A stretch of 61,519 bases of DNA, filler included, from Coriobacteriales bacterium (GCA_031263105.1; 7 parts of 7 records of this genome joined end to end with filler, not necessarily neighbours in it), one strand, 5' to 3'; positions 1 through 61,519 are shown, counted from the whole stretch's first letter. Notes: generated by a model from the sequence alone, not told the origin. Program-made: numbers and translations.

Positions 1-140
<140 letters not shown>

Positions 141-292
141 AAGACAGCCCGAAGGCTGTTGAATGCAGAGATTCGATCTTGCTCTTCATTTTTGTCTCGA
201 TGCCGTACCCTTCAGGGGGCCGATACATCTTGACGGGTTTCTCATTTGGCTTATAAAGCAAATACTTGCTTTACTGTCTTGTCTCAGTATCC

Positions 293-307
293 AGTTTTCA
301 AAGTGCA
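293..307 (-). promoter_or_regulatory. rRNA leader boxA-like antitermination / processing-stem sequence
   Basis: TGCACTTTGAAAACT on the minus strand, between the rRNA promoter and the 16S start. Confidence 0.6.
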
Positions 308-404
308 AAACCTCTCAGCAAAAAAGAAGTCGGACAGAAACCCGTCCGATTTCCTTTGATGTCTTGCGCTTTCCACTTACCGGGTGCGCAAGACGCAAGG
401 AAGT

Positions 405-433
405 ATATTATCCGCGTCGGTCGTCGATGTCAA
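405..433 (-). promoter_or_regulatory. sigma70-type rRNA promoter
   Basis: TTGACA (433-428), 17-nt spacer, TAATAT (410-405), pointing into the 16S leader. Confidence 0.75.
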
Positions 434-591
434 TAAGAATCTTAGAGAAAATTCGTCGAGCCTGTGGACGGTTCCAGACTGCCTTGCAGATTTCCCCTCC
501 CTTTTGAGGGGGATCGTTTATATTACCGCAAACCATCGCATCCGACAATGGGATTTTCCGGATTTCTTGGATTTCTGGGAGCAATGCTTGA

Positions 592-1038
592 GTTACTGGT
601 CACACCCCCACTGTTGGAATCTTTGGGTACGAGCGCCCGGGAAACAGTCCAGCGGACTGTTTCCAGCGAGGACGGCGCGACAGTCCGGCGGACTGGGAAA
701 CAGCGCGGTGCGCTGTTTCCGGGCGAAGCTGCGAAGCAGCGTATGAGCCCCTGAGCGTATGAGCCCTTAAGCGGGTGAGCCCATGGAACCGACAGGCCCA
801 CGGAACGCGAAGCGAGCAACGGTAGGTCGAAAGATCCTTCGACCTACGGTCGACCGCTGGCGCGGTCGAAGATTCCGCGGCAGGCTAGGACTGACAGTGG
901 GGTGTCCGGGGAGGGTGCGAGCGGGAACATGGTTGGTGCATCACGCCGAGACCCGAACTTTCACAGCTCGCTCCCACCTGCCTCCTACGGGAAGGACTGT
1001 GAGACAGTGGGGTGTCCGTGGAGGGTGCGACCGGTAAC
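592..1038. mobile_element. GTTAC/GTAAC palindromic MITE-like element, long variant (copy E1)
   Basis: Starts GTTACTGGTCACACCCCCACTG and ends GGTGCGACCGGTAAC. ATGCTTGA occurs at 584-591 and 1039-1046 (and again at 1149-1156). The interior matches 52965-53320 in reverse orientation. Confidence 0.8.
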
Positions 1039-1222
1039 ATGCTTGATGCATCACGACGAGACACGAAATGTCATTGCTCGAACCCCAATGAGTCCTCCGG
1101 GAAGGCCTGTGCGACAGTGGGGTGTCCGTGGAGGGTGCGACCGGTAACATGCTTGATGCATCACGACGAGACACGAAATGTCATTGCTCGAACCCCAATG
1201 AGTCCTCCGGGAAGGCCTGTGC
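893..1222. repeat. 110-bp tandem repeat x3 (element right end plus flanking gene 3' end)
   Basis: GACAGTGG recurs at 893, 1003 and 1113. Units 2 and 3 are identical; unit 1 is degenerate. Confidence 0.9.
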
Positions 1223-1540
1223 GCCGGTCAAGTCGTAGCCCACTTCGTCTGAATAGTATTTGAGGATAGGTGTGGCAAGTCTGAGAATCTGCCCGTTGGA
1301 GGCCTCTTCGCCGTCTCCCACAGTCTGACCCCATTCCTTGCCCCACTCATCGAACAGCGCCGGATCAAACGAGCCGAAGCAGTCCCGCCCGCTCTCGTCC
1401 CTGTATGCCTCGGGGGCCATGTCTGCCAGAACCAGCCCTACGTAGGGATTCTCGGTTCCTTCATAATATTTGACCAGCTCATCGTGCACCAAGACGAATG
1501 CGCCCTGCTTGTCCAACATAGCTTCACTTCTCCGTTTCAT
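1181..1540 (-). CDS. hypothetical acidic protein, possibly a polymorphic-toxin immunity protein
   Basis: 119-aa ORF (likely start MLDKQ) with a DPALFDEW motif, directly downstream of a toxin-like fragment. Confidence 0.55.
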   Translation of the reverse strand: MKRRSEAMLDKQGAFVLVHDELVKYYEGTENPYVGLVLADMAPEAYRDESGRDCFGSFDPALFDEWGKEWGQTVGDGEEASNGQILRLATPILKYYSDEVGYDLTGAQAFPEDSLGFEQ

Positions 1541-1620
1541 CTGGGGACAGAGTTGATGCCCCCGTTTTGTATGATGCCGTTCAATACCTCAACCCATACC
1601 TGCCTGCCGTCAGGCTGAAT
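1537..1620 (-). pseudogene. remnant resembling a polymorphic toxin C-terminal tip
   Basis: Translates IQPDGRQVWVEVLNGIIQNGGINSVPR*. The frame is closed by a TAG at 1782-1780 and has no ATG start. The family resemblance is from memory. Confidence 0.4.
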
Positions 1621-1812
1621 CGCCCTGGGTGACTGGAGAGTTATGCTTCCGGTAGACAGCAAGGCGGCGGTGCGGCAGTCTTCGCGCCGCCTGGCGTCAA
1701 CCTCTCCGTCGTCGATGAAATGACGGAGCCTGATGTCTTCGAGATACTCGGCATAGACGCGAAGCGAATGCCGTGACCGCTAGCGGGTGATAGTGTTAAC
1801 AATGGGGCAGGG

Positions 1813-2133
1813 TCAGGCCGTCTTTTTGGGCTGCATTAATTCCCGTCTTGTCGCCAACTGCGCAAGACCTGTTTCCATCCTCACTATAAAACGGGCGGCA
1901 TACGGGTCGGCATTTTTCCTAATCTCACCGATAAGGCCACCTATCTCATCTAGTATCTCCTCCGGCAGGTCGGCCCTCAGTGCGCCCAGGTCATGGATTG
2001 CCCCGTCGGCCGCAGCAACATATTCGCCTGCATCGTACTCATCTCTTACATCGCCTGACTGCCAGAGCAAGAAGGGCATCATGCCCTCCACCAGAGCTTT
2101 TGCCTGCTTCTCTGTTTTTGATAATTTGTTCAT
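1813..2133 (-). CDS. hypothetical protein (helical, possibly immunity-like)
   Basis: 106-aa ORF with RBS AGGAGTG upstream of the ATG. Confidence 0.6.
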   Translation of the reverse strand: MNKLSKTEKQAKALVEGMMPFLLWQSGDVRDEYDAGEYVAAADGAIHDLGALRADLPEEILDEIGGLIGEIRKNADPYAARFIVRMETGLAQLATRRELMQPKKTA

Positions 2134-2225
2134 TCGATCACTCCTGTCTCAGGACAGGGTACGCTGAGTGAAAGACAGGCACTCCGTCTTGATAAATAGA
2201 CGGCGAAAGGCGACAGAAACGTCAC

Positions 2226-2489
2226 TTAATCGGCGGCTCTCTTTGCATGACCAGCAACAATGGCCGTGCGAAGCTCTTCTCCCCGACGGCAGCGCGGCGT
2301 TGAGAGGTTGCAGCCACGGCGGCATAGCCCGCACGGTTGCGCCTGAAGGGCCTGATGCAGCTCTGGGCTCACCGGCACGGTTGCCGCAACGGCGCATCTT
2401 CTTCTCTGCTCCGCACATAATCGTACCAAGGCAAAGGCGATGCCGCCCAGTATCAACGTCCCCCACGCGTGGCCTGCGATCTCCTGCAT
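2226..2489 (-). CDS. small membrane-anchored Cys-rich protein
   Basis: ATG at 2489 after GAGGTGA, an N-terminal hydrophobic helix, and CGLCRRGCNLSTPRC. Confidence 0.55.
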   Translation of the reverse strand: MQEIAGHAWGTLILGGIAFALVRLCAEQRRRCAVAATVPVSPELHQALQAQPCGLCRRGCNLSTPRCRRGEELRTAIVAGHAKRAAD

Positions 2490-2493
2490 CTCG

Positions 2494-2991
2494 TCACCTC
2501 TCACTCTTCTTGCCGCACGGCTTTTCGGTGCCTTCGCTACCGTCTGTCTGAATGGGCGGGCCGGACACATCTGTCAAGAAACGCAGAATCGCCGCCTGCT
2601 CGGACTCCGAGTAGCGCTCGAAGAAAGACTGCCATTCGACCCTGACCTTCTCGTGCACTCGCTGGTGTTCCTCGAAGAGCGCCCTGCCGTCCTTGGTCAG
2701 CCGATAGTAGATCTCTTTTCTGTTGCCTGTGCCTTGAAAGCTCTCGACCAAGGCCCTGCCTATCAGCTTCTTGCATACCTTGCTCACCGCTCCACGCGTC
2801 AGCCTCAGCGCCTCTGCCACCTTGGTCACGTTTGGCCACTCGAGGCTGCCGATACGATCCAAGCAGTGTATCTCCGTCAGGCTCATGCCCTCCAAGATGC
2901 CCTCGTGCCCATAGTGGGGCATGTCCGAGCGCTCCTGCATTGCAACGACGATATCCAAGCACCTTGAAGCCGTGTCCATCAGTCCTACCAT
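2494..2991 (-). CDS. MarR family transcriptional regulator
   Basis: SLTEIHCL...NVTKVAEALRLTRGAVSKVCKKL...NRKEIYYRLTKDG winged helix. Confidence 0.92.
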   Translation of the reverse strand: MVGLMDTASRCLDIVVAMQERSDMPHYGHEGILEGMSLTEIHCLDRIGSLEWPNVTKVAEALRLTRGAVSKVCKKLIGRALVESFQGTGNRKEIYYRLTKDGRALFEEHQRVHEKVRVEWQSFFERYSESEQAAILRFLTDVSGPPIQTDGSEGTEKPCGKKSER

Positions 2992-3051
2992 TTTGTTGCC
3001 AAGGAAACAGTATTGTCATTGTAGGCCTGATTTGTTTCCATGTCAACAAAA
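2991..3051 (-). promoter_or_regulatory. MarR gene promoter with two palindromic operators
   Basis: TTGACA (3046-3041), 17 nt, TACAAT (3023-3018). Boxes TTTTGTTGCCAAGGAAACA (2991-3009) and TGTTTCCATGTCAACAAAA (3033-3051) are 17/19 inverted copies, each TGTT-N8-AACA. Confidence 0.75.
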
Positions 3052-3085
3052 ATTATGGCACGGAGTGCGGCGTACCTCGGTTTCA

Positions 3086-3248
3086 GTTACTGTTCACACC
3101 CCACTGTCATCCCGAGCCTGTCGAGGGATCCTCGGCCGCGCAAGCGGTCGACCGCAGGTCGAAGGGCCCCCTGACCTGCCGTTGGACACTGCGTGTCCAA
3201 AGATTCCTCGGCGGGGCTCGGAATGACAGTGGGGGTGTGAACTGTAGC
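3086..3248. mobile_element. MITE-like element copy E2 (163 bp)
   Basis: GTTAC...GTAGC ends, long terminal inverted repeat, direct repeat CGGTTTCA at 3078-3085 and 3249-3256. Confidence 0.9.
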
Positions 3249-4266
3249 CGGTTTCATTATTGGTCGCACCCTCCACGGACACTTTTGTCAATGGAAGTGA
3301 CCGGAGAAGACTTACCAGCTCAGCAGTAGTTAGGGACTGCTTGGCTTCAAATTCGATACACAGGCTTGGGTCTGTCTCATATAGGTCAATGATATCGTTG
3401 TAACAACCGACAATTTCGGCGATTGTCATGTTCCTGGCGCTCCCGTCGAACAGGCTGTGTTCGCTAATATTCGTTGAAAGGAACTGCTGGATATCCCACA
3501 CCTCAACCCTACCGCCTAGCCCTACATCGGAAGCTAGGTCGAGTGCAGTTCTCACCCTGTCGAAGATAGTGATGATTACTGGCAGGCAATCAGCCTGTAT
3601 GTTCGACCTGCACTTTTGAATCAGCGGTTCACCGGGAGCAGTTGTGCAATGGATGATCGTGCTGCCAAGTACAAAGTCTCCGCTGCGATCAGTAGGAGAA
3701 TCGGCGACGGAGGCCCCATGAATACCGAACGTCTCTGCTGGCATGATTAGTGCCAACTTGGCCCCAACGAGGTGTTGGAGCACGGTGCCAAGGTATTGTG
3801 TTCCAGGGTTTTGCTTCTGCCGCTTTCGTGCCTGGTCGAACAAGTCGTCAAGACTGGCAGCGACCGTTTTGGAGGCATCAGCGGATAAGACGAACGGTTG
3901 GTTTCTGAAATACTGGCGAACTTGCTCAGCCCAGAAATCTTCAGCATCATCCAAGTCTATACCGCCACCTGCATCCCAATCATTGAGAAAGGACACGTAC
4001 TCCTGCATCAAGCCTATGTTGCCACGACTCGTGCGCCCTCCCTCTGAGGCCAGTATCTGCACTATGCTGTGATCGGCCAGTATTTTCTTCAAGTTGCTGC
4101 CGCCTAAGCCTGCCACCTGACCTTTGCTCTCTGTCAAGAAATCGTCTTTGTCCAAGGGGAAACTCTTGGCCTTCGCCATCCTGGACAACTGAACCAGCAA
4201 CGCAAGCGGGCCCTTCGTGTAGGCGTTGTGCTGTTTTTTGAAAACCATCAAGACGCTTTTTGGCAT
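3094..4266 (-). CDS. DUF4928-like protein (putative restriction endonuclease partner of the C5 MTase) with an element-derived C-terminal extension
   Basis: EGGRTSRG, LQHLVGAKL, ADSPTDRSGDF and IHCTTAPGE motifs. Overlaps the MTase stop and reads through E2 to a TGA inside the element. Confidence 0.75.
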   Translation of the reverse strand: MPKSVLMVFKKQHNAYTKGPLALLVQLSRMAKAKSFPLDKDDFLTESKGQVAGLGGSNLKKILADHSIVQILASEGGRTSRGNIGLMQEYVSFLNDWDAGGGIDLDDAEDFWAEQVRQYFRNQPFVLSADASKTVAASLDDLFDQARKRQKQNPGTQYLGTVLQHLVGAKLALIMPAETFGIHGASVADSPTDRSGDFVLGSTIIHCTTAPGEPLIQKCRSNIQADCLPVIITIFDRVRTALDLASDVGLGGRVEVWDIQQFLSTNISEHSLFDGSARNMTIAEIVGCYNDIIDLYETDPSLCIEFEAKQSLTTAELVSLLRSLPLTKVSVEGATNNETGYSSHPHCHSEPRRGIFGHAVSNGRSGGPSTCGRPLARPRIPRQARDDSGV

Positions 4267-5363
4267 TGCCTGCCATACGCAGCCTCCGCTAGTCGAAGTA
4301 AAAACGATTCGCCTACAAAACTGGCAACAGGTTTCGCCACGGCATCTCCCATGGCCTTGTAGCCGTCGTTATACGTATCAGGCAAGGCATAGCTGTCCGG
4401 GGTACCCATCAGGCGGGCTGTCTCCCTAGGTGACAGCAACCGGGCATGAGTCTCTCCGTTTCCCTTGACAATCAGGAACTGCTTGCTGCTTCCGCCTTCT
4501 GGGGTGCGGAGGCAGCCCGCAACGTCATCGAATCTAAGTTCTAGACAGACGCTGCCGTTTCTGGTACGACGATATCCCGTTGCGATGACACTGTCCGCCA
4601 CGTCGATTACCTTCTTATGTTGCGGAGGTATCAGGGCTATGGCCTCGTCTTTGTCATATGGCTCTGTCAGATCAACGATATCCCTCAGCCTCTCCCTGCG
4701 CTTCGGCGGTCTATGTGCCTGCCACCATATCCAGCCAGGAAGCCTGTTCCCAAGACTGGCCGCCGCCTTGTTGTGCAACCAGTTCGGACCGCAGTTCGTC
4801 AAATCCTCCGGAATGTCGACACTTGAGTCAACGGCTATCACGAACACCCTCGGCCTGGATTGCGGCACAAACAGCAAGGCATCGAGCACCACGGCTCCGC
4901 TTCGATAGCCAATGTCTAGCAAAGACTGGTGAAGCCTAGTGTAGTTCTCGCCCTTATTTGAGGTCAACAGCCCTACGACATTCTCTATCACCAGTATCTT
5001 GGGCTTCTTGGGCATCTCCTCAACTATCCTCAGCCATTCCCAGACCAAGCCGCTGCGCTGGGCATCTATGCCGCCCATTGAGCCTGCCAATGACAAGTCC
5101 TGACAGGGGAAGCTCGCCCAAGAAAGGTGAGCGTAGGGAAGAGATGTGCCGCAGACGTTCTTTATGTCGCCAAGAAAGAAGTGGTCACCAGCAAAATTCG
5201 CATTGTAGACCGCTACCTTCTTCTCGCATATGTCGTTTGACCAGATTGGGCGAAACATGCCTTTCAGGCCATAAGCAACAAGTCCGCTGCCCGCAAAGAA
5301 CTCGTGCATGTCCCAAGGGGCATCGGCCAAATCCACTTTTTCATGTTCGCGTTTTTGAGTCAA
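4248..5363 (-). CDS. DNA (cytosine-5) methyltransferase
   Basis: Motif I EFFAGSG, IV FPCQDLS, VI ENV, VIII PQSRPR, IX/X RETARLMG...GDAV. Confidence 0.96.
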   Translation of the reverse strand: MTQKREHEKVDLADAPWDMHEFFAGSGLVAYGLKGMFRPIWSNDICEKKVAVYNANFAGDHFFLGDIKNVCGTSLPYAHLSWASFPCQDLSLAGSMGGIDAQRSGLVWEWLRIVEEMPKKPKILVIENVVGLLTSNKGENYTRLHQSLLDIGYRSGAVVLDALLFVPQSRPRVFVIAVDSSVDIPEDLTNCGPNWLHNKAAASLGNRLPGWIWWQAHRPPKRRERLRDIVDLTEPYDKDEAIALIPPQHKKVIDVADSVIATGYRRTRNGSVCLELRFDDVAGCLRTPEGGSSKQFLIVKGNGETHARLLSPRETARLMGTPDSYALPDTYNDGYKAMGDAVAKPVASFVGESFLLRLAEAAYGRQCQKAS

Positions 5364-5656
5364 TCGACATTCCTCGCTTTTGGAAATGGTTACTCTATAA
5401 GTTTACCACTCAAGATTACCGTTGCCTTCAGTGCGGGAATCACAACTTGGTTTCACGACTTGATTTTCGCTGCCTTTTTCGGTGTACTCGACTCCCTGAA
5501 GGCCATCCAGAGCAAACACGCCCGGAATCTGAACGGATCCTTACCGGATCCTGAACCGAATCTGAATCAAAGAGGAATCTTTGCTGTGGCAGCGGTCGAC
5601 CTCGCCAGGGGGATGCGCGAGGGTGGGGCCGCCTACCCTGGAGCAGGGACGGACAG

Positions 5657-6934
5657 TTAAGCGGGCTGCTGCAGAGCCGCCTGCTCGGGGGCGGGGGCGA
5701 ACTGGGACATCTGGCGGCTGGTGGCGGTCTTGCCGTAGCGGACGGCGGTTATCTCTGAAAGTATCGCGAGCGCCATCTCTGCGGGGGCACGGCCACCGAG
5801 ATCGAGGCCTATGGGGCCGAAGACGCGGGCGAGCTGCCGGTGGGAAAGGCCGCGCTTCCTGAGCTGGCGGTAGCGTTGCGCCTGGGTGGTCGGCCGACCG
5901 AGGGAGCCTATATAGAAGCACTCGGAGGCAAGCGCCAGCTCGAGCGCGGGGACGTCGATCTTCGCGTCGTGCGTCATGACGCAGACGGCGGTCTGCGCGT
6001 CGAGGGGGATAGAGGCGAAGGCCTCCTGCGGCCAGGCGTGGACGAGCCCGTCGACGTGACCGAAGCGCTCCACCGTGGAAAAGATGCCCCGAGGGTCGAT
6101 GATCGTGGTGCGGTAGCCCATCGCCTGGGCCATCTGTGTGAGGGTTATCGCGGCATGCACCCCGCCGACGCAGACGAGATGGGGGCGGCGGCGGTACCTC
6201 GCGAACGAGAAGCGGTGGCAGCCTCCTTCACAAGGAAGCTCAAGGAAGCCGTCGGTCTGGACGGAGGGGACGGCGCACACGGCGTCAAGGCATGCGGCCA
6301 CGAGCCCTTCGGATCCCGCAGGCCCTGTGCGGGACGAGAAGAGGGAAGCGGGGTCGTCGGCCCGTCCGCCCCTCACGGGCCCCGCACAGGACGGGGCGAA
6401 CAGGAGGCTCCCGTCTGCGGAGACGAGCAGGGTGGCACCGAGGGGGATGCCCTGGGCGCCGTCGCCATCCGGAGCCAACGGGGCGGCGTCCGGGGCGGCG
6501 TCTCCAAGGGCGTCCGGAGCGGCACTCCCCTCCTCCTCCCCCTCGGGGCGAAAGCCCAGGGAGAGAAGGCGGAGGTACTCCCGGTCGTCGCGGAGAGCGT
6601 TCCGTTCGGCCTCATAGGCCTGCGCATCGAGGGGGCGCAGCAGCACCTCGACCGTCCCGCCGCAGGAGAGCCCTGCCTGCCAGGCGGAAGGGTCCGTGGC
6701 CGTGAAGGACATCAGCTCGGGCCTGCCGCTGGCAAGCACCTCCAATGCCCCTCGGACGACCGCGCCCTCTATGCAGCCGCCCGAGACCGAGCCGGCCATG
6801 CTCCCATCCCGCGCGATCGCAAGGGTTGCCCCCACGGGTCGTGGGGACGAGCCCCAGGTGCGGGTCACGCTCGCCAGAGAGACGCCTTGCCCTTGGGAGA
6901 GCCACGCGTCCACCGAGTCCATGATATCCCTCAT
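5657..6934 (-). CDS. xdhC: XdhC/CoxI family molybdenum cofactor chaperone
   Basis: TWGSSPRPVGA, GSVSGGCIE, GLSCGG, MTHDAKID, YIGSLG, PIGLDLG. Confidence 0.93.
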   Translation of the reverse strand: MRDIMDSVDAWLSQGQGVSLASVTRTWGSSPRPVGATLAIARDGSMAGSVSGGCIEGAVVRGALEVLASGRPELMSFTATDPSAWQAGLSCGGTVEVLLRPLDAQAYEAERNALRDDREYLRLLSLGFRPEGEEEGSAAPDALGDAAPDAAPLAPDGDGAQGIPLGATLLVSADGSLLFAPSCAGPVRGGRADDPASLFSSRTGPAGSEGLVAACLDAVCAVPSVQTDGFLELPCEGGCHRFSFARYRRRPHLVCVGGVHAAITLTQMAQAMGYRTTIIDPRGIFSTVERFGHVDGLVHAWPQEAFASIPLDAQTAVCVMTHDAKIDVPALELALASECFYIGSLGRPTTQAQRYRQLRKRGLSHRQLARVFGPIGLDLGGRAPAEMALAILSEITAVRYGKTATSRQMSQFAPAPEQAALQQPA

Positions 6935-6961
6935 GGATGCCTCCTATCGACAGCGTCCGCC

Positions 6962-7351
6962 CTACTTCCCGGGCTCCCGGACCTCGCGCGGCTCGATGAG
7001 GGGGTCGGTGAGAGGCTCCAGGTTCTGGGAGACCGCCGCGCCGGAGTTGGAGCCTCCCGAGATGCGGTCCTGCTGCAGCGCCTCCTCCTCGCTGCCCTCT
7101 ATGCCTGCGCCGCCGCCGCCCTCGGCCGACATGTCCGGCCCGGTGATCGTGGGAAGCTCCCCTTGGATCACCGTCACGTTGGGGTTGGACTCATGCTCCG
7201 TCGCCTTGGCGGCCGGCTGCTTGGGAGAGCACGCACCCAGAAGAAGCGCACAGGCGAGGACGAGGGCGGCAAGGGAAGTGCCGACCGCTCGCCTGCACGC
7301 CAGATGGCGAGCGGCCTTGCCGCTGTTGGCGGTACCGTTAGCTTGACACAT
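6962..7351 (-). CDS. putative lipoprotein (in frame with the upstream ORF)
   Basis: AAGGAG RBS before the ATG at 7351, basic n-region, hydrophobic stretch, lipobox LLLGAC, acidic tail. Confidence 0.55.
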   Translation of the reverse strand: MCQANGTANSGKAARHLACRRAVGTSLAALVLACALLLGACSPKQPAAKATEHESNPNVTVIQGELPTITGPDMSAEGGGGAGIEGSEEEALQQDRISGGSNSGAAVSQNLEPLTDPLIEPREVREPGK

Positions 7352-8710
7352 GACTGACTCCTTTTTGTCTGAGGGGATGCGGGCCGCCGTGTGCGGGCCG
7401 CCGCCCTTGGCGTTCATGCCGCCGAGGCGGTTTCCGGGATGCCTGCCCGGGCAGGGGCCCCTCCCCCCGCGCAGGGCCTCGACGACGGTGCGCAGGGCCT
7501 CGGGGGGCCCGGGGGCCGCAGAGGGCCCGGAGGCATCGGAGGACCCGACGCATCCCTCGTCCAAGGCGAGGAAGGTCACCGAGGGGAGATGTGCGATTCT
7601 CTCCCCGTCCTCGTCGAACCAGCCCTCGGTGCGGGAGCCTGCGGGGAGCAGGACGAAGTAGCCGCACTCAGGGCGCAGCGTGACCGCCCGGTTGCCGAGT
7701 GCGAGGCGGCAGGCGGGCATCTGAAGCGCCTCGGGCGAGGATGCCTCGACGACGACCGTGGGCGCGACGAGCCGCCCCGTGTCGCGGTCGGCGATGGTGG
7801 GGACGTCGTCTGCGGACGACAGCCGGTGGACCATCAGCACCCGATGCCCGATGAGGGGCTGCGAGTCGCCGGCGAGCGTGTTGTCGCGGCGGCGCAGGAT
7901 GGGCACGTCGTAGTAGCCCACCTCGGAGGCGAGCTCGAACTTGGTCGAGTACCACTGCCCGCCTCGCGCCCTTACGAGGGTGTCGGGAATCCTCCGTTGG
8001 ACGAAGGCCTGCTGCTGGCCCGGCTCCATCACCGTCGTCGCCGTGCCCGTCGGGCGCAGCGAGGCATCGAAGCCGACCTTGCGCACCTGCACGGGGTCGA
8101 GCATCCAGAGCAGCCGGTAGAAGAGGGAAAGCTCCGAGGCCGCACGGTGCAGGCCGTCCGCTGCCTCGTCGATGAGGGCGAGGAGGGGCGTGGGGAGGGC
8201 GTCGGCAGCGTCAAGGGCGTCGGGGCCACCGTCGTCCTGCGACGACCCTTCCTCCTGCAACAGGCCCATGAGCGGACCGTAGAGCCTGCCTGCGAGCGCC
8301 TGCGAGGGGCAGGAGAGGAAGGCCCTGAGGCTGTGCGGGAGGACCGTCTCCTCGATGCCCGCCTGCCTGCGGAAGCCCTCCTCGAGAAGGCGGAAGCCCT
8401 CGACAAGGCCCTCCGTCTCGGCGGCAAGGCCGGGGCGGGCCGCGCGCACCAAGGCCCGTGCGGCCTCGTCGAGCGCCGCATAGAAGCCGGGGCGCAGCTC
8501 GGCGGGCACGGAGATGCGCCTACGGTCGATCCGCAGCCGGGGATGTGCGGCGCAGAACGCCTTGAGGTCGCCCCAGGCACGGCGCCAGGCATCCGGCGAC
8601 GAGGCGACCACGCCGGACGCAGTGCCGAGTGCAAGGGCGGCCCCTCCTGCCACGCCGACCTCACCGAGAGCGGGCGCACCGGCCCTGCTGGGCACGTCGA
8701 TGGCCGTCAC
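6962..8710 (-). CDS. hypothetical protein in the molybdoenzyme operon (open frame runs into the lipoprotein)
   Basis: RBS GGAGG before the start at 8710, 12 bp after the FAD-subunit stop; no recognisable family. Confidence 0.6.
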   Translation of the reverse strand: MTAIDVPSRAGAPALGEVGVAGGAALALGTASGVVASSPDAWRRAWGDLKAFCAAHPRLRIDRRRISVPAELRPGFYAALDEAARALVRAARPGLAAETEGLVEGFRLLEEGFRRQAGIEETVLPHSLRAFLSCPSQALAGRLYGPLMGLLQEEGSSQDDGGPDALDAADALPTPLLALIDEAADGLHRAASELSLFYRLLWMLDPVQVRKVGFDASLRPTGTATTVMEPGQQQAFVQRRIPDTLVRARGGQWYSTKFELASEVGYYDVPILRRRDNTLAGDSQPLIGHRVLMVHRLSSADDVPTIADRDTGRLVAPTVVVEASSPEALQMPACRLALGNRAVTLRPECGYFVLLPAGSRTEGWFDEDGERIAHLPSVTFLALDEGCVGSSDASGPSAAPGPPEALRTVVEALRGGRGPCPGRHPGNRLGGMNAKGGGPHTAARIPSDKKESVMCQANGTANSGKAARHLACRRAVGTSLAALVLACALLLGACSPKQPAAKATEHESNPNVTVIQGELPTITGPDMSAEGGGGAGIEGSEEEALQQDRISGGSNSGAAVSQNLEPLTDPLIEPREVREPGK

Positions 8711-8722
8711 GACACCCTCCCC

Positions 8723-9664
8723 CTATATGAGCGCACGCAGGGTGCGGGCGACCACGGCGCTTGCGATGGGAACCTTGTAGGCGTTCGCCGGCAGGGGCGA
8801 GGCCGTCGCGACGGCTGCCTCCCCTGCCCGCTTCGCGCTCTCCTCCGAGATGCCGCCGACGACGGCCGCCTCCGCCTCCAGGGAGCGCAGGGGCGAGGGG
8901 GCGATGCCGCCCAGGACGACGCGGGTCCCCGCCTCGGTCTGGGCGACCGCGCAGTTGACGATGGCGAAGTCTATCGACTTGCGCAGCGCGAACTTGCTGA
9001 AGGCGCTCTTCGCCGCAACCGGGACGCTGACCTGGGTCAGCACCTCGCCGTCCTCAAGCGCACAGGAGCGCTCGCCGTTCACCTTGAAGAAGTCTGCGGC
9101 CGCGATGTCGCGCCGGTCGGTCCTGAAGGTCGCCCCGAGCGCGACGAGGGCCGGCGCCACGTCCTGGGGGCTGACCGCGATGCAGCCGTCCTCCCCGCCG
9201 AATATCGAGTGGTACCGCGCGTCCCCCGTCAGGGCGAAGCAGGTGTCGCCGCCCTTGCGCAGGCAGTCGAAGCGGTTCTCAGGGCTGCGGAAGTACCAGC
9301 AGCGATGGCGCTGGCAGACCGTGCCGCCGAATGTGCCCATCCTGCGGATGGCAGGAGAGGAGACCTTCGCCGCCGCCTGGGCGAGGCAGGCGGCCTTCTC
9401 CTGGACCAGAGCGGAGTCCGCCACGTCCTGGACCTTGGCGAGGGCGCCGATGACGAGGGCGCCTCCCTCCTCCCGGATGAAGTCGAGGTCGGCTATCGTC
9501 TTGAGGTTGATGACCGTCTTGGGGTAGGCCCGCAGGATGTTGTCCTTCAGCGAGCCGAGAAGGTCGGTCCCTCCGGCGATGAAGGCCGTCTGTGCGCCTG
9601 CGGTGCCTGCGGCGTCGACCGCCTGCCTGACGCTGCCTGCGTCGATGTGCCCGAATGCTCTCAT
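8723..9664 (-). CDS. xanthine dehydrogenase family FAD-binding subunit with a [4Fe-4S]-type Cys insertion (PaoB/HcrB-like)
   Basis: IAGGTDL, IRRMGTFGG, RCWYFR...CLRKGGDTC...C, RKSIDFA. Confidence 0.93.
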   Translation of the reverse strand: MRAFGHIDAGSVRQAVDAAGTAGAQTAFIAGGTDLLGSLKDNILRAYPKTVINLKTIADLDFIREEGGALVIGALAKVQDVADSALVQEKAACLAQAAAKVSSPAIRRMGTFGGTVCQRHRCWYFRSPENRFDCLRKGGDTCFALTGDARYHSIFGGEDGCIAVSPQDVAPALVALGATFRTDRRDIAAADFFKVNGERSCALEDGEVLTQVSVPVAAKSAFSKFALRKSIDFAIVNCAVAQTEAGTRVVLGGIAPSPLRSLEAEAAVVGGISEESAKRAGEAAVATASPLPANAYKVPIASAVVARTLRALI

Positions 9665-11976
9665 GATGCGTCCTCTCCTATCTTCCCAAGGGCCCGCAGT
9701 ATCTTGTCGGGGGTGGCAGGCGCCGTCTCCAGATAGCTGCCGATGGCGTTTTGCACCGCCAGGGCGATGAGGAGCCTGCTGAAGTGCGCGTGCGCGACCC
9801 CCACGGAGCCGTAGGCCCCGCCGCCGCAGCGCGTCTCGACGGGCACGGCCTGGAAGGGCGGCTGGTCGAGCTGGGTCGAGACCTTGTAGTCGAGCAGGTT
9901 GCCGTTGAGCAGCACGCCGGTCTCCTCGTCCCAGACAAGCTCCTCGCGCAGCGCCCCGCCGCAGGACTGCGTGAGGGCGTTCTCGAGCTGCCCGAACGCC
10001 GAGGAGGGCCGTATGACCTTGCCGAAGTCGTGGGCGCAGACGTAGTCGAGCACCTCGACCTCGCCCGTCTCAGGGTCGACGGCGACCTCGACGAAGTCGG
10101 CCGTCATCGTGCGCAGGGTCTTGAGGCTGTCGTCGTATGCCGTGGGCTTGCCGATGAAGTTCACGGCTATGTGGGTCCCGATGTCCGCGAGCCTGAAGCG
10201 CTTCTCGGGGTTGTCGGGGTCGGTCCTGTCGAAGAGCTCCGAGCCCTTGATGTCGGCGTTGGCGACGTCTATGCCTCGTGCGGGGGCGACGGCCTCCAAG
10301 TAGGACGCCTTGAGCTTGAGGGCGGCCTCCTTGGCGGCCCAGGTCACGCTCGAGCCTCGGTCGGCCGCGTCCCCGTTCGTCCAGTTGGGATAGTTGGCCG
10401 CATAGTAGACGACGACGTCCTCGGGCGCGGTGCCGAACTCCTCGGCGATGACCAGGGCGGCGGCGTCCGGCCAGTAGGTGCCTATCTGCCCTTCGGCATA
10501 GGGGAGGTAGAGCCTGCCGTCGGGACGGATGCTCAGCGAGATGTTGTAGTTGATCATGCCCCAGGTGATCGCGTTGCGGGGCACGACGGCGATGCCGTGC
10601 AGCCTGCCGTCCTCAAGGGTCTTCTCGCCGGGCAGGTGCCACTTCGCGTCCCAGCCGATCGCCTTCTTCCCGGCCTCGATGCAGGCCTCAAGGCTCGGCT
10701 TGGTGGTATGGACGTTGTCGAGGATGACCTGGGTGGGATCCTTCTTCAGCTCGGTCGCTATGACGTGCAGGGCCAGCGAGACCGGCTCCCAGCGGTTCGC
10801 GCCGGGGTCGGCGGTCGTGGCGGCGCCGTTCGTCACCATCTGGTGGTAGACCGAGTGGATGTTGGGGCAGCTCGTCGCCCTGAAGGCCGTGCTCTGCGGA
10901 GGGAGCACGAGATGCCCGTTCGTCTTGTCGCCGTAGCCGCCACGGGCGCCCGACTGGTGCACGTTCTCGTTCTGCACGGCCACGAGCCGCCCGTCGTCCG
11001 TGAAGCCGATGCGGGTGCGGAAGTAGCTCGCCGGCACTGCGGCGTCGAAGGCGTTGCGGCGCGTGTACCAGTAGCGCACGGGCCGCCCGCCGAGGCGACG
11101 GGAGAGCAGCGGGGCGAGTTGCGCCCCGCGCTTCTCCTGAAAATCACAGTAGCGGGCGCCCATATGGGGGGTCAGCACGCGCACCTGGTCGTCCCCCAGC
11201 CCAAGCCCCAGGATGGCCGAGCCCTTGGGGCCCTGGTTGGTGAAATGGGAGTCGTTGCAGACATAGAGGGTCTGCTTGTCGAGGTTGCCGAAGGGGTCCG
11301 GCGCCCACCATGACAGGTAGGCGGCGGGCATGGGGCGCATCTGCGACCACATGGGCCAGCCGTAGGCGAACTCGACGATGTGGTCGGCCTGCTTGAGGCC
11401 CTCCTCGACGTTGCCGTCCTCCCAGACGTTGGGGGCGCCGAAGGTGTTGCCGGCGAGGTTGGAGTACTGGTTCATCTCGGGCCGCAGCACCGGGGCGTCG
11501 GTGGCGCGGGCGTCGCGGGGGTCGGTGACATGCGGAAGCACCGTCCACTCGACCTTGACGAGCGCAAGCGCCTCCTCGCAGAGCTCCGGCGTGCGCGCGA
11601 CCACGACCACGCCCACCTCGTCGCCCTCGTACTCGGCCTCGGTCCCCAGCAGCGGGCTTGCGCCCAGCAGGAACCACGGGCTTATCTTCACGGGGCTGGC
11701 GGCGATCTCCGCGTCCTCATGGGTCAGCACGAGCTCGACCCCTTCGAGGGCCTCGGCCGCCGAGGTGTCGAGTATGCGCACCGTCGCGTGCCCGTAGGGG
11801 CTGCGCAGCGCCTGCGCGTGCAGCATGCCCGGCGCGGTGAGGTCGCGGGGGAACTTGGCCGCCCCTGTGGCGAGGTCGAAGGAGAAGCGCCCGGGATGGT
11901 TCCAGGTTCCCACTATCGAGAAGTCCTCGCGCTCCTGGTTGTGGCCCTCAAGGGCCCATTCACTGGTCTTTCCCAT
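9661..11976 (-). CDS. xanthine dehydrogenase family molybdopterin-binding subunit
   Basis: ATGAAKF, LRSPYGHA, EVAVDPETGEV, HDFGKVIRP, NGNLLDYK. Confidence 0.93.
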   Translation of the reverse strand: MGKTSEWALEGHNQEREDFSIVGTWNHPGRFSFDLATGAAKFPRDLTAPGMLHAQALRSPYGHATVRILDTSAAEALEGVELVLTHEDAEIAASPVKISPWFLLGASPLLGTEAEYEGDEVGVVVVARTPELCEEALALVKVEWTVLPHVTDPRDARATDAPVLRPEMNQYSNLAGNTFGAPNVWEDGNVEEGLKQADHIVEFAYGWPMWSQMRPMPAAYLSWWAPDPFGNLDKQTLYVCNDSHFTNQGPKGSAILGLGLGDDQVRVLTPHMGARYCDFQEKRGAQLAPLLSRRLGGRPVRYWYTRRNAFDAAVPASYFRTRIGFTDDGRLVAVQNENVHQSGARGGYGDKTNGHLVLPPQSTAFRATSCPNIHSVYHQMVTNGAATTADPGANRWEPVSLALHVIATELKKDPTQVILDNVHTTKPSLEACIEAGKKAIGWDAKWHLPGEKTLEDGRLHGIAVVPRNAITWGMINYNISLSIRPDGRLYLPYAEGQIGTYWPDAAALVIAEEFGTAPEDVVVYYAANYPNWTNGDAADRGSSVTWAAKEAALKLKASYLEAVAPARGIDVANADIKGSELFDRTDPDNPEKRFRLADIGTHIAVNFIGKPTAYDDSLKTLRTMTADFVEVAVDPETGEVEVLDYVCAHDFGKVIRPSSAFGQLENALTQSCGGALREELVWDEETGVLLNGNLLDYKVSTQLDQPPFQAVPVETRCGGGAYGSVGVAHAHFSRLLIALAVQNAIGSYLETAPATPDKILRALGKIGEDAS

Positions 11977-11977
11977 G

Positions 11978-12751
11978 TCAGTTGCCTCCCTTGAGCGCCC
12001 CTGCGGCCTCCTGTATGGCGCTGACGTGGCGCGAGTAGGTCCCGCAACGGCAGATGTTGCCCGAGAGCGCGAGCCGTATGTCGTCTGCGCTGGGAGAGGG
12101 GTTCTGCGTCAGGATGTACTTGGCCATCGTCAGGTTGCCGGGCGTGCAGTAGCCGCACTGCATCGTGTCCCACTTCACGTAGGCGTCGACGAGGGGCGCC
12201 CATGCGGGGTCGGCGGCGATCCCCTCGACGGTCTCTATGAGCCTGCCCTCGCATTCGACGGCAAGGGTCGTGCAGGAGAGCGCCGGTGCGCCGTCGATGA
12301 GCACCGTGCAGGAGCCGCACTCGCCCCTGCCGCACATCTCCTTGGCGCTGCCCGTGAGGCCCACGGCGTACTGCAGGGCCTCGCGCAGCGTCCACTGCGG
12401 CTCGACCTGCACCACGTACTGTGCGCCGTTGATGCTGAGGCTCATGGCCTCGGGCACCACGCGCTCGGGGTGGTTCTGTGCGAAATGCTCCTTCAGGCCC
12501 TCGTAGGTGGCAAAGGTCCTGCCGTCGAGCGGACAGGTGTAGAGCAGCTCGCCGTCGAGGGCGCTTGCGGCCGAGGCGCCCTCATCGGCGCCCGGCGCAC
12601 AGCCGACCAGCGAGGCGAAGCCTGCCGTCGCGCCGCCCGCTGCGACACCCGCCGCCAGGGCCGCCGCGAGTCCCGAGCCTTTGAGGAAGTTCCTGCGCGA
12701 TACCGCATGGGCATCGACGTGGGGGTCTTCCCTCCTGGAATCCGTGTCCAT
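11978..12751 (-). CDS. 2x[2Fe-2S] subunit with a Tat (lipoprotein-like) signal peptide
   Basis: ATG at 12751 after GGAGGAGG. SRRNFLK twin-arginine motif, LVGC, CGRGECGSCT, QCGYCTPG, GNICRCG. Confidence 0.93.
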   Translation of the reverse strand: MDTDSRREDPHVDAHAVSRRNFLKGSGLAAALAAGVAAGGATAGFASLVGCAPGADEGASAASALDGELLYTCPLDGRTFATYEGLKEHFAQNHPERVVPEAMSLSINGAQYVVQVEPQWTLREALQYAVGLTGSAKEMCGRGECGSCTVLIDGAPALSCTTLAVECEGRLIETVEGIAADPAWAPLVDAYVKWDTMQCGYCTPGNLTMAKYILTQNPSPSADDIRLALSGNICRCGTYSRHVSAIQEAAGALKGGN

Positions 12752-12947
12752 TCCTCCTCCTTCTCTTCCATTCGTCGTTCGCGGGTGAGGAGGAAGGGCC
12801 GTCGCAGGCGTCGCAGGCATTGCAGATGTCGCAGGCGTCGCGAAGCCCCTCCGTACCTGAAGATGATACGGAGCGCAGGAAGCGGACGCCTAGTCCAATT
12901 GGAGTAGGGGGATGGGGTATCCTTCTGTTCGGGGGAATCCGTTTGTC

Positions 12948-13106
12948 GTTACTGTGCACACCCCCACTGTCATCCCGAGCCTGCCGAGGGATCTTCGGCC
13001 GCGCAAGCGGTCGACTGCGGCTGAAGGGCGCTTCGACCTGCGGTCGGCTGCCTTGCAGCCGAGGATCCCTCGGCAGGCTCGGGATGACAGTGGGGGTGCG
13101 AGTAAC
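12948..13106. mobile_element. MITE-like element copy E3 (159 bp, core subtype B)
   Basis: GTTAC...GTAAC ends; direct repeat CGTTTGTC at 12940-12947 and 13107-13114. Confidence 0.9.
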
Positions 13107-13141
13107 CGTTTGTCGCCCGTACCGCCCCGTGCTGACAGGGG

Positions 13142-15832
13142 TCAGGCGATGAGGCCCCGGTCGCGGGCGCATTTGATGGCCTGCACGCGACCGTGCACGT
13201 CGAGCTTCGCGTAGCAGTTCGCAAGATGGGTGCGCACGGTCTCGTAGGATATGCTGAGAAGGTCGGCCACCCCTCGGGTCGTCAGGCCGCTGTCGAGCAG
13301 GCCCAGCACCTCGAGCTCGCGCTCGGTCAGGGGCGCGGCGGCCGCTGCGGCCGCAGAGGCTGCGGCGGCGGCGGCGGCACCGCCCTGCGCGGGGGCCAAG
13401 GCGCGTTGGAGCCGGTGCCTGAAGCCCTGGGGGAGGCCTGCCCCCTCGTCGAGGGCAAGGCAGCGGCGGAGCAGGTCCTCGATCATCACATCCCAGTCGA
13501 CGAAGGCCCTCACGTAGCCCTGCCCCTGCGCGATGTGCAGGGCCTTGAGCAGGTCCTTGAGCGCCGAGCGGCGAAAGCCGCCCTGCTCCAGGATGACCGC
13601 GTTCAGCACGAGGGCGTTGGTCGTCTGGAGCGGGTAGCCCTCGAAACAGGCCTCGAGGAGATAGGCGACCAGCTCGAGCGCGCGGGGCGCCATGCCCTCG
13701 TAGAGGTAGCTGACCGCAGCGCAGTGCAGGGTCGCTATCCTCTGTAGCGCGAGGAGGGGACGCACGTCCGCATCGAGCAGGCCCTGCGCCTCGGAGCGCA
13801 ACGCGGCAAGCGCATCGGGGGGGAGCATGCGGAGACGGTCGAGGCGTCGCATCTGCGGCACCGTCCGACAGACCGAGCGGTAGAAGACGGGGTCGAGGGC
13901 GAAGGCCTCGCCGAAGCAGGCAGCCGCCTCGGCAGCGTCGCCCGCCGCCTGCTCGATGATGCCCCGGCAGGCCCAGGCCTCGGCCGTCAGCCCGGACACC
14001 TTCAGGTACTCGCTCACCTGGATGCCGAGCTCGAGGTCGCCCTTCGCCCCCTCGAGGTCGTTGCGCTCGTAACGCACCATGCCACGCGAGACATAGGCCA
14101 TGCCGTACATGGGGATGGTGGGGTTCTCGGGATAGACCGAGAGCGCGGCCTCCACCGTCTGGACGGCCTCGTTGAACAGCCCCTGATGGCGTTGCAGGCT
14201 CGCAAGGTTCGACAGGGCGGATACCTGCATCTTGCGGGAACGGGCAAAGCCCTGGGTCTCGCACAGGTGCAGGAACTCCCGGTAGACCGCATGATAGTCG
14301 TCCAAGTGGCCCGCCGTCACCTGGGTCTGGCGCACCATCGCGCGCAGGTAGCGTTGGTCGTGCGAGAGGAGCTCGAGGGCACGTGCGCAATAGGGGGCCG
14401 TCTCGTCGAAGAAGCCGTTGATGGAGCATACGAAGGCGTAGACCACGTACAGCTCCCCCAGCCTGTCGCGCAGCGCGGCGACGGCAGGGCCGTCGTCTCC
14501 CTGCGCCTCCTCGAGGCGCCTCCGGTAACGCTCGGCCACAGGCCCCAGGTACGCAAGGGCCTTCCGGTAGTTGCCCATAAGGCCCTCCACGAAGCCCTGT
14601 GCCATGCTGAGCACATCGACCCTGTGGACCAGCGACGAGGGAAGCCAGGTGAGCCATTGCGACAGGGGGCCGGTGTCGGTCTGGAATATCATCTCGAGCC
14701 GGTTGTCCTCGAACAGCTGGATGGCGCTCCCGTAGTCCTCGAACCGTGCCGCGAGGCGCAGTGCGCCGTCGAACAGCCCGTTGCGCCTGTACCAGCGAAA
14801 CGCACGACCGTACAGCGCCTCGATGCCTTGGGGGCGGCCCTCTCGCAGCATGGCCTGGAGCACCTCGCTGAAAAGCTGATGGTAGCGGAACCAGCCGCAC
14901 TTCTCGCCAAGCTCCGTGATGAAGAGGCCCGCCTCCTTTATGCGCTGCAGGAGACCCAGCGCCTCGTCCTCGCCGATGGCAAGCACGTGGGCGCAGAGCG
15001 GGGCGTTGAAGGTCTCGAGGAAGCTGGTCTGGACGAGGAAGTCGCGCACGTCCGTGCCCATATCGACGAACACCTCCTCCGAGAGGTATTCCGAGATGAA
15101 GGAGTGCGCGTTGTGGAGGGCGCCCCTTGCGCCCCTCTCCTTCGGGTCGGAGCCCGAGATGGCTATGAGCCGAAGGCCGACGGCCCAGCCGTTGGTGCTG
15201 TCGCACAGGTCGCGCGCGGCCGCAGGGCCGACCGATGCGTACCCCACATGCTCCAGCAGCGCAAGGGTCTCGTCGGGGTCGAAGCCCAGCTCCCTGACCC
15301 CCAGCTCGAGCAGGTCGTCATGGACGCGCAGGCGCGACAGGGCGAGCGTGGGGGCCAGGCGGCTCGCGATGACGGTGTGGACATTGGAGGGCAGCCGGTC
15401 GATGAAGCCTTGCAGGAAGTCCCGGAAGGCCGGGACGTCGACCGCATGATAGTCGTCCATCACAAGGACGATGTCGTGGCCGTAGTTCGCTATCTTGTTG
15501 AACGCCCTTGTGAGGTAGGCCTCGACACTCTCGTCGTCCAGCACCGCAGAGAGCATGGACACATCGGAGAAATGCCGGGGGTCGTATGCGTTGAACGCCG
15601 TCGCCAGCAGGCGGAAGAAGCGGGGCGGATGCGCGTCGGTCGCCTCGAGCGAGAGCCACACGACGTCCTTGTCGTGACTGTGCGCCCACTGGGCAAGCAG
15701 CACCGTCTTCCCATAGCCTGCCGGCGCGACCACGAGGGAGAGCCGACGGTCGAGGAGCCCGTCGAGGAGCCGCAGCGCCCGCACGCGCGGAATCTGGAAG
15801 CCGAGCGGGCGAGGGATGTTCGCATGTTTCAC
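13142..15832 (-). CDS. MalT-like LuxR family ATP-dependent transcriptional regulator
   Basis: Walker A APAGYGKT, LVMDDYH, GWAVGL, WFRYHQLF, C-terminal LTERELEVL HTH. A GTG start at 15832 is likely. Confidence 0.93.
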   Translation of the reverse strand: MKHANIPRPLGFQIPRVRALRLLDGLLDRRLSLVVAPAGYGKTVLLAQWAHSHDKDVVWLSLEATDAHPPRFFRLLATAFNAYDPRHFSDVSMLSAVLDDESVEAYLTRAFNKIANYGHDIVLVMDDYHAVDVPAFRDFLQGFIDRLPSNVHTVIASRLAPTLALSRLRVHDDLLELGVRELGFDPDETLALLEHVGYASVGPAAARDLCDSTNGWAVGLRLIAISGSDPKERGARGALHNAHSFISEYLSEEVFVDMGTDVRDFLVQTSFLETFNAPLCAHVLAIGEDEALGLLQRIKEAGLFITELGEKCGWFRYHQLFSEVLQAMLREGRPQGIEALYGRAFRWYRRNGLFDGALRLAARFEDYGSAIQLFEDNRLEMIFQTDTGPLSQWLTWLPSSLVHRVDVLSMAQGFVEGLMGNYRKALAYLGPVAERYRRRLEEAQGDDGPAVAALRDRLGELYVVYAFVCSINGFFDETAPYCARALELLSHDQRYLRAMVRQTQVTAGHLDDYHAVYREFLHLCETQGFARSRKMQVSALSNLASLQRHQGLFNEAVQTVEAALSVYPENPTIPMYGMAYVSRGMVRYERNDLEGAKGDLELGIQVSEYLKVSGLTAEAWACRGIIEQAAGDAAEAAACFGEAFALDPVFYRSVCRTVPQMRRLDRLRMLPPDALAALRSEAQGLLDADVRPLLALQRIATLHCAAVSYLYEGMAPRALELVAYLLEACFEGYPLQTTNALVLNAVILEQGGFRRSALKDLLKALHIAQGQGYVRAFVDWDVMIEDLLRRCLALDEGAGLPQGFRHRLQRALAPAQGGAAAAAAASAAAAAAAPLTERELEVLGLLDSGLTTRGVADLLSISYETVRTHLANCYAKLDVHGRVQAIKCARDRGLIA

Positions 15833-15922
15833 GTGTCCGTCCTTCCTGCGCCCATTGTACTGCAAACCGCCCTGCCGAGGGTGCCTTTTGATAAACTGGA
15901 TGAGATGCGGCGGACAGGGGCC

Positions 15923-16152
15923 TCACACCCCACTGTCGTTCCGAGCACCCTCCACTGTCATCCCGAGCGTAGCGAAGCGAAGCCGAGGGATCTTTGGTCG
16001 CAAAGCGACCAACCGCAGCCGGGAAGCGCTTCAACCTGCGGTCGGCTGCTTCGCAGCCGAAGATTCCTCGGCTGCGGGGCTTCGCCCCTACGCTCGGAAT
16101 GCCAGTGGGGGGCTCGGGGCGGCAGCGGGGGGAGGGTGGGGGGCTCGGGGCG
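15923..16152. mobile_element. MITE-like element copy E4 (variant arms, cut by gap)
   Basis: TCACACCCCACTGTC...CTGTCATCCCGAGCGTAG...CTACGCTCGGAATGCCAGTGG; core shared with E3; no GTTAC end. Confidence 0.75.
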
Positions 16153-16252
16153 NNNNNNNNNNNNNNNNNNNNNNNNNNNNNNNNNNNNNNNNNNNNTTAA
16201 TTAATTAANNNNNNNNNNNNNNNNNNNNNNNNNNNNNNNNNNNNNNNNNNNN
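16153..16252. other. artificial contig spacer
   Basis: N44-TTAATTAATTAA-N44 (stops in all six frames). Confidence 0.99.
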
Positions 16253-16929
16253 TAAAGGGTGAGGATACGCCTTTTGATGCGATCGACCTGCTCCAGGTTT
16301 CCCGTTCCGAGGAATTCAAGGACAGCCTGTGGCATACCTCCGATAAGCATATACTTCCTAAAATCGTTCATCACGCGCCGGTGCAACGCTTGGCCGAGTG
16401 GGGCTCGTTTCTCAAAAAACATCCGCAGGGCAGGCACGGTCGCATCATCGTCCAAGGCCCAGAGGAACTCTTCGAAGTCCAAGGGGAACATCTCGACGTG
16501 TTCTTCCTCCGAGGGGATGACCACGCTCTCGTTGTTTTGTCTGAGGGTGATGAGCGAGCCGGTTTCGATATAGTCGTATCGGTGGTCAGCGACGAGGTGC
16601 TTTATCAGCTGCCGCGCAAGGGGGTATTGCTGGACCTCGTCAAACACTATCACGGAACCTCGCTCATGGAGCGGGGTGCGGTAGTAGGCGGATAGTTTGA
16701 GGAAAAACGTGTCGAGGTCGGCACTGTCTTCCTCAAAGATGGCGAGGACCTGTTTGGGTACCTGTGCGAAGTCGATGAGGATATAGGAGCGGTACTCGTT
16801 TTTCGCAAAAGCCTTGCTCACATAGCTTTTACCAACACGCCGGGCACCGTCGATAAAGATGGCTGAAGCGCCATTGTCCTTTTGCTTCCATTCGAGCAGC
16901 CTGTCGTATATCTTCCTTTTCAGAATCAA
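16253..16929 (-). CDS. AAA_14/DUF4143-type ATPase, 3' truncated by contig end
   Basis: GARRVGKS, FDEVQ, YIETGS, MFPLDFEEF, YMLIGGMP; RBS GGAGG. Confidence 0.9.
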
Positions 16930-17043
16930 TGATATCCTCCACCTTGCACGTAATGTCGATTATATATATTAATAATTATACACATAATGACGCTTACTAC
17001 AAGCATTGAAGACGCACAAAATGACATCTGATAGACGGTATCG

Positions 17044-17115
17044 GTTACAGTTCACACCGTCGCCAGCCGGGTGCCAATTCCCCTCCGAGGGAGGGGAATT
17101 TGGCACCCTGTGACC
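17044..17115. repeat. element-type left end joined to a different hairpin (E5); may act as a terminator of the DegT gene
   Basis: GTTACAGTTCACACC, then the stem GGGTGCCAATTCCCCTCC / GGAGGGGAATTTGGCACCC (17069-17108), then TGTGAC. Confidence 0.6.
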
Positions 17116-17127
17116 TCATATGACCCC

Positions 17128-18249
17128 TTACAGGCACTCCCGTATCGTTTGGGTGATGAGGACGAGGTCGGTTTCGCTGAGGTAGGGATGCATGGGGAGG
17201 CTGAAGGCCCGCCTTGAGAGGTCCTCGCAGACAGGCAGGTCGCCCTCGTGATAGCCCAATGCGGCATAGGCCGTCGAGAGGTGGAGGGGGGTGGTGTAGT
17301 ACACGGCGGTGGGGACGCCTTTGTCTTTGAGCGCCGCGAGGATGCGGCTGCGTTCGTCTGCGTCCTTTGCCAGGAGGGTGTACTGGGCCCAGGTCGAGAC
17401 CAGCCCGTCGGGCACCGTGGGCGTGACCAGCAGCCCTTCGAGCTCGTGGGTGTAGGCAGCGGCGATGCGGTTGCGCTCGGCGATCTCCTGTTCGAACAGG
17501 TCGAGCTTCGAGAGGAGGACCGCCGCCTGGAGGGAGTCCAGACGGCCGTTCAGCCCTATGCGCACGTTGTCGTACTTGTCGGCGCCCTGGCCGTGGACCC
17601 TGACGGAGGCAATGAGGGCGGCGAGGTCGTCGTCATCGGTGAAGATGGCGCCGCCGTCCCCGTAGCAGCCGAGCGGCTTTGCAGGAAAGAAGGAGGTCGC
17701 TGCCACCGTGCCGAAGGAGCCGGCGGTCCTGCCATGGTAGCTGCCGCCGAATCCCTGGGCGGCGTCCTCGATGACGAAGAGCCCGTGGGCGCGTGCCACC
17801 TCCTCGATGGCGCGGTAGTCGGCGGGCTGCCCGAAGAGGTCGACGGGCATGATGCCGCGTGGGCGCAGCCTGCCGGCGGCGAGGGTGTCGTCGACGGCGC
17901 GCCCGAGGCTGCTGGGCGAGAGGTTGAAGGTCACAGGGTCCACGTCGACGAACACCGGCGTCCCCCCTGCCAGCGTGACGCTCTCCGCCGAGGCGAAGAA
18001 CGTGAACGCGGGGACGAACACCGCGTCGTCCTTCTCAAGGCCGAGCGCCATCAGGGCGATGACGAGGGCGTCGGTGCCGCTCGAGCAGGAGAGCGCGTGT
18101 CTGACTCCCGCGAAGGCGGCAAGCCGCTCCTCGAGCTCGATGACCGGCGGTCCCATGATGAACTGCTGGCTCTGCAAAACGGCGTCGATACGGGCGCGCA
18201 CGTCGTCTTCGATACGCTCGAACTGCGTGCGGAGGTCGATGAACTGCAT
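17128..18249 (-). CDS. DegT/DnrJ/EryC1/StrS aminotransferase (WbpE/GnnB-like)
   Basis: MQFIDL start, SSGTDAL, IEDAAQGFG, SFFPAKPLGCYGDGG, NGRLDSLQAA. Confidence 0.95.
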   Translation of the reverse strand: MQFIDLRTQFERIEDDVRARIDAVLQSQQFIMGPPVIELEERLAAFAGVRHALSCSSGTDALVIALMALGLEKDDAVFVPAFTFFASAESVTLAGGTPVFVDVDPVTFNLSPSSLGRAVDDTLAAGRLRPRGIMPVDLFGQPADYRAIEEVARAHGLFVIEDAAQGFGGSYHGRTAGSFGTVAATSFFPAKPLGCYGDGGAIFTDDDDLAALIASVRVHGQGADKYDNVRIGLNGRLDSLQAAVLLSKLDLFEQEIAERNRIAAAYTHELEGLLVTPTVPDGLVSTWAQYTLLAKDADERSRILAALKDKGVPTAVYYTTPLHLSTAYAALGYHEGDLPVCEDLSRRAFSLPMHPYLSETDLVLITQTIRECL

Positions 18250-18300
18250 GGTTACTCCCAGTGGGCAAGGACACAAGAAACGGACGGACTCAGATATCCG

Positions 18301-18465
18301 GTTACACGTCACACCCCCACTGTCATTCCGAGCCCCGCCGAGGAATCCTCGACCGCGCCAGCGGTCGACCGCAGGTCGAAGGGTCCCCTGGCCTGCCGTC
18401 GGACACTGCGTGTCCAAGGATTCCTCGGCGGAGCTCGGAATGACAGTGGGGGTGTGACGTGTAAC
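18301..18465. mobile_element. MITE-like element copy E6 (165 bp, best-preserved)
   Basis: 49-bp terminal inverted repeat with one mismatch; flanks GATATCCG (18293-18300) and GATATCCA (18466-18473). Confidence 0.92.
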
Positions 18466-18608
18466 GATATCCAGTATAGCATTCCCCTTCAGGAGGCGCG
18501 GCACTGGCGGGCGGGGCGTGAAAGTGTTACTGTCTGTAGCGGTCGTTATGTGCCATGCCGTGAATTATGCTGCGGGTCACGCCGCATGAGTGTTCCTTTG
18601 GAGGTCCA

Positions 18609-19601
18609 GTGCGTATACCGTTGAGAGAAGCGAAGGTCATGATCGTCGGCGGGGCCGGCTTTATCGCCAGTCACCTTGCAGACAGGCTGCTGGACGAAGG
18701 CGTGCAAACGCTCGTTCTGTTCGACAATCTTTTTATGGGCAGGCTGGAGAACATCGCCTCGGCAACGGGGCGGGGCGCCGTCTTCGTCAAGGGCGACGCG
18801 TGCAGGCGCGACGAGCTCAGGGAGGCAATCGAGGCCCATGGGGTGAACGTCGTGTTCGACTTGGCGACCAAGCCGCTGGTCTACTCCTTCGACGACCCCT
18901 ATGACGCCTTCATGGTCAACGTCGAGATAACGGGCAACCTGCTGGAGCTGCAACGTCAGGGCCTGTTTGCGACCCTGTGCCACTATTCGTCGTCGGAGGT
19001 CTACGGCACCGCCGTCTACGAGCCGATGGACGAGCAGCATCCCCATAACCCCACGACGACCTATGCCGGCGGCAAGGCTGCGGCCGACGTCATGCTCAAG
19101 ACCTGGGTCTCGATGTTCGGCCTGGACGCCTTCATCGTGCGCCCCTTCAACAACTACGGGCCACGGCAGAACCCCGACGGCCCCTATGCGGCGGTCATAC
19201 CCATCAGCATCAGGCGCATCCTGCAAGGCGAGAGCCCCGAGGTTCACGGCAGCGGCGAGCAGAGCCGCGACTTCGTGTTCGTCAAGGACACGGTGGACGC
19301 CACCGTCCAGCTCTACGGCGTCCTCAAGGCGGGCGAGGAGGCGAACATCAGCGCGGAAGGCAACATCAGCATCAACGAACTGATGGACAGGATATGCGAG
19401 GCCACGGGCTACGGCGGCGAGGTCGTCCGCAAGGCCCGCCGCCGTGCCGACGTCGACTGCCACGCAGGGACCAACGCCTACCTCAAGACGATCATCGACT
19501 TCGACCCCACCGACATCGTCTCCGGCCTGAGGCAGACGGCCGACTACTACCGGGACCTCTTGTGTGGTGATGCCTGCCATGAGCAGGCCGACCGGCAGTG
19601 A
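18609..19601 (+). CDS. NAD-dependent epimerase/dehydratase
   Basis: GGAGFIASH, SSSEVYG, YAGGK, RPFNNYGPRQ, GEQSRDF; start approximate. Confidence 0.93.
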   Translation: MRIPLREAKVMIVGGAGFIASHLADRLLDEGVQTLVLFDNLFMGRLENIASATGRGAVFVKGDACRRDELREAIEAHGVNVVFDLATKPLVYSFDDPYDAFMVNVEITGNLLELQRQGLFATLCHYSSSEVYGTAVYEPMDEQHPHNPTTTYAGGKAAADVMLKTWVSMFGLDAFIVRPFNNYGPRQNPDGPYAAVIPISIRRILQGESPEVHGSGEQSRDFVFVKDTVDATVQLYGVLKAGEEANISAEGNISINELMDRICEATGYGGEVVRKARRRADVDCHAGTNAYLKTIIDFDPTDIVSGLRQTADYYRDLLCGDACHEQADRQ

Positions 19602-19962
19602 CAGCGAACCGAAAAGGCCCCGTTTCAACCCCGGAGTGCTTGCGGCCCTGCATCTGATAATGCTCGTCTACTCGCTCTCGGCCGTCTGTGCCAAAATGGC
19701 CGCTCTCTCCGAACCGTTCTCACTTCCCTTCTTCGCCTGGTATGCGGGCGTATTGGCGCTGCTCGGCATCTATGCCGTTGTCTGGCAGCAGGTCATAAAG
19801 CGCATGCCGCTCACCACTGCCTTCGCCAACAAGGGCGTCACGGTCGTCTGGGGCTTTTTGTGGGGTGCCCTGCTCTTTGGCGAGAGCATCGACTTGAAGA
19901 TGATACTGGGTGCGGCAGTGGTCTTCTGCGGAATCCTTCTGGTGGTGCATGCCGATGCCTGA
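19579..19962 (+). CDS. SMR/EamA-like small membrane protein (ArnE/F-type flippase subunit)
   Basis: Four hydrophobic helices; WQQVIKRMPLTTAF, LLFGE. Confidence 0.8.
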   Translation: MSRPTGSDSEPKRPRFNPGVLAALHLIMLVYSLSAVCAKMAALSEPFSLPFFAWYAGVLALLGIYAVVWQQVIKRMPLTTAFANKGVTVVWGFLWGALLFGESIDLKMILGAAVVFCGILLVVHADA

Positions 19963-20299
19963 GACCTCCCTGTTCCTGCTGGTAATGGTGCTGTCGGTGT
20001 TCGTGAGCTCGTTCTCTCAGATACTGTTGAAGGTGTCTGCAGGCAAAACATACACGAGCAGGATCAACGAGTACCTCAATCCCTGGGTGGTAGGTGCCTA
20101 CCTGCTGACTTTTTGCTCGACCGTGGTAACGGTCGTCGCCTATCGTTACGTCGCGCTCTCCATGGGTCCGGTCATCGAGTCTTTGGGCTATGTCTTTATC
20201 GCGCTGCTCAGTTATCTCATATTGAAAGAGAAGATAAGCGGCAAGAAGATGATCGGCCTGGGGCTGATCGTCTGTGGCGTGCTGGTGGTTGTGATATAG
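19955..20299 (+). CDS. SMR/EamA-like small membrane protein (second flippase subunit)
   Basis: SQILLK, LKEKI, four TM segments; overlaps the previous gene. Confidence 0.8.
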   Translation: MPETSLFLLVMVLSVFVSSFSQILLKVSAGKTYTSRINEYLNPWVVGAYLLTFCSTVVTVVAYRYVALSMGPVIESLGYVFIALLSYLILKEKISGKKMIGLGLIVCGVLVVVI

Positions 20300-20377
20300 T
20301 TCGAAGGTGTATGCAGCGCGCCCTTTGGCGCGACAGGCCCTTCGCCATTCATAGGTTTGAGCTGTTAGGTGTAGAGA

Positions 20378-21328
20378 ATGCCGACCATATCTGTAGTAGT
20401 GCCCTTTCTTAACGAGGAGGACAACCTGCCCGTTTGCTGTGCCTTTATCGAGGAAAAGGCACAGCGGGCAGCCTATGACGTAGAGGTCCTCTTTGTGGAC
20501 GACGGGTCGTCGGACGGCAGCGTAGGGGTTGTTTCCGCCTATCCCTTCCTGCACTGCAAGAGCGTTCGTCTCATCTGTCTTTCGAGGAACTTCGGCTCGC
20601 ATGCGGCACTTCGAGCCGGCATCAAAGAAGCCACAGGCGACTACTGCACGTACATGGGGGCCGACCTCGACGAGCCCGAGGCCATGCTGGATGTGATGTA
20701 CGATGCCATCCGCCAAGGATACGATGCCGTCTATGTGGAGAAGACCGCGATGCGCATCAGCGCCTTCAACAGGGCCACCTCACTGATGTATTCGGGGCTG
20801 ATACGGAAGTTCGCCGTGAAGAATTATAGCAAACATGGTATAAACAATATCATGTTCAGCAGAAAGATCATCGACTATCTGAACGACAACGTGGAGGCGA
20901 ACTCGTCGATCCAGCTACAGATCATAAGTGCCGGATACAAAAGCACGTTGATCGGAATGGAGTACCGCGAACGCGTCAGCGGCACGTCGAAATGGAGCTT
21001 CTCGAAGAAGGCGAAGCTGTTCATCGACTCGTTTGCGAGTTATTCGTATGCGCCGATTCGGCTCGTCTCCCTCATAGGCTTCCTCTTCGCTTTTGTGGGT
21101 TTCGTGTTTGGGCTCTACACCATTTTCACGCGGATTTTCAACCCTGCTATCGTGCCGGGCTATGCCACGATCGTCGTGTTGCTGTTGTTCGGATTCGGGC
21201 TCACGAACATCTCGCTCGGCATCATGGCCGAGTATCTGTGGCGCACCTTCGACGCAGCGAGGAACCGTCCGGTCTTTATCGTCGATGACATGGTCGCCCT
21301 GAGGGACGCAGGCGCGTCGACGGATTGA
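20378..21328 (+). CDS. GT2 polyprenyl-phosphate glycosyltransferase (ArnC/GtrB-like)
   Basis: VVPFLNEE, VDDGSSD, LSRNFG, two C-terminal TM helices, EYLWR. Confidence 0.92.
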   Translation: MPTISVVVPFLNEEDNLPVCCAFIEEKAQRAAYDVEVLFVDDGSSDGSVGVVSAYPFLHCKSVRLICLSRNFGSHAALRAGIKEATGDYCTYMGADLDEPEAMLDVMYDAIRQGYDAVYVEKTAMRISAFNRATSLMYSGLIRKFAVKNYSKHGINNIMFSRKIIDYLNDNVEANSSIQLQIISAGYKSTLIGMEYRERVSGTSKWSFSKKAKLFIDSFASYSYAPIRLVSLIGFLFAFVGFVFGLYTIFTRIFNPAIVPGYATIVVLLLFGFGLTNISLGIMAEYLWRTFDAARNRPVFIVDDMVALRDAGASTD

Positions 21329-22242
21329 CAATGAGCGAACCCGCAAGAAGACCCACCATACTGGTCGTCGGCTCCTCCGGCTTCCTGGGCTCGCATCTGG
21401 CGGCAAGGATGTCAAGGTCCCACGAGGTCTTTTGCGCGTCAAGGCACCGGCCTTCCCAGGGAGGTTGTGGGCACTGGGTCTGCTATGACGCCGTCAGGCC
21501 TGAGACGATCGACAATCTTCCTGCGCGTGTGGATGTCGTCTATTACATGGCGATGTCGCCGCATTACCGTGCCTTCCCCGCGCACGCAAAGGATGTCTGG
21601 GACGTGAACGTGCAGGGGCTGTTCTCGCTTTTGGAATACGCCCGTGCGTCGCAGGCGCTCTGCTTCGTCCTTGCTTCGAGCGGCAGCGTCTACCAAACGG
21701 GCCCAGGGCCTGTGAGCGAGGACTCTCCGTTGGCGATCGGGAGCGGCTGTGACTTCTATGCCTCGTCCAAAATCGCCGCAGAGGCGCTGCTCAATGCATA
21801 TGCGCCCTACTTCCATATCGGCTGTCTGCGCTTCTTCTACCCCTACGGCCACGGGCTTTCCGCCGCCATGTTGTTTCGCAGGATGATGCACAACATCGGC
21901 GAGGACCTGCCGATCGTCCTGGACGGGCAGGACGGCTTTCAGTCGAATCCCGTCTACCTCGACGACGCAATCGACGCATGCGTTGCCGCTGCAGGGCTGG
22001 AGGGCTTTCACACCATCAACGTCGCAGGCCCGGAAACCGTCTCGCTGGGCAGGATATGCCGCATCATCAGCGACTTGCTCGGCAAGCCGACGGCCCCCCG
22101 TTTTCAGTACAGGGGAGAGGAGCGGACGACCGTCACGCGAATCGACAGGATGTGCGAGTTGTTGGGCGCCCCGAAGACGGGCATCCTCGACGGCCTGCGC
22201 CAGTTTGTCGACGCATACCGGACACAAGGAGCGGATCGATGA
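21325..22242 (+). CDS. NAD-dependent epimerase/dehydratase
   Basis: GSSGFLG, SSGSVY, YASSK. Confidence 0.88.
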   Translation: MTMSEPARRPTILVVGSSGFLGSHLAARMSRSHEVFCASRHRPSQGGCGHWVCYDAVRPETIDNLPARVDVVYYMAMSPHYRAFPAHAKDVWDVNVQGLFSLLEYARASQALCFVLASSGSVYQTGPGPVSEDSPLAIGSGCDFYASSKIAAEALLNAYAPYFHIGCLRFFYPYGHGLSAAMLFRRMMHNIGEDLPIVLDGQDGFQSNPVYLDDAIDACVAAAGLEGFHTINVAGPETVSLGRICRIISDLLGKPTAPRFQYRGEERTTVTRIDRMCELLGAPKTGILDGLRQFVDAYRTQGADR

Positions 22243-22306
22243 CAGGCTTTGAAACGTGCCCACCGATGCCCTGCCCATGTCGGCAGCGGCGGCGGGGGAG
22301 GCCAGC

Positions 22307-23212
22307 ATGACGACCATAGCGCAGGCCCGCTTCGACCCTGATGCCTTCAGGGGATACGGGAGCGTGTCGTTCATCGGTGCCCCGAGGGACGGCTCCATCC
22401 TCTATGCGGGCAAGAAGATCGAGGACCGGCTTGAGAAGCTGGGGCCTGCCAAGGACTGCCTGGTCTTTATCGAAGAGGGCATGAGCGTCCCTGCGGCAGT
22501 GGAAAAACAGCACACCTTCGTCCTCTGCGACAGTGCGATACGCGGCTATGCGCTGTTCACGCGACGGATCGCCGAGCAGGAGGCCGCCGAGAGCAGGCGC
22601 AAGGGCTATGTGACGACGCCGCAGGGCTATCACCTCGGCAGGGACGTCGTCCTCGGCGACGACGTGTACATCGAGCCGGGTGTGCTTATCGACCATGGCG
22701 TGACGATAGGGGCCGGCAGCATCGTTTTGGCCAACAGCGTCATACGCCATGCCACGATCGGGCGCGATTGCCTGATAAAGACCAATGCGGTCATAGGCGA
22801 TCAGGGGTTTACGCTGTACACCGACGAGGACGGCAACACCGCCAGGGTGTTCTGCCTGGGGTCGGTGTCCATTGGGGACAAGGTCGAGATAGGGAGCTTC
22901 ACGACCGTCTGCCGGGGCCAGAACACGGCTACGACCATTGGGGCATACAGCAAGCTGGACGACCATGTGCATGTCGGCCACGACATCGTGATCGGCAAGA
23001 ACAGCCTCCTTACCGCAGGGGCGACCATCGGAGGCTACGACACGATCGGCGACGGGGCCTATATCGGCATGAATGCCACCACCAGGCAGTTCGTCACCAT
23101 CGAAGCGGGTGCCTGCGTGCCCATGGGCGCACGGGTCGGCAAGGACGTGGCGGCGGGCGACAGGTACGGTGTCCCGAAGCACGAGGCACAGAACGAGTCA
23201 GGGAAGCATTGA
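22307..23212 (+). CDS. LpxD-like hexapeptide-repeat acyltransferase
   Basis: IGDQGF, VSIGDKVEIGSFTTVCRG and KLDDHVHVGHD align with the LpxD consensus; start uncertain (22256-22307). Confidence 0.8.
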   Translation: MTTIAQARFDPDAFRGYGSVSFIGAPRDGSILYAGKKIEDRLEKLGPAKDCLVFIEEGMSVPAAVEKQHTFVLCDSAIRGYALFTRRIAEQEAAESRRKGYVTTPQGYHLGRDVVLGDDVYIEPGVLIDHGVTIGAGSIVLANSVIRHATIGRDCLIKTNAVIGDQGFTLYTDEDGNTARVFCLGSVSIGDKVEIGSFTTVCRGQNTATTIGAYSKLDDHVHVGHDIVIGKNSLLTAGATIGGYDTIGDGAYIGMNATTRQFVTIEAGACVPMGARVGKDVAAGDRYGVPKHEAQNESGKH

Positions 23213-23240
23213 TCATCGTCTCCCTAGGGAAGCACCCTAG

Positions 23241-24248
23241 ATGAGCGCCCCAGGAAAGAGGATTTCTATGGTATCCACCACGTCTGTTCATGAACCCATA
23301 AAGGTTGCCGTCATCGGCGTCGGCTCCATGGGGAGGAACCACCTGCGGGTGCTTTCCGAGTTGCGGGGCTTCGACCTTGTCGGCTGCTTCGACGTCAACC
23401 GGGAGGCTGCGGCGGAGCAGGCCGCCCGTTACGGGATTGCGGCCTTTGACAGCGTCGAGGCCCTGTATGCGGCCACAGAGGCGGTCACGGTCGTCGTTCC
23501 CTCGTCCCTGCATGCGCAGTATGCGGTCGCCGCCGCAAAGAGCGGTTGCCACGTGTTCGTGGAGAAGCCGATCGCGCTGACGCTGGACGAGGCCGACGCC
23601 ATCATCGATGCCTGCGCGGCCTGCGGCGTGAAGCTCATGGTCGGGCATATCGAGCGCTTCAATCCTGCGATCGTCGCCTTGCGGGACGTCATCCGTGACG
23701 AGGAGGCCATAGCCCTGCGCTTTCAGAGGCTGAGCCCGTATTTCGAGAGGATCAACGACGCGTCCGTCGTCGAGGACCTGATGATTCACGACATCGACAT
23801 ACTGAACTCGCTCGTCACCTCGCCGATAGCCGAGATACAGGCCCAAGGCGCGAAGGTGTTCACCGACCGGCTCGACTTTGCCGAGACGCTCATCAGGTTC
23901 GAAAGCGGCCAGCTTGCCTCGCTCACCGCAAGCAGGGTCACCCAGATGAAGATTCGGAGGGCCTCCGTCACCTCGCGCACGGCCTATGTGACCGCCGACT
24001 ACCTCACGCATTCGGTCGAGGTGACGCGCAAGACCAATTTTTCCGAGGACAGGGGCGCCTCGGCCCAGTATGCCCAGGAAAGCACCGTCGAGAGTGTGGT
24101 CGTGCCCTTGAAGGAGCCCTTGCGGGCGGAGTTCGAGTGTTTTGCCGAGGCTGTGCGTGCGGACGGCCCTGTGCACACCGACGGAGCTTCGGCGAGGAGG
24201 GCCCTGGAGACGTGTCTGGAGATCAAGGAGATCTGTCGCGGCGGGTGA
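23241..24248 (+). CDS. Gfo/Idh/MocA oxidoreductase (WbpB/GnnA-like)
   Basis: GVGSMG, VEKP, GHIERFNP, DLMIHDID. Confidence 0.93.
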   Translation: MSAPGKRISMVSTTSVHEPIKVAVIGVGSMGRNHLRVLSELRGFDLVGCFDVNREAAAEQAARYGIAAFDSVEALYAATEAVTVVVPSSLHAQYAVAAAKSGCHVFVEKPIALTLDEADAIIDACAACGVKLMVGHIERFNPAIVALRDVIRDEEAIALRFQRLSPYFERINDASVVEDLMIHDIDILNSLVTSPIAEIQAQGAKVFTDRLDFAETLIRFESGQLASLTASRVTQMKIRRASVTSRTAYVTADYLTHSVEVTRKTNFSEDRGASAQYAQESTVESVVVPLKEPLRAEFECFAEAVRADGPVHTDGASARRALETCLEIKEICRGG

Positions 24249-27030
24249 CGACGACGACGAAGGCGACGAACGCCAGGAGCGCGGCGGCGCTTACGAGGCT
24301 GCCGAGCATGAGGCCTGGGGGGAAGTAGCTCATCTCGATCTCGTTTTGGCCGGGAGCGACCGCGAGGGCGATGAAGGTGTCCTGTGCGATCAAGGGATCC
24401 ACGGTCTCGCCGTTGACTTTGATGGTCCAACCGGGGGCGTAAGGGATGGTGGTGAACAGCATCTCGTCGGGATCGCCGGTAGCCGTATAGAAGCCGTGGA
24501 CGTAGCCTCCCTCGAAGGCGTCGATCTCAAAGGGGGCAGAGCGCAGCTTCTCGATGGCTGCCTCGAACCTGTCGTAGTCGAGGGAGGCGACGACGAGCGA
24601 GAACTTGCCGGGGTCGTACTCGCCGATGTTCTCGATGACGATGCGGTGCGTGCTGCCCGGGCTCGTGCCCGGGTTCGTGCCGAGGGGGAATATGCCCTCG
24701 GTCCAGATGTCGAGGTAACTGTCGGAGAGGGGGGTGCCGTCGACGACGAGTCGCGCCTTGCCGAGCCAGGGCAGGTCGCCGTCGTAGCTGACGTACCCGT
24801 ACTGGTAGCCGCCGCCGGGGGCGCCGCCCGCCGCGCCGCCGCCCGCTGCTGCGGGAAGCTCGAAGCTCCAAGATATCTCGTCGTCTCCGACCGCTGCAGG
24901 CGCTGGTCGATGGGTGGCAAACAGTCCGGAAGCCGAGGCGGAACCGCTCTCGCCGAGCAGGGAGGCGAACAGCCTGTTCTGGTACTCGAAGGGGCCCTCG
25001 TCCTTGTCGCCCTGAGGCAGCTTGTCCTGTGCCTCGTCCCAGCCGAGAAGGGATCTGAGCGTCTGGGCGTCGGAGAAGTCGTAGCCGGGGTCGACGAGGG
25101 CAAGGGCGTTGGTCGATGCCCCGAAGCCCAGGGGGAGCGCGTGGGGGTTCTCGTAGACCTGCTTGCCCTCCCAGGCGCATGCGATGTCCGTGGCGACGTA
25201 GCCCAGAGGCTGTGTGTCGCTGATGACGAAGCGCACGCCCAAGAGGGAGTCGGCGGTGACCTGGGGCCAGGTGTAGGCGTCTACCACGCTGAACCCGTAG
25301 GTGTAGCCCAGGTTCTCAAGGACGCCCTGCACGCGCTTGTCATAGAGGGAGTCGTAAAGCTGGATGCCGTGGTAGCCGAAGACCAGGCTCTCGTTCTGCA
25401 CGTTGTGCGAGCCGGAGAGGAACACGAAGGTCTTCTCCAGGCGGTAGGCGTCGGCCTCGTCCTGGTCTGCGGCCTCGACCTCGGCGATGCTCTCGTGCCC
25501 CGCGCGGTAGTACTCCCCATACCTGGTATAGGTCGGCTCGTTGCGGACGCTGATGATCTGGTGCCAGCTGAGGAAGGCCTCGCAGGAGACCGCGCCGACC
25601 AGAAGCAGCGAGAGCGCCACCCTCCAAGGAAAGCGCCGTGCACCTGCAAGGAGCCTGACGGCCAGGGCCACCGCGACGCACATGACGATGATGGCAAGGG
25701 CGTAGCGCTTGCCAGGGAGGTTCCGGTCGAGGTAGATGACGATGCCCCCAAGCGCGATCAGGAGCGCCGAGCGGTAGAGGCCCTTCAGCGCCGCCGCCCC
25801 TCTGTCGCCCGGTCGCCCGCCCCCGCCCGCCTGTCGGGGGCCGCCCGCCTGTATCCCCGTCGTCTCCAGCGCCCTGGCCGCGCAGAACAGGAGGACGGCC
25901 GAGACGAGGAAGGAGAAGCGGCAGTAGAACGAGTTGCCGTCACGCAGGCCCAGCCAGATACGGTCGCCCAGGACCAGCCAGGTGCTCGCCACCATGATGC
26001 CGAACAGCAGCGCGGCGGCGATCTTCTCCCGCTTGGGTATCTTCTCGTTGAAGAAGAACCAGACGAAGGCGACGAGGGCGAGGGTGCCCGTATAGACCTG
26101 CGGCAGGTACTCCTTCTCGTAGACCCCGAGGAAGAAGCTCCGCAAGCCGTCGACGAGCTGGTAGCGCACGTCGATGGTGAAGAGGCCGGGCGGGACGGAG
26201 CCCTTGCCGCCGGCCAGCTGCAGGACCGTCGGCAGCAGCACCACGACGCTCATGAGCACGGTAAGACTGAAGGCGGCGGAGAAGCGCCCGGGATTGACCA
26301 TGAGGCCGAGGCGAATGCGCTGCGGCCCCTCCAACGAGCGGGAACGTGCCGCCGGTACCGCCAGAAAGCTCTCGAAGAGGTAGTACAGGACGCTGAAAAG
26401 GCAGAGCATATACCCGTTGTAATAGTTGATGAGGATGACCGCGAGCAAGGAAAGGCTGAACAGCAGCACCTTCCCCTTGTGCACCAGGCAGTAGATGCCG
26501 TACAGGACCAGGGGGAGCAGGACGACGGCATCCATCCACATGGGGTTCGCGGACTGGGTGGTCATGAAGAGCATCAGGGCGTAGCCGATGCTGAGGCTCA
26601 ACGAGAACGCCGGATGCAGCTTGAACCTGTGACGCAGGTAGAACAGCGAGGCGACTCCTGCGAGGCCGAACTTGACGACGACCATGAAGGTCACGAAGTC
26701 GACGGGGTTCGACCCGAAGAGCGGGCGCAGCAGGTTCAGGGGGCTCGCAATACCGCTGGCCCACCCCGCGAAGGCGTTGCCGCCCAGCGACTTCGAGAAG
26801 GTGTAGAACAGCGAGTCGTTGCCGGCCAGGCAGTTCGCGAGCCATTCGTAGTTGTTGGTATAGGATATCTCAAGGTCCCACGCCTCAAGGTTGCGCTCGC
26901 CGAAGGGAACCATGCCGATAACGGCAAAGGACACAAACAGAATGGCCAGAGGAATCAGGAACGCAGCCCCGTAGCAAAGCACGGCATACAGGCGACCTGT
27001 CCGAAGAGACGTGTTTTCCATGCCCACCAT
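24223..27030 (-). CDS. YfhO family GT-C membrane glycosyltransferase
   Basis: SKSLGGN, NYYNGYM, YENPHALPLGF, TIPYAPGWTIKVNG, SYFPPGL; many TM helices. Confidence 0.88.
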   Translation of the reverse strand: MVGMENTSLRTGRLYAVLCYGAAFLIPLAILFVSFAVIGMVPFGERNLEAWDLEISYTNNYEWLANCLAGNDSLFYTFSKSLGGNAFAGWASGIASPLNLLRPLFGSNPVDFVTFMVVVKFGLAGVASLFYLRHRFKLHPAFSLSLSIGYALMLFMTTQSANPMWMDAVVLLPLVLYGIYCLVHKGKVLLFSLSLLAVILINYYNGYMLCLFSVLYYLFESFLAVPAARSRSLEGPQRIRLGLMVNPGRFSAAFSLTVLMSVVVLLPTVLQLAGGKGSVPPGLFTIDVRYQLVDGLRSFFLGVYEKEYLPQVYTGTLALVAFVWFFFNEKIPKREKIAAALLFGIMVASTWLVLGDRIWLGLRDGNSFYCRFSFLVSAVLLFCAARALETTGIQAGGPRQAGGGGRPGDRGAAALKGLYRSALLIALGGIVIYLDRNLPGKRYALAIIVMCVAVALAVRLLAGARRFPWRVALSLLLVGAVSCEAFLSWHQIISVRNEPTYTRYGEYYRAGHESIAEVEAADQDEADAYRLEKTFVFLSGSHNVQNESLVFGYHGIQLYDSLYDKRVQGVLENLGYTYGFSVVDAYTWPQVTADSLLGVRFVISDTQPLGYVATDIACAWEGKQVYENPHALPLGFGASTNALALVDPGYDFSDAQTLRSLLGWDEAQDKLPQGDKDEGPFEYQNRLFASLLGESGSASASGLFATHRPAPAAVGDDEISWSFELPAAAGGGAAGGAPGGGYQYGYVSYDGDLPWLGKARLVVDGTPLSDSYLDIWTEGIFPLGTNPGTSPGSTHRIVIENIGEYDPGKFSLVVASLDYDRFEAAIEKLRSAPFEIDAFEGGYVHGFYTATGDPDEMLFTTIPYAPGWTIKVNGETVDPLIAQDTFIALAVAPGQNEIEMSYFPPGLMLGSLVSAAALLAFVAFVVVVTRRDRSP

Positions 27031-27054
27031 ACTAACACACTGCCCCTGTTGTTA

Positions 27055-27154
27055 NNNNNNNNNNNNNNNNNNNNNNNNNNNNNNNNNNNNNNNNNNNNTT
27101 AATTAATTAANNNNNNNNNNNNNNNNNNNNNNNNNNNNNNNNNNNNNNNNNNNN
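27055..27154. other. artificial contig spacer
   Basis: N/TTAATTAATTAA/N. Confidence 0.99.
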
Positions 27155-27351
27155 CATCCCGAGCCCCCACTGTCATCCCGAGCCCCCACTGTCATTCCGA
27201 GCCTGCCGAGGAATCTTCGGCCGCGCCAGCGGCCGACCGCACGTTGAGGGACCCGCCGACCCAAGGATTCCTCGACAGGCTCGGAATGACAGTGGGGGCT
27301 CGGAATGACAGTGGGGGCTCGGGATGACAGTGGGGGTGTGACCTCAGTAAC
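27155..27351. mobile_element. MITE-like element copy E7 with amplified arms (left end lost in gap)
   Basis: Tandem CCCCCACTGTCATYCCGAG units on both arms; ends GGTGTGACCTCAGTAAC. Confidence 0.85.
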
Positions 27352-28671
27352 CGAGGACAGGCCAAGGCGCTTCAGCATGTCGATCGTTCTCATGATCCAG
27401 GTCAGCGCACCGTCGAAACGGTAGCCTGCGAAACCCGCCTCTTTCAGGATGGCGGCCACCTCGCCGCTGCTGACGTCGAGGTCAAGCAGGCCCTCCAGGC
27501 CGTCGCGCTCCCGGGCGATCTCGCGTGCGTAGTCCCAGTACGTCCCGGAGAACCCGAAGCTGGTGGCATACGCTTCAGGGTCGGCGACCGCCCGGCTCAC
27601 CATCTCCTCCGTGTCCTCGTAAAACAGGCTGCGCCCGTTGTCGTACAACGGATAGAAGGACTCGCCCTCGTCGGTCATCTTGATGGCGATGTTGGAGAGG
27701 TGCCGGTCGTCCTGCCGGGTGATGAAATCGAGCAGGATCATGCGTGCGATCTCCTCCCTGTACTGCGGGCGCACGGAAACCAGGTTCCGGTACTCGTTGT
27801 CGGAACGCGCCCCGTCGAACAGGCGGCGGAAGTGGACGACGTGCTCTTTGGAGAAGTCGTAGAGGAAGGCGGAGAACACCGTGTCCTCGCCCACCCGGAA
27901 GGCCGGGCAGCAGGGCACGCCCAGCCTCTGCGCCAGCAGGCATACGGCCACCTCGGACTCGACATCCGTTGCCAGCGGGCTGATGCGCTGCTTGTAGATG
28001 CCGTACTGCCCGTTGTGGGCGCCGTACCGCTTTATGTTGTAGCCTTCCGGCGTGTCGATGCTGTCGCCTGCCAGGTCGACGCGTTGGTGGAAGACGGAGG
28101 CGAACACGTCGGTGACGACGGCGTCCAGCCGCTCGCCCTCGCTGTGGGCGACCCAGAGCAGGTCCTTCGGGTGGATGCCGCGCGTGACCTCGGCTATGCG
28201 CACCACGTCATAGTGGGACAGGGCGCAGCGGAACAGGATCCGCTCGATGTCACGCCTGTCCCGGCCGACCACACGCTCGGACAGGAACTCGACAAACTGC
28301 TCCGGCGACCAGGAGCTCGCCCCGTTGGTATAGAGGGAGACGACCTCGTTGAACGCGGGTCGCGTGAAGCGGACGGCGTTGTCGGCGTCGATCGTGCCGA
28401 TGACGTCGTCTTTCCACTTCAGCCAGCGTTCGGCAGGCCCGTGAGCGGCAGGCGCGTGTTCGGCAGGCGCGCGAGCGGCAGGCCCGCCCCCGCCTGCTGT
28501 CTTCTTTCCTCGTCCGTCAGCAGGCTTCACGGCATCCGAGGGAATCCTGTAAGACTTCCCCTCCTTTACGGCCCCGGGGACTTTCCCCTCGCTGCAAAGC
28601 ACCCGCACACGGCGGTCGGAGATCCCCCATTTCCTTGCCGCCTGCTGGGCGGTCATAGCGTGTTCGCGCAA
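27155..28671 (-). CDS. HTH_17-type DNA-binding domain fused to a HipA/CtkA-like kinase; no stop before element E7
   Basis: AARKWGISDRRVRVLC...AVKPADGR N-terminus; DFITRQDDRHLSN and PLYDNGRSL kinase motifs. Confidence 0.8.
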
Positions 28672-28712
28672 GGCAGCCTCTCTTCTCGCCGTTGGCAGTA
28701 GGGCAAGTATAG

Positions 28713-29100
28713 CGCGTTTCGGAATAAAAGCTATACCGTATTATTCCGCATGATTCTGCGCTTGAGAGAGGGGGTTACTGTTCACGCCCCACTGTCGTCC
28801 CGAGCCCCCACTGTCGTCCCGAGCCCCCACTGTCGTCCCGAGCCCCCACTGTCGTCCCGAGCCCCCACTGTCATCCCGAGCCCCCCACTGTCATTCCGAG
28901 CCCCGCCGAGGAATCCTTGGACACGCAGTGTCCAACGGCAGGCCAGGGGGCCCTTCGGCCTGCGGTCGACCGCTTGCGCGGTCGAAGATCCCTCGGCAGG
29001 CTCGGGATGACAGTGGGGGTGTGAACAAACAGTAACCTAAGGAATGAACCGGTACAGAGAACGCGTTTCGGAATAAAGGCTATACCGCATTATTCCGTAT
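28713..29100. promoter_or_regulatory. duplicated 39-bp operator-like box (28713-28751 and 29062-29100)
   Basis: CGCGTTTCGGAATAAARGCTATACCGYATTATTCCGYAT, 36/39 identical; contains inverted CGGAATAA...TTATTCCG. Confidence 0.7.
28774..29036. mobile_element. MITE-like element copy E8 with six tandem left-arm units
   Basis: GTTAC...GTAAC ends; ACTG recurs at 28791, 28810, 28829, 28848, 28867 and 28887; no 8-bp duplication. Confidence 0.88.
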
Positions 29101-29107
29101 ACACGCA

Positions 29108-29440
29108 TTACCGCTCAGAGTCGATGCGCAGGGACCTCTTCAGCAGGAGGCTGCTGAAATCGATGAGGATGTCCTTGTGCTCTGGCGTGAGGGAGCGAAA
29201 CGAGTGGAGCAGCGCGCTCTCCTCGTGGCACAGAACGCCATTTTGGGGGAGATCAAGAAGGTAGTCGACCGATACCCCGAAATAGCGCGCAAGGACCTTC
29301 AGGGTCTCATAGTCGGCCTCGCGTTCGTTTCGGATGTAGTTCCCAAGCGTCGATGGTGCCATGTTCAGCGCTCTGGCCAGTTCCTTTTGGGAAAGCGAGC
29401 GCTCTTCCAGCAGATTTCTCAGTATGTCGCCAAACTTCAT
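29108..29440 (-). CDS. XRE family HTH regulator
   Basis: MKFGDILRNL, LSQKELA, NYIRNERE, FGVSVDYLL. Confidence 0.9.
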   Translation of the reverse strand: MKFGDILRNLLEERSLSQKELARALNMAPSTLGNYIRNEREADYETLKVLARYFGVSVDYLLDLPQNGVLCHEESALLHSFRSLTPEHKDILIDFSSLLLKRSLRIDSER

Positions 29441-29599
29441 TTCAAGTTCCTCAAAGCAATTATATGAAGCACGCACCTCCTCATTCAGAAATCACTCATT
29501 TTGTGTTTTCCAAACCCAAAATGAGTGGTACACTTACGAACGATGGTACAGGAGTGAGGTTCATGTGAGGCTGCGACAAGGAGACCTTGTCGCCTGACA

Positions 29600-30559
29600 G
29601 TGATGGGGAACCAAATGAACGGACAGACGTATATCGAGGTCAACTACAATCTTGCGTGGCTCGAGCAGTCGATCGCCCAGATACAGAGCTACTCTTGGCT
29701 CTTCGAGTGGGGAATGTACCTGTTCCTCCTCGCGACCGTGGCGATAGCGTTCTGGATATTCTTCGATTCGACGACGAAGAGGAAGAGCGCCAAGGCGCTT
29801 GTTCCGCGCATGGTCTCGATGGTCGGGTTCTTTGCGATCATCCCTGCCTTCATCTTTCGCTTCACGGGCACGGCGGACGGCGTGACCAATTTGGTGAGGC
29901 TGAACGCGGAACCGGGCGCCCCGTATTACCCCGGGCCGATACACTGGAACGTGAAGTGGCTGCTCTCGGGCTATGGCTCGACCATCGCCCTTATCGCCCT
30001 GGCCGGCATACTGATATCCGTCGTCGCCCTGGTCGTCTATGCCAGCACCGTTCAGCGTGCCAGGCCGTCCACCGAGTTCGTGTCGGCCCTCAACAACAAG
30101 TTCTCCGAGCTCGAGCGTCAGGTGGGCTCGGTCAAGCAGGGCACGGCCTCCTCCTACCAGACGTCCGGGCCTGCCGGTCAAGGTGCAGGCTCCAATGTGT
30201 CCAACGCAGCGACCATATTCGACCGCAAGCCCCAGGCCGCGACGATCATCGACAAGCCCCAGAGCATTGCGATGCTCACCGTCCTCAGCGGAAGCAACCG
30301 TGGGCAGATACACCGGCTGCCCGCAGGCGACGTCAAGGTCGGTCGCGGCTCGACGAACTACATAGCCTTGGACGATGAGAAGGCGTCGCGCGAGCATGCG
30401 AAGCTTTTGTACAACGGCGGCTCCTGGGTGGTCTTCGACCTCGGAAGCGCGAACGGCACCTATCTGAACGACCGCCCGGTCAGCGGGCAGGAGCCGATCA
30501 ATACCGGCGACACCCTTCGCATGGGAGACAGCAGCCTGCAGTTCAGCAAAACCGGGTAG
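29600..30559 (+). CDS. membrane protein with a C-terminal FHA domain
   Basis: Three TM helices; VGRG, SREHA, DLGSANGTYLN. Confidence 0.9.
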   Translation: MMGNQMNGQTYIEVNYNLAWLEQSIAQIQSYSWLFEWGMYLFLLATVAIAFWIFFDSTTKRKSAKALVPRMVSMVGFFAIIPAFIFRFTGTADGVTNLVRLNAEPGAPYYPGPIHWNVKWLLSGYGSTIALIALAGILISVVALVVYASTVQRARPSTEFVSALNNKFSELERQVGSVKQGTASSYQTSGPAGQGAGSNVSNAATIFDRKPQAATIIDKPQSIAMLTVLSGSNRGQIHRLPAGDVKVGRGSTNYIALDDEKASREHAKLLYNGGSWVVFDLGSANGTYLNDRPVSGQEPINTGDTLRMGDSSLQFSKTG

Positions 30560-30566
30560 GGCACCC

Positions 30567-32816
30567 ATGGAACCCAACGAGCCTCTTGGGCGCACCGCCG
30601 CTGCACTGCTTGCGCGAGCGGGGCGCGGCATTGCTGCTGCCGTCTTGTCGGTGACGCTTGTTGCAGGGCTGACGCTCGGACTCTCTCCCGTCCACCCGGC
30701 ACGTGCCGAGCAGGGTGTGCCTGCCTCGCGGCCGAGCGTGCTCCTGATAGACTCGTCGCTCGGCGACTTCGACGCGTTCAGCTTGCACTGGCTGGGCGAA
30801 GACGTCACGGAGGTCGCGAACGAGGGGGGCCTCAGCCTTCTGACCTCTGAGAATCCCGCTTGGTGGGGGGCATCGCCTGTCGAAGGGGCGGGGGATGAAG
30901 TCGGTACGCCGGAGGTCGAGTCTGTCACCGGGGCTGCCGCCGAGCCCGTCCCCGCCGCCGGGGCCGCCAGCGGGGCCTCCGCGCCTGCGACCTTCCTGCT
31001 GGGGAGCTCCGCGCAACAGCCGGTCGCTGCGGCCGACATCGTGTGGGCGCTTGACGAGATCGCCGCTTCCGGCGCCAACCCCAAGACCTTCATCGTGGCC
31101 TCGGGCGCCAGCGGCCTGCAGGCACGGTTGTATGTCGAGGACCTTGCCGATGCCAGGCAGAGCGCGCGTGCAGACATCGTAGGGATTGCCTTTCTCGGAA
31201 CCGCGCATCAGGGCTACAGCGCTGCGACGGCGTACCCGAAGCTCCCGTTATGGGGCGAGCTCGCTGCGGCATCGGGGCTTGAGGCCGACGACGTGGTGCC
31301 GGGGAGCGCGTTCCTGAACGACCTGAACAGCGCGCCCTTCCCCAACATCGTAAAGGCGCTCCAGATAAACGGCCAGATCGGCGACATGGGCTTCGGCTTC
31401 ACCGACGGGGCCGCGTTGCAGTCCGACATGGCCTTGCCCGGCGAGGTGAGCACGCAGGTGCAGAGCGCCCTGTCACGGGCGACCGTCTCCCAGAGGCTGG
31501 GGCTTTCTGCCCTGTGGCTGCCGTACTCCCAGACGCTCGACAACGAGTTCGTGCCTGTGGACGCCAACGTCGCCGAGAGGCTCTCCGCCATGGACTGCTA
31601 CGTGACCTCTGCGGAGGTCAAGATGCAGGTCAAGGAGTTCTACGAGGCCTGGTTCGCCGACGGCGCCCCCGTGACGCACATCTCGTCGGTCCTCACGCTC
31701 GACCTGTCGGGCAGCATGCGCGAGGTGCTCGAAGGCGGGACGACCCGGCTGGATGCCGCAAAGGCGGCGGCCCAGGACTACATGCAGGCGGTCGACGTAA
31801 GGGGCAAGACGAGCTACGCCGTGCCCACGGACGTGACGGTGCTCGGCTTCAACACGAGTGTGAGCACGCTTGCCACCGGGAGCGATGCCGGAGCAAGAGC
31901 TGCGCTCGACGGGATAGATGCGACGGACGAGACCGATATCGGCCAGGCCCTGCGGGCCTCCCTGGATGCCTTGGGCAGCGCGTCCGTCAGCACGGAGAGG
32001 CGCATCCTGTTCCTCTCGGACGGCGCGAGCACCCAGGGGGAGAGCAACGTCGAGATCATGGCGGGCGCCGTCGGCGACGCCAAGGCCTCGGGGGTGGTCA
32101 TCGACACCGTCGCGTTCGGCACCATGGGCGAGTCGGACGTCGATTTCCTGAAGGAGGTCGCCGCCAGCACGGGAGGGGACTTCTACGAGTCCACCGACAC
32201 CTACGGCCTCAAGGTCAGCTTCCTCAAGGCCTACTATACCTCGCTCGGCCTGAACCTGCTCGATTCCGAGGTGGCGCCTTCGGCGGGGGCCGCACTGGCG
32301 CTCGGCGACCTTGACGGCGGCACCCGCTCGTTGGAGGTCGGCGTGTTGGCAGACGGCGAGACGCCCGGCCTTGCGCTGCTTCGCGACGGCGAGGAGATGG
32401 GCGAGGACTCCTACTCGGTGCAGACGGACAGCGACGGCCTCCTGACCTTGCAGCTGGAGCACCCTGCCCCCGGCGCGTACTCGCTCGTCCTCAACGGCTC
32501 GGCGGACCGCGCCCATGTGTTCGTCGTCGGGCAGCTCGACCTGTTCAGGACCGTCGATACGAGCGTCGAGGCGACGGACATCTCGTTGCCTCTCCTCGTC
32601 GGCGTCGGCATAGCGCTTGTCGTCGGCCTGGCGGCGCTCGTCGTCTTTGGGAGAAGGCCTCCCAAGGAGCCTGCGCCCCTTCTCGCCGATACGGGGACTG
32701 AAGGCCTTTCGGCTGTTGGTGGTGGGGAGGCAAGGGATTTTCCGCCATTCAGCCAAGGTGGGCTCGAAGCGCAAGGCGAACTCGAAGCGCATGACGAGGA
32801 AACGGCGGTCGAATGA
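30567..32816 (+). CDS. exported, membrane-anchored protein: degenerate alpha/beta-hydrolase domain plus vWA
   Basis: Signal peptide; IVASGASGLQAR, LGTAHQG and PGSAFLNDLN lipase-like motifs; MIDAS DLSGSM and LSDG; C-terminal TM. Confidence 0.8.
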   Translation: MEPNEPLGRTAAALLARAGRGIAAAVLSVTLVAGLTLGLSPVHPARAEQGVPASRPSVLLIDSSLGDFDAFSLHWLGEDVTEVANEGGLSLLTSENPAWWGASPVEGAGDEVGTPEVESVTGAAAEPVPAAGAASGASAPATFLLGSSAQQPVAAADIVWALDEIAASGANPKTFIVASGASGLQARLYVEDLADARQSARADIVGIAFLGTAHQGYSAATAYPKLPLWGELAAASGLEADDVVPGSAFLNDLNSAPFPNIVKALQINGQIGDMGFGFTDGAALQSDMALPGEVSTQVQSALSRATVSQRLGLSALWLPYSQTLDNEFVPVDANVAERLSAMDCYVTSAEVKMQVKEFYEAWFADGAPVTHISSVLTLDLSGSMREVLEGGTTRLDAAKAAAQDYMQAVDVRGKTSYAVPTDVTVLGFNTSVSTLATGSDAGARAALDGIDATDETDIGQALRASLDALGSASVSTERRILFLSDGASTQGESNVEIMAGAVGDAKASGVVIDTVAFGTMGESDVDFLKEVAASTGGDFYESTDTYGLKVSFLKAYYTSLGLNLLDSEVAPSAGAALALGDLDGGTRSLEVGVLADGETPGLALLRDGEEMGEDSYSVQTDSDGLLTLQLEHPAPGAYSLVLNGSADRAHVFVVGQLDLFRTVDTSVEATDISLPLLVGVGIALVVGLAALVVFGRRPPKEPAPLLADTGTEGLSAVGGGEARDFPPFSQGGLEAQGELEAHDEETAVE

Positions 32817-33907
32817 AGGTCGCCGGATTCTCGACAGCGGGCCCACGACCGGCAAACGAAGACAGCTACTACGTCCTCGACTTCTCGGACGTGCAGTCGT
32901 TCTCTGAGGGGATATCCGCGTTCATCATGGTGAGCGACGGCATGGGAGGGCACGACGGCGGCGACGTCGCGAGCAGGCTTGCGGTCCAGGCCGCAGAGAC
33001 CTACCTGCAGCAGCTGCTTGCAATGGCCGAGGAGCATCAGGTGGAGCTGGACGTCCCGCTCGCATTCAAAGAGATAGTCGAGAACGCCAACGAGGCCATC
33101 GGCTGTGAGATGCAGGTGCGTGGCAACACCGGCATGGGGGCGACCTTCGTGGGGGCCTTCCTCAGCTCCCGCAAGGCATGGGTGGCCCACGTCGGGGACA
33201 GCCGCGCCTATCTCATCCATCGGGGCGCGGCACGGCAGCTGACGAAGGATCATTCCGCCGTGGGGAGGCTGCTCAGCGAGGGCCTGATAACGGAGAGGCA
33301 GGCCCAGGAGCACCCCGAACGCAACGTCATAGAGCGCGCCCTCGGCTTTACCGACGGCGACCCTGAGATAACCGAGGTCACGCTGGCGCGCGGAGATGCG
33401 CTCCTGCTCTGCAGCGACGGGGTCTCCACGGTGCTGGATGCCCAGATGCTGGCCGACAGCGTCATGCGCGCGGCAAGCGTCGAGGCGACCGCCGAGGACG
33501 TCGTCGCCCTGGCCCTGAAAAGGAACACCGACGACAACGCGACCGCAGTGGTCGCCGTGGCGAACTGGAGCTCCCTGAAGGCCTCTGCCCCACGGGAGGG
33601 ACTGCTGGGACGCTTTCGCAGAGGCTCGGCCCCCAGGCCTGCGTCGGGCAGGGCGAACAGGCCGTCGAGGCGGCGGCCGGCCGGCGGCACGCCCCCTTTT
33701 GACCATGGCGCATCACCAAGGAGCGGCCACGGCATGCCCCCAAGGGGCAGGAGGCCGAACCGGGCGGCCGTGCTCCTGATCGTGCTCTTGGCCCTGGTCG
33801 TGGTCCTTGCCGCCGCCTTCGCCGCAGGCTTCCTGTTCGGCGGTGGCCTTGAGAGCCCTCCTCCTGCTGTCGAGCCTCCCATCGAAGCCGAGTCCCTGAA
33901 TGTTTGA
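32813..33907 (+). CDS. PP2C/Stp1 Ser/Thr phosphatase with a C-terminal TM
   Basis: RPANED, SDGMGG, HVGDSRAY, LTKDHS, CSDG, DDNAT. Confidence 0.94.
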   Translation: MKVAGFSTAGPRPANEDSYYVLDFSDVQSFSEGISAFIMVSDGMGGHDGGDVASRLAVQAAETYLQQLLAMAEEHQVELDVPLAFKEIVENANEAIGCEMQVRGNTGMGATFVGAFLSSRKAWVAHVGDSRAYLIHRGAARQLTKDHSAVGRLLSEGLITERQAQEHPERNVIERALGFTDGDPEITEVTLARGDALLLCSDGVSTVLDAQMLADSVMRAASVEATAEDVVALALKRNTDDNATAVVAVANWSSLKASAPREGLLGRFRRGSAPRPASGRANRPSRRRPAGGTPPFDHGASPRSGHGMPPRGRRPNRAAVLLIVLLALVVVLAAAFAAGFLFGGGLESPPPAVEPPIEAESLNV

Positions 33908-33943
33908 GCGGCGCAAGGTGCCCGAGAGAATCCGACAGGGGGA

Positions 33944-34462
33944 ATGAGAACCATGGACCCGAACTCCAACTCCAACTCGAACAAGATAATCGCCATAGTC
34001 TTCGGCGCGCTGGTCGTGCTGCTGCTCGTCATCTTCTTCACCGCGAACGCCGGCAGCGGCGGCGGAGGCGGCGGTGCTCCGGCCGGGGGTGGAGAGCCGA
34101 GCAGCGAAACACCTGCGCCGGGGTCGTCCCAGCAAACGGCTCCGAGCCAAACCACGCCAACGACTCCGTCAGAGGGGGAAGGGGAGGCGATTCAGCTGAG
34201 CGGCCTTCCGACTGTGCGCACTGCGACCGACGAGGAAAAGGGGCAGATACTCCCGCATGCAGAAAAGCTGATCGAGGGCGAGCATCCAGATTTCCAAGGG
34301 GTCGTTCCGGATGTGACCGCTTCCGTGATGAACGGAGAGACGATTTTATATGCTCGCTATGAGGGTACGCCGTTTGAGCCTTCTCCAGGTGTCTCGATAG
34401 AGAACACGCTCATCGTGATGTTGAACCCGAATGGGGAGGTGTCAGTTGCTCTCTCGAATTAG
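33944..34462 (+). CDS. membrane-anchored hypothetical protein
   Basis: N-terminal TM, Gly/Pro/Ser linker, small globular domain. Confidence 0.7.
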   Translation: MRTMDPNSNSNSNKIIAIVFGALVVLLLVIFFTANAGSGGGGGGAPAGGGEPSSETPAPGSSQQTAPSQTTPTTPSEGEGEAIQLSGLPTVRTATDEEKGQILPHAEKLIEGEHPDFQGVVPDVTASVMNGETILYARYEGTPFEPSPGVSIENTLIVMLNPNGEVSVALSN

Positions 34463-36677
34463 CGGATTGATAGGTCGCATCGTCCGAAAAGGGCGGTTAC
34501 GTCGCGTCGCACTCAGTGTCTGTCTGAGCATCGCGCTTGTCTCCACCATGATTTCGTTGGGGCTTTTTGTGCCTGCAGACGCGCTCGTGGACGGCAAGGT
34601 GGTGCTCGTGGTCACCAAGGTCGACTTGGTCGCGCAGCGCATCGGCCTGTCAGAAGACGAGGTGACAGCACAGCTTTCCAAAATAGGCGATGTGGTCGAT
34701 GTGCCGGACCACATCGCAGACCAACAGGATGTCCGAGACCTTATCAAACAAGAGGCCGACAAGCGCAACGTCAGTGCCATCCAGATTATCGGCGACTACA
34801 ACATCATTCGTTCAAACTTGATTTGGAACCCTGCTCAGGATGGTGACGATGATATCGATACCGACGACCTGTACGCGGACTTCGATGGAGACAATAAAGC
34901 CGATGTCCCCATAGTGCGTTTGCCTCTGGGAACCAATGCCGATATCTGGAATGCACAGTTTAAGCGGATAAAAGGGGGTTACGAGAAGGGATTGTCACAT
35001 GAGCTGAATAATCCGGCAGGTGGCAGAAACGATCTTTGGGCAAAGGTAGTCAATGCCATGGGGGCTGGCGTGCAGATGCAGAACTCAGAACCTGTGGGCT
35101 TGCCGGGCAATCCCGCAGATTTGCCGAGCGATTCGTACATGACGGCAATCCTTCTGCATGGGGACGACACTGACTGTACGCAATGGTGGGGCGAGTACGT
35201 GACATCCAGAGGCAAGGCCGGGTTGCCCGTAGGCATGAATCAGGCCTTCGCTGATTTTGACGGCATGGTATACAGCGCTGCCTGTTATGGCGCCTATATC
35301 AACGGCAAGACCCAGGCGGAGTCCTTGGCCTTGACAATTTTGCTGAACGGGGCCCAGTGCTTCATTGGCTCTACGAGGATGTCATATAGCGCTGACGGCT
35401 TAAACGGAAACACCGTGATTCCCATTAAAATGTCGGAAGAATTGAGCAAAGACGCTGATCCCCTTGCTGCTTATTATGCCGGAAAGATGAGGTATTACGA
35501 GGACACAAGCGGCAATGTGGTAAATGGCAAGATGCGCCTCCAGTACCAATACTACGGTCTTGTTCCGTCAAAGTACTGGAAGGAGAGTGTCGCCACCTCG
35601 CTTGTGTTCGATCTTTCAACTTCTATGGACGAAGGTTCTGCGTATGGCAACAACTCGAAGATTTCGGCCGCTAAGGAGCAGGGCAGGGTATTCGTTGCAA
35701 GCATGGAAAGCCAAGCGGAGCACAGCGCCTCAACGCTTGATGTAGGGGTCGTGAGCTTTTCCGGTTCCTCCGGGGTAGACATCGAATTGTCAAGTGATTA
35801 TGGAGCGGTGACCTCTGCGATAGCCGGTCTCGACACTATCGGAGGAACGAATATCTACGCAGGGCTCAACGAGGGCATAAGGCAGCTGGAAAGTGTTGCG
35901 GGGCAAAAGATAATGGTCTTCCTGTCCGACGGCATGGACACGGCCGGGAACAGCGACTCGTCCATTTTGGACCTGGCACAGCAGGCCGCAGACAAGGGGA
36001 TAAGGATATACACCATTGGATTCGGGGCTTCCGGCGACCTCAATGAAAGCCTTTTGGAGCAGATTGCATCGATTACGGGAGGCGCATACGCGCACGAGGA
36101 TCCCTCTTCGGTGACGAGCGCCGCCGTGGGCATATTCGCGATGATGACGAAGGCGCAGCTCTCGGCGACCTCGCAGGTGCTTGCCGACCACATGGGTACC
36201 GTCGCCCAGGGCGAGACCGTCGATGCGGGCGACTTCGTGGTCGAAGGGCACGGCGACATCCAAACGACAATCTATTGGCCGGGCAGCACGCTCGACCTGA
36301 AGCTTACCGACCCTCTCGGCGCAGCGGTCCAGGAGGGCTATCCCGGCTACAGCGTCCAGACCGAGGGCACCCTGACGCAGGTCCATGTCGAAGGCGCCAA
36401 GGAGGGCCAATGGAACATGTCCGTGTACGGGGCGGACGTCTCCATGCCAGAGGAGCCCTACTACGTCATAACGGCATTCAACGAGACCGAAGGCGAGACC
36501 GAGGCCCCGCAGACGGTCGTGGCGGGCGGAGGCGCCCAGGACGACGGGTCGGGCCTGCTCCTCTTCGTGGTGGTCGCCGCAATCGCCGCGCTTGGCGGGG
36601 TCTTCGCGTACAGCGTGCGCAACAAAGAAAGTGGCGAGAAAGGCGATGGCCATCGAGACGGAATGACGGGACTATGA
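34431..36677 (+). CDS. exported peptidase C25 (gingipain)-like domain plus vWA and C-terminal TM
   Basis: IIGD, TDDLYADFDGDNKADVPIVRLP, LLHGD, SAACYGA, FIGSTRMSY; MIDAS DLSTSM and FLSDG; start uncertain. Confidence 0.75.
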   Translation: MGRCQLLSRISGLIGRIVRKGRLRRVALSVCLSIALVSTMISLGLFVPADALVDGKVVLVVTKVDLVAQRIGLSEDEVTAQLSKIGDVVDVPDHIADQQDVRDLIKQEADKRNVSAIQIIGDYNIIRSNLIWNPAQDGDDDIDTDDLYADFDGDNKADVPIVRLPLGTNADIWNAQFKRIKGGYEKGLSHELNNPAGGRNDLWAKVVNAMGAGVQMQNSEPVGLPGNPADLPSDSYMTAILLHGDDTDCTQWWGEYVTSRGKAGLPVGMNQAFADFDGMVYSAACYGAYINGKTQAESLALTILLNGAQCFIGSTRMSYSADGLNGNTVIPIKMSEELSKDADPLAAYYAGKMRYYEDTSGNVVNGKMRLQYQYYGLVPSKYWKESVATSLVFDLSTSMDEGSAYGNNSKISAAKEQGRVFVASMESQAEHSASTLDVGVVSFSGSSGVDIELSSDYGAVTSAIAGLDTIGGTNIYAGLNEGIRQLESVAGQKIMVFLSDGMDTAGNSDSSILDLAQQAADKGIRIYTIGFGASGDLNESLLEQIASITGGAYAHEDPSSVTSAAVGIFAMMTKAQLSATSQVLADHMGTVAQGETVDAGDFVVEGHGDIQTTIYWPGSTLDLKLTDPLGAAVQEGYPGYSVQTEGTLTQVHVEGAKEGQWNMSVYGADVSMPEEPYYVITAFNETEGETEAPQTVVAGGGAQDDGSGLLLFVVVAAIAALGGVFAYSVRNKESGEKGDGHRDGMTGL

Positions 36678-36678
36678 C

Positions 36679-36863
36679 GTTACTGTGTTCACACCCCACC
36701 GCCACCCCGGCCCAGCCGCCCGCAGCCGCCCCGGCCCAGCCGCCCGCTGCCGCCCCGGCCCAGCCGCCCGCTGCCGCCCCGGCCCAGCCGCCCGCTGCCT
36801 CCCCGGCCCAGCCGCCCGCTGTCACCCCGGCCCAGCCGCCCGCTGTCACCCCGGCCCAGCCGC
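36679..36863. repeat. element left end followed by a 24-bp tandem repeat (about 6.8 units, 36701-36863) (E9)
   Basis: GTTACTGTGTTCACACCCCAC, then GYCNCCCCGGCCCAGCCGCCCGCT units up to the gap. Confidence 0.85.
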
Positions 36864-36963
36864 NNNNNNNNNNNNNNNNNNNNNNNNNNNNNNNNNNNNN
36901 NNNNNNNTTAATTAATTAANNNNNNNNNNNNNNNNNNNNNNNNNNNNNNNNNNNNNNNNNNNN
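36864..36963. other. artificial contig spacer
   Basis: N/TTAATTAATTAA/N. Confidence 0.99.
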
Positions 36964-37071
36964 ACCGTAACTGGCGGATGCGGGCAAAGCGGATGCGGGC
37001 AAAGCGGGACGGGAGCGGCAGGGGCCTTCCTTTTATGGTAGGCTGATAGGTCTCCCGTGAAAGGATGGACT

Positions 37072-38154
37072 ATGAACAGGAAAGACCTCGAGTTCCTCAA
37101 GAGCCTCACGGAGGCTCCTTCCCCCAGCGGCTACGAGACGCCTGCTGCGGCCCTGTTCCGTGCGCGCATGGAAGGCGTGGCGGACAGCGTCGAGACGAAC
37201 GTCCTCGGAAGCGTCCATGCGACCCTCAAAGGCAGGAAGGGCGCACCGAGCGTCATGGTCGCCGGCCACCTCGACGAGGTCGGGATGATGGTCACCTACA
37301 TCGACGACAAGGGCTTCGTCAGCTTCGATGCCATCGGCGGCGTGGATGCCGCCATCCTCCCCGGCATGCGGGTGAACCTCTACGCGACGGGCACGGACCC
37401 CGCCGCCCCGACCCTGCTGCGCGGCGTCATGGGGCGCATGCCCATCCACCTCATCGATCCCGACGAGCGCAAGAACGTCACGAAGATGGACAAGCTGTTC
37501 ATCGACGTGGGGCTCACGTCCGACGAGGCGAGGAAGCGCATCCGCATAGGCGACCCCATCACCTACGGCGTGGGCTTCGAGTCCTACGGCGACGGGTTCG
37601 CGGTGGCGCGCGCCTTCGACGACAAGATAGGCGTCTGGATAGCCGCGCGCGTGCTCGAAGAGGTGAAGAAGGCCGGAGGCGCCGCCGGCGACCTCGTCGC
37701 GGCGGGCACCGTCCAAGAGGAGATCGGTCTGCGCGGCGGCGTGACGAGCGCCTACGGGGTCGATCCCCTCATCGGCATCAGCGCCGAGGTCGGCCATGCC
37801 ACCGACTACCCCGGCATAGACAAGGCGAAGCATGGCGAGGCGACGTGCGGGGGCGGCCCCCTCATCGCGCGCGGCCCCAACATCAACCCCGTGCTCTTCG
37901 AGCGCATGGTCAAGGCCGCCGAGGACACGAAGCGCCCCTACCAGATAGGTCCCGAGCCCCGTGCGACCGGCACCGACGCCAACGCCATCCAGCTCTCCCG
38001 TGGCGGCAAGGTAGCCGGCCTCATCTCCGTCCCTTTGCGCTACATGCACACCCCGACCGAGGTGCTCAAGCTCGACGACCTCGACACGGCGGTCAAGATA
38101 CTCGCCCGCTTCGTCCTGGACCTGGATGGCACGGTTGACTTCACGCCACGATAA
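37072..38154 (+). CDS. M42 family aminopeptidase
   Basis: PSGYE, AGHLDEVG, AFDDK, QEEIGLRG, GTDA, RYMHTPTE. Confidence 0.95.
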   Translation: MNRKDLEFLKSLTEAPSPSGYETPAAALFRARMEGVADSVETNVLGSVHATLKGRKGAPSVMVAGHLDEVGMMVTYIDDKGFVSFDAIGGVDAAILPGMRVNLYATGTDPAAPTLLRGVMGRMPIHLIDPDERKNVTKMDKLFIDVGLTSDEARKRIRIGDPITYGVGFESYGDGFAVARAFDDKIGVWIAARVLEEVKKAGGAAGDLVAAGTVQEEIGLRGGVTSAYGVDPLIGISAEVGHATDYPGIDKAKHGEATCGGGPLIARGPNINPVLFERMVKAAEDTKRPYQIGPEPRATGTDANAIQLSRGGKVAGLISVPLRYMHTPTEVLKLDDLDTAVKILARFVLDLDGTVDFTPR

Positions 38155-38626
38155 CAAGGCGCCCGAGAGGGTCATTGCGAAGAACCGCAGGGCGTTCCAC
38201 GACTACCATGTCGAGGAGACCTTCGAGGCCGGCATCGTGCTCACGGGGACCGAGGTGCGCTCGCTCAGGGAGGGGGGCGGCCAGCTGACCGACACCTACG
38301 CCCTCGTCCGCGACGGCGAGCTGTGGCTGCTCGGGCTGCACATCAAGCCCTACAGCCACGGCAACCGCGCCAACGTGGAGCCCGACCGCAGGCGCAAGCT
38401 CCTCATGCACAAAAAGCAGATCCGCTATCTGAAGGAGAAGGTCGCACAGGCGGGCATGGCGCTGGTGCCGCTCTCGCTGTATTTCAGCGACGCAGGCCTG
38501 GCGAAGGTCAAGCTGGGCCTGGCGCGCGGCAAGAAGGACTACGACAAGCGCGCCTCGATGGCCGCCCGCGACAGTCGCCGGGAGGTCGAGCGCGCGCTCA
38601 AGGAGCGCGGCCGCGACGGGCGCTGA
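38126..38626 (+). CDS. smpB: SsrA-binding protein
   Basis: NRRAFHDY, EAGIVLTGTEVRSLR, RKLLMHK, GKKDYDKR. Confidence 0.98.
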   Translation: MARLTSRHDNKAPERVIAKNRRAFHDYHVEETFEAGIVLTGTEVRSLREGGGQLTDTYALVRDGELWLLGLHIKPYSHGNRANVEPDRRRKLLMHKKQIRYLKEKVAQAGMALVPLSLYFSDAGLAKVKLGLARGKKDYDKRASMAARDSRREVERALKERGRDGR

Positions 38627-38663
38627 GGCCGCAACGCCGCCCCGCTCCCTCCCTGTCCCCGCC

Positions 38664-39884
38664 TCAACCGATCCTTGTCGTGTCGGCTGGGTCCATTGAC
38701 ATGCTCTGGAAGCGGTCGGCCATGAACCCGTCGTCGAAGCTGTTGCCGAAGAACTGCTCGATGGGCGTGTGCAGCGGGTAGCCGGACGCCCGCTCGAACC
38801 AACAGTCGAAGGCCATGAGGGTCATCGTGCCGTTGACGAGCATGAGCAGGGTGGAGACCGTGGTCGCGCTGTAGCGTATCTTCCACGGCATGGCGTTCAC
38901 CAGCCGCAGCGTCGAGGGCAAGAGGAACTTGAGCCAGGCGACGCCGAGCACGCCCCAGATCGCCATGAACTCCCCGTTGGTGCGGCCGTCGATCGAAAGC
39001 CACGTCCCCGTGTAGTCCCAGGCGGTTATCCCGAAGGAGAACTGCAGGAACCAGCTCACGACATACTCGAAGGCCCCGCCGATGAGGGCGCTTGCCAAGA
39101 AGACGAGGACGACCGGCCTGTCGTGGAGCCGGCTGAGCCCCAAGGTCATAAGGATGCCGCCGAACCCGTAGATCGGCGAGAACGGGCCGAACAGGAGGCC
39201 GGCCCTGTTCTGGTAGCAGCCGTACTGCCAGAACCAGAACACCGTCTCCAGAAGAAGGCCGATGACGCTGCAGGCCACGAATATCCAGAACAGGTTGAAG
39301 AAGTTGAGGGCGACAGGTCCCGTGCCCGCCGCGCCGTGGCCGTCCCGGCCGCCACGCTCCGACCGGCTCCGCGCCTCCATCGTGCGCAGCCTCCGCTGCA
39401 ACAGGCGCTCCTCGGCGAGCGAGGGGTCTATGTAGCCGGACAGGACGACGAGCACCGCGAGGATGACGAGGTACAGCAGGTCGTCCCTGTTGAGGCCGAA
39501 GAGCATCATGTCGCACAGTGCGGTTGCGACCACCGTCCCGATGAGCGAGTTGACGAGGCGGGCGGCATGGCGGCGCCTGTTCATGAGGAGCCGTATTCCC
39601 AGCAGGAGCGGCGCAACGACGAGCACCGCCCGGCAGACGAGCATGGCGGCGTATATGACCACGGACGTCTTCGACCTCTCGGGACGGAGCCACAGGCGTA
39701 TCTGCTCCAGGGAGGAGGAGAGGTCGAGCGCGGTGAGGATGACGACAGACGAGCCTGCCAGTATGCAGAGCCCCCCGAGCACCTTCAAGGGCAGGGGGAT
39801 GCCCGTATGGTCGAGCGGGTAGTCCCGCTTCTTGCTTCGACGTGCCTTTGGGGGACGTGTCTTTGGGGAGGGCAGGTCTGTCAT
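38664..39884 (-). CDS. putative ABC transporter permease-like membrane protein (CmpB/DUF1113 type)
   Basis: GLLFGPFSPIYGFG, WDY, IDGRT, multiple TM helices. Confidence 0.8.
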   Translation of the reverse strand: MTDLPSPKTRPPKARRSKKRDYPLDHTGIPLPLKVLGGLCILAGSSVVILTALDLSSSLEQIRLWLRPERSKTSVVIYAAMLVCRAVLVVAPLLLGIRLLMNRRRHAARLVNSLIGTVVATALCDMMLFGLNRDDLLYLVILAVLVVLSGYIDPSLAEERLLQRRLRTMEARSRSERGGRDGHGAAGTGPVALNFFNLFWIFVACSVIGLLLETVFWFWQYGCYQNRAGLLFGPFSPIYGFGGILMTLGLSRLHDRPVVLVFLASALIGGAFEYVVSWFLQFSFGITAWDYTGTWLSIDGRTNGEFMAIWGVLGVAWLKFLLPSTLRLVNAMPWKIRYSATTVSTLLMLVNGTMTLMAFDCWFERASGYPLHTPIEQFFGNSFDDGFMADRFQSMSMDPADTTRIG

Positions 39885-40082
39885 CGTCGGTTCCTGGGCC
39901 CAGCTGTTACGGAGCACTGGTGCGCCCAACGTGCCCTTCGGCAGGCAATCGCCTGGAACAAGGGCCTCTGTCATGCCCGTCCCACGATATCATGGCGGAG
40001 GCCCGGAGGGAATCCCTCGCGTCATGGGGCCTCGGCAGGGGTCGAAAGGACGGGAGGAGCGGACGGGACGGCGGAAACGGGG

Positions 40083-41078
40083 CTACGCCCCCACGGGCCC
40101 CAACGGGAGGGCGTCCCCGTCCTCATCCCCCGCACAATCGGCACTTCCCAGCTTCTCGTAGGCGAGCAGGAGCGGCTTGCCGTTGCGGTCGTCGTGCTCG
40201 ATGCGTGCGTCTATCTGGAAGATGGTGCGCAGGTTGGCGTTCGTGACCACCTCGCACGGGTCGCCCTCGGCGACGACGGCCCCCTCCTTCATGCCTATCA
40301 TGTGGTCGGCCACGCGCGCGGCGTTGTTGAGCTCGTGCAGCACCATGACGACGGTGCGCCCCTCCTTTCGGTTCAGCCTCGTCAACAGGTCGAGCACGTC
40401 GAGCTGATGTGCGAGGTCGAGATAGGTGGTCGGCTCGTCGAGCAGGAGGTAGGGGGTTCGCTGACATATCGTCATCGCTATCCATGCACGCTGGCGCTGC
40501 CCGCCCGAGAGCTCCTCCAGCGGCGTGGCGGCGAACTCCGTCAGGGCGCAGGTCGCAAGCGACTCCTCGATGATGCGGTAGTCCTGGGCGTCGAGGTTGC
40601 CGAACCCCGTCTTGTGGGGGAAGCGCCCATAGGCCACCAGCTCCTCGACGGTCAGGCCGCTCGGCGCGACGGGGTTCTGCGGCAGCACCGCCATGCGGTG
40701 CGCCATCGTGCGCGAGGGCGTCCGGTGCACGTCGGCGCCCTCCAGCTCGATGACGCCCTCCTCGGGCCGGAGGATGCGGGCCATCCCTTTGAGCAAGGTG
40801 GACTTCCCGCAGCCGTTCGCCCCGATGATGACCGTGACCCGGTGGGCAGGCACCGTCAGGCTCATGTCGGCGATCACCCGGCACTGCTCGTATCCCAGGC
40901 TGACGTTCCTGAGGACGATGCCGCTTCCGGCCGTGGCCCCGCTTCCGGTCGTGGTTCCGCTGCCGACAACGGTCCCGCCGCCGCCCGCCGCCCCGCCGCC
41001 CGCCCCGCCGTGCAGGCCGTCGCCCTCGGGGTCGTGCCGTCTGCCGTTCCTTGAGCCGCGCAGGCCGTAGTCTCTCAT
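40083..41078 (-). CDS. iron-siderophore ABC transporter ATP-binding protein (FhuC-like)
   Basis: GANGCGKS, LSGGQRQRAW, LLDEPTTYLD, VLHELN. Confidence 0.95.
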   Translation of the reverse strand: MRDYGLRGSRNGRRHDPEGDGLHGGAGGGAAGGGGTVVGSGTTTGSGATAGSGIVLRNVSLGYEQCRVIADMSLTVPAHRVTVIIGANGCGKSTLLKGMARILRPEEGVIELEGADVHRTPSRTMAHRMAVLPQNPVAPSGLTVEELVAYGRFPHKTGFGNLDAQDYRIIEESLATCALTEFAATPLEELSGGQRQRAWIAMTICQRTPYLLLDEPTTYLDLAHQLDVLDLLTRLNRKEGRTVVMVLHELNNAARVADHMIGMKEGAVVAEGDPCEVVTNANLRTIFQIDARIEHDDRNGKPLLLAYEKLGSADCAGDEDGDALPLGPVGA

Positions 41079-41093
41079 CCTCGTTCCTTCGTC

Positions 41094-42149
41094 TTATCGT
41101 TTGAGCAGCAGGTACATGAAGTAGGGCACGCCGATGAGCGAGATCACGATGCCGAGATGGATCTCGATGGGGGCGAAGAGGTTGCGCACGATGATGTCGC
41201 CTGTGACCACCAGCACCATGCCGACGAACAGGGAGACCGGCAGCAGGTACCGGTGCTGGGGACCCACCAAGCGGCGTGCGATGTGGGGTGCGACGAGCCC
41301 CACGAAGGCGATGCTGCCCGCCACGGCGGTCGCGAGCGCGGCAAGGCCCGCCGCTATGGCGATAAGCCCTCTGCGCCGTCGCTCGACGTTCACTCCCAGC
41401 TCCTCGGCGGTCTCGTCCCCCAGCGTGTAGACGTCGAGGTAACGCGACTGGTAGATCGCAAGGCCGACGAGCAGGAGCAGCGCCGGCCCCACCGCGAGGA
41501 CATAGCTCTGGTTCGCGCCCCAGATGCTCCCCATCGTCCACATGAGGACGCGGTTGAAGTCCTTGACGTCGAAGCTTATCTGCAACATGACGATGAGCGC
41601 CGCGAACGCCGCGTTGACCGCTATCCCCATCAGCAAAAGGCGGGTGGGCTTCATGCCGCGCCGCCAGGCGAGCGTGTAGATGAGCAGCGCCGCGACAAGC
41701 CCGCCCGCGAGCGCGATGAGCGGCATGGTGAAGATGGTGAGCGTGGGGACGCTGTAGTAGTTGCCGCCGTTGGTGAGGTAGATGTAGACGACCACGAAGA
41801 GCGCGGCCCCGCTGCTGATCCCCAGGATGCCGGGGTCGGCGAGGTCGTTGCGGGTCACGCTCTGCAGGATGGCGCCCGACACCGCCAGCGCGCCTCCCAC
41901 CAGCAGGGCGATGAGTATGCGGGGGACGCGTATCGTGTACAGCGCGATCTCCTGCTGGCGGCTGCCCGTTCCGGCGAGCGTGCCGAGGAGGTCGGGCAGG
42001 GTCATGCCGAAGGTGCCGACCGTCATGCTCAGGGTGACGGCCCCGAGTAGGACGACGAGAAGGGCGCCCGCCACCAGCAGGAAGCGCCTGAAGCGACGCC
42101 TGCGCCCGATGTCGCGCCCCGTGTCGCCCGCTGTCCTCCCCTCGCTCAT
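41094..42149 (-). CDS. FecCD family iron ABC permease
   Basis: RVPR, RNDLADPGILG, LGDETAEELG, FVGLVAPH. Confidence 0.93.
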   Translation of the reverse strand: MSEGRTAGDTGRDIGRRRRFRRFLLVAGALLVVLLGAVTLSMTVGTFGMTLPDLLGTLAGTGSRQQEIALYTIRVPRILIALLVGGALAVSGAILQSVTRNDLADPGILGISSGAALFVVVYIYLTNGGNYYSVPTLTIFTMPLIALAGGLVAALLIYTLAWRRGMKPTRLLLMGIAVNAAFAALIVMLQISFDVKDFNRVLMWTMGSIWGANQSYVLAVGPALLLLVGLAIYQSRYLDVYTLGDETAEELGVNVERRRRGLIAIAAGLAALATAVAGSIAFVGLVAPHIARRLVGPQHRYLLPVSLFVGMVLVVTGDIIVRNLFAPIEIHLGIVISLIGVPYFMYLLLKR

Positions 42150-43246
42150 GCGCGGCGCTCCCTGCGGACCAGGTAGATGAGGACGGGCACGCCGAGAAGC
42201 GAGGTGATGGTGCCGATGGGCACTTCGAAGGGGCTGTTGAGCAGGCGTGCCAGCGTGTCGCTGTAGCTCAGCAGCACGGCGCCCGCGACGATGCAGAAGG
42301 GGACGATGCGGCGGTAGTCGCCGCCCACGAGCAGGCGGGCGATGTGCGGCACGATGAGGCAGACGAAGCCGATGTTGCCTGCGAGGGCCGCAGCGGTGCC
42401 GCTGAGGAGCACGACGCAGGCGAGCGAGCCGAAGCGTATGAGCGCGGGGCGCTGCCCCAGCCCTATCGCGGCCTCGTCCCCCAGGTTGAGCACGTTGATG
42501 CGCGGCGAGAGGAGGACTGCCGCCGGGAGCGTCACAGAGAGGACGAGCAGCACGGCAAGCGCCTCCCAGCCCGTCCCCGAGAGCCCTCCGGCCATCCAGA
42601 CCGTGAGGTTCTTCGTGTTGTTCGTGAGCAGTGCGATGAGCGACGAGAGCGCGCTGAACAGCATCCCCAACGCGGTTCCTGCCAGAAGGAGGCGCGTGAT
42701 ATCGACCCCTGTCCGCCTCATGCTGAACAGGAACACGAGAATGGCGGCAAGCGATGCCCCTGCGAATGCGAAGAGCACCTTGCCGGTGAGCGTCCCCCAC
42801 ATGAGGTCCGCCGCCTGCCCGCCTGCGAACCAGCCGCCGGCCTGTGCGGCAGTGAACACCGCCACGGCCAGCACGGCCCCTTGGTTCACCCCCATGATGG
42901 AGGGCGAGGCGATGGGGTTGTGGGTGATGCCCTGCATGAGGGCCCCCGAGACCGAGAGGAAGGCCCCTATGAACAGGGCCGAGAGGGCCCTGGGCAGACG
43001 GGTGTCCCAGATGATGAGCTGCTCGGTCGTCGTCTTGTCGGCGCCGAACACGCCTATGAGGACGTCGGACAGGGCGATGTCGCGTGCGCCCAAGCACACC
43101 GAGAGCACGACGCCGACGACGGCAAGCAGCACGCCCAGCGCCATGAACAGGGCGAACAGGGGCCTCGTCAGGCGACCGGAGGGCGCACTTGCCCCCCGGT
43201 CGGCCCGGCCCCGCACGTGGCCCTGACGGGCAGCTGCCGCCCGCAC
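42146..43246 (-). CDS. FecCD family iron ABC permease
   Basis: RLPR, HNPIASPSIMG, LGDEAAIGLG, EVPIG; start approximate. Confidence 0.92.
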   Translation of the reverse strand: MRAAAARQGHVRGRADRGASAPSGRLTRPLFALFMALGVLLAVVGVVLSVCLGARDIALSDVLIGVFGADKTTTEQLIIWDTRLPRALSALFIGAFLSVSGALMQGITHNPIASPSIMGVNQGAVLAVAVFTAAQAGGWFAGGQAADLMWGTLTGKVLFAFAGASLAAILVFLFSMRRTGVDITRLLLAGTALGMLFSALSSLIALLTNNTKNLTVWMAGGLSGTGWEALAVLLVLSVTLPAAVLLSPRINVLNLGDEAAIGLGQRPALIRFGSLACVVLLSGTAAALAGNIGFVCLIVPHIARLLVGGDYRRIVPFCIVAGAVLLSYSDTLARLLNSPFEVPIGTITSLLGVPVLIYLVRRERRA

Positions 43247-43274
43247 GTCCCCGATGCCCCTGTCCCCGATGCCC

Positions 43275-44390
43275 CTATTTGACGAGCAGGGCCTCGAGTT
43301 CGTCGAGGAGCTGTATGCGCCCGTAGGTGCTGTAGGCCTCGTTGAAGTAGGGCGACTGTGCGAGCCAGACGACGTTTCCGGCCGCGACCGCCTCGATGCT
43401 GTTCCAGGCGGCGCTCGCCTCAAGGACGGCCCTGTCGTCATCCGACGCGAGCACTACGAGGTGATCCGCCGTTATCTCCGTCAGCCCCTCAAGTGAGGCG
43501 GTGGGCAGCGTGATGCTGTCCTGCTCGGGCAGGTTCGCGGGCACCTTCAGGCCGAGGTCGTTGTAGAAGATGTCGCCGTAGGCGGCGCCGGTGAAGAGGT
43601 AGTAGGAGGTGCCGCCGGTCAGGAACGCGAAGTACGTGGCGTCCTCGCCGTTGGCGGCACGGATGGCCTGGCCGACCTCCTCGGCGCACGCGTCGTAGTC
43701 GCCGATCCAGGCCTCGGCGGTAGAGGCGGCCTCCTCGTCGAACAGGGCCGCGACCATGCGCATGTCGCCGCGCCAGTCGTTGACGTTCGGCTCGATGATG
43801 ATGGTGGTCGCTATGGCGGCAAGCTGGTCGTAGGCCTTCTCCTGACGCGGGTTGATGATGATGAGGTCGGGCTCGACCGAAAGCACGGCCTCGATGTCTA
43901 CCGTGTCCGCCATGGGATAGCCGATGATCACCGCGCCCTGGAGCAGGTCCTCAAGGTAGCTGGGGAACTTCGTGTAGTCGTAGGCGTCCGAGTCCGAGGT
44001 CGCGACCGGCTTGTGCCCCAGTATGGCGAGGATGTCGCTGATGCCCGAGGCGTCGGCGATGCGCTGGGGGTCGGCGGGTATCTCGACCTGTCCACGCAGG
44101 GTCTCGACGAGACGGGTCTCCTCCCCGGTGCCCGCCGCTGTGCCCTCGTCCGCCTCGTCCGCGCTGCTCTGGCCGTCGTCGGCCTCCGTGGCCTCTGCGC
44201 CCCCGCCGCTGGCCCCGCCCCCGCCGTCGGCAGCGGGCTGCTCCGCCGGGCTCGAACAGCCGCCCGCCACAAGCAGGGCGCAGGCCATGAGCGCTGCCAG
44301 CATGAGGCTCAGCGCCGCTTTAAGCGCCCGGGACGGGGCGGCCCTGCGGACGGTTCCCGCTGCAGGGCGTTCCGATAGAGCTGTCATGGT
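43275..44390 (-). CDS. iron-siderophore ABC substrate-binding lipoprotein
   Basis: Lipobox-like AGGC, IPADPQRI, EAVLSVEPDLII, WNSIEAV; start uncertain. Confidence 0.9.
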   Translation of the reverse strand, partial: TMTALSERPAAGTVRRAAPSRALKAALSLMLAALMACALLVAGGCSSPAEQPAADGGGGASGGGAEATEADDGQSSADEADEGTAAGTGEETRLVETLRGQVEIPADPQRIADASGISDILAILGHKPVATSDSDAYDYTKFPSYLEDLLQGAVIIGYPMADTVDIEAVLSVEPDLIIINPRQEKAYDQLAAIATTIIIEPNVNDWRGDMRMVAALFDEEAASTAEAWIGDYDACAEEVGQAIRAANGEDATYFAFLTGGTSYYLFTGAAYGDIFYNDLGLKVPANLPEQDSITLPTASLEGLTEITADHLVVLASDDDRAVLEASAAWNSIEAVAAGNVVWLAQSPYFNEAYSTYGRIQLLDELEALLVK

Positions 44391-44422
44391 GTCTCTCTTT
44401 CCCTCTGTAGGTACCATTGGTC

Positions 44423-44438
44423 GTTAGATATTTCTAAC
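44423..44438. promoter_or_regulatory. candidate metal-repressor (DtxR/MntR-type) operator
   Basis: Palindrome GTTAGA-TATT-TCTAAC directly upstream of the iron ABC operon. Confidence 0.55.
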
Positions 44439-44478
44439 TTTCCGTATGGTAGTGGAGAGGGCCCGACGTGTCAAGGGA

Positions 44479-44570
44479 GCGGGACGTCGAGGACGCCGTC
44501 CCCTACGGATGCGGCTATACCGTCACGCCCCCTGTCACCCCCGTAGGGGACGGCGTCCTCGACGTCCCGC
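44479..44570. repeat. GTAG-type REP doublet (REPIN-like)
   Basis: Perfect 30-bp inverted repeat at 44479-44508 / 44541-44570 containing GTAGGGGACGGCGTCCTCGACGTCCCG. Confidence 0.85.
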
Positions 44571-44625
44571 CGTTCTGCCCCACCGGCAAAGTCCTTCGGC
44601 AAGGTCCTTCTGACCGGCTTTTCCT

Positions 44626-44776
44626 TCACGCCCCCACTGTCATTCCGAGCTCCGCGAGGAATCTTTGGACACGCAGTGTCCAACGGCAGGTCAGGGGGCC
44701 CTTCGACCTGCGGTCGACCTCTGGCGCGGTCGAGGATCCCTCGACAGGCTCGGGATGGCAGTGGGGTGTCAGTAAC
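44626..44776. mobile_element. MITE-like element copy E10
   Basis: Standard core; right end GGTGTCAGTAAC; direct repeat ACCGGCTTTTCCTTCA at 44613-44628 and 44775-44790. Confidence 0.88.
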
Positions 44777-45344
44777 CGGCTTTTCCTTCAACAATGATTT
44801 CTGTCCTTGTTGTAATCTCCTCGTTAACAAGGTCAATGATTTGCCTGAAGAACGGCTCAGGGTTGTCGCGTACCTGCCATTGCCTGAGCGCATCGAGATA
44901 GTGATGCTGCCTGTCGTTCCTCGGCGATATGGGCGGATACCCGCTTTTTATAAGCATGAAGTTCAGGAGGTTTCTTCCCGTCCGTCCGTTTCCGTCCATG
45001 AAGGGATGGATGTTCTCGAACAGCACATGAAAAGCCGTCGCCTTCCATATCGGATGCAAAAGAGAGCCATTGTACGCGTACACCAGATCCGCCATGCATT
45101 CACGAGCTGTCACTGCGCTGGGAGGAACGGTATCCGAACCCCTGATGTACACAGGCGTGTTTCGATAGACGCCCCGAACGCGGCCTTCAAGGTCCTGCGT
45201 TGTTATTTCGTGGACATCCTCGATGGAGTCTTCTGTAAGCTCGCCTTCCCGCGCAACTCTTTTTATGACGAACTCGATGGCTCCAGCCTCGTTTTGGTAG
45301 AAACCCTCCGGCTCAATCTCACCGGAATTGACCAACTCCAACAC
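44769..45344 (-). CDS. Fic domain protein (short; stop codon supplied by E10)
   Basis: HPFMDGNGRTGR canonical Fic motif. Confidence 0.85.
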   Translation of the reverse strand: MLELVNSGEIEPEGFYQNEAGAIEFVIKRVAREGELTEDSIEDVHEITTQDLEGRVRGVYRNTPVYIRGSDTVPPSAVTARECMADLVYAYNGSLLHPIWKATAFHVLFENIHPFMDGNGRTGRNLLNFMLIKSGYPPISPRNDRQHHYLDALRQWQVRDNPEPFFRQIIDLVNEEITTRTEIIVEGKAGY

Positions 45345-45472
45345 GGTTCTCTCTGTCCCATCCGTTCCTATGCTTCGAGCCGGAGCGTGTATAATAGGCG
45401 ACAGAAGTCACCGTTGAGTGGTGCCGCGCGGCGATCGGCTTCGCTGCATTATGGGGAATTGGGAACACCGTT

Positions 45473-46315
45473 ATGGACAAAGGCGAAATCATACTCTATA
45501 GGCCGCAGGACGACGATGTGGCAATCGACGTTCTCGTCGAGGGCGAGACCGTCTGGCTCACGCAGGCGCAGATGGCGGAACTGTTTGGAACCGCAAAATC
45601 CAATGTCAGTATGCACATAACAAATGCATTCAAAGAAGGTGAGCTTGCGAAAGACAGCGCGATCAAGAAATTCAGGATTTCTGAATTTAATAAGAAGCCC
45701 ACAAACTTCTACAATCTCGACGTGATTATCTCCGTAGGCTACCGCATCAAGTCGCAGCGTGGCGTTCAGTTCAGGCGTTGGGCAACACAGGTGTTAAAGG
45801 AATACATTCTGCGTGGCTACGCGGTCAACCATCGTATCGAGCGTTTGGAATACCAGATGACCGAAACAGTGAACCGCGTCACCGAAACGGAGAGGCGGAT
45901 TGAATTCTTCGTCAAGACCGCCCTACCACCAGTTGAGGGCATCTTCTACAACGGGCAAATCTTCGACGCATACGCTTTTGCGTCCGACCGCATCCGAGAG
46001 GCGAAGAAAAGAATCGTCCTGCTCGACAATTACGTTGACGACCGGGTGCTGACGCTCCTGTCAAAGCGCAAGGCAAGGGTGAGTGCGGAGATTTACACGA
46101 GAAAGATTTCTGAGCAGTTGCAGCAGGACTTAACGAAGCACAACGCGCAGTATGCGCCGATTACCATCAAGACAACGAGCAAGATACACGACCGCTTCCT
46201 GATAATCGACAATACCGTCTATCACATTGGAGCATCGCTCAAAGACTTGGCCTTGCGGATGTTCGCATTCTCCAAGATGGAGATAAAACCAGCCGAGCTC
46301 TTGAAGCACGTCTAA
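45473..46315 (+). CDS. RhuM family DNA-binding protein with a C-terminal PLD-like domain
   Basis: ETVWLTQAQMAELF, YNLDVIISVGYR, FRRWAT; HDRFLIID...YHIGASLKD. Confidence 0.88.
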   Translation: MDKGEIILYRPQDDDVAIDVLVEGETVWLTQAQMAELFGTAKSNVSMHITNAFKEGELAKDSAIKKFRISEFNKKPTNFYNLDVIISVGYRIKSQRGVQFRRWATQVLKEYILRGYAVNHRIERLEYQMTETVNRVTETERRIEFFVKTALPPVEGIFYNGQIFDAYAFASDRIREAKKRIVLLDNYVDDRVLTLLSKRKARVSAEIYTRKISEQLQQDLTKHNAQYAPITIKTTSKIHDRFLIIDNTVYHIGASLKDLALRMFAFSKMEIKPAELLKHV

Positions 46316-46339
46316 CCCACTGAATCCATGAATCCCCTC

Positions 46340-46439
46340 NNNNNNNNNNNNNNNNNNNNNNNNNNNNNNNNNNNNNNNNNNNNTTAATTAATTAANNNNN
46401 NNNNNNNNNNNNNNNNNNNNNNNNNNNNNNNNNNNNNNN
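46340..46439. other. artificial contig spacer
   Basis: N/TTAATTAATTAA/N. Confidence 0.99.
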
Positions 46440-46670
46440 TCCCGAGCCCCCACTGTCATCCCGAGCCCCCACTGTCATTCCGAGCCCCACTGTCATTCCG
46501 AGCCCCACTGTCATTCCGAGCCCCACTGTCATTCCGAGCCTGTCGAGGAATCCTCGACCGCGCCAGCGGTCGACCGCAGGTCGAGGGGCCCCCCGACCTG
46601 CCGTTGGACACTGCGTGTCCAAAGATTCCTCGGCGGGGCGCGGAATGACAGTGGGGGTGTGACGTGTAAC
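46440..46670. mobile_element. MITE-like element copy E11 with at least five tandem arm units
   Basis: 18-19-bp CCCCACTGTCATTCCGAG units; ends GGTGTGACGTGTAAC. Confidence 0.88.
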
Positions 46671-46801
46671 AGAGGCAGGCCACGACAAGCAGGCCCCGAC
46701 CTCGATTTCTTGACTATGCTGAGAATATGAGATATCTTACAAGAAAGAAAAAATAAGAGAAGATGAGAGAAAGAAAGAGAAGGAGAGAGAAAGGGTGAGT
46801 A

Positions 46802-47902
46802 GTGGGCGGTGTCAACACGTTCCTGCCGACATTTGGAAACCGCCCCGACCATATCGTCGGTCGAGACGACGTTATCTCAGATTTCTTGGACGGCCTCTCG
46901 CAGCCCATTGGCCATCCGAATAGAACCTCTATCCTCATCGGCCAAAGAGGAACGGGGAAGACTGCGCTTCTATTGGAGTTCGCGGATCTTGCCTCGCAGA
47001 GGGATTGCGTCGTCGCCCGTGTGACCGCCAACCGTTTGATGCTGAATGAGATAATCCAAATCATTCAAATCGAGGGCGCAAAATATGCCGCCGAGAGGCA
47101 ATTCCCCCTCAAAGGCCTCTCCGCTGGGGCTTTCGGGTTTTCCGTTGGGTTGACCTTCACGGAGGAGACAAAGAAAAACTACGGCTTCCGGGTCAAGCTG
47201 TCCCTGCTTTGCGATGAGCTGGCCAAGCAAAACAAAAAAGTGCTGATCCTTGTTGATGAGGTACAGCCGAACTCTGAGGAGATGCGTGATCTGGCGACTA
47301 CCTATCAGCACCTCATCGGCGAGAAGAAAGATATCGTCATTGCCATGGCGGGACTGCCTGATTCCATCTCCAATGTACTGAATGACAACATCCTTACCTT
47401 TCTGAACCGTGCGCATAAAGTATATCTCGGCCCGTTGCCGCTAGGAGAGATCAGCCTTTACTATGCTGAAGTCTTCACCCGATTCGGAAAAGCCATCGAT
47501 TCGCAAGCCCTTGCGGCTGCCGTCAAAGCCACTCGGGGCTATCCCTATCTTCTACAGTTGATGGGCTACTACCTGCTCGGATATTCCAAGGGGTCAGACA
47601 CCATCTCGATGACGGATGTCGAGCGGGCAACGGCCAGTTCCAGGCAGGAGATGATTGACAGCGTCTTCAACACCGTACTCAAGCCGCTTTCGACAAAAGA
47701 CAAGGAGTTCCTTAACGCCCTGTCCAAGGATGGTGTGACGGGCAGGATGTCCGACATCGCCCAGCGGATGAAGGTCAGCCAGCCCTATGCCCAGAAGTAC
47801 CGCAGACGGCTGATTGCCGCTGGAGTGATAAGCGCAAGCAGCCGAGGAGAGGTAAGCCTCACAATCCCCTATCTGGGAGAATACCTGCGAGGCGATTTCT
47901 AA
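46802..47902 (+). CDS. AAA-type ATPase with a C-terminal winged helix
   Basis: GQRGTGKT, LVDEVQ, TRGYPYLLQL, YRRRLIAAGVI. Confidence 0.88.
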   Translation: MGGVNTFLPTFGNRPDHIVGRDDVISDFLDGLSQPIGHPNRTSILIGQRGTGKTALLLEFADLASQRDCVVARVTANRLMLNEIIQIIQIEGAKYAAERQFPLKGLSAGAFGFSVGLTFTEETKKNYGFRVKLSLLCDELAKQNKKVLILVDEVQPNSEEMRDLATTYQHLIGEKKDIVIAMAGLPDSISNVLNDNILTFLNRAHKVYLGPLPLGEISLYYAEVFTRFGKAIDSQALAAAVKATRGYPYLLQLMGYYLLGYSKGSDTISMTDVERATASSRQEMIDSVFNTVLKPLSTKDKEFLNALSKDGVTGRMSDIAQRMKVSQPYAQKYRRRLIAAGVISASSRGEVSLTIPYLGEYLRGDF

Positions 47903-47926
47903 AACGATAGTGGTTTCCGCAGGTGC

Positions 47927-49021
47927 TCAGGCGGGCTGCTGTTGTGTGATGCAGTGGATGTTGCCGCCGCCGAGCAGTATCTCGCGGGCGGGCACCGTCA
48001 CCACCTCGCGACCGGGGAAGGCGCGGCCTAACACCTCGACGGCCACGGCGTCGTTGGCATCGCCGAAGGCCGGCACCACAAGGCCGCCGTTGGCGATGTA
48101 GAAGTTCACGTAGGACGCCGCCAGGCGGTCGCCCTCAAGGCGCGGCAACGTGCCGTCCACCGCGTCGACGCCCTTGCTCTCCTCGGCGCTGATGTGTATG
48201 GGCTTGGGCAGAGGGAGCTTGACGACCTCCACCTTCCGGCCCCTCGCATCGGTTGAGGCGAGGAGCAGGTCGTGGTTCTCCTTGCTTATCGCGTACTGCG
48301 GGTCGTCCTCGTCGTCCGTCCAGGCGAGCAGGACCACCCCGGGGCGCGCCACGCAGCAGATGTTGTCCACATGGCCGGTGGTCTCGTCGAGGTAGATGCC
48401 GCCCTTCAGCCAGACGACCTTCTCGATCCCCAGATGGTCCCGCAGCTTCCCCTCGATCTCCTCGCGCGTAAGCTCAGGGTTGCGCCCCGGGGAGAGCAGG
48501 CATTCCTCGGTGGTGTACAGCGTGCCCTCGCCGTCGCTGTGGATGGAGCCGCCCTCGAGCACGAAGCCGTCCGTCCGGTAGCTCGGGCGGCGCTCGATCT
48601 CGCATATCTTGCGCGCCACCTCGTCGTCTCTGTCCCACGGGAAGTACAGGCCGTCGTACAGGCCGCCCCAGGCGTTGAAGGTCCAGTCGATGCCGCGCAC
48701 CTCGCCGGTCGCGTCGTTCTTCACGAAGGTGGGGCCGCAGTCGCGCACCCAGGAGTCGTTGTTCGACAGCTCGACGACGCGCACGTCGTCCGGCAGCAGG
48801 TTCACGGCATTGTCGTACTGCGCGGCGCTGACGCCCATGGTCACGGGCTCGAAGCGGCTTATCGCACGGGCGACCTCCACAAAGGCGGCCTGGGCAGGCT
48901 TCGCGCCGAGCCTCCAGTTGTCAGGACGCTCCGGCCAGAGCATCCAGCAGCCGACATGCGCCTCGAACTCGCCCGGCATACGGAAGCCGTCGGCGGCAGG
49001 GACGGTCTCAAGTCGTTTCAT
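47927..49021 (-). CDS. aguA: agmatine deiminase
   Basis: [47 protein letters not shown]. Confidence 0.96.
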
Positions 49022-50415
49022 GACAGGTTCCTTTCCTTTGATGCGCCTCGTCCGCTGAGGACCGCAATGACCTCGCCGGCCACAACGGCGACGAGGGCGC
49101 CGACGAGCAGGGTCCAGTCGACGAACCAACCTTCCTCCTCGGGCCAGGTGACGCAGAAGAACAGGGAGACGACCAAGAGGACGAGCGGCACCCAGGTGAT
49201 GACGTTGAGCAGGACGGGGCCGCCCTTGACCTTGAAGGGGCGCTCGATGTCCGGGTCGATGCGGCGCAGCTTGAGGAAGGCAGGGAACAGGACGATATAG
49301 GACGCGAGCAGCGTGATTATCTGCAAGGCGAAGAAGCTCCAGAATATCTCCTCGTTGCCGGTGATCGTCGTGATGAGCGGGGCGGCTATCACCAGCACGC
49401 TCGCGACGACGCCGTTGACCATGCTCGCACCGAACGGGGTGTCCTCCGAGCCCTTCGCGCGCTTGCCGAAGACCTTGGGCAGCGCGTGGTTGTCGGCGGC
49501 GTACATGGCCACGTAGTTCACGCCGAGCGCCCAGGACAGCAGATTGATGACGAGCGTGTAGACGAACATGAGCGCAACGACGATGAGGAAGACGGAGGCT
49601 ATCCCCAGGTTGTCGAAGAAGAAGGCGAAGCTGTCGAGCAGGCCGCCGGATGCGGTGAGCTCGTCCAAAGGCACCGCCACGCCGATGCCGAAGGACGCGA
49701 AGATGTAGAAGGCCGCGACGAGGATGCCGCCCAGCAGGAGGGCCTTGGGAATCTGCCTCTTGGGGTTCTCCATGTCGCCGGCGAAGGTGGTCACGACCTC
49801 GAAGCCGAGGAAATTGAAGATGATGATGGCGATGAACGAGATGCCGTCCACCCCCGGAAGCAGGTCGGCAGGCGACTCAATGGGGTTGGCGACGCCGTGG
49901 GTGACGGCGAAGTAGATGCCGAAGGCCCCGAGCGAGACCATGATGATGATCTTGAAGACGGTGGCAAGGTTGATGAGAATGGCATTCTCGGCCACCGAAT
50001 GGTTGGAGAGCCAGGAGACGAGCCAGACGAAGGCAAGCTGGGCCGGCAGGGCGACGTACAGCGGTATCGTGATGCCGAAGGCCTGCTCGATGACGCCGGT
50101 GCTGAGGACGGCGAGGGAGGCCATCCACAGGGCGAAGTTGATCCAGTAGTACCACGCCACCCTGCTGCCCCATTTGCGACCGAAGGCGCGCTTGACCCAG
50201 TCGAACAGTCCGCCCTCACCCGTATACGTGGTGCCGAGCTCGGCACTGACGAGCCCGTAGGGCAGGAAGAAGGCCACCAGCATCAGCAACCACCAGAAGT
50301 ACTGGCTGTTGCCGATGGCGGCGCTCGGCGCCGCCGCCTCGACCACCAGGATGATGCAGACGGCGGCGAGCACCGCGTCGAGAAGCCTGAACTTCTTTTT
50401 ACCTGTCTTTTCCAT
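49018..50415 (-). CDS. aguD: APC family agmatine/putrescine antiporter
   Basis: [22 protein letters not shown], about 12 TM helices; lies between aguB and aguA. Confidence 0.85.
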
Positions 50416-50552
50416 GATGACCTTCCCTGTCCTTCCTTGTCCGGTTCGCGGCTCGGCTAGCTGCCCGGTTTGCGGCTCGACTTGCGGATCGGCCTGCGAC
50501 GCGGCCCGCGTCTCGGTGCGCAGGTCGCATGCCCGCCCCCTACGTGCCCACC

Positions 50553-51557
50553 CTACGCCAGAAGCTCCTCGATGCGGGCCTTCGCCTCGTCGGCGGCCTT
50601 TTGGTCCACGGCGACGGCCGGGGTGAAGTACGCAAGTATCCCCCGCATGGCGCTCAGGCGGTTGCCGGCCTGCTCAAAGGCGAGGGAGTAGGGCGCATCG
50701 AGCACCTCGTCGGTCACCTCGACGCCGCGCGAGGCCGGCAGGCAGTGCATGAACTTCGCGTGGGGCGCGGCCCGCTTCATGGACGCATCCGTCACCTGAT
50801 ACGTGGGCATGAAGGCGCCCATGTACTCCTCCGGGGTACGCTCCGCATCATAGAGGCCGTACCATACGTCGGTGTAGACGAAGTCCGCGTCGCGGTAGCC
50901 CTCGTCCACGTCGTCGGTGACGACGAAGCTGCCGCCGCTGAGTGCACAGTTCGTGCGCAGGATGGCCTGGTACTCCTCGCCCAGCTGATAGCCCACGGGG
51001 CCGAAGTGCGTGAACTGCCCGCCCATCTTCGTTATGATGAAGCCGAGCGACGCACAGACCTGGGTGGCATCGCCCACAAAGGTGACGCGCACCTCCTCGA
51101 GCGCCTTGCCCTCGGGCAGGTTCTCGACGATGGTGAGAAGGTCGCCGAGCTCCTGGGTGGGATGGTTGTAGTCGCTCATGCCGTTGATGACGGGGACGGT
51201 GGCGAACCGCGCAAGGTCCGCGACGTCCTGATGGCGGTCCACACGCGCCATGAGCACATCGACCAGGCGGCTGAGCACGACGGCCGTGTCCTTGAGCGTC
51301 TCGTGGCCGCCGAGCTGTATCTGCCCGGGGGCAAGGTACTGCGCGTGGCCGCCGAGCTGCGCCATGGCGGTCTCGAAGGAGACACGGGTCCTCGTCGAGC
51401 TCTGCTGGAATATCATGCCGAGCGTCCGATTCCTCAGAAGCGGCGGGTAGTAGCCTGCTTTGATGGCGGCCTTGATCGCAAGGCCGAGATCGACGACCCC
51501 GAGCAGCTCCTCCTTCGTGAACGGGGTGCTGTCGACATAGTCCTTGATACGGGGCAT
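50553..51557 (-). CDS. aguB: putrescine carbamoyltransferase
   Basis: [33 protein letters not shown]. Confidence 0.92.
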
Positions 51558-51704
51558 ACGTCCTCCTTATCCGGTGCACAGGTGTCTTTATGGGATTCTG
51601 TCGTCAATATATACTGCGTGATGCACCGTGAGAAGCCTCTCCGGCGTTTTTGTTTCACTGATAGTAAAGGTGAATGATTTTACAATTCCCGTAACAAAAA
51701 TACC

Positions 51705-52487
51705 TCAGGAGGGCGAGACGGACTTGGCATCGAGGGTCTTGTAGATCAGAAGCTCGAGGATTATGAGCATTGCGACCTGCGAGGTGAGGTTGATGCCGTT
51801 GAGCTCTATCTCGTCGGCGAACACATAGAAGTTGATGTCGCTCATGTTCTGCACGGTGTTGTTGTCTGCCCGCGTGAGGGAGAGCAGGAAGGGACGCTTG
51901 CCGAGGAAGATATGCTCGATGGTCTGGATGAGCTCCCGCTCCTCTCCCGAATACGAGAGCACCACCAGCAGGTCGTCGTCGTCCAGCATGTCCATCATCG
52001 CGGTGAGCTGGTAGTCCACTTCCGGGAAATACGCCCTGCAGCCGATGGCGAGGAAGAGCTTCTCACAGTACCTGCCCAGCTCGTTGGCGTGCGTGCCGCA
52101 AAGGATGTAGGCGTTCGGCTTGCGCGCAAGCACCTCCAACGCGCGGGCGACCTTCTCGCCAGGCATGACCCGGACGGCCTCTATCACGTTCTTGAGGTAC
52201 TCGTCGGCATAGACCTTGTCGTGCAGCACCGAGGGGACCTTCAGCGTGTGATGGTGGTGCTCCGTGACCAGGAGGCTGTTGATGAAGTCGCTGTAACCGG
52301 TAAAGCCCAGCTTCTGTGCGAAGCGGAAGATCGTCGTCGTGGACAGGTAGCGCTCTGCGGCGAAGCGCTGGATGGAGAAGTCCTTGACCGTGTCCATGTT
52401 CTTCACCACATAGTCGAACAGGCTGCGCTCGCTCTTGTTGAGGCGCTCGAGCGCCCCCTGTGTGACATCGAAGAAATCGCGCGCCAT
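51705..52487 (-). CDS. RpiR/MurR family regulator
   Basis: STTTIFRFAQKLGFTGYSDF HTH and SIS-like LSYSGE. Confidence 0.9.
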   Translation of the reverse strand: MARDFFDVTQGALERLNKSERSLFDYVVKNMDTVKDFSIQRFAAERYLSTTTIFRFAQKLGFTGYSDFINSLLVTEHHHHTLKVPSVLHDKVYADEYLKNVIEAVRVMPGEKVARALEVLARKPNAYILCGTHANELGRYCEKLFLAIGCRAYFPEVDYQLTAMMDMLDDDDLLVVLSYSGEERELIQTIEHIFLGKRPFLLSLTRADNNTVQNMSDINFYVFADEIELNGINLTSQVAMLIILELLIYKTLDAKSVSPS

Positions 52488-52607
52488 ATGACCCCGCCCG
52501 TCTACAAACATCCGCTTCCCTGCGTACTATTGTTACATTATGGCACAAGACGGGGACTCATGTGTCCTGCCGCAGGGCCGTCCCCCTGCTGTCTCGTTCC
52601 CTTTATG

Positions 52608-52864
52608 GTTACAGAGTTCACACCCCCACTGTCATTCCGAGCTCCGCCGAGGAATCCTTGGACACACAGTGTCCAACGGTAGGTCAGGGGCCCTTCGACC
52701 TGCGGTCGACCGCAGGCGCGGTCGAGGATTCCTCGACAGGCTCGGAATGACAGTGGGGGGTCGGGATGACAGTGGGGGGTCGGGATGACAGCGGGGGGTC
52801 GGGATGACAGTGGGGGGGCGGGATGACAGTGGGGGGTCGGGATGACCGTGGGGGGGTCGGGATG
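52608..52864. mobile_element. MITE-like element copy E12 with amplified right arm (cut by gap)
   Basis: GTTACAGAGTTCACACC start; about six 19-bp TCGGGATGACAGTGGGGGG units. Confidence 0.88.
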
Positions 52865-52964
52865 NNNNNNNNNNNNNNNNNNNNNNNNNNNNNNNNNNNN
52901 NNNNNNNNTTAATTAATTAANNNNNNNNNNNNNNNNNNNNNNNNNNNNNNNNNNNNNNNNNNNN
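52865..52964. other. artificial contig spacer
   Basis: N/TTAATTAATTAA/N. Confidence 0.99.
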
Positions 52965-53320
52965 CATCCCGACCCCCCACTGTCATCCCGAGCCTGCCGA
53001 GGAATCCTCGACCGCGCCAGCGGTCGACCGCAGGTCGAAGGGCCTCCCGACCTGTCGTTGGTCGCTTCGCGTCCCGTGGGCCTGTCGGTTCCATGGGCTC
53101 ACCCGCTCAGGGGCTCACCCGCTGCTTCGCAGCTTCGCCCGGAAACAGCACACTGTGCTGTTTCCCAACGCAGCTTCGCCCGGAAACAGCGCACCGCGCT
53201 GTTTCCCAGTCCACCGGACTGTCGCGCCGTCCTCGCTGAAAACGCGATGCGTTCTCCGGGCGCTCGAACCCAAAGATTCCTCGACAGGCTCGGAATGACA
53301 GTGAGGGTGTGATCTGTGAC
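52965..53320. mobile_element. MITE-like element copy E13, long variant
   Basis: Standard arms with an insert of about 208 nt (53062-53269) shared with E1; ends GGTGTGATCTGTGAC. Confidence 0.85.
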
Positions 53321-53355
53321 CCGCCCCCTGTGACCCGCCCCCTGTGACCCGCCCC
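53314..53355. repeat. 14-bp tandem repeat x3 at the element end
   Basis: CTGTGACCCGCCCC at 53314, 53328 and 53342. Confidence 0.85.
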
Positions 53356-53463
53356 CTGTGCCCTCTGCTCCTTCTGTCCCCGCCCCCTTCTCTCCACGGC
53401 ATCGACGTGCTACACTGGTCCCTGTCGAAAAAACGCAGTACAAACGCAGCAGGTATGGAAGAC

Positions 53464-54918
53464 ATGGCAGGGCACACACGTATCAATGCGCCACGGGACC
53501 CCCGCGCGGCACGCTCCGTCTGCATCCTCGGTCAGGGTGTGACGGGGGAGGCTGTCGCGGCGTACTTCCGCTCGCGCTCCGAACCGGCCACGGTCAGGAC
53601 CTATGTGGAGGGGGACAGGATCGACGGCAGCTTCGACTTGGCGGTCGTGAGCCCCGGCATCCCGCCGTACAGCGGCCTTCTCGCCGAGGCCCGCAGCCAT
53701 GCGCGGGAGACGATCGGCGAGCCCGAGCTCGCCTTCCGCCTCTCGCCCGAGCACTGGTGCGCGGTCACGGGCACGAACGGCAAGACCACGACAACCGCGC
53801 TTGTGGCGCACGTGCTCAACGTCTGCGGCGTCAAGGCGCGCGCGGCCGGCAACATCGGGACGACCTGCATAGAGGCCGTGCAGGCGCGTGCGAAAGACGA
53901 GTACCTTGTCGCCGAGCTCTCGTCCTACCAGCTCGCCTATGCAAGCACCATCGCGCCCGAGGCCGCCATACTGCTCAACATCACCCCCGACCACCTCTCC
54001 TGGCACGGCTCCTTCGAGGCCTATCGGGCCGCGAAGCTCAGCCTGCTCGACCGTATGGGCCCGATGGCCCCCGTCGTCGTCGATGCGACGCTCGACGAGA
54101 CCCGCGCCGTCGTCCGCGCACGCCGCGCCGCGCACCGGCGCACGATACCGGTGGGAACGGCCGAGGGGGTCACGGGCGACATGACCGCGCGCTGCGGTGC
54201 CGCCGAGGCGGCCTTCCTCGATGCGCAGGAGCAGCGGCTCGTCTGCGTCGTCGACGGACGGCGCGTGGCGCTCGTGGGGAAGTCTGAGCTCAGGATACAG
54301 GGGGAGCACAACCAGATAAACGCCCTGGCCGCCGCCGCCTTGGCGCTTGCCTTGGGCTGCCCGGCAGGGCGCGTCGCCGAGGGCCTTGCGGGCTTCGAGC
54401 CGTTGGGGCACCGCATCGAGCCCTGTGGGGAGGCCTGCGGGCTGTCCTTCTTCAACGACTCCAAGGCGACGAACCCCGAGGCGACGTGCAAGGCGCTCGC
54501 GGCCTTCGAGGGCACGCCGCTCGTCGCCATGTTGGGCGGGCGCGACAAGGGCACCTCCTTGGACGGGCTCGTCGCCCTGGCGCAGGGCAGCTGCCGTGCC
54601 GTCGTCTGCTACGGCGAGGCCGGCCCGCGCTTTGCCGCCGCCTTCGGGGCCGCCCCCCGCCGCGCCCCCGCCCCTGCCCCCCCTGCGTCCGATGCCGTCC
54701 CCGGGTCGGCCCCCGCCCCCGCCGTCCTGCTGCGCCCCGGCTTCCGTGCCGCCTTCGATGCCGCCCTGGAGCAGGCGCAGGCAGGCGACGCCGTGCTCCT
54801 CTCGCCCGCCTGCGCATCCTTCGACGAGTTCTCCTCCTTCGAGCAGAGGGGCGATGCGTTCAAGGCGCTCGTCGCCGCGCTCCGCGAAGGCGGGGCACGG
54901 GCAGGGGAGGAGGGCTAG
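53464..54918 (+). CDS. murD: UDP-MurNAc-L-Ala:D-Glu ligase
   Basis: VSPGIP, GTNGKTTT, ELSSYQL, NITPDHL, HRIE, NDSKATN, LSPACASFD. Confidence 0.96.
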   Translation: MAGHTRINAPRDPRAARSVCILGQGVTGEAVAAYFRSRSEPATVRTYVEGDRIDGSFDLAVVSPGIPPYSGLLAEARSHARETIGEPELAFRLSPEHWCAVTGTNGKTTTTALVAHVLNVCGVKARAAGNIGTTCIEAVQARAKDEYLVAELSSYQLAYASTIAPEAAILLNITPDHLSWHGSFEAYRAAKLSLLDRMGPMAPVVVDATLDETRAVVRARRAAHRRTIPVGTAEGVTGDMTARCGAAEAAFLDAQEQRLVCVVDGRRVALVGKSELRIQGEHNQINALAAAALALALGCPAGRVAEGLAGFEPLGHRIEPCGEACGLSFFNDSKATNPEATCKALAAFEGTPLVAMLGGRDKGTSLDGLVALAQGSCRAVVCYGEAGPRFAAAFGAAPRRAPAPAPPASDAVPGSAPAPAVLLRPGFRAAFDAALEQAQAGDAVLLSPACASFDEFSSFEQRGDAFKALVAALREGGARAGEEG

Positions 54919-54920
54919 CC

Positions 54921-56609
54921 ATGGCGACCGCCCGCGCCGCGTCGGCGCCCCCCCTCTCCGCCAAGGCGCCCGCCGCGTCCCGCCGTACGAAGGCGCCGAC
55001 CCCTGTGCGCATCCTCGCGCCGCGCCTGGTGTTCATCGCATCGACCGTGGCCCTGGTGGTCTTCGGCCTCGTCATGGTGTACTCGGCCTCCTTCGTGGAG
55101 GCCTTCACCAACCCCGACATCCAGGACAGCTCCTACATCTTCCGCCGTCAGCTGATGCTGGTCGGCGCGGGCCTCGTCGCCCTTCTCGCCACGGTCGTCA
55201 TCGACTACCGCGTCTGGAACGACATCCGTATAGCGCACAGGCTCCCCCTCTCCTGGCTGCCCTGGGCGGCCGTCCTCGTCCTCCTCGTCCTCACCTGGTC
55301 GATGGGCAACGAGGAGCTCGGCGGCAGGCGCTGGTTCGACCTGTTCGGCATCAACCTGCAGCCGTCGGAGTTCGCCAAGGTGGCGATGCTGCTGGTGGTG
55401 GGGATGCTGCTCGTCCGGCTGCGCGAGGCACAGAACGTGAACCCGGTGCTGCTCATGCTCGCTGCGGCCATAGGCCTGCCGACCCTGTTCATCCTGCTTC
55501 AGCCCGACCTGGGCACGGCCCTCATCGCCTTGGCGGGGATAGTCGCCGTCGCCTGGTTCGGCGAGCTTTCCATGAAGCCCCTGGTCGTCCTCGGGCTGCT
55601 CGTGGCCGTGGTCGTCGCTGCGGCCGTCCTCCTTGCGGGCTTCCGCATGAGCCGCATCGATGCCTGGCTCGACCCTTGGGCCTACGCCTCGGATGCGGGC
55701 TACCAGATCGTGAACTCGTTCTATGCCCTTGCCGACGGAGGCGTCACCGGGGTCGGCCTCGGCCTGTCGCACCAGAAGTACCTCTACCTGCCGCAGCCGC
55801 ACAACGACCTGATCTTCCCGATAATCGGGGAGGAGCTCGGGCTTGTGGGGGCCGTCGTCGTCGTCGTGCTGTTCCTGGCCTTCCTGCTCTCGGCCTTCCT
55901 CGTCGCCCGCAACGCGCCCGACCTGTACGGGAGGGTGGTGGCGGGCTCTGCCGCGACCATGATAGGCTTCCAGGCCTTCCTCAACATGCTCTGCATGGTC
56001 AACCTCCTGCCGATGACGGGCAAGCCCCTGCCCTTCTTCAGTGCGGGCGGGAGCTCGATCATCGTCACGCTCATGCTGGCGGGGCTCGTCGTCAACGTCT
56101 CCCTGCGCTCCATGGTGCCGGACGCGGCCGCCGCACGCCGCGACGAGCTGCTCATCCTTGAGAGCTCGGGCGCCCGGAAAACGCAACGCGCCTCCAGCGG
56201 GAACGGGACGGCAGCCCTCCGGCCTTCGACCGCCCGGAAGGCCGCCCCGCCCGCCTCCCTTCGCCGCCCGCCCCGCCCCGCCCCTGCGTCCGCCTCCGCC
56301 CGCAAGGCCGCCGCGTCCCCGCCCGCCCGCCGCGCACCCGCCCCCGCTGCCTCCTCGGCCCCCGTGGCCTCGCGCACCTCCGCCTTCCGCCGCCCGCCCG
56401 CCCCCGCTCCCTCCCGGGCGGCACCGTACCGCCGCCCGCCTGTGCCCGTTCCCAACCTGAGCCCTGCGCGCAGCCTCAAGGCCAAGGGTGCCCGTGCCGG
56501 GGCCCCGAAGGCAGGGCCCCCGAAGGCGGCCCCTCCCGTGTCCGTCGGCACTGCCCGGGCGGGCGCCCCGAAGGCCGTGCGTCCGAAGGCGCAGGGTGCG
56601 CGCCGATGA
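54921..56609 (+). CDS. ftsW: SEDS peptidoglycan polymerase with a long basic Pro/Ala tail
   Basis: GLVMVYSAS, LQPSEFAK, QPDLGT, GYQ, HNDLIF, PMTGKPLPFFSAGG; between murD and murG. Confidence 0.94.
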   Translation: MATARAASAPPLSAKAPAASRRTKAPTPVRILAPRLVFIASTVALVVFGLVMVYSASFVEAFTNPDIQDSSYIFRRQLMLVGAGLVALLATVVIDYRVWNDIRIAHRLPLSWLPWAAVLVLLVLTWSMGNEELGGRRWFDLFGINLQPSEFAKVAMLLVVGMLLVRLREAQNVNPVLLMLAAAIGLPTLFILLQPDLGTALIALAGIVAVAWFGELSMKPLVVLGLLVAVVVAAAVLLAGFRMSRIDAWLDPWAYASDAGYQIVNSFYALADGGVTGVGLGLSHQKYLYLPQPHNDLIFPIIGEELGLVGAVVVVVLFLAFLLSAFLVARNAPDLYGRVVAGSAATMIGFQAFLNMLCMVNLLPMTGKPLPFFSAGGSSIIVTLMLAGLVVNVSLRSMVPDAAAARRDELLILESSGARKTQRASSGNGTAALRPSTARKAAPPASLRRPPRPAPASASARKAAASPPARRAPAPAASSAPVASRTSAFRRPPAPAPSRAAPYRRPPVPVPNLSPARSLKAKGARAGAPKAGPPKAAPPVSVGTARAGAPKAVRPKAQGARR

Positions 56610-57712
56610 GGGCCGTGATAACCGGCGGGGGGACGGCAGGGCACATCAACCCTGCGCTGGCCGTCGCCCAGGAGCTGCGGGCATGCGGCCACGAGGTGAG
56701 CTACGCAGGGACCCCCCAGGGGCTCGAGGCGAGGCTCGTGGCGCAGGAGGGCTTCCCTTACACGGCGTTTGCGGCAACGGGCTTCAACCGCAGGAAGCCG
56801 CTCACCCTGCTTGCCTCATCGGCACGGGTCGCCCTCAGCACCCTGCGCGCGCGGCGTTGGCTCGCCGCCGTCAGGCCCCAGGTGGTCGTCGGCTTCGGCG
56901 GCTACGTGTCCATCCCCGTCGGCCTTGCGGCATCGCAGATGCGGATACCTCTGGCCATCCATGAGCAGAACTCGACGAGCGGCATGGCCAACCGCTTCCT
57001 TGCACGGCACGCCCAGCTGGTCGCGCTCGCCTACGGCTCCGCCGCCTGCGGCTTCAAGACGAAAGGCGCGGTCGAGACGGTGGGGAACCCCGTCCGCGCG
57101 TCGCTGTTCGAGGCGGACAAGGCCACGGCGCGCGCCGCCTTCGGGCTGCCCCAGGACGCGACGGTGCTCCTTGCCTTCGGCGGCAGCCTCGGCGCACGGC
57201 ACCTCAACGAGGCGCTCGTGTCCCAGGCGGGCTTCCTGCTCTCGGTGCACGGCCTGCACATCCTCCATGTCACGGGGACGAGGGACTACGACGAGACGGC
57301 GGCCGCGCTCGCGCAGCTGCCCTCGGCGGCCGGGCGCTGGCACCTCGTCGGCTACTGCGACCGGATGGGGGAGGCCTACGCGGCGGCCGATGCCGTGCTC
57401 TCGCGCGCCGGCGCGACGACGCTCGCCGAGCTCGGCGCGCTCGGCATGCCCGCGCTCCTCGTCCCGTACCCCTATGCCGCCGCCGACGAGCAGACCGCCA
57501 ACGCCCGTGCCCTCGTCGATGCCGGCGCGGCGGCCCTGCTCGCGGACGACGAGCTGGACACGCCCGCGTTCATCGAGCGCCTGACCCCCTTCCTGCTCGA
57601 CGGGGGCTACCGCGCCTCCCTGACGCGTGCGGCGCTCGCACACGGCAACGCACAGGCCCGCCAGACCCTCGCCCGCCTCGTCGCCGAGCTTGCCGAGCGC
57701 CACGGCGCCTAG
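56606..57712 (+). CDS. murG: lipid I GlcNAc transferase
   Basis: GGGTAGHINP, GFGGYVS, HEQN, GNPVR, GGSLGA, RAGA, EQTANA. Confidence 0.97.
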   Translation: MRAVITGGGTAGHINPALAVAQELRACGHEVSYAGTPQGLEARLVAQEGFPYTAFAATGFNRRKPLTLLASSARVALSTLRARRWLAAVRPQVVVGFGGYVSIPVGLAASQMRIPLAIHEQNSTSGMANRFLARHAQLVALAYGSAACGFKTKGAVETVGNPVRASLFEADKATARAAFGLPQDATVLLAFGGSLGARHLNEALVSQAGFLLSVHGLHILHVTGTRDYDETAAALAQLPSAAGRWHLVGYCDRMGEAYAAADAVLSRAGATTLAELGALGMPALLVPYPYAAADEQTANARALVDAGAAALLADDELDTPAFIERLTPFLLDGGYRASLTRAALAHGNAQARQTLARLVAELAERHGA

Positions 57713-57722
57713 CATCGCCCCG

Positions 57723-57867
57723 GTTACTGACACCCCACTGTCATCCCGAGCCTGCCGAGGGATCTTCGACCGCGCAAGCGGTCGACCGCAGGTCGAAGGG
57801 CCCCCTGGCCTGCCGTTGGACACTGCGTGTCCAAAGATTCCTCGGCGGGGCTCGGAATGACAGTGGG
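57723..57867. mobile_element. MITE-like element copy E14 (cut by gap)
   Basis: GTTACTGACACCCCACTG start, standard core. Confidence 0.88.
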
Positions 57868-57967
57868 NNNNNNNNNNNNNNNNNNNNNNNNNNNNNNNNN
57901 NNNNNNNNNNNTTAATTAATTAANNNNNNNNNNNNNNNNNNNNNNNNNNNNNNNNNNNNNNNNNNNN
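57868..57967. other. artificial contig spacer
   Basis: N/TTAATTAATTAA/N. Confidence 0.99.
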
Positions 57968-59299
57968 TGCGCCGGGAGCGAGGGGGTCGAAAGCGCCACA
58001 GGGCTGGAAGTCGACGGGGAGGTCGGCGAAGCCGCCAAGACCCTCTGGGGAGACAGGCTCGACGTCATCGTCGGGGACTTCGCACAAACGCTGCCTGTCG
58101 GGCCCGCGGCGAATCTCCTCATCAGCAACCCGCCCTACGTCCGTCACCATTACATCAACAGCCTCAACAAGGAGGCAATGCAGCGGGCCGTCGCGGGGTC
58201 GCTCGGCATCAAGGTTTCCGGCCTTGCGGGCCTGTACTGCTACTTCATGCTGCTCGCCCATGAATGGCTCGACGACGGCGCCGTCTCGGGCTGGCTTGTT
58301 CCCAGCGAGTTCATGGATGTCAACTACGGCTCGGCGCTCAAGGAATACCTGCTGGACAAGGTGCGGCTGCTGAGAATACACCGCTATGACCCCACATCCG
58401 TACAGTTCGACGACGCGCTCGTGTCCTCGGCGGTGGTCTGGTTCTCGAAAGAAGCCACCGACGACGATTACGAGGTCGAGTTCTCCTTCGGAGGGACGCT
58501 CGATGCCCCGGCGCTCACCAAGCACATAAAGAAGAGCTCACTGAGGGCCGAGCGCAAATGGACTCGGTTCCCAGAAAACGGGGTCAGGGCGAGCAATACG
58601 TCGAGCCTGCGCCTCAAGGACGCCTTCTCGGTCAAACGGGGCATCGCCACCGGGGATAACGGCTTCTTCATCCTCGACAGGGCAAGGATAGGGCAGTACG
58701 GTCTGCGGTTCGACTATCTTACGCCTGTCCTGCCCAGTCCCCGCCATCTCGACGTGACGGAAGTCTTCGCCGACGATGACGGGTACCCGGCAATCGAGAA
58801 CCCCTTGTTCCTCATCAACTGCAAGCTTCCTGAGCATCAGATAGAGGCCCTGTATCCCGAGCTGCATGATTATCTGCAAACGGGCATCAAAAGCGTCTCG
58901 GACAGATATCTCTGCAAGAGCAAATGCCTCTGGTATCAGCAGGAGCAGCGTGACCCGGCACCCCTTCTCTGCACCTACATGGGGAGAGGGACGAAGAACT
59001 CACGGCTGCCTTTCCGCTTCATCCTCAACCACTCAAAGGCGATTGCAACAAACTCCTACCTCATGCTGTACCCGAAACCCGCTCGCCACGGCGCACGCAC
59101 ATATGACGACGCCACGATCAAGAGAGTCTGGAAAGAGCTCAACGCCCTGCCGCCCAGCGCACTGACAAGCGAGGGCAGGGTCTACGGCGGCGGCCTACGG
59201 AAGATCGAGCCAAGGGAGCTTGGCGAGGTCGTCTGCGCCTCGTGTTTCGAGCCGCATCACGAGCCGCCCCAGCTGCAGCTGTTCGAGGCAGCCGGATAG
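57968..59299 (+). CDS. N6-adenine DNA methyltransferase (gamma/TaqI-like), 5' truncated
   Basis: Frame is open from the contig start; ISNPPYVRHH at about 58121-58150, LVPSEF, RGIATGDNGFF, RVYGGGLRKIEP. Confidence 0.9.
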   Translation, partial: CAGSEGVESATGLEVDGEVGEAAKTLWGDRLDVIVGDFAQTLPVGPAANLLISNPPYVRHHYINSLNKEAMQRAVAGSLGIKVSGLAGLYCYFMLLAHEWLDDGAVSGWLVPSEFMDVNYGSALKEYLLDKVRLLRIHRYDPTSVQFDDALVSSAVVWFSKEATDDDYEVEFSFGGTLDAPALTKHIKKSSLRAERKWTRFPENGVRASNTSSLRLKDAFSVKRGIATGDNGFFILDRARIGQYGLRFDYLTPVLPSPRHLDVTEVFADDDGYPAIENPLFLINCKLPEHQIEALYPELHDYLQTGIKSVSDRYLCKSKCLWYQQEQRDPAPLLCTYMGRGTKNSRLPFRFILNHSKAIATNSYLMLYPKPARHGARTYDDATIKRVWKELNALPPSALTSEGRVYGGGLRKIEPRELGEVVCASCFEPHHEPPQLQLFEAAG

Positions 59300-59375
59300 C
59301 AAGGGGCAGAGGCGCCCGGCGCATGTGGGTATGCGGACGAAGGCCTGGTGGGAGCGCCTGTATCCCTGTCTCTTT

Positions 59376-61519
59376 TCACTCGCGCCCTCCTTGGAGTTTG
59401 ACGAGGAAGTTGTAGAGGGCGCTGATGGCGAAGCAGATGACCCCGCCACCGATGAACGCCACCACGCGCATGAGGGAGTTCACGTCGCCGATGTCCAAGA
59501 CCGCGAGCTTGAGGACGCAGGCGACGAGCACGACCAGCCCCGTCAGGCGCAGGGAGCGTGCCCGCGACCAGAAGCCGAGGGCGACCACGAGCAGGGCGGT
59601 GACCATGCAGACGAGGCTCAGCACGTAGGGCAGCTCCGACCAGTCGGCCAGGCTGTTGACGGTTCCCACGATCAGCAGGAAGAAGGCCAGCGCGGTGAAG
59701 GCCTCCGTGTCGCTTCGCGCGGCGGGACGGCCCTTGCGCAGGTCCGCCGCCGAACGTATCGCCATCTGCCGCACCCGCTCGAGCATCAGCGCCAGACAGG
59801 CCAGGACGAGCAGGGCGCGCACCGCAAGGAACACCGCGTCGTCATTCGAGTCGAAGGTCTGGAGGAAGGCGAGCAGCACCAGCGCGTACTCGTTGACGCG
59901 GTAAGCCTGAAGGGGGGCGTCCCTGCCCGCAAAATGAACGGCCCCGAGTGCTGCGGCGCAGAGGAGCAGGGCCAAGACGAAGGCGGCATTGTAGCTCGTT
60001 TGCAAGGCGACCGCGCACAGCGAGACCTCGAGGTAGACCAGCATGACGAAGCCGAACAGCGACCCGTGGCGGACTCGCCGCTCAGCCGGAAGGCCCCGGT
60101 ACGCAAGCCAGAGCAGCACCCCCATGAGCGCGAGGTAGCCGAGCGAGGGGCCGATGGGGGCAAGGCCCTCCAGCCTCCCGTAGCCCACCGTCACCATGAA
60201 GAACGCATCGATCCCGATTGCGAGGGCCGCCAGATAGCCGTACAGCCCGTCGCGTGTGAGCCTCTGCACGAGGATGAGCAGAACCGCAGGCACGACGAGA
60301 TACAGAAGCCCCGGAGCGGCACCTAGGGAAAGATTGCCGGCCTGGCAAGCCAAGAGCCGCCAGAAACAGAGGAAGCACAGATAGAGGGCGGACAGGCAGA
60401 CGGTGGCCCGCTCCATCGCCTGCGAGAAGCCCAGGGCCCGTCGCAGACGAAGCGTCAGCAGGACAAGGGCACCTACGAGCACGAGGAGCACGAGGCTTGC
60501 GACGGCCGATGTCTGCTCGAACGGCACCATGCTTATGCCCACTCCCGCGCCCGTGCCCATGCCCCAGACGATGAGCGCTCCGACGTCGAGCGTGAGCGCA
60601 CCCAGCCAGAGCAGCATCGTGAGCGCCTGGAGCATCCCCTGCGTGCCGCTGTGCTTGACGCGCGAGCTGGACACGAGGAGCAGATACGCAAGAACGGTCG
60701 CGCCGACGAACTGCGTGAGGAAATAGATCACGTCCGGGGCAGCAGGCATGACCCCGAAAGCACCAAGATCCCGCAGCAGGAGACGCATCCAGAAGGTCAA
60801 CGACGAGAAGAAGGTCACGCCTTTGAGCAGGGTATGCGCCCAGAACACCACCGACGCGAAGAAGGAGACCGCCAGGCTCGCATACAGCCCGAAGCGGTAG
60901 GTCTTGCGGTAGCACAGGATATTCCCTACCACGATAACTGCGGTCGCAGCCATCTGATACGCGAGGACCAGCATCATCCTGTCGCTGCCGGCGCCCATCA
61001 TCAGACAGGCGGCGTTGACCGAGATGACCATGCCGACGTGCGTGACGATGGCGACGAGGAGCGACTGGGTCGCCTTGGTCAGGGCGAAGCACAGGGCCAG
61101 CCAGGCGAGAAGCAGCACGAGCGCGACCAGGTCGTTCAAGGCGTGGAACCACAGGTGCGTGAGCATGATGGAGATGAAGAGGGCCCCGCAGCCGGTGCCG
61201 AGCAGCGCCTTGGTGAAGTTGTTGTGGTGCCTGCGGTTGAGGATGAAGCCGGAGACGACCAAAAGGGTGCTGAGGAGGAACAGCGCGGCGATCTTGAGGG
61301 CATCGGTCAGGAGAGGCACCACAAGGAAGCCGAGGAACACCAGGCCGAAGAACACCAGCACGGAGGCGACGATGCCGATGACATTGCGGCCGAACAGCGT
61401 CTCAAGGGAGGGAGGCTGGGCGGAGGTGTGGGGAGGCGGGAAAGGCTGATGCGCGGACTGAGGATGGGGAGCGAGATGGGGCTGGGGGGCGGGGTACGGG
61501 GCCGCAGGTTGAGGCTGGG
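59376..61519 (-). CDS. DUF2339-like polytopic membrane protein, 5' truncated by the window
   Basis: Frame is open to the window edge (Pro/Gln-rich linker, then LETLFGRNVIGIVASVLVF); many TM helices; C-terminal KLAVLD...RVVAFIGGG. Confidence 0.8.
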   Translation of the reverse strand, partial: QPQPAAPYPAPQPHLAPHPQSAHQPFPPPHTSAQPPSLETLFGRNVIGIVASVLVFFGLVFLGFLVVPLLTDALKIAALFLLSTLLVVSGFILNRRHHNNFTKALLGTGCGALFISIMLTHLWFHALNDLVALVLLLAWLALCFALTKATQSLLVAIVTHVGMVISVNAACLMMGAGSDRMMLVLAYQMAATAVIVVGNILCYRKTYRFGLYASLAVSFFASVVFWAHTLLKGVTFFSSLTFWMRLLLRDLGAFGVMPAAPDVIYFLTQFVGATVLAYLLLVSSSRVKHSGTQGMLQALTMLLWLGALTLDVGALIVWGMGTGAGVGISMVPFEQTSAVASLVLLVLVGALVLLTLRLRRALGFSQAMERATVCLSALYLCFLCFWRLLACQAGNLSLGAAPGLLYLVVPAVLLILVQRLTRDGLYGYLAALAIGIDAFFMVTVGYGRLEGLAPIGPSLGYLALMGVLLWLAYRGLPAERRVRHGSLFGFVMLVYLEVSLCAVALQTSYNAAFVLALLLCAAALGAVHFAGRDAPLQAYRVNEYALVLLAFLQTFDSNDDAVFLAVRALLVLACLALMLERVRQMAIRSAADLRKGRPAARSDTEAFTALAFFLLIVGTVNSLADWSELPYVLSLVCMVTALLVVALGFWSRARSLRLTGLVVLVACVLKLAVLDIGDVNSLMRVVAFIGGGVICFAISALYNFLVKLQGGRE

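Follow-up and report, generated by a model that had tools for sequence, protein, structure and literature searches.

Small repeats with inverted ends or hairpin bodies are familiar components of bacterial genomes. The bacterial MITEs include Correia/NEMIS in Neisseria, RUP in Streptococcus pneumoniae and Nezha in cyanobacteria, while mosaic repeats are represented by the BIMEs of E. coli and the NIMEs of Neisseria. Two groups of insertion sequences are also relevant: the IS66 family and IS66-like MITEs, with ends reading 5'-GTAA... and an 8-bp duplication, and the IS6/IS26 family, which carries the tip GGCACTGTTGCAAA, likewise duplicates 8 bp and, in the case of IS6, moves via cointegrates. 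HUH transposition leaves no target duplication.

The window analyzed here—the whole 61.5-kb stretch of DNA, from an uncultured termite-gut lineage of Coriobacteriia—carries a repeat family that is real and mobile, its mobility being directly evidenced by an empty site. It appears to be a new MITE family, although an ordinary kind of element. Like the bacterial MITEs, its members are short non-coding sequences present in many copies, mostly between genes, with terminal inverted repeats, a target duplication of fixed length and empty sites in relatives. Unlike Correia/NEMIS, RUP and Nezha, they have GTTAC...GTAAC tips and duplicate 8 bp, and the searches found no IS to which these tips belong; the motif underlying their ~150-bp palindrome has also been amplified, independently, in other phyla, identical 12-base tips sit on unrelated bodies in Actinomycetota and Bacillota, and derivatives of 23-27 bp keep their duplications. 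As extragenic hairpin-forming palindromes with TGTCATYCCGAGC in their inner arms, the copies resemble REPs and REPINs with their RAYTs, but differ from REPs in having outer caps and 8-bp duplications. Their modularity—optional hairpin modules at the palindrome apex (E1, E12) and sub-units in tandem—recalls BIMEs and NIMEs, mosaics that are not known to end in inverted tips or to duplicate their target. With IS66 the family shares the 8-bp duplication and tips drawn from the same five letters, but in opposite polarity (GTTAC inward, against GTAAGCG for IS66). With IS6/IS26 it shares the 8-bp duplication and a hexamer, ACTGTT, equally far from the tip; the window copies, however, do not conserve CTGTT, and the cointegrate route of IS6 fits simple small insertions poorly.

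Table 1. Repeat copies and associated features in the window, with their flanking sequences
Feature	Position	Strand	Description	Flanking sequences (position)	Match
E1	592..1038	.	Long composite copy, 447 bp; tips GTTACTGGTCAC... and ...CGACCGGTAAC; upstream of 16S rRNA 5' end	ATGCTTGA (584-591 + 1039-1046)	8/8
Tandem array	885..1222	+	Three 110-bp units, each E1 right tip plus flank; units 2 and 3 identical when aligned
E2	3086..3248	.	Standard copy, 163 bp; right tip GTAGC	CGGTTTCA (3078-3085 + 3249-3256)	8/8
E3	12948..13106	.	Standard copy, 159 bp; between two convergent ORFs	CGTTTGTC (12940-12947 + 13107-13114)	8/8
E4	15923..16152	.	Fragment; left side without GTTAC cap; ends in contig joint
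E5	18301..18465	.	Standard copy, 165 bp; 58-nt arms; between divergent DegT-type and epimerase genes	GATATCCG / GATATCCA (18293-18300 + 18466-18473)	7/8
E6	27155..27351	.	Left cut by contig joint; right tip ...CAGTAAC; 19-bp sub-terminal unit tandemly repeated in both arms
E7	28774..29036	.	Complete copy, 263 bp; 19-bp unit about six times, left arm only	GAGAGGGG / CTAAGGAA, no duplication	2/8
E8	36679..36863	.	Left tip GTTACTGTGTTCAC, then 24-bp tandem array; ends in contig joint
Stub	36964-36971		...CCGTAAC (...ACCGTAAC), past E8's contig joint
E9	44629..44776	.	Left GTTAC cap missing	14-bp direct repeat CGGCTTTTCCTTCA (44615-44628 + 44777-44790)
E10	46440..46670	.	Left cut by contig joint; at least five tandem 18-19-bp units; first 30 nt of right tip same as both E5 tips
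E11	52608..52864	.	Left tip GTTACAGAGTTCAC; at least six tandem 19-bp units in right arm, reaching contig joint
E12	52965..53320	.	Begins after contig joint; right tip GTGAC; extra ~190-bp insert of hairpin modules, as in E1
E13	57723..57867	.	Left tip GTTACTGACAC; ends in contig joint

Thirteen repeat loci were counted in the window (Table 1), or 14 if the stub past the contig joint is counted apart, in agreement with the roughly 14 copies or fragments of the original prediction; the sizes of E2, E3 and E5 likewise reproduce its standard length of 159-165 bp. With up to three mismatches allowed, the core 22-mer CACCCCCACTGTCATYCCGAGC matched 34 times in the window, versus no match in 100 dinucleotide-preserving shuffles. 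GTTAC-type tips are present on eight truncated ends and on the five complete copies, where they form GTTAC...GTAAC-type pairs. Each tip consists of GTTAC, 2-9 variable bases and (T)CAC, and encloses a long, near-perfect palindromic body of ~150 bp built on the 13-mer TGTCATYCCGAGC. The inverted arms reach 91% complementarity over 58 nt in E5 and 95% over 44 nt in E3, and in E2 form two separate stretches of 20 nt and 15 nt; standard copies (E2, E3, E5) are predicted to fold into a long stem with small hairpins at the apex, with predicted energies of -76.2 kcal/mol for E3 as DNA (z -13.2) and -140.6 kcal/mol for E5 as RNA (z -18.8). Divergence among the window copies ranges from 6 to 31%, the tips of E5 and E10 are identical over 30 nt, and degenerate tips occur at the right of E2 and E12 and at the left of E9, which lacks its cap. 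No Pfam-supported gene lies inside any copy, and all six copies with both sides in one contig (E1, E2, E3, E5, E7, E9) are outside Pfam-supported gene bodies. Six N-TTAATTAATTAA-N linkers join the contigs that make up the window, so that DNA across a linker may not be adjacent in the genome; every linker adjoins a repeat copy, and seven copies are therefore truncated. Tandem growth of the 19-bp sub-terminal unit broke the host assembly at these six places, and the repeat family explains the positions of the breaks.

The flanks of four of the five complete copies have the character of target-site duplications. Among the five, the 8-bp flanks agree at 8/8 positions in three, at 7/8 in one and at 2/8 in one, a complete match having a chance of ~1.5e-5 per copy; the duplicated sequence differs between sites and its length is fixed. 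The 8-mers originally reported at four sites (E1, E2, E3, E5) were recovered exactly where they had been placed, and an 8-mer described as part of a longer repeat, at what is here E9, corresponds to the 14-bp direct repeat around that copy. The original proposal had suggested looking in relatives for empty sites that keep only one 8-mer, as a test of whether these flanks are target-site duplications, and such a site was found: in run X2, from another sample, one low-depth contig (depth 6.1; from the study that also yielded the probable source sample) of a strain ~94% identical to the window joins window position 3077 directly to 3249, so that E2 is missing and a single CGGTTTCA is left. In this 920-nt sequence (record 10), window 2554-3077 corresponds to positions 21-545 and window 3249-3631 to positions 546-920. 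Comparison of the window with assembled contigs, rather than reads, of X1 and X2 also located the ends of E2: contigs with unlike flanks start matching exactly at 3086 (18 in X1, 17 in X2), and on the right 11 contigs of X1 leave at 3246 and seven at 3234. The element boundary is sharp, and coincides with the first base of GTTAC.

The same tips were also found in gut Lachnospiraceae, where the 12-base sequence GTTACTGTTCAC and 8-bp duplications bound elements of 27-156 bp with different bodies. Of 36 end pairs, 22 had flanks agreeing at seven or more of the eight positions (16 at 8/8 and six at 7/8), versus 0 of 36 for displaced controls; another 13 agreed at 4/8 or fewer, several of them being hairpins inside larger copies. 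The sequence GTTACTNTTCAC occurs 51 times in Blautia celeris (G002) and 19 times in G001, against four and zero occurrences of the reversed-pattern control. Clean empty sites are present in three further Blautia genomes (G383, G388, G389), in which the flanks of G002 copies overlap by exactly 8 bp—junctions that were read directly—and the flanks of filled and empty alleles are 84-94% identical between species. Derivatives only 23-27 bp long still carry duplications. The distribution of the 12-mer is patchy, with 8-92 copies in 8 of 121 sampled Lachnospiraceae genomes and a single match each in only 2 of 251 sampled genomes of Coriobacteriia; over its first 25 nt, the left tip of E2 agrees at 22 positions with the tip of a Blautia element (L066). 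The GTTAC ends first noted in the window thus hold on other bodies, together with 8-bp duplications and again with empty sites, which supports the view that the GTTAC tips define the mobile unit. Being separable from the body and riding different hairpins in different phyla, the caps point to a conserved transposase. As an example of a mobile MITE from an uncultured lineage the family is clean and well documented, both phyla showing sites with and without the element, and Blautia, being cultivable and having complete genomes, is a tractable place to find the transposase.

Taken together, it is very probable that the elements are non-autonomous DNA transposons (MITEs) whose tips are recognized by a transposase supplied in trans. 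Such an enzyme would recognize both inverted tips, make an 8-bp staggered cut in the target and join the element in, and gap repair would then duplicate the 8 target bases. We infer a DDE-type transposase encoded outside the window, which would read the tips and not the body. Some features sit uneasily with the MITE reading: a transposase with these tips was found nowhere searched, E7 is complete and has no duplication, E9 combines its 14-bp repeat with a missing left cap, and the 2-9-nt spacer between GTTAC and CAC across the window copies is unusual for transposase binding sites.

The body of the element raises the question of a different mover. The 13-mer TGTCATYCCGAGC occurs 18-839 times, versus 0-1 for controls, in five genomes of Chloroflexota, Acidobacteriota and Alphaproteobacteria, in all three cases without GTTAC caps, and in an alphaproteobacterial MAG it builds uncapped palindromes of ~72 bp with no evident duplications. 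The earlier term "REP-cored" is a fair description to the extent that the inner palindrome stands alone, in hundreds of copies, in other phyla; the RAYT link was not found. Such palindromes, together with the REP-like extragenic body, would suit spread of REP/REPIN-type sequences by a RAYT (HUH, Y1) transposase with incidental flanking repeats, but this is highly improbable given that duplications flank four of the five complete copies in the window and 22 of the 36 end pairs from Lachnospiraceae. Profile searches detected no Y1_Tnp in the window or in two of five motif-rich genomes, and in the motif-rich genomes tested only 1 of 10 Y1 loci had the motif within 1.5 kb. The REP-like body looks like cargo, or like a scaffold captured by the caps, and amplification of the uncapped motif in at least three further phyla, with no Y1 at hand, makes the spread of REP-like palindromes a separate question. 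It is also unlikely, although less so, that the copies are old, immobile relics, the empty sites being due to insertions that happened long ago or to exact loss of the sequence between the 8-bp repeats. Short direct repeats around a palindrome are known to allow such exact deletion, no mobilizer was found, and the 6-31% divergence of the window copies, their degenerate tips (GTAGC, GTGAC) and one missing cap are what relics might display. Yet host strains only ~6% apart differ in whether the site is filled or empty, as do Blautia species with 84-94% identical flanks, the 30-nt tips of E5 and E10 are identical, and the copies in G043 look closely alike by eye.

Considerably more plausible, and only slightly short of an even chance, is that the MITEs are miniature derivatives of a catalogued IS family with 8-bp duplications—a subgroup of IS4, ISAs1, IS1182, IS66/ISBst12 or ISL3—which bears on the novelty of the family and not on the MITE reading itself. 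An 8-bp duplication is typical of several catalogued families, the IS26 end has ACTGTT in common with GTTACTGTTCAC, and the search covered six Pfam transposase families in no more than five or six copy-rich genomes, not all of them complete. In the window, none of the 48 ORFs matched a transposase family in Pfam, as originally noted; within the scope of the genome search, no transposase lay beside the solo ends in G002, G019 and G043, and none with the same tips was found among the IS256, ISL3, IS66, IS6, IS1595 and DDE_Tnp_1 matches. The individual candidates depart from the family in their ends or their occurrence. PF00872 (IS256) was matched in three of five copy-rich genomes; the IS256 copy in G019 (contig C29) has tips GGGAGTGTAAAATAAAGTGTGTAA and GGGTTTGTCAAGTAAAGTGTGTAA, unlike those of the family, and the copy in G002 is without GTTAC-type ends. 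The end of the IS66 copy found in G001 is CGCTTAC, whereas the family reads GTTAC inward, and both IS4/IS1634-type copies carry tips of their own and sit inside MITE copies. As to occurrence, PF12762 (IS1595) was matched in none of the five copy-rich genomes, PF13610 (DDE_Tnp_IS240, for IS6/IS26) passed the cut-off in one and was sub-threshold in one more, and ISL3 was represented by fragments only, in two. On the G389 chromosome contig (C1), the 28 exact tips include no pair 0.7-3 kb apart.

A broader reading, which we put forward tentatively and regard as rather doubtful, is that the tip GTTACTGTTCAC and the 8-bp duplication would mark a mini-transposon superfamily spanning Actinomycetota and Bacillota, served by an uncatalogued transposase or a single-copy host enzyme. 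A resident enzyme of the latter kind would work in trans, as RAYT does for REPs. The hairpin cargo of the superfamily would be interchangeable and include the pan-bacterial REP-like palindrome, and the 23-27-bp hairpins would be transposed as such; if so, these hairpins, with duplications of their own, would be among the smallest transposable units known.

The palindromic repeats of the window form a mobile family of real elements, apparently undescribed so far. Very probably they are MITEs, a class of non-autonomous DNA transposons, and are mobilised in trans by an enzyme whose cuts are staggered by 8 bp. A cognate IS aside, every structural MITE feature tested was found, and tips, duplications, empty sites and sharp boundaries were all observed, as was the independence of tips and body. 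The mobiliser would be a DDE-type transposase, putatively encoded elsewhere in the genome or in the community, and the tips would serve as its recognition sites.

Six spacers, each consisting of 44 N, TTAATTAATTAA and another 44 N, interrupt the 61,519 bases of the window (G+C content 63.8%), and a repeat copy adjoins every spacer on at least one side. We read the spacers as contig joints of a draft assembly, and the window as a chain of contigs rather than continuous DNA, so that gene order across a joint is no evidence of adjacency; the repeat copy beside each joint indicates that the assembler broke at the repeats. With up to three mismatches, the core 22-mer CACCCCCACTGTCATYCCGAGC was matched 34 times in the window, compared with no match in 100 dinucleotide-preserving shuffles. 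The repeat occupies 13 loci (E1–E13), five of which are complete copies with both caps within one contig (E1, E2, E3, E5 and E7), while seven others besides E9 are fragments or are cut by contig joints. Standard copies are 159–165 bp long, with inverted arms of 44–58 nt that are 91–95% complementary, and each folds into a single long stem topped by two or three small hairpins (−76.2 kcal/mol and z −13.2 for E3 as DNA; −140.6 kcal/mol and z −18.8 for E5 as RNA). There are extra hairpin modules at the apex of E1 and of E12. Read inward from both ends, the tip runs GTTAC, 2–9 variable bases and (T)CAC(A)CCCC(C)ACTGTCATYCCGAGC; the right tip of E12 is degenerate (GTGAC). The length variation of 2–9 nt between GTTAC and CAC among the window copies is unusual, and both tips of one copy tend to share the intervening bases—ACG at both tips of E5, and the same ACG at the surviving right tip of E10.

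The 8-mer flanks that the original prediction had placed at E1, E2, E3 and E5 were all recovered at their positions. Perfect flank matches were present in three of the five complete copies and, with chance odds of about 1.5e-5 for each, these are not coincidental; the flanks of E7 do not match. E9 is bounded by a 14-bp direct repeat, the first eight bases of which would be the normal duplication, and bases identical to its right flank stand in place of the left cap, which looks like the outcome of a repair or conversion event. All six copies with both sides in one contig lie outside Pfam-supported gene bodies: E1 upstream of the 5′ end of the 16S rRNA gene, E3 between convergent ORFs, E5 between divergent DegT-type aminotransferase and epimerase genes, and E7 between two genes, one encoding a HipA-like kinase with an HTH domain at its N terminus, the other a Cro/C1-type HTH gene. 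Beside E2, a DUF4928 protein adjoins a C-5 cytosine DNA methylase, probably as a restriction-modification pair, and the last ~150 nt of the DUF4928 ORF as called, up to the stop codon, lie inside E2.

Features of the window, with the mini-hairpin loci of Lachnospiraceae and half-unit loci elsewhere
Feature	Position or locus	Description	Left flank	Right flank
E1	592–1038	Complete copy, both caps	ATGCTTGA	ATGCTTGA
E2	3086–3248	Complete copy; right tip degenerate, GTAGC	CGGTTTCA	CGGTTTCA
E3	12948–13106	Complete copy, both caps	CGTTTGTC	CGTTTGTC
E5	18301–18465	Complete copy, both caps	GATATCCG	GATATCCA
E7	28774–29036	Complete copy, both caps	GAGAGGGG	CTAAGGAA
E9	44629–44776	Left cap lost	CGGCTTTTCCTTCA	CGGCTTTTCCTTCA
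Spacers	16153–16252, 27055–27154, 36864–36963, 46340–46439, 52865–52964, 57868–57967	Contig joints		
110-bp units	885–1222	Three in tandem		
DUF4928 and methylase genes	3094–5363			
HipA-like gene	27103–28671	Flanks E7		
Cro/C1-type HTH gene	29108–29476	Flanks E7		
24-bp array	36695–36863	At least seven units of CCGCCCGCTGCCGCCCCGGCCCAG		
Short tandem repeat	53313–53360	CCGCCCCCTGTGAC, at least three times		
Mur-ligase gene	53344–54918			
Half-units, 19–20 bp	27155–27205, 27279–27338, 28787–28901, 46440–46539, 52740–52864	Head-to-tail		
Half-units elsewhere	L041, L027, L025, L276, L287, L296	Head-to-tail		
Mini hairpins	L135, L156, L161, L163, L167, L168, L173			

Evidence of movement in the host lineage came from metagenome assemblies. 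All sampled words of the stretch 3300–12900 occur in run X1, labelled termite gut metagenome and a possible source sample of the window, and a fraction of 0.23 in X2, a run with the same label from the same study. Contigs (not reads) of these two and of a third run, X3, were placed on window positions 200–16100, of which X3 covers almost nothing. A clean empty site in a relative, as expected under the original prediction, was found at E2. Here, a 920-nt X2 contig (depth 6.1) aligns through its positions 21–545 with 2554–3077 and through 546–920 with 3249–3631, with nothing between the two pieces and with 33 and 11 differences, respectively (~94% identity to the window). The contig thus joins 3077 directly to 3249, without E2 and without one of the two copies of CGGTTTCA; it is a single low-depth contig whose run belongs to the study that also yielded the probable source, and the evidence for mobility is direct. 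Moreover, for 18 X1 contigs and 17 X2 contigs with unlike flanks the fit starts precisely at 3086 (the G of GTTAC), while at the right boundary of E2 11 X1 contigs run off at 3246 and seven at 3234. Summed X1 contig depth reaches 1,936–4,251 in element bins, compared with ~22 beside them, a sum over all metagenome contigs rather than a copy number. Near E1 and E3, the X2 contigs end or turn unlike the window short of the elements. We regard the host as a termite gut bacterium that branches deeply within the Coriobacteriia. The best relatives of the Mur-ligase protein are Eggerthellales/Eggerthellaceae (top identity 55%), with nearly all top-ranking matches in Coriobacteriia, and a xanthine-dehydrogenase subunit shares 60–64% identity with proteins from Lachnospiraceae and 'Hungatella' MAGs, possibly as a result of gene exchange between gut bacteria.

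The same tips bound other elements in Lachnospiraceae. Scanning one genome per species for GTTAC-N(2–8)-CACNCCCCACTGTC returned 17 matches. Six are real and fall in G001 (a Lachnospiraceae MAG) and G002 (Blautia celeris), five of them within elements of the G001/G002 type besides the Blautia match; the other 11, including one in Fimbriiglobus, are chance matches in coding DNA. Elements of 27, 61, 94, 106 and 142–156 bp have the 12-mer GTTACTGTTCAC, or GTTACTNTTCAC, at their ends, and the tip can be written as GTTACTGTTCAC(N)CCCCACTGTC. Over its first 25 nt, the left tip of E2 has 22 bases in common with one of the Blautia tips. In B. celeris there are 51 occurrences of GTTACTNTTCAC, and in the MAG 19, compared with 4 and 0, respectively, for the reversed-pattern control. 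The flanks of 36 end pairs—all Lachnospiraceae loci fetched, keeping the better flank match where there were several right-tip candidates and dropping no other row—matched at 8/8 bases in 16, 7/8 in six, 6/8 in one and at most 4/8 in 13, whereas control flanks shifted 8 bp outward never reached 7/8; several of the failing pairs stem from hairpins inside larger copies or from copies truncated at a contig end. Additionally, both flanks of one B. celeris copy with the duplication AATAAAAT were found in three other Blautia genomes, at 84–94% identity and overlapping by exactly 8 bp. The filled junction reads ...AATAAAAT, GTTACTGTTCAC...GTGAACAGTAAC, AATAAAAT..., and the empty site holds AATAAAAT once.

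The distribution across sampled genomes is patchy: the exact 12-mer occurs at least once in 29 of 121 Lachnospiraceae genomes (8–92 copies in eight of them; controls at most 3) and in 2 of 251 Coriobacteriia genomes, with one match each. GTTACNNNNCAC is not enriched in the host's three closest relatives (45, 18 and 12 matches, compared with 80, 39 and 23 for controls). Chance matches aside, the window-type tip was found neither in any other genome of the one-per-species set nor in viral contigs, and its three matches in metagenome contigs are all due to chance; a 27-bp mini hairpin matched once in viral contigs, and a blastn search of plasmids with a Blautia copy gave only three 27-nt chance matches. 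The Lachnospiraceae bodies are unrelated to those of the window and have a G+C content of 46–55%, compared with 64–67%. This conservation of ~23 terminal bases between two groups whose bodies have drifted to host G+C content speaks against recent transfer and for elements that have long resided in each lineage, constrained by a conserved enzyme. The presence of these tips in two phyla, on different bodies, is worth following.

Equally worth following are the 27-bp derivatives with duplications. Full copies in the MAG G001, in the copy-rich Lachnospiraceae genome G043 and in relatives have a left end that already forms a 27-bp hairpin (GTTACTGTTCAC, TCC and GTGACCAGTAAC). Free-standing hairpins of 23–40 bp, with little beyond two 12-base tips, carry 8-bp duplications of their own, matching at 8/8 bases for CCTATTTG, CTTCATAT, CCTGATTC, AATCTTGT, GCGTGTCA and GAAATAAG and at 7/8 in two more cases. 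Either the transposase can use an internal pseudo-tip, or these hairpins are leftovers of a slippage deletion between two directly repeated right-tip copies. Pseudo-tip use would involve synapsis, on duplex DNA, of two tips with just 3 bp between them, which seems physically unlikely; deletion, or a folded single-stranded intermediate, is therefore favoured.

As to the enzyme, none of the 48 ORFs of the window matches a transposase family in Pfam, in keeping with the original prediction that the window holds no transposase. We also examined gene-enclosing end pairs, solo tips and all matches of six transposase families in copy-rich Lachnospiraceae genomes, some of them incomplete, in a search that was not exhaustive. 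The end pairs of 8.2 kb in B. celeris, 5.9 kb in G019 (another copy-rich genome) and 5.6 and 1.7 kb in G043 each consist of two distinct small copies with housekeeping genes in between. The 1.8-kb pair of G043 (L154, contig C20) corresponds to an IS4-type element that has tips of its own, CAATGTCATTTAGATAA, and has inserted into a copy, and an IS1634-like element with tips TTTGACACC lies beside a half copy on contig C1 of G019 (L310); other elements may insert preferentially into the palindromes. Each of the twenty 'solo' tips of G043 belongs either to a mini hairpin or to a small copy in which the second tip is degenerate, and on the chromosome contig of G389 (C1), which has 28 exact tips, no inverted pair is separated by 0.7–3 kb. 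In the genomes tested, the classical families known for 8-bp duplications are either missing or have other tips: those of IS256 copies read GGGAGTGT..., an IS66 copy ends in CGCTTAC and ISL3 is present only as fragments, while PF13610 (IS6) exceeded its cut-off in just one of five copy-rich genomes and PF12762 (IS1595) in none of the five. In addition, the GTAA... polarity known for IS66 is opposite to that of the tips described here, and the known IS26 tip has only ACTGTT in common with them. A mobiliser explained by none of the usual suspects is worth following. At gathering thresholds, the sole Rfam match was a 16S fragment; over E3, with E-values up to 10, only sub-threshold long-hairpin matches of the miRNA type appeared (e.g., MIR8788, 68 bits vs a gathering threshold of 124). 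Among the available extracts of the literature, the strings of the tips, the core 12-mers and GTCATTCCGAGC yielded only primer coincidences in unrelated papers, and nothing relevant was found there on bacterial MITEs with an 8-bp target site.

The inner arms had been likened to REP repeats, which is fair as a description, but no link to RAYT, the Y1 transposase of such repeats, was found in five motif-rich genomes. REP/RAYT insertion proceeds without duplication, unlike that of the window-type elements. The arms contain the 13-mer TGTCATYCCGAGC, and a scan with CCCCACTGTCATYCCGAGC gave at least 53 loci in many phyla. Five of its genomes—two closed Dehalococcoidia and one MAG each of Chloroflexia, Acidobacteriota and Alphaproteobacteria (G375–G379)—hold 145, 69, 18, 43 and 839 copies of TGTCATYCCGAGC, compared with 0–1 for the control. 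PF01797 (Y1) was not found in two of the five, and in the other three the motif lies within 1.5 kb of just one of ten Y1 loci. In the alphaproteobacterial MAG, TGTCATYCCGAGC forms palindromes of ~72 bp without a GTTAC cap, and no flanking repeats were seen at 24 copies inspected by eye. The loop of the TGTCATYCCGAGC palindrome is often GNA, closed by C-G.

Finally, the arms of E6, E7, E10, E11 and E12 contain tandem arrays of a 19-bp sub-terminal unit, CCCCCACTGTCATCCCGAG, with two to at least six repeats, and these arrays account for most contig breaks in this window. Such half-unit arrays are sometimes confined to one arm and also occur in other phyla (e.g., six 20-bp units in a Dehalococcoidia genome), which indicates a recurrent process rather than a local accident. 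The window also contains other tandem repeats. The 110-bp units upstream of the 16S rRNA gene each begin with the right tip of E1 and run on into its flank, units 2 and 3 being identical; the short tandem repeat abuts the degenerate right tip of E12; and the 24-bp array, immediately behind a GTTAC tip, represents either a further, third type of body or the expansion of an array within a copy.
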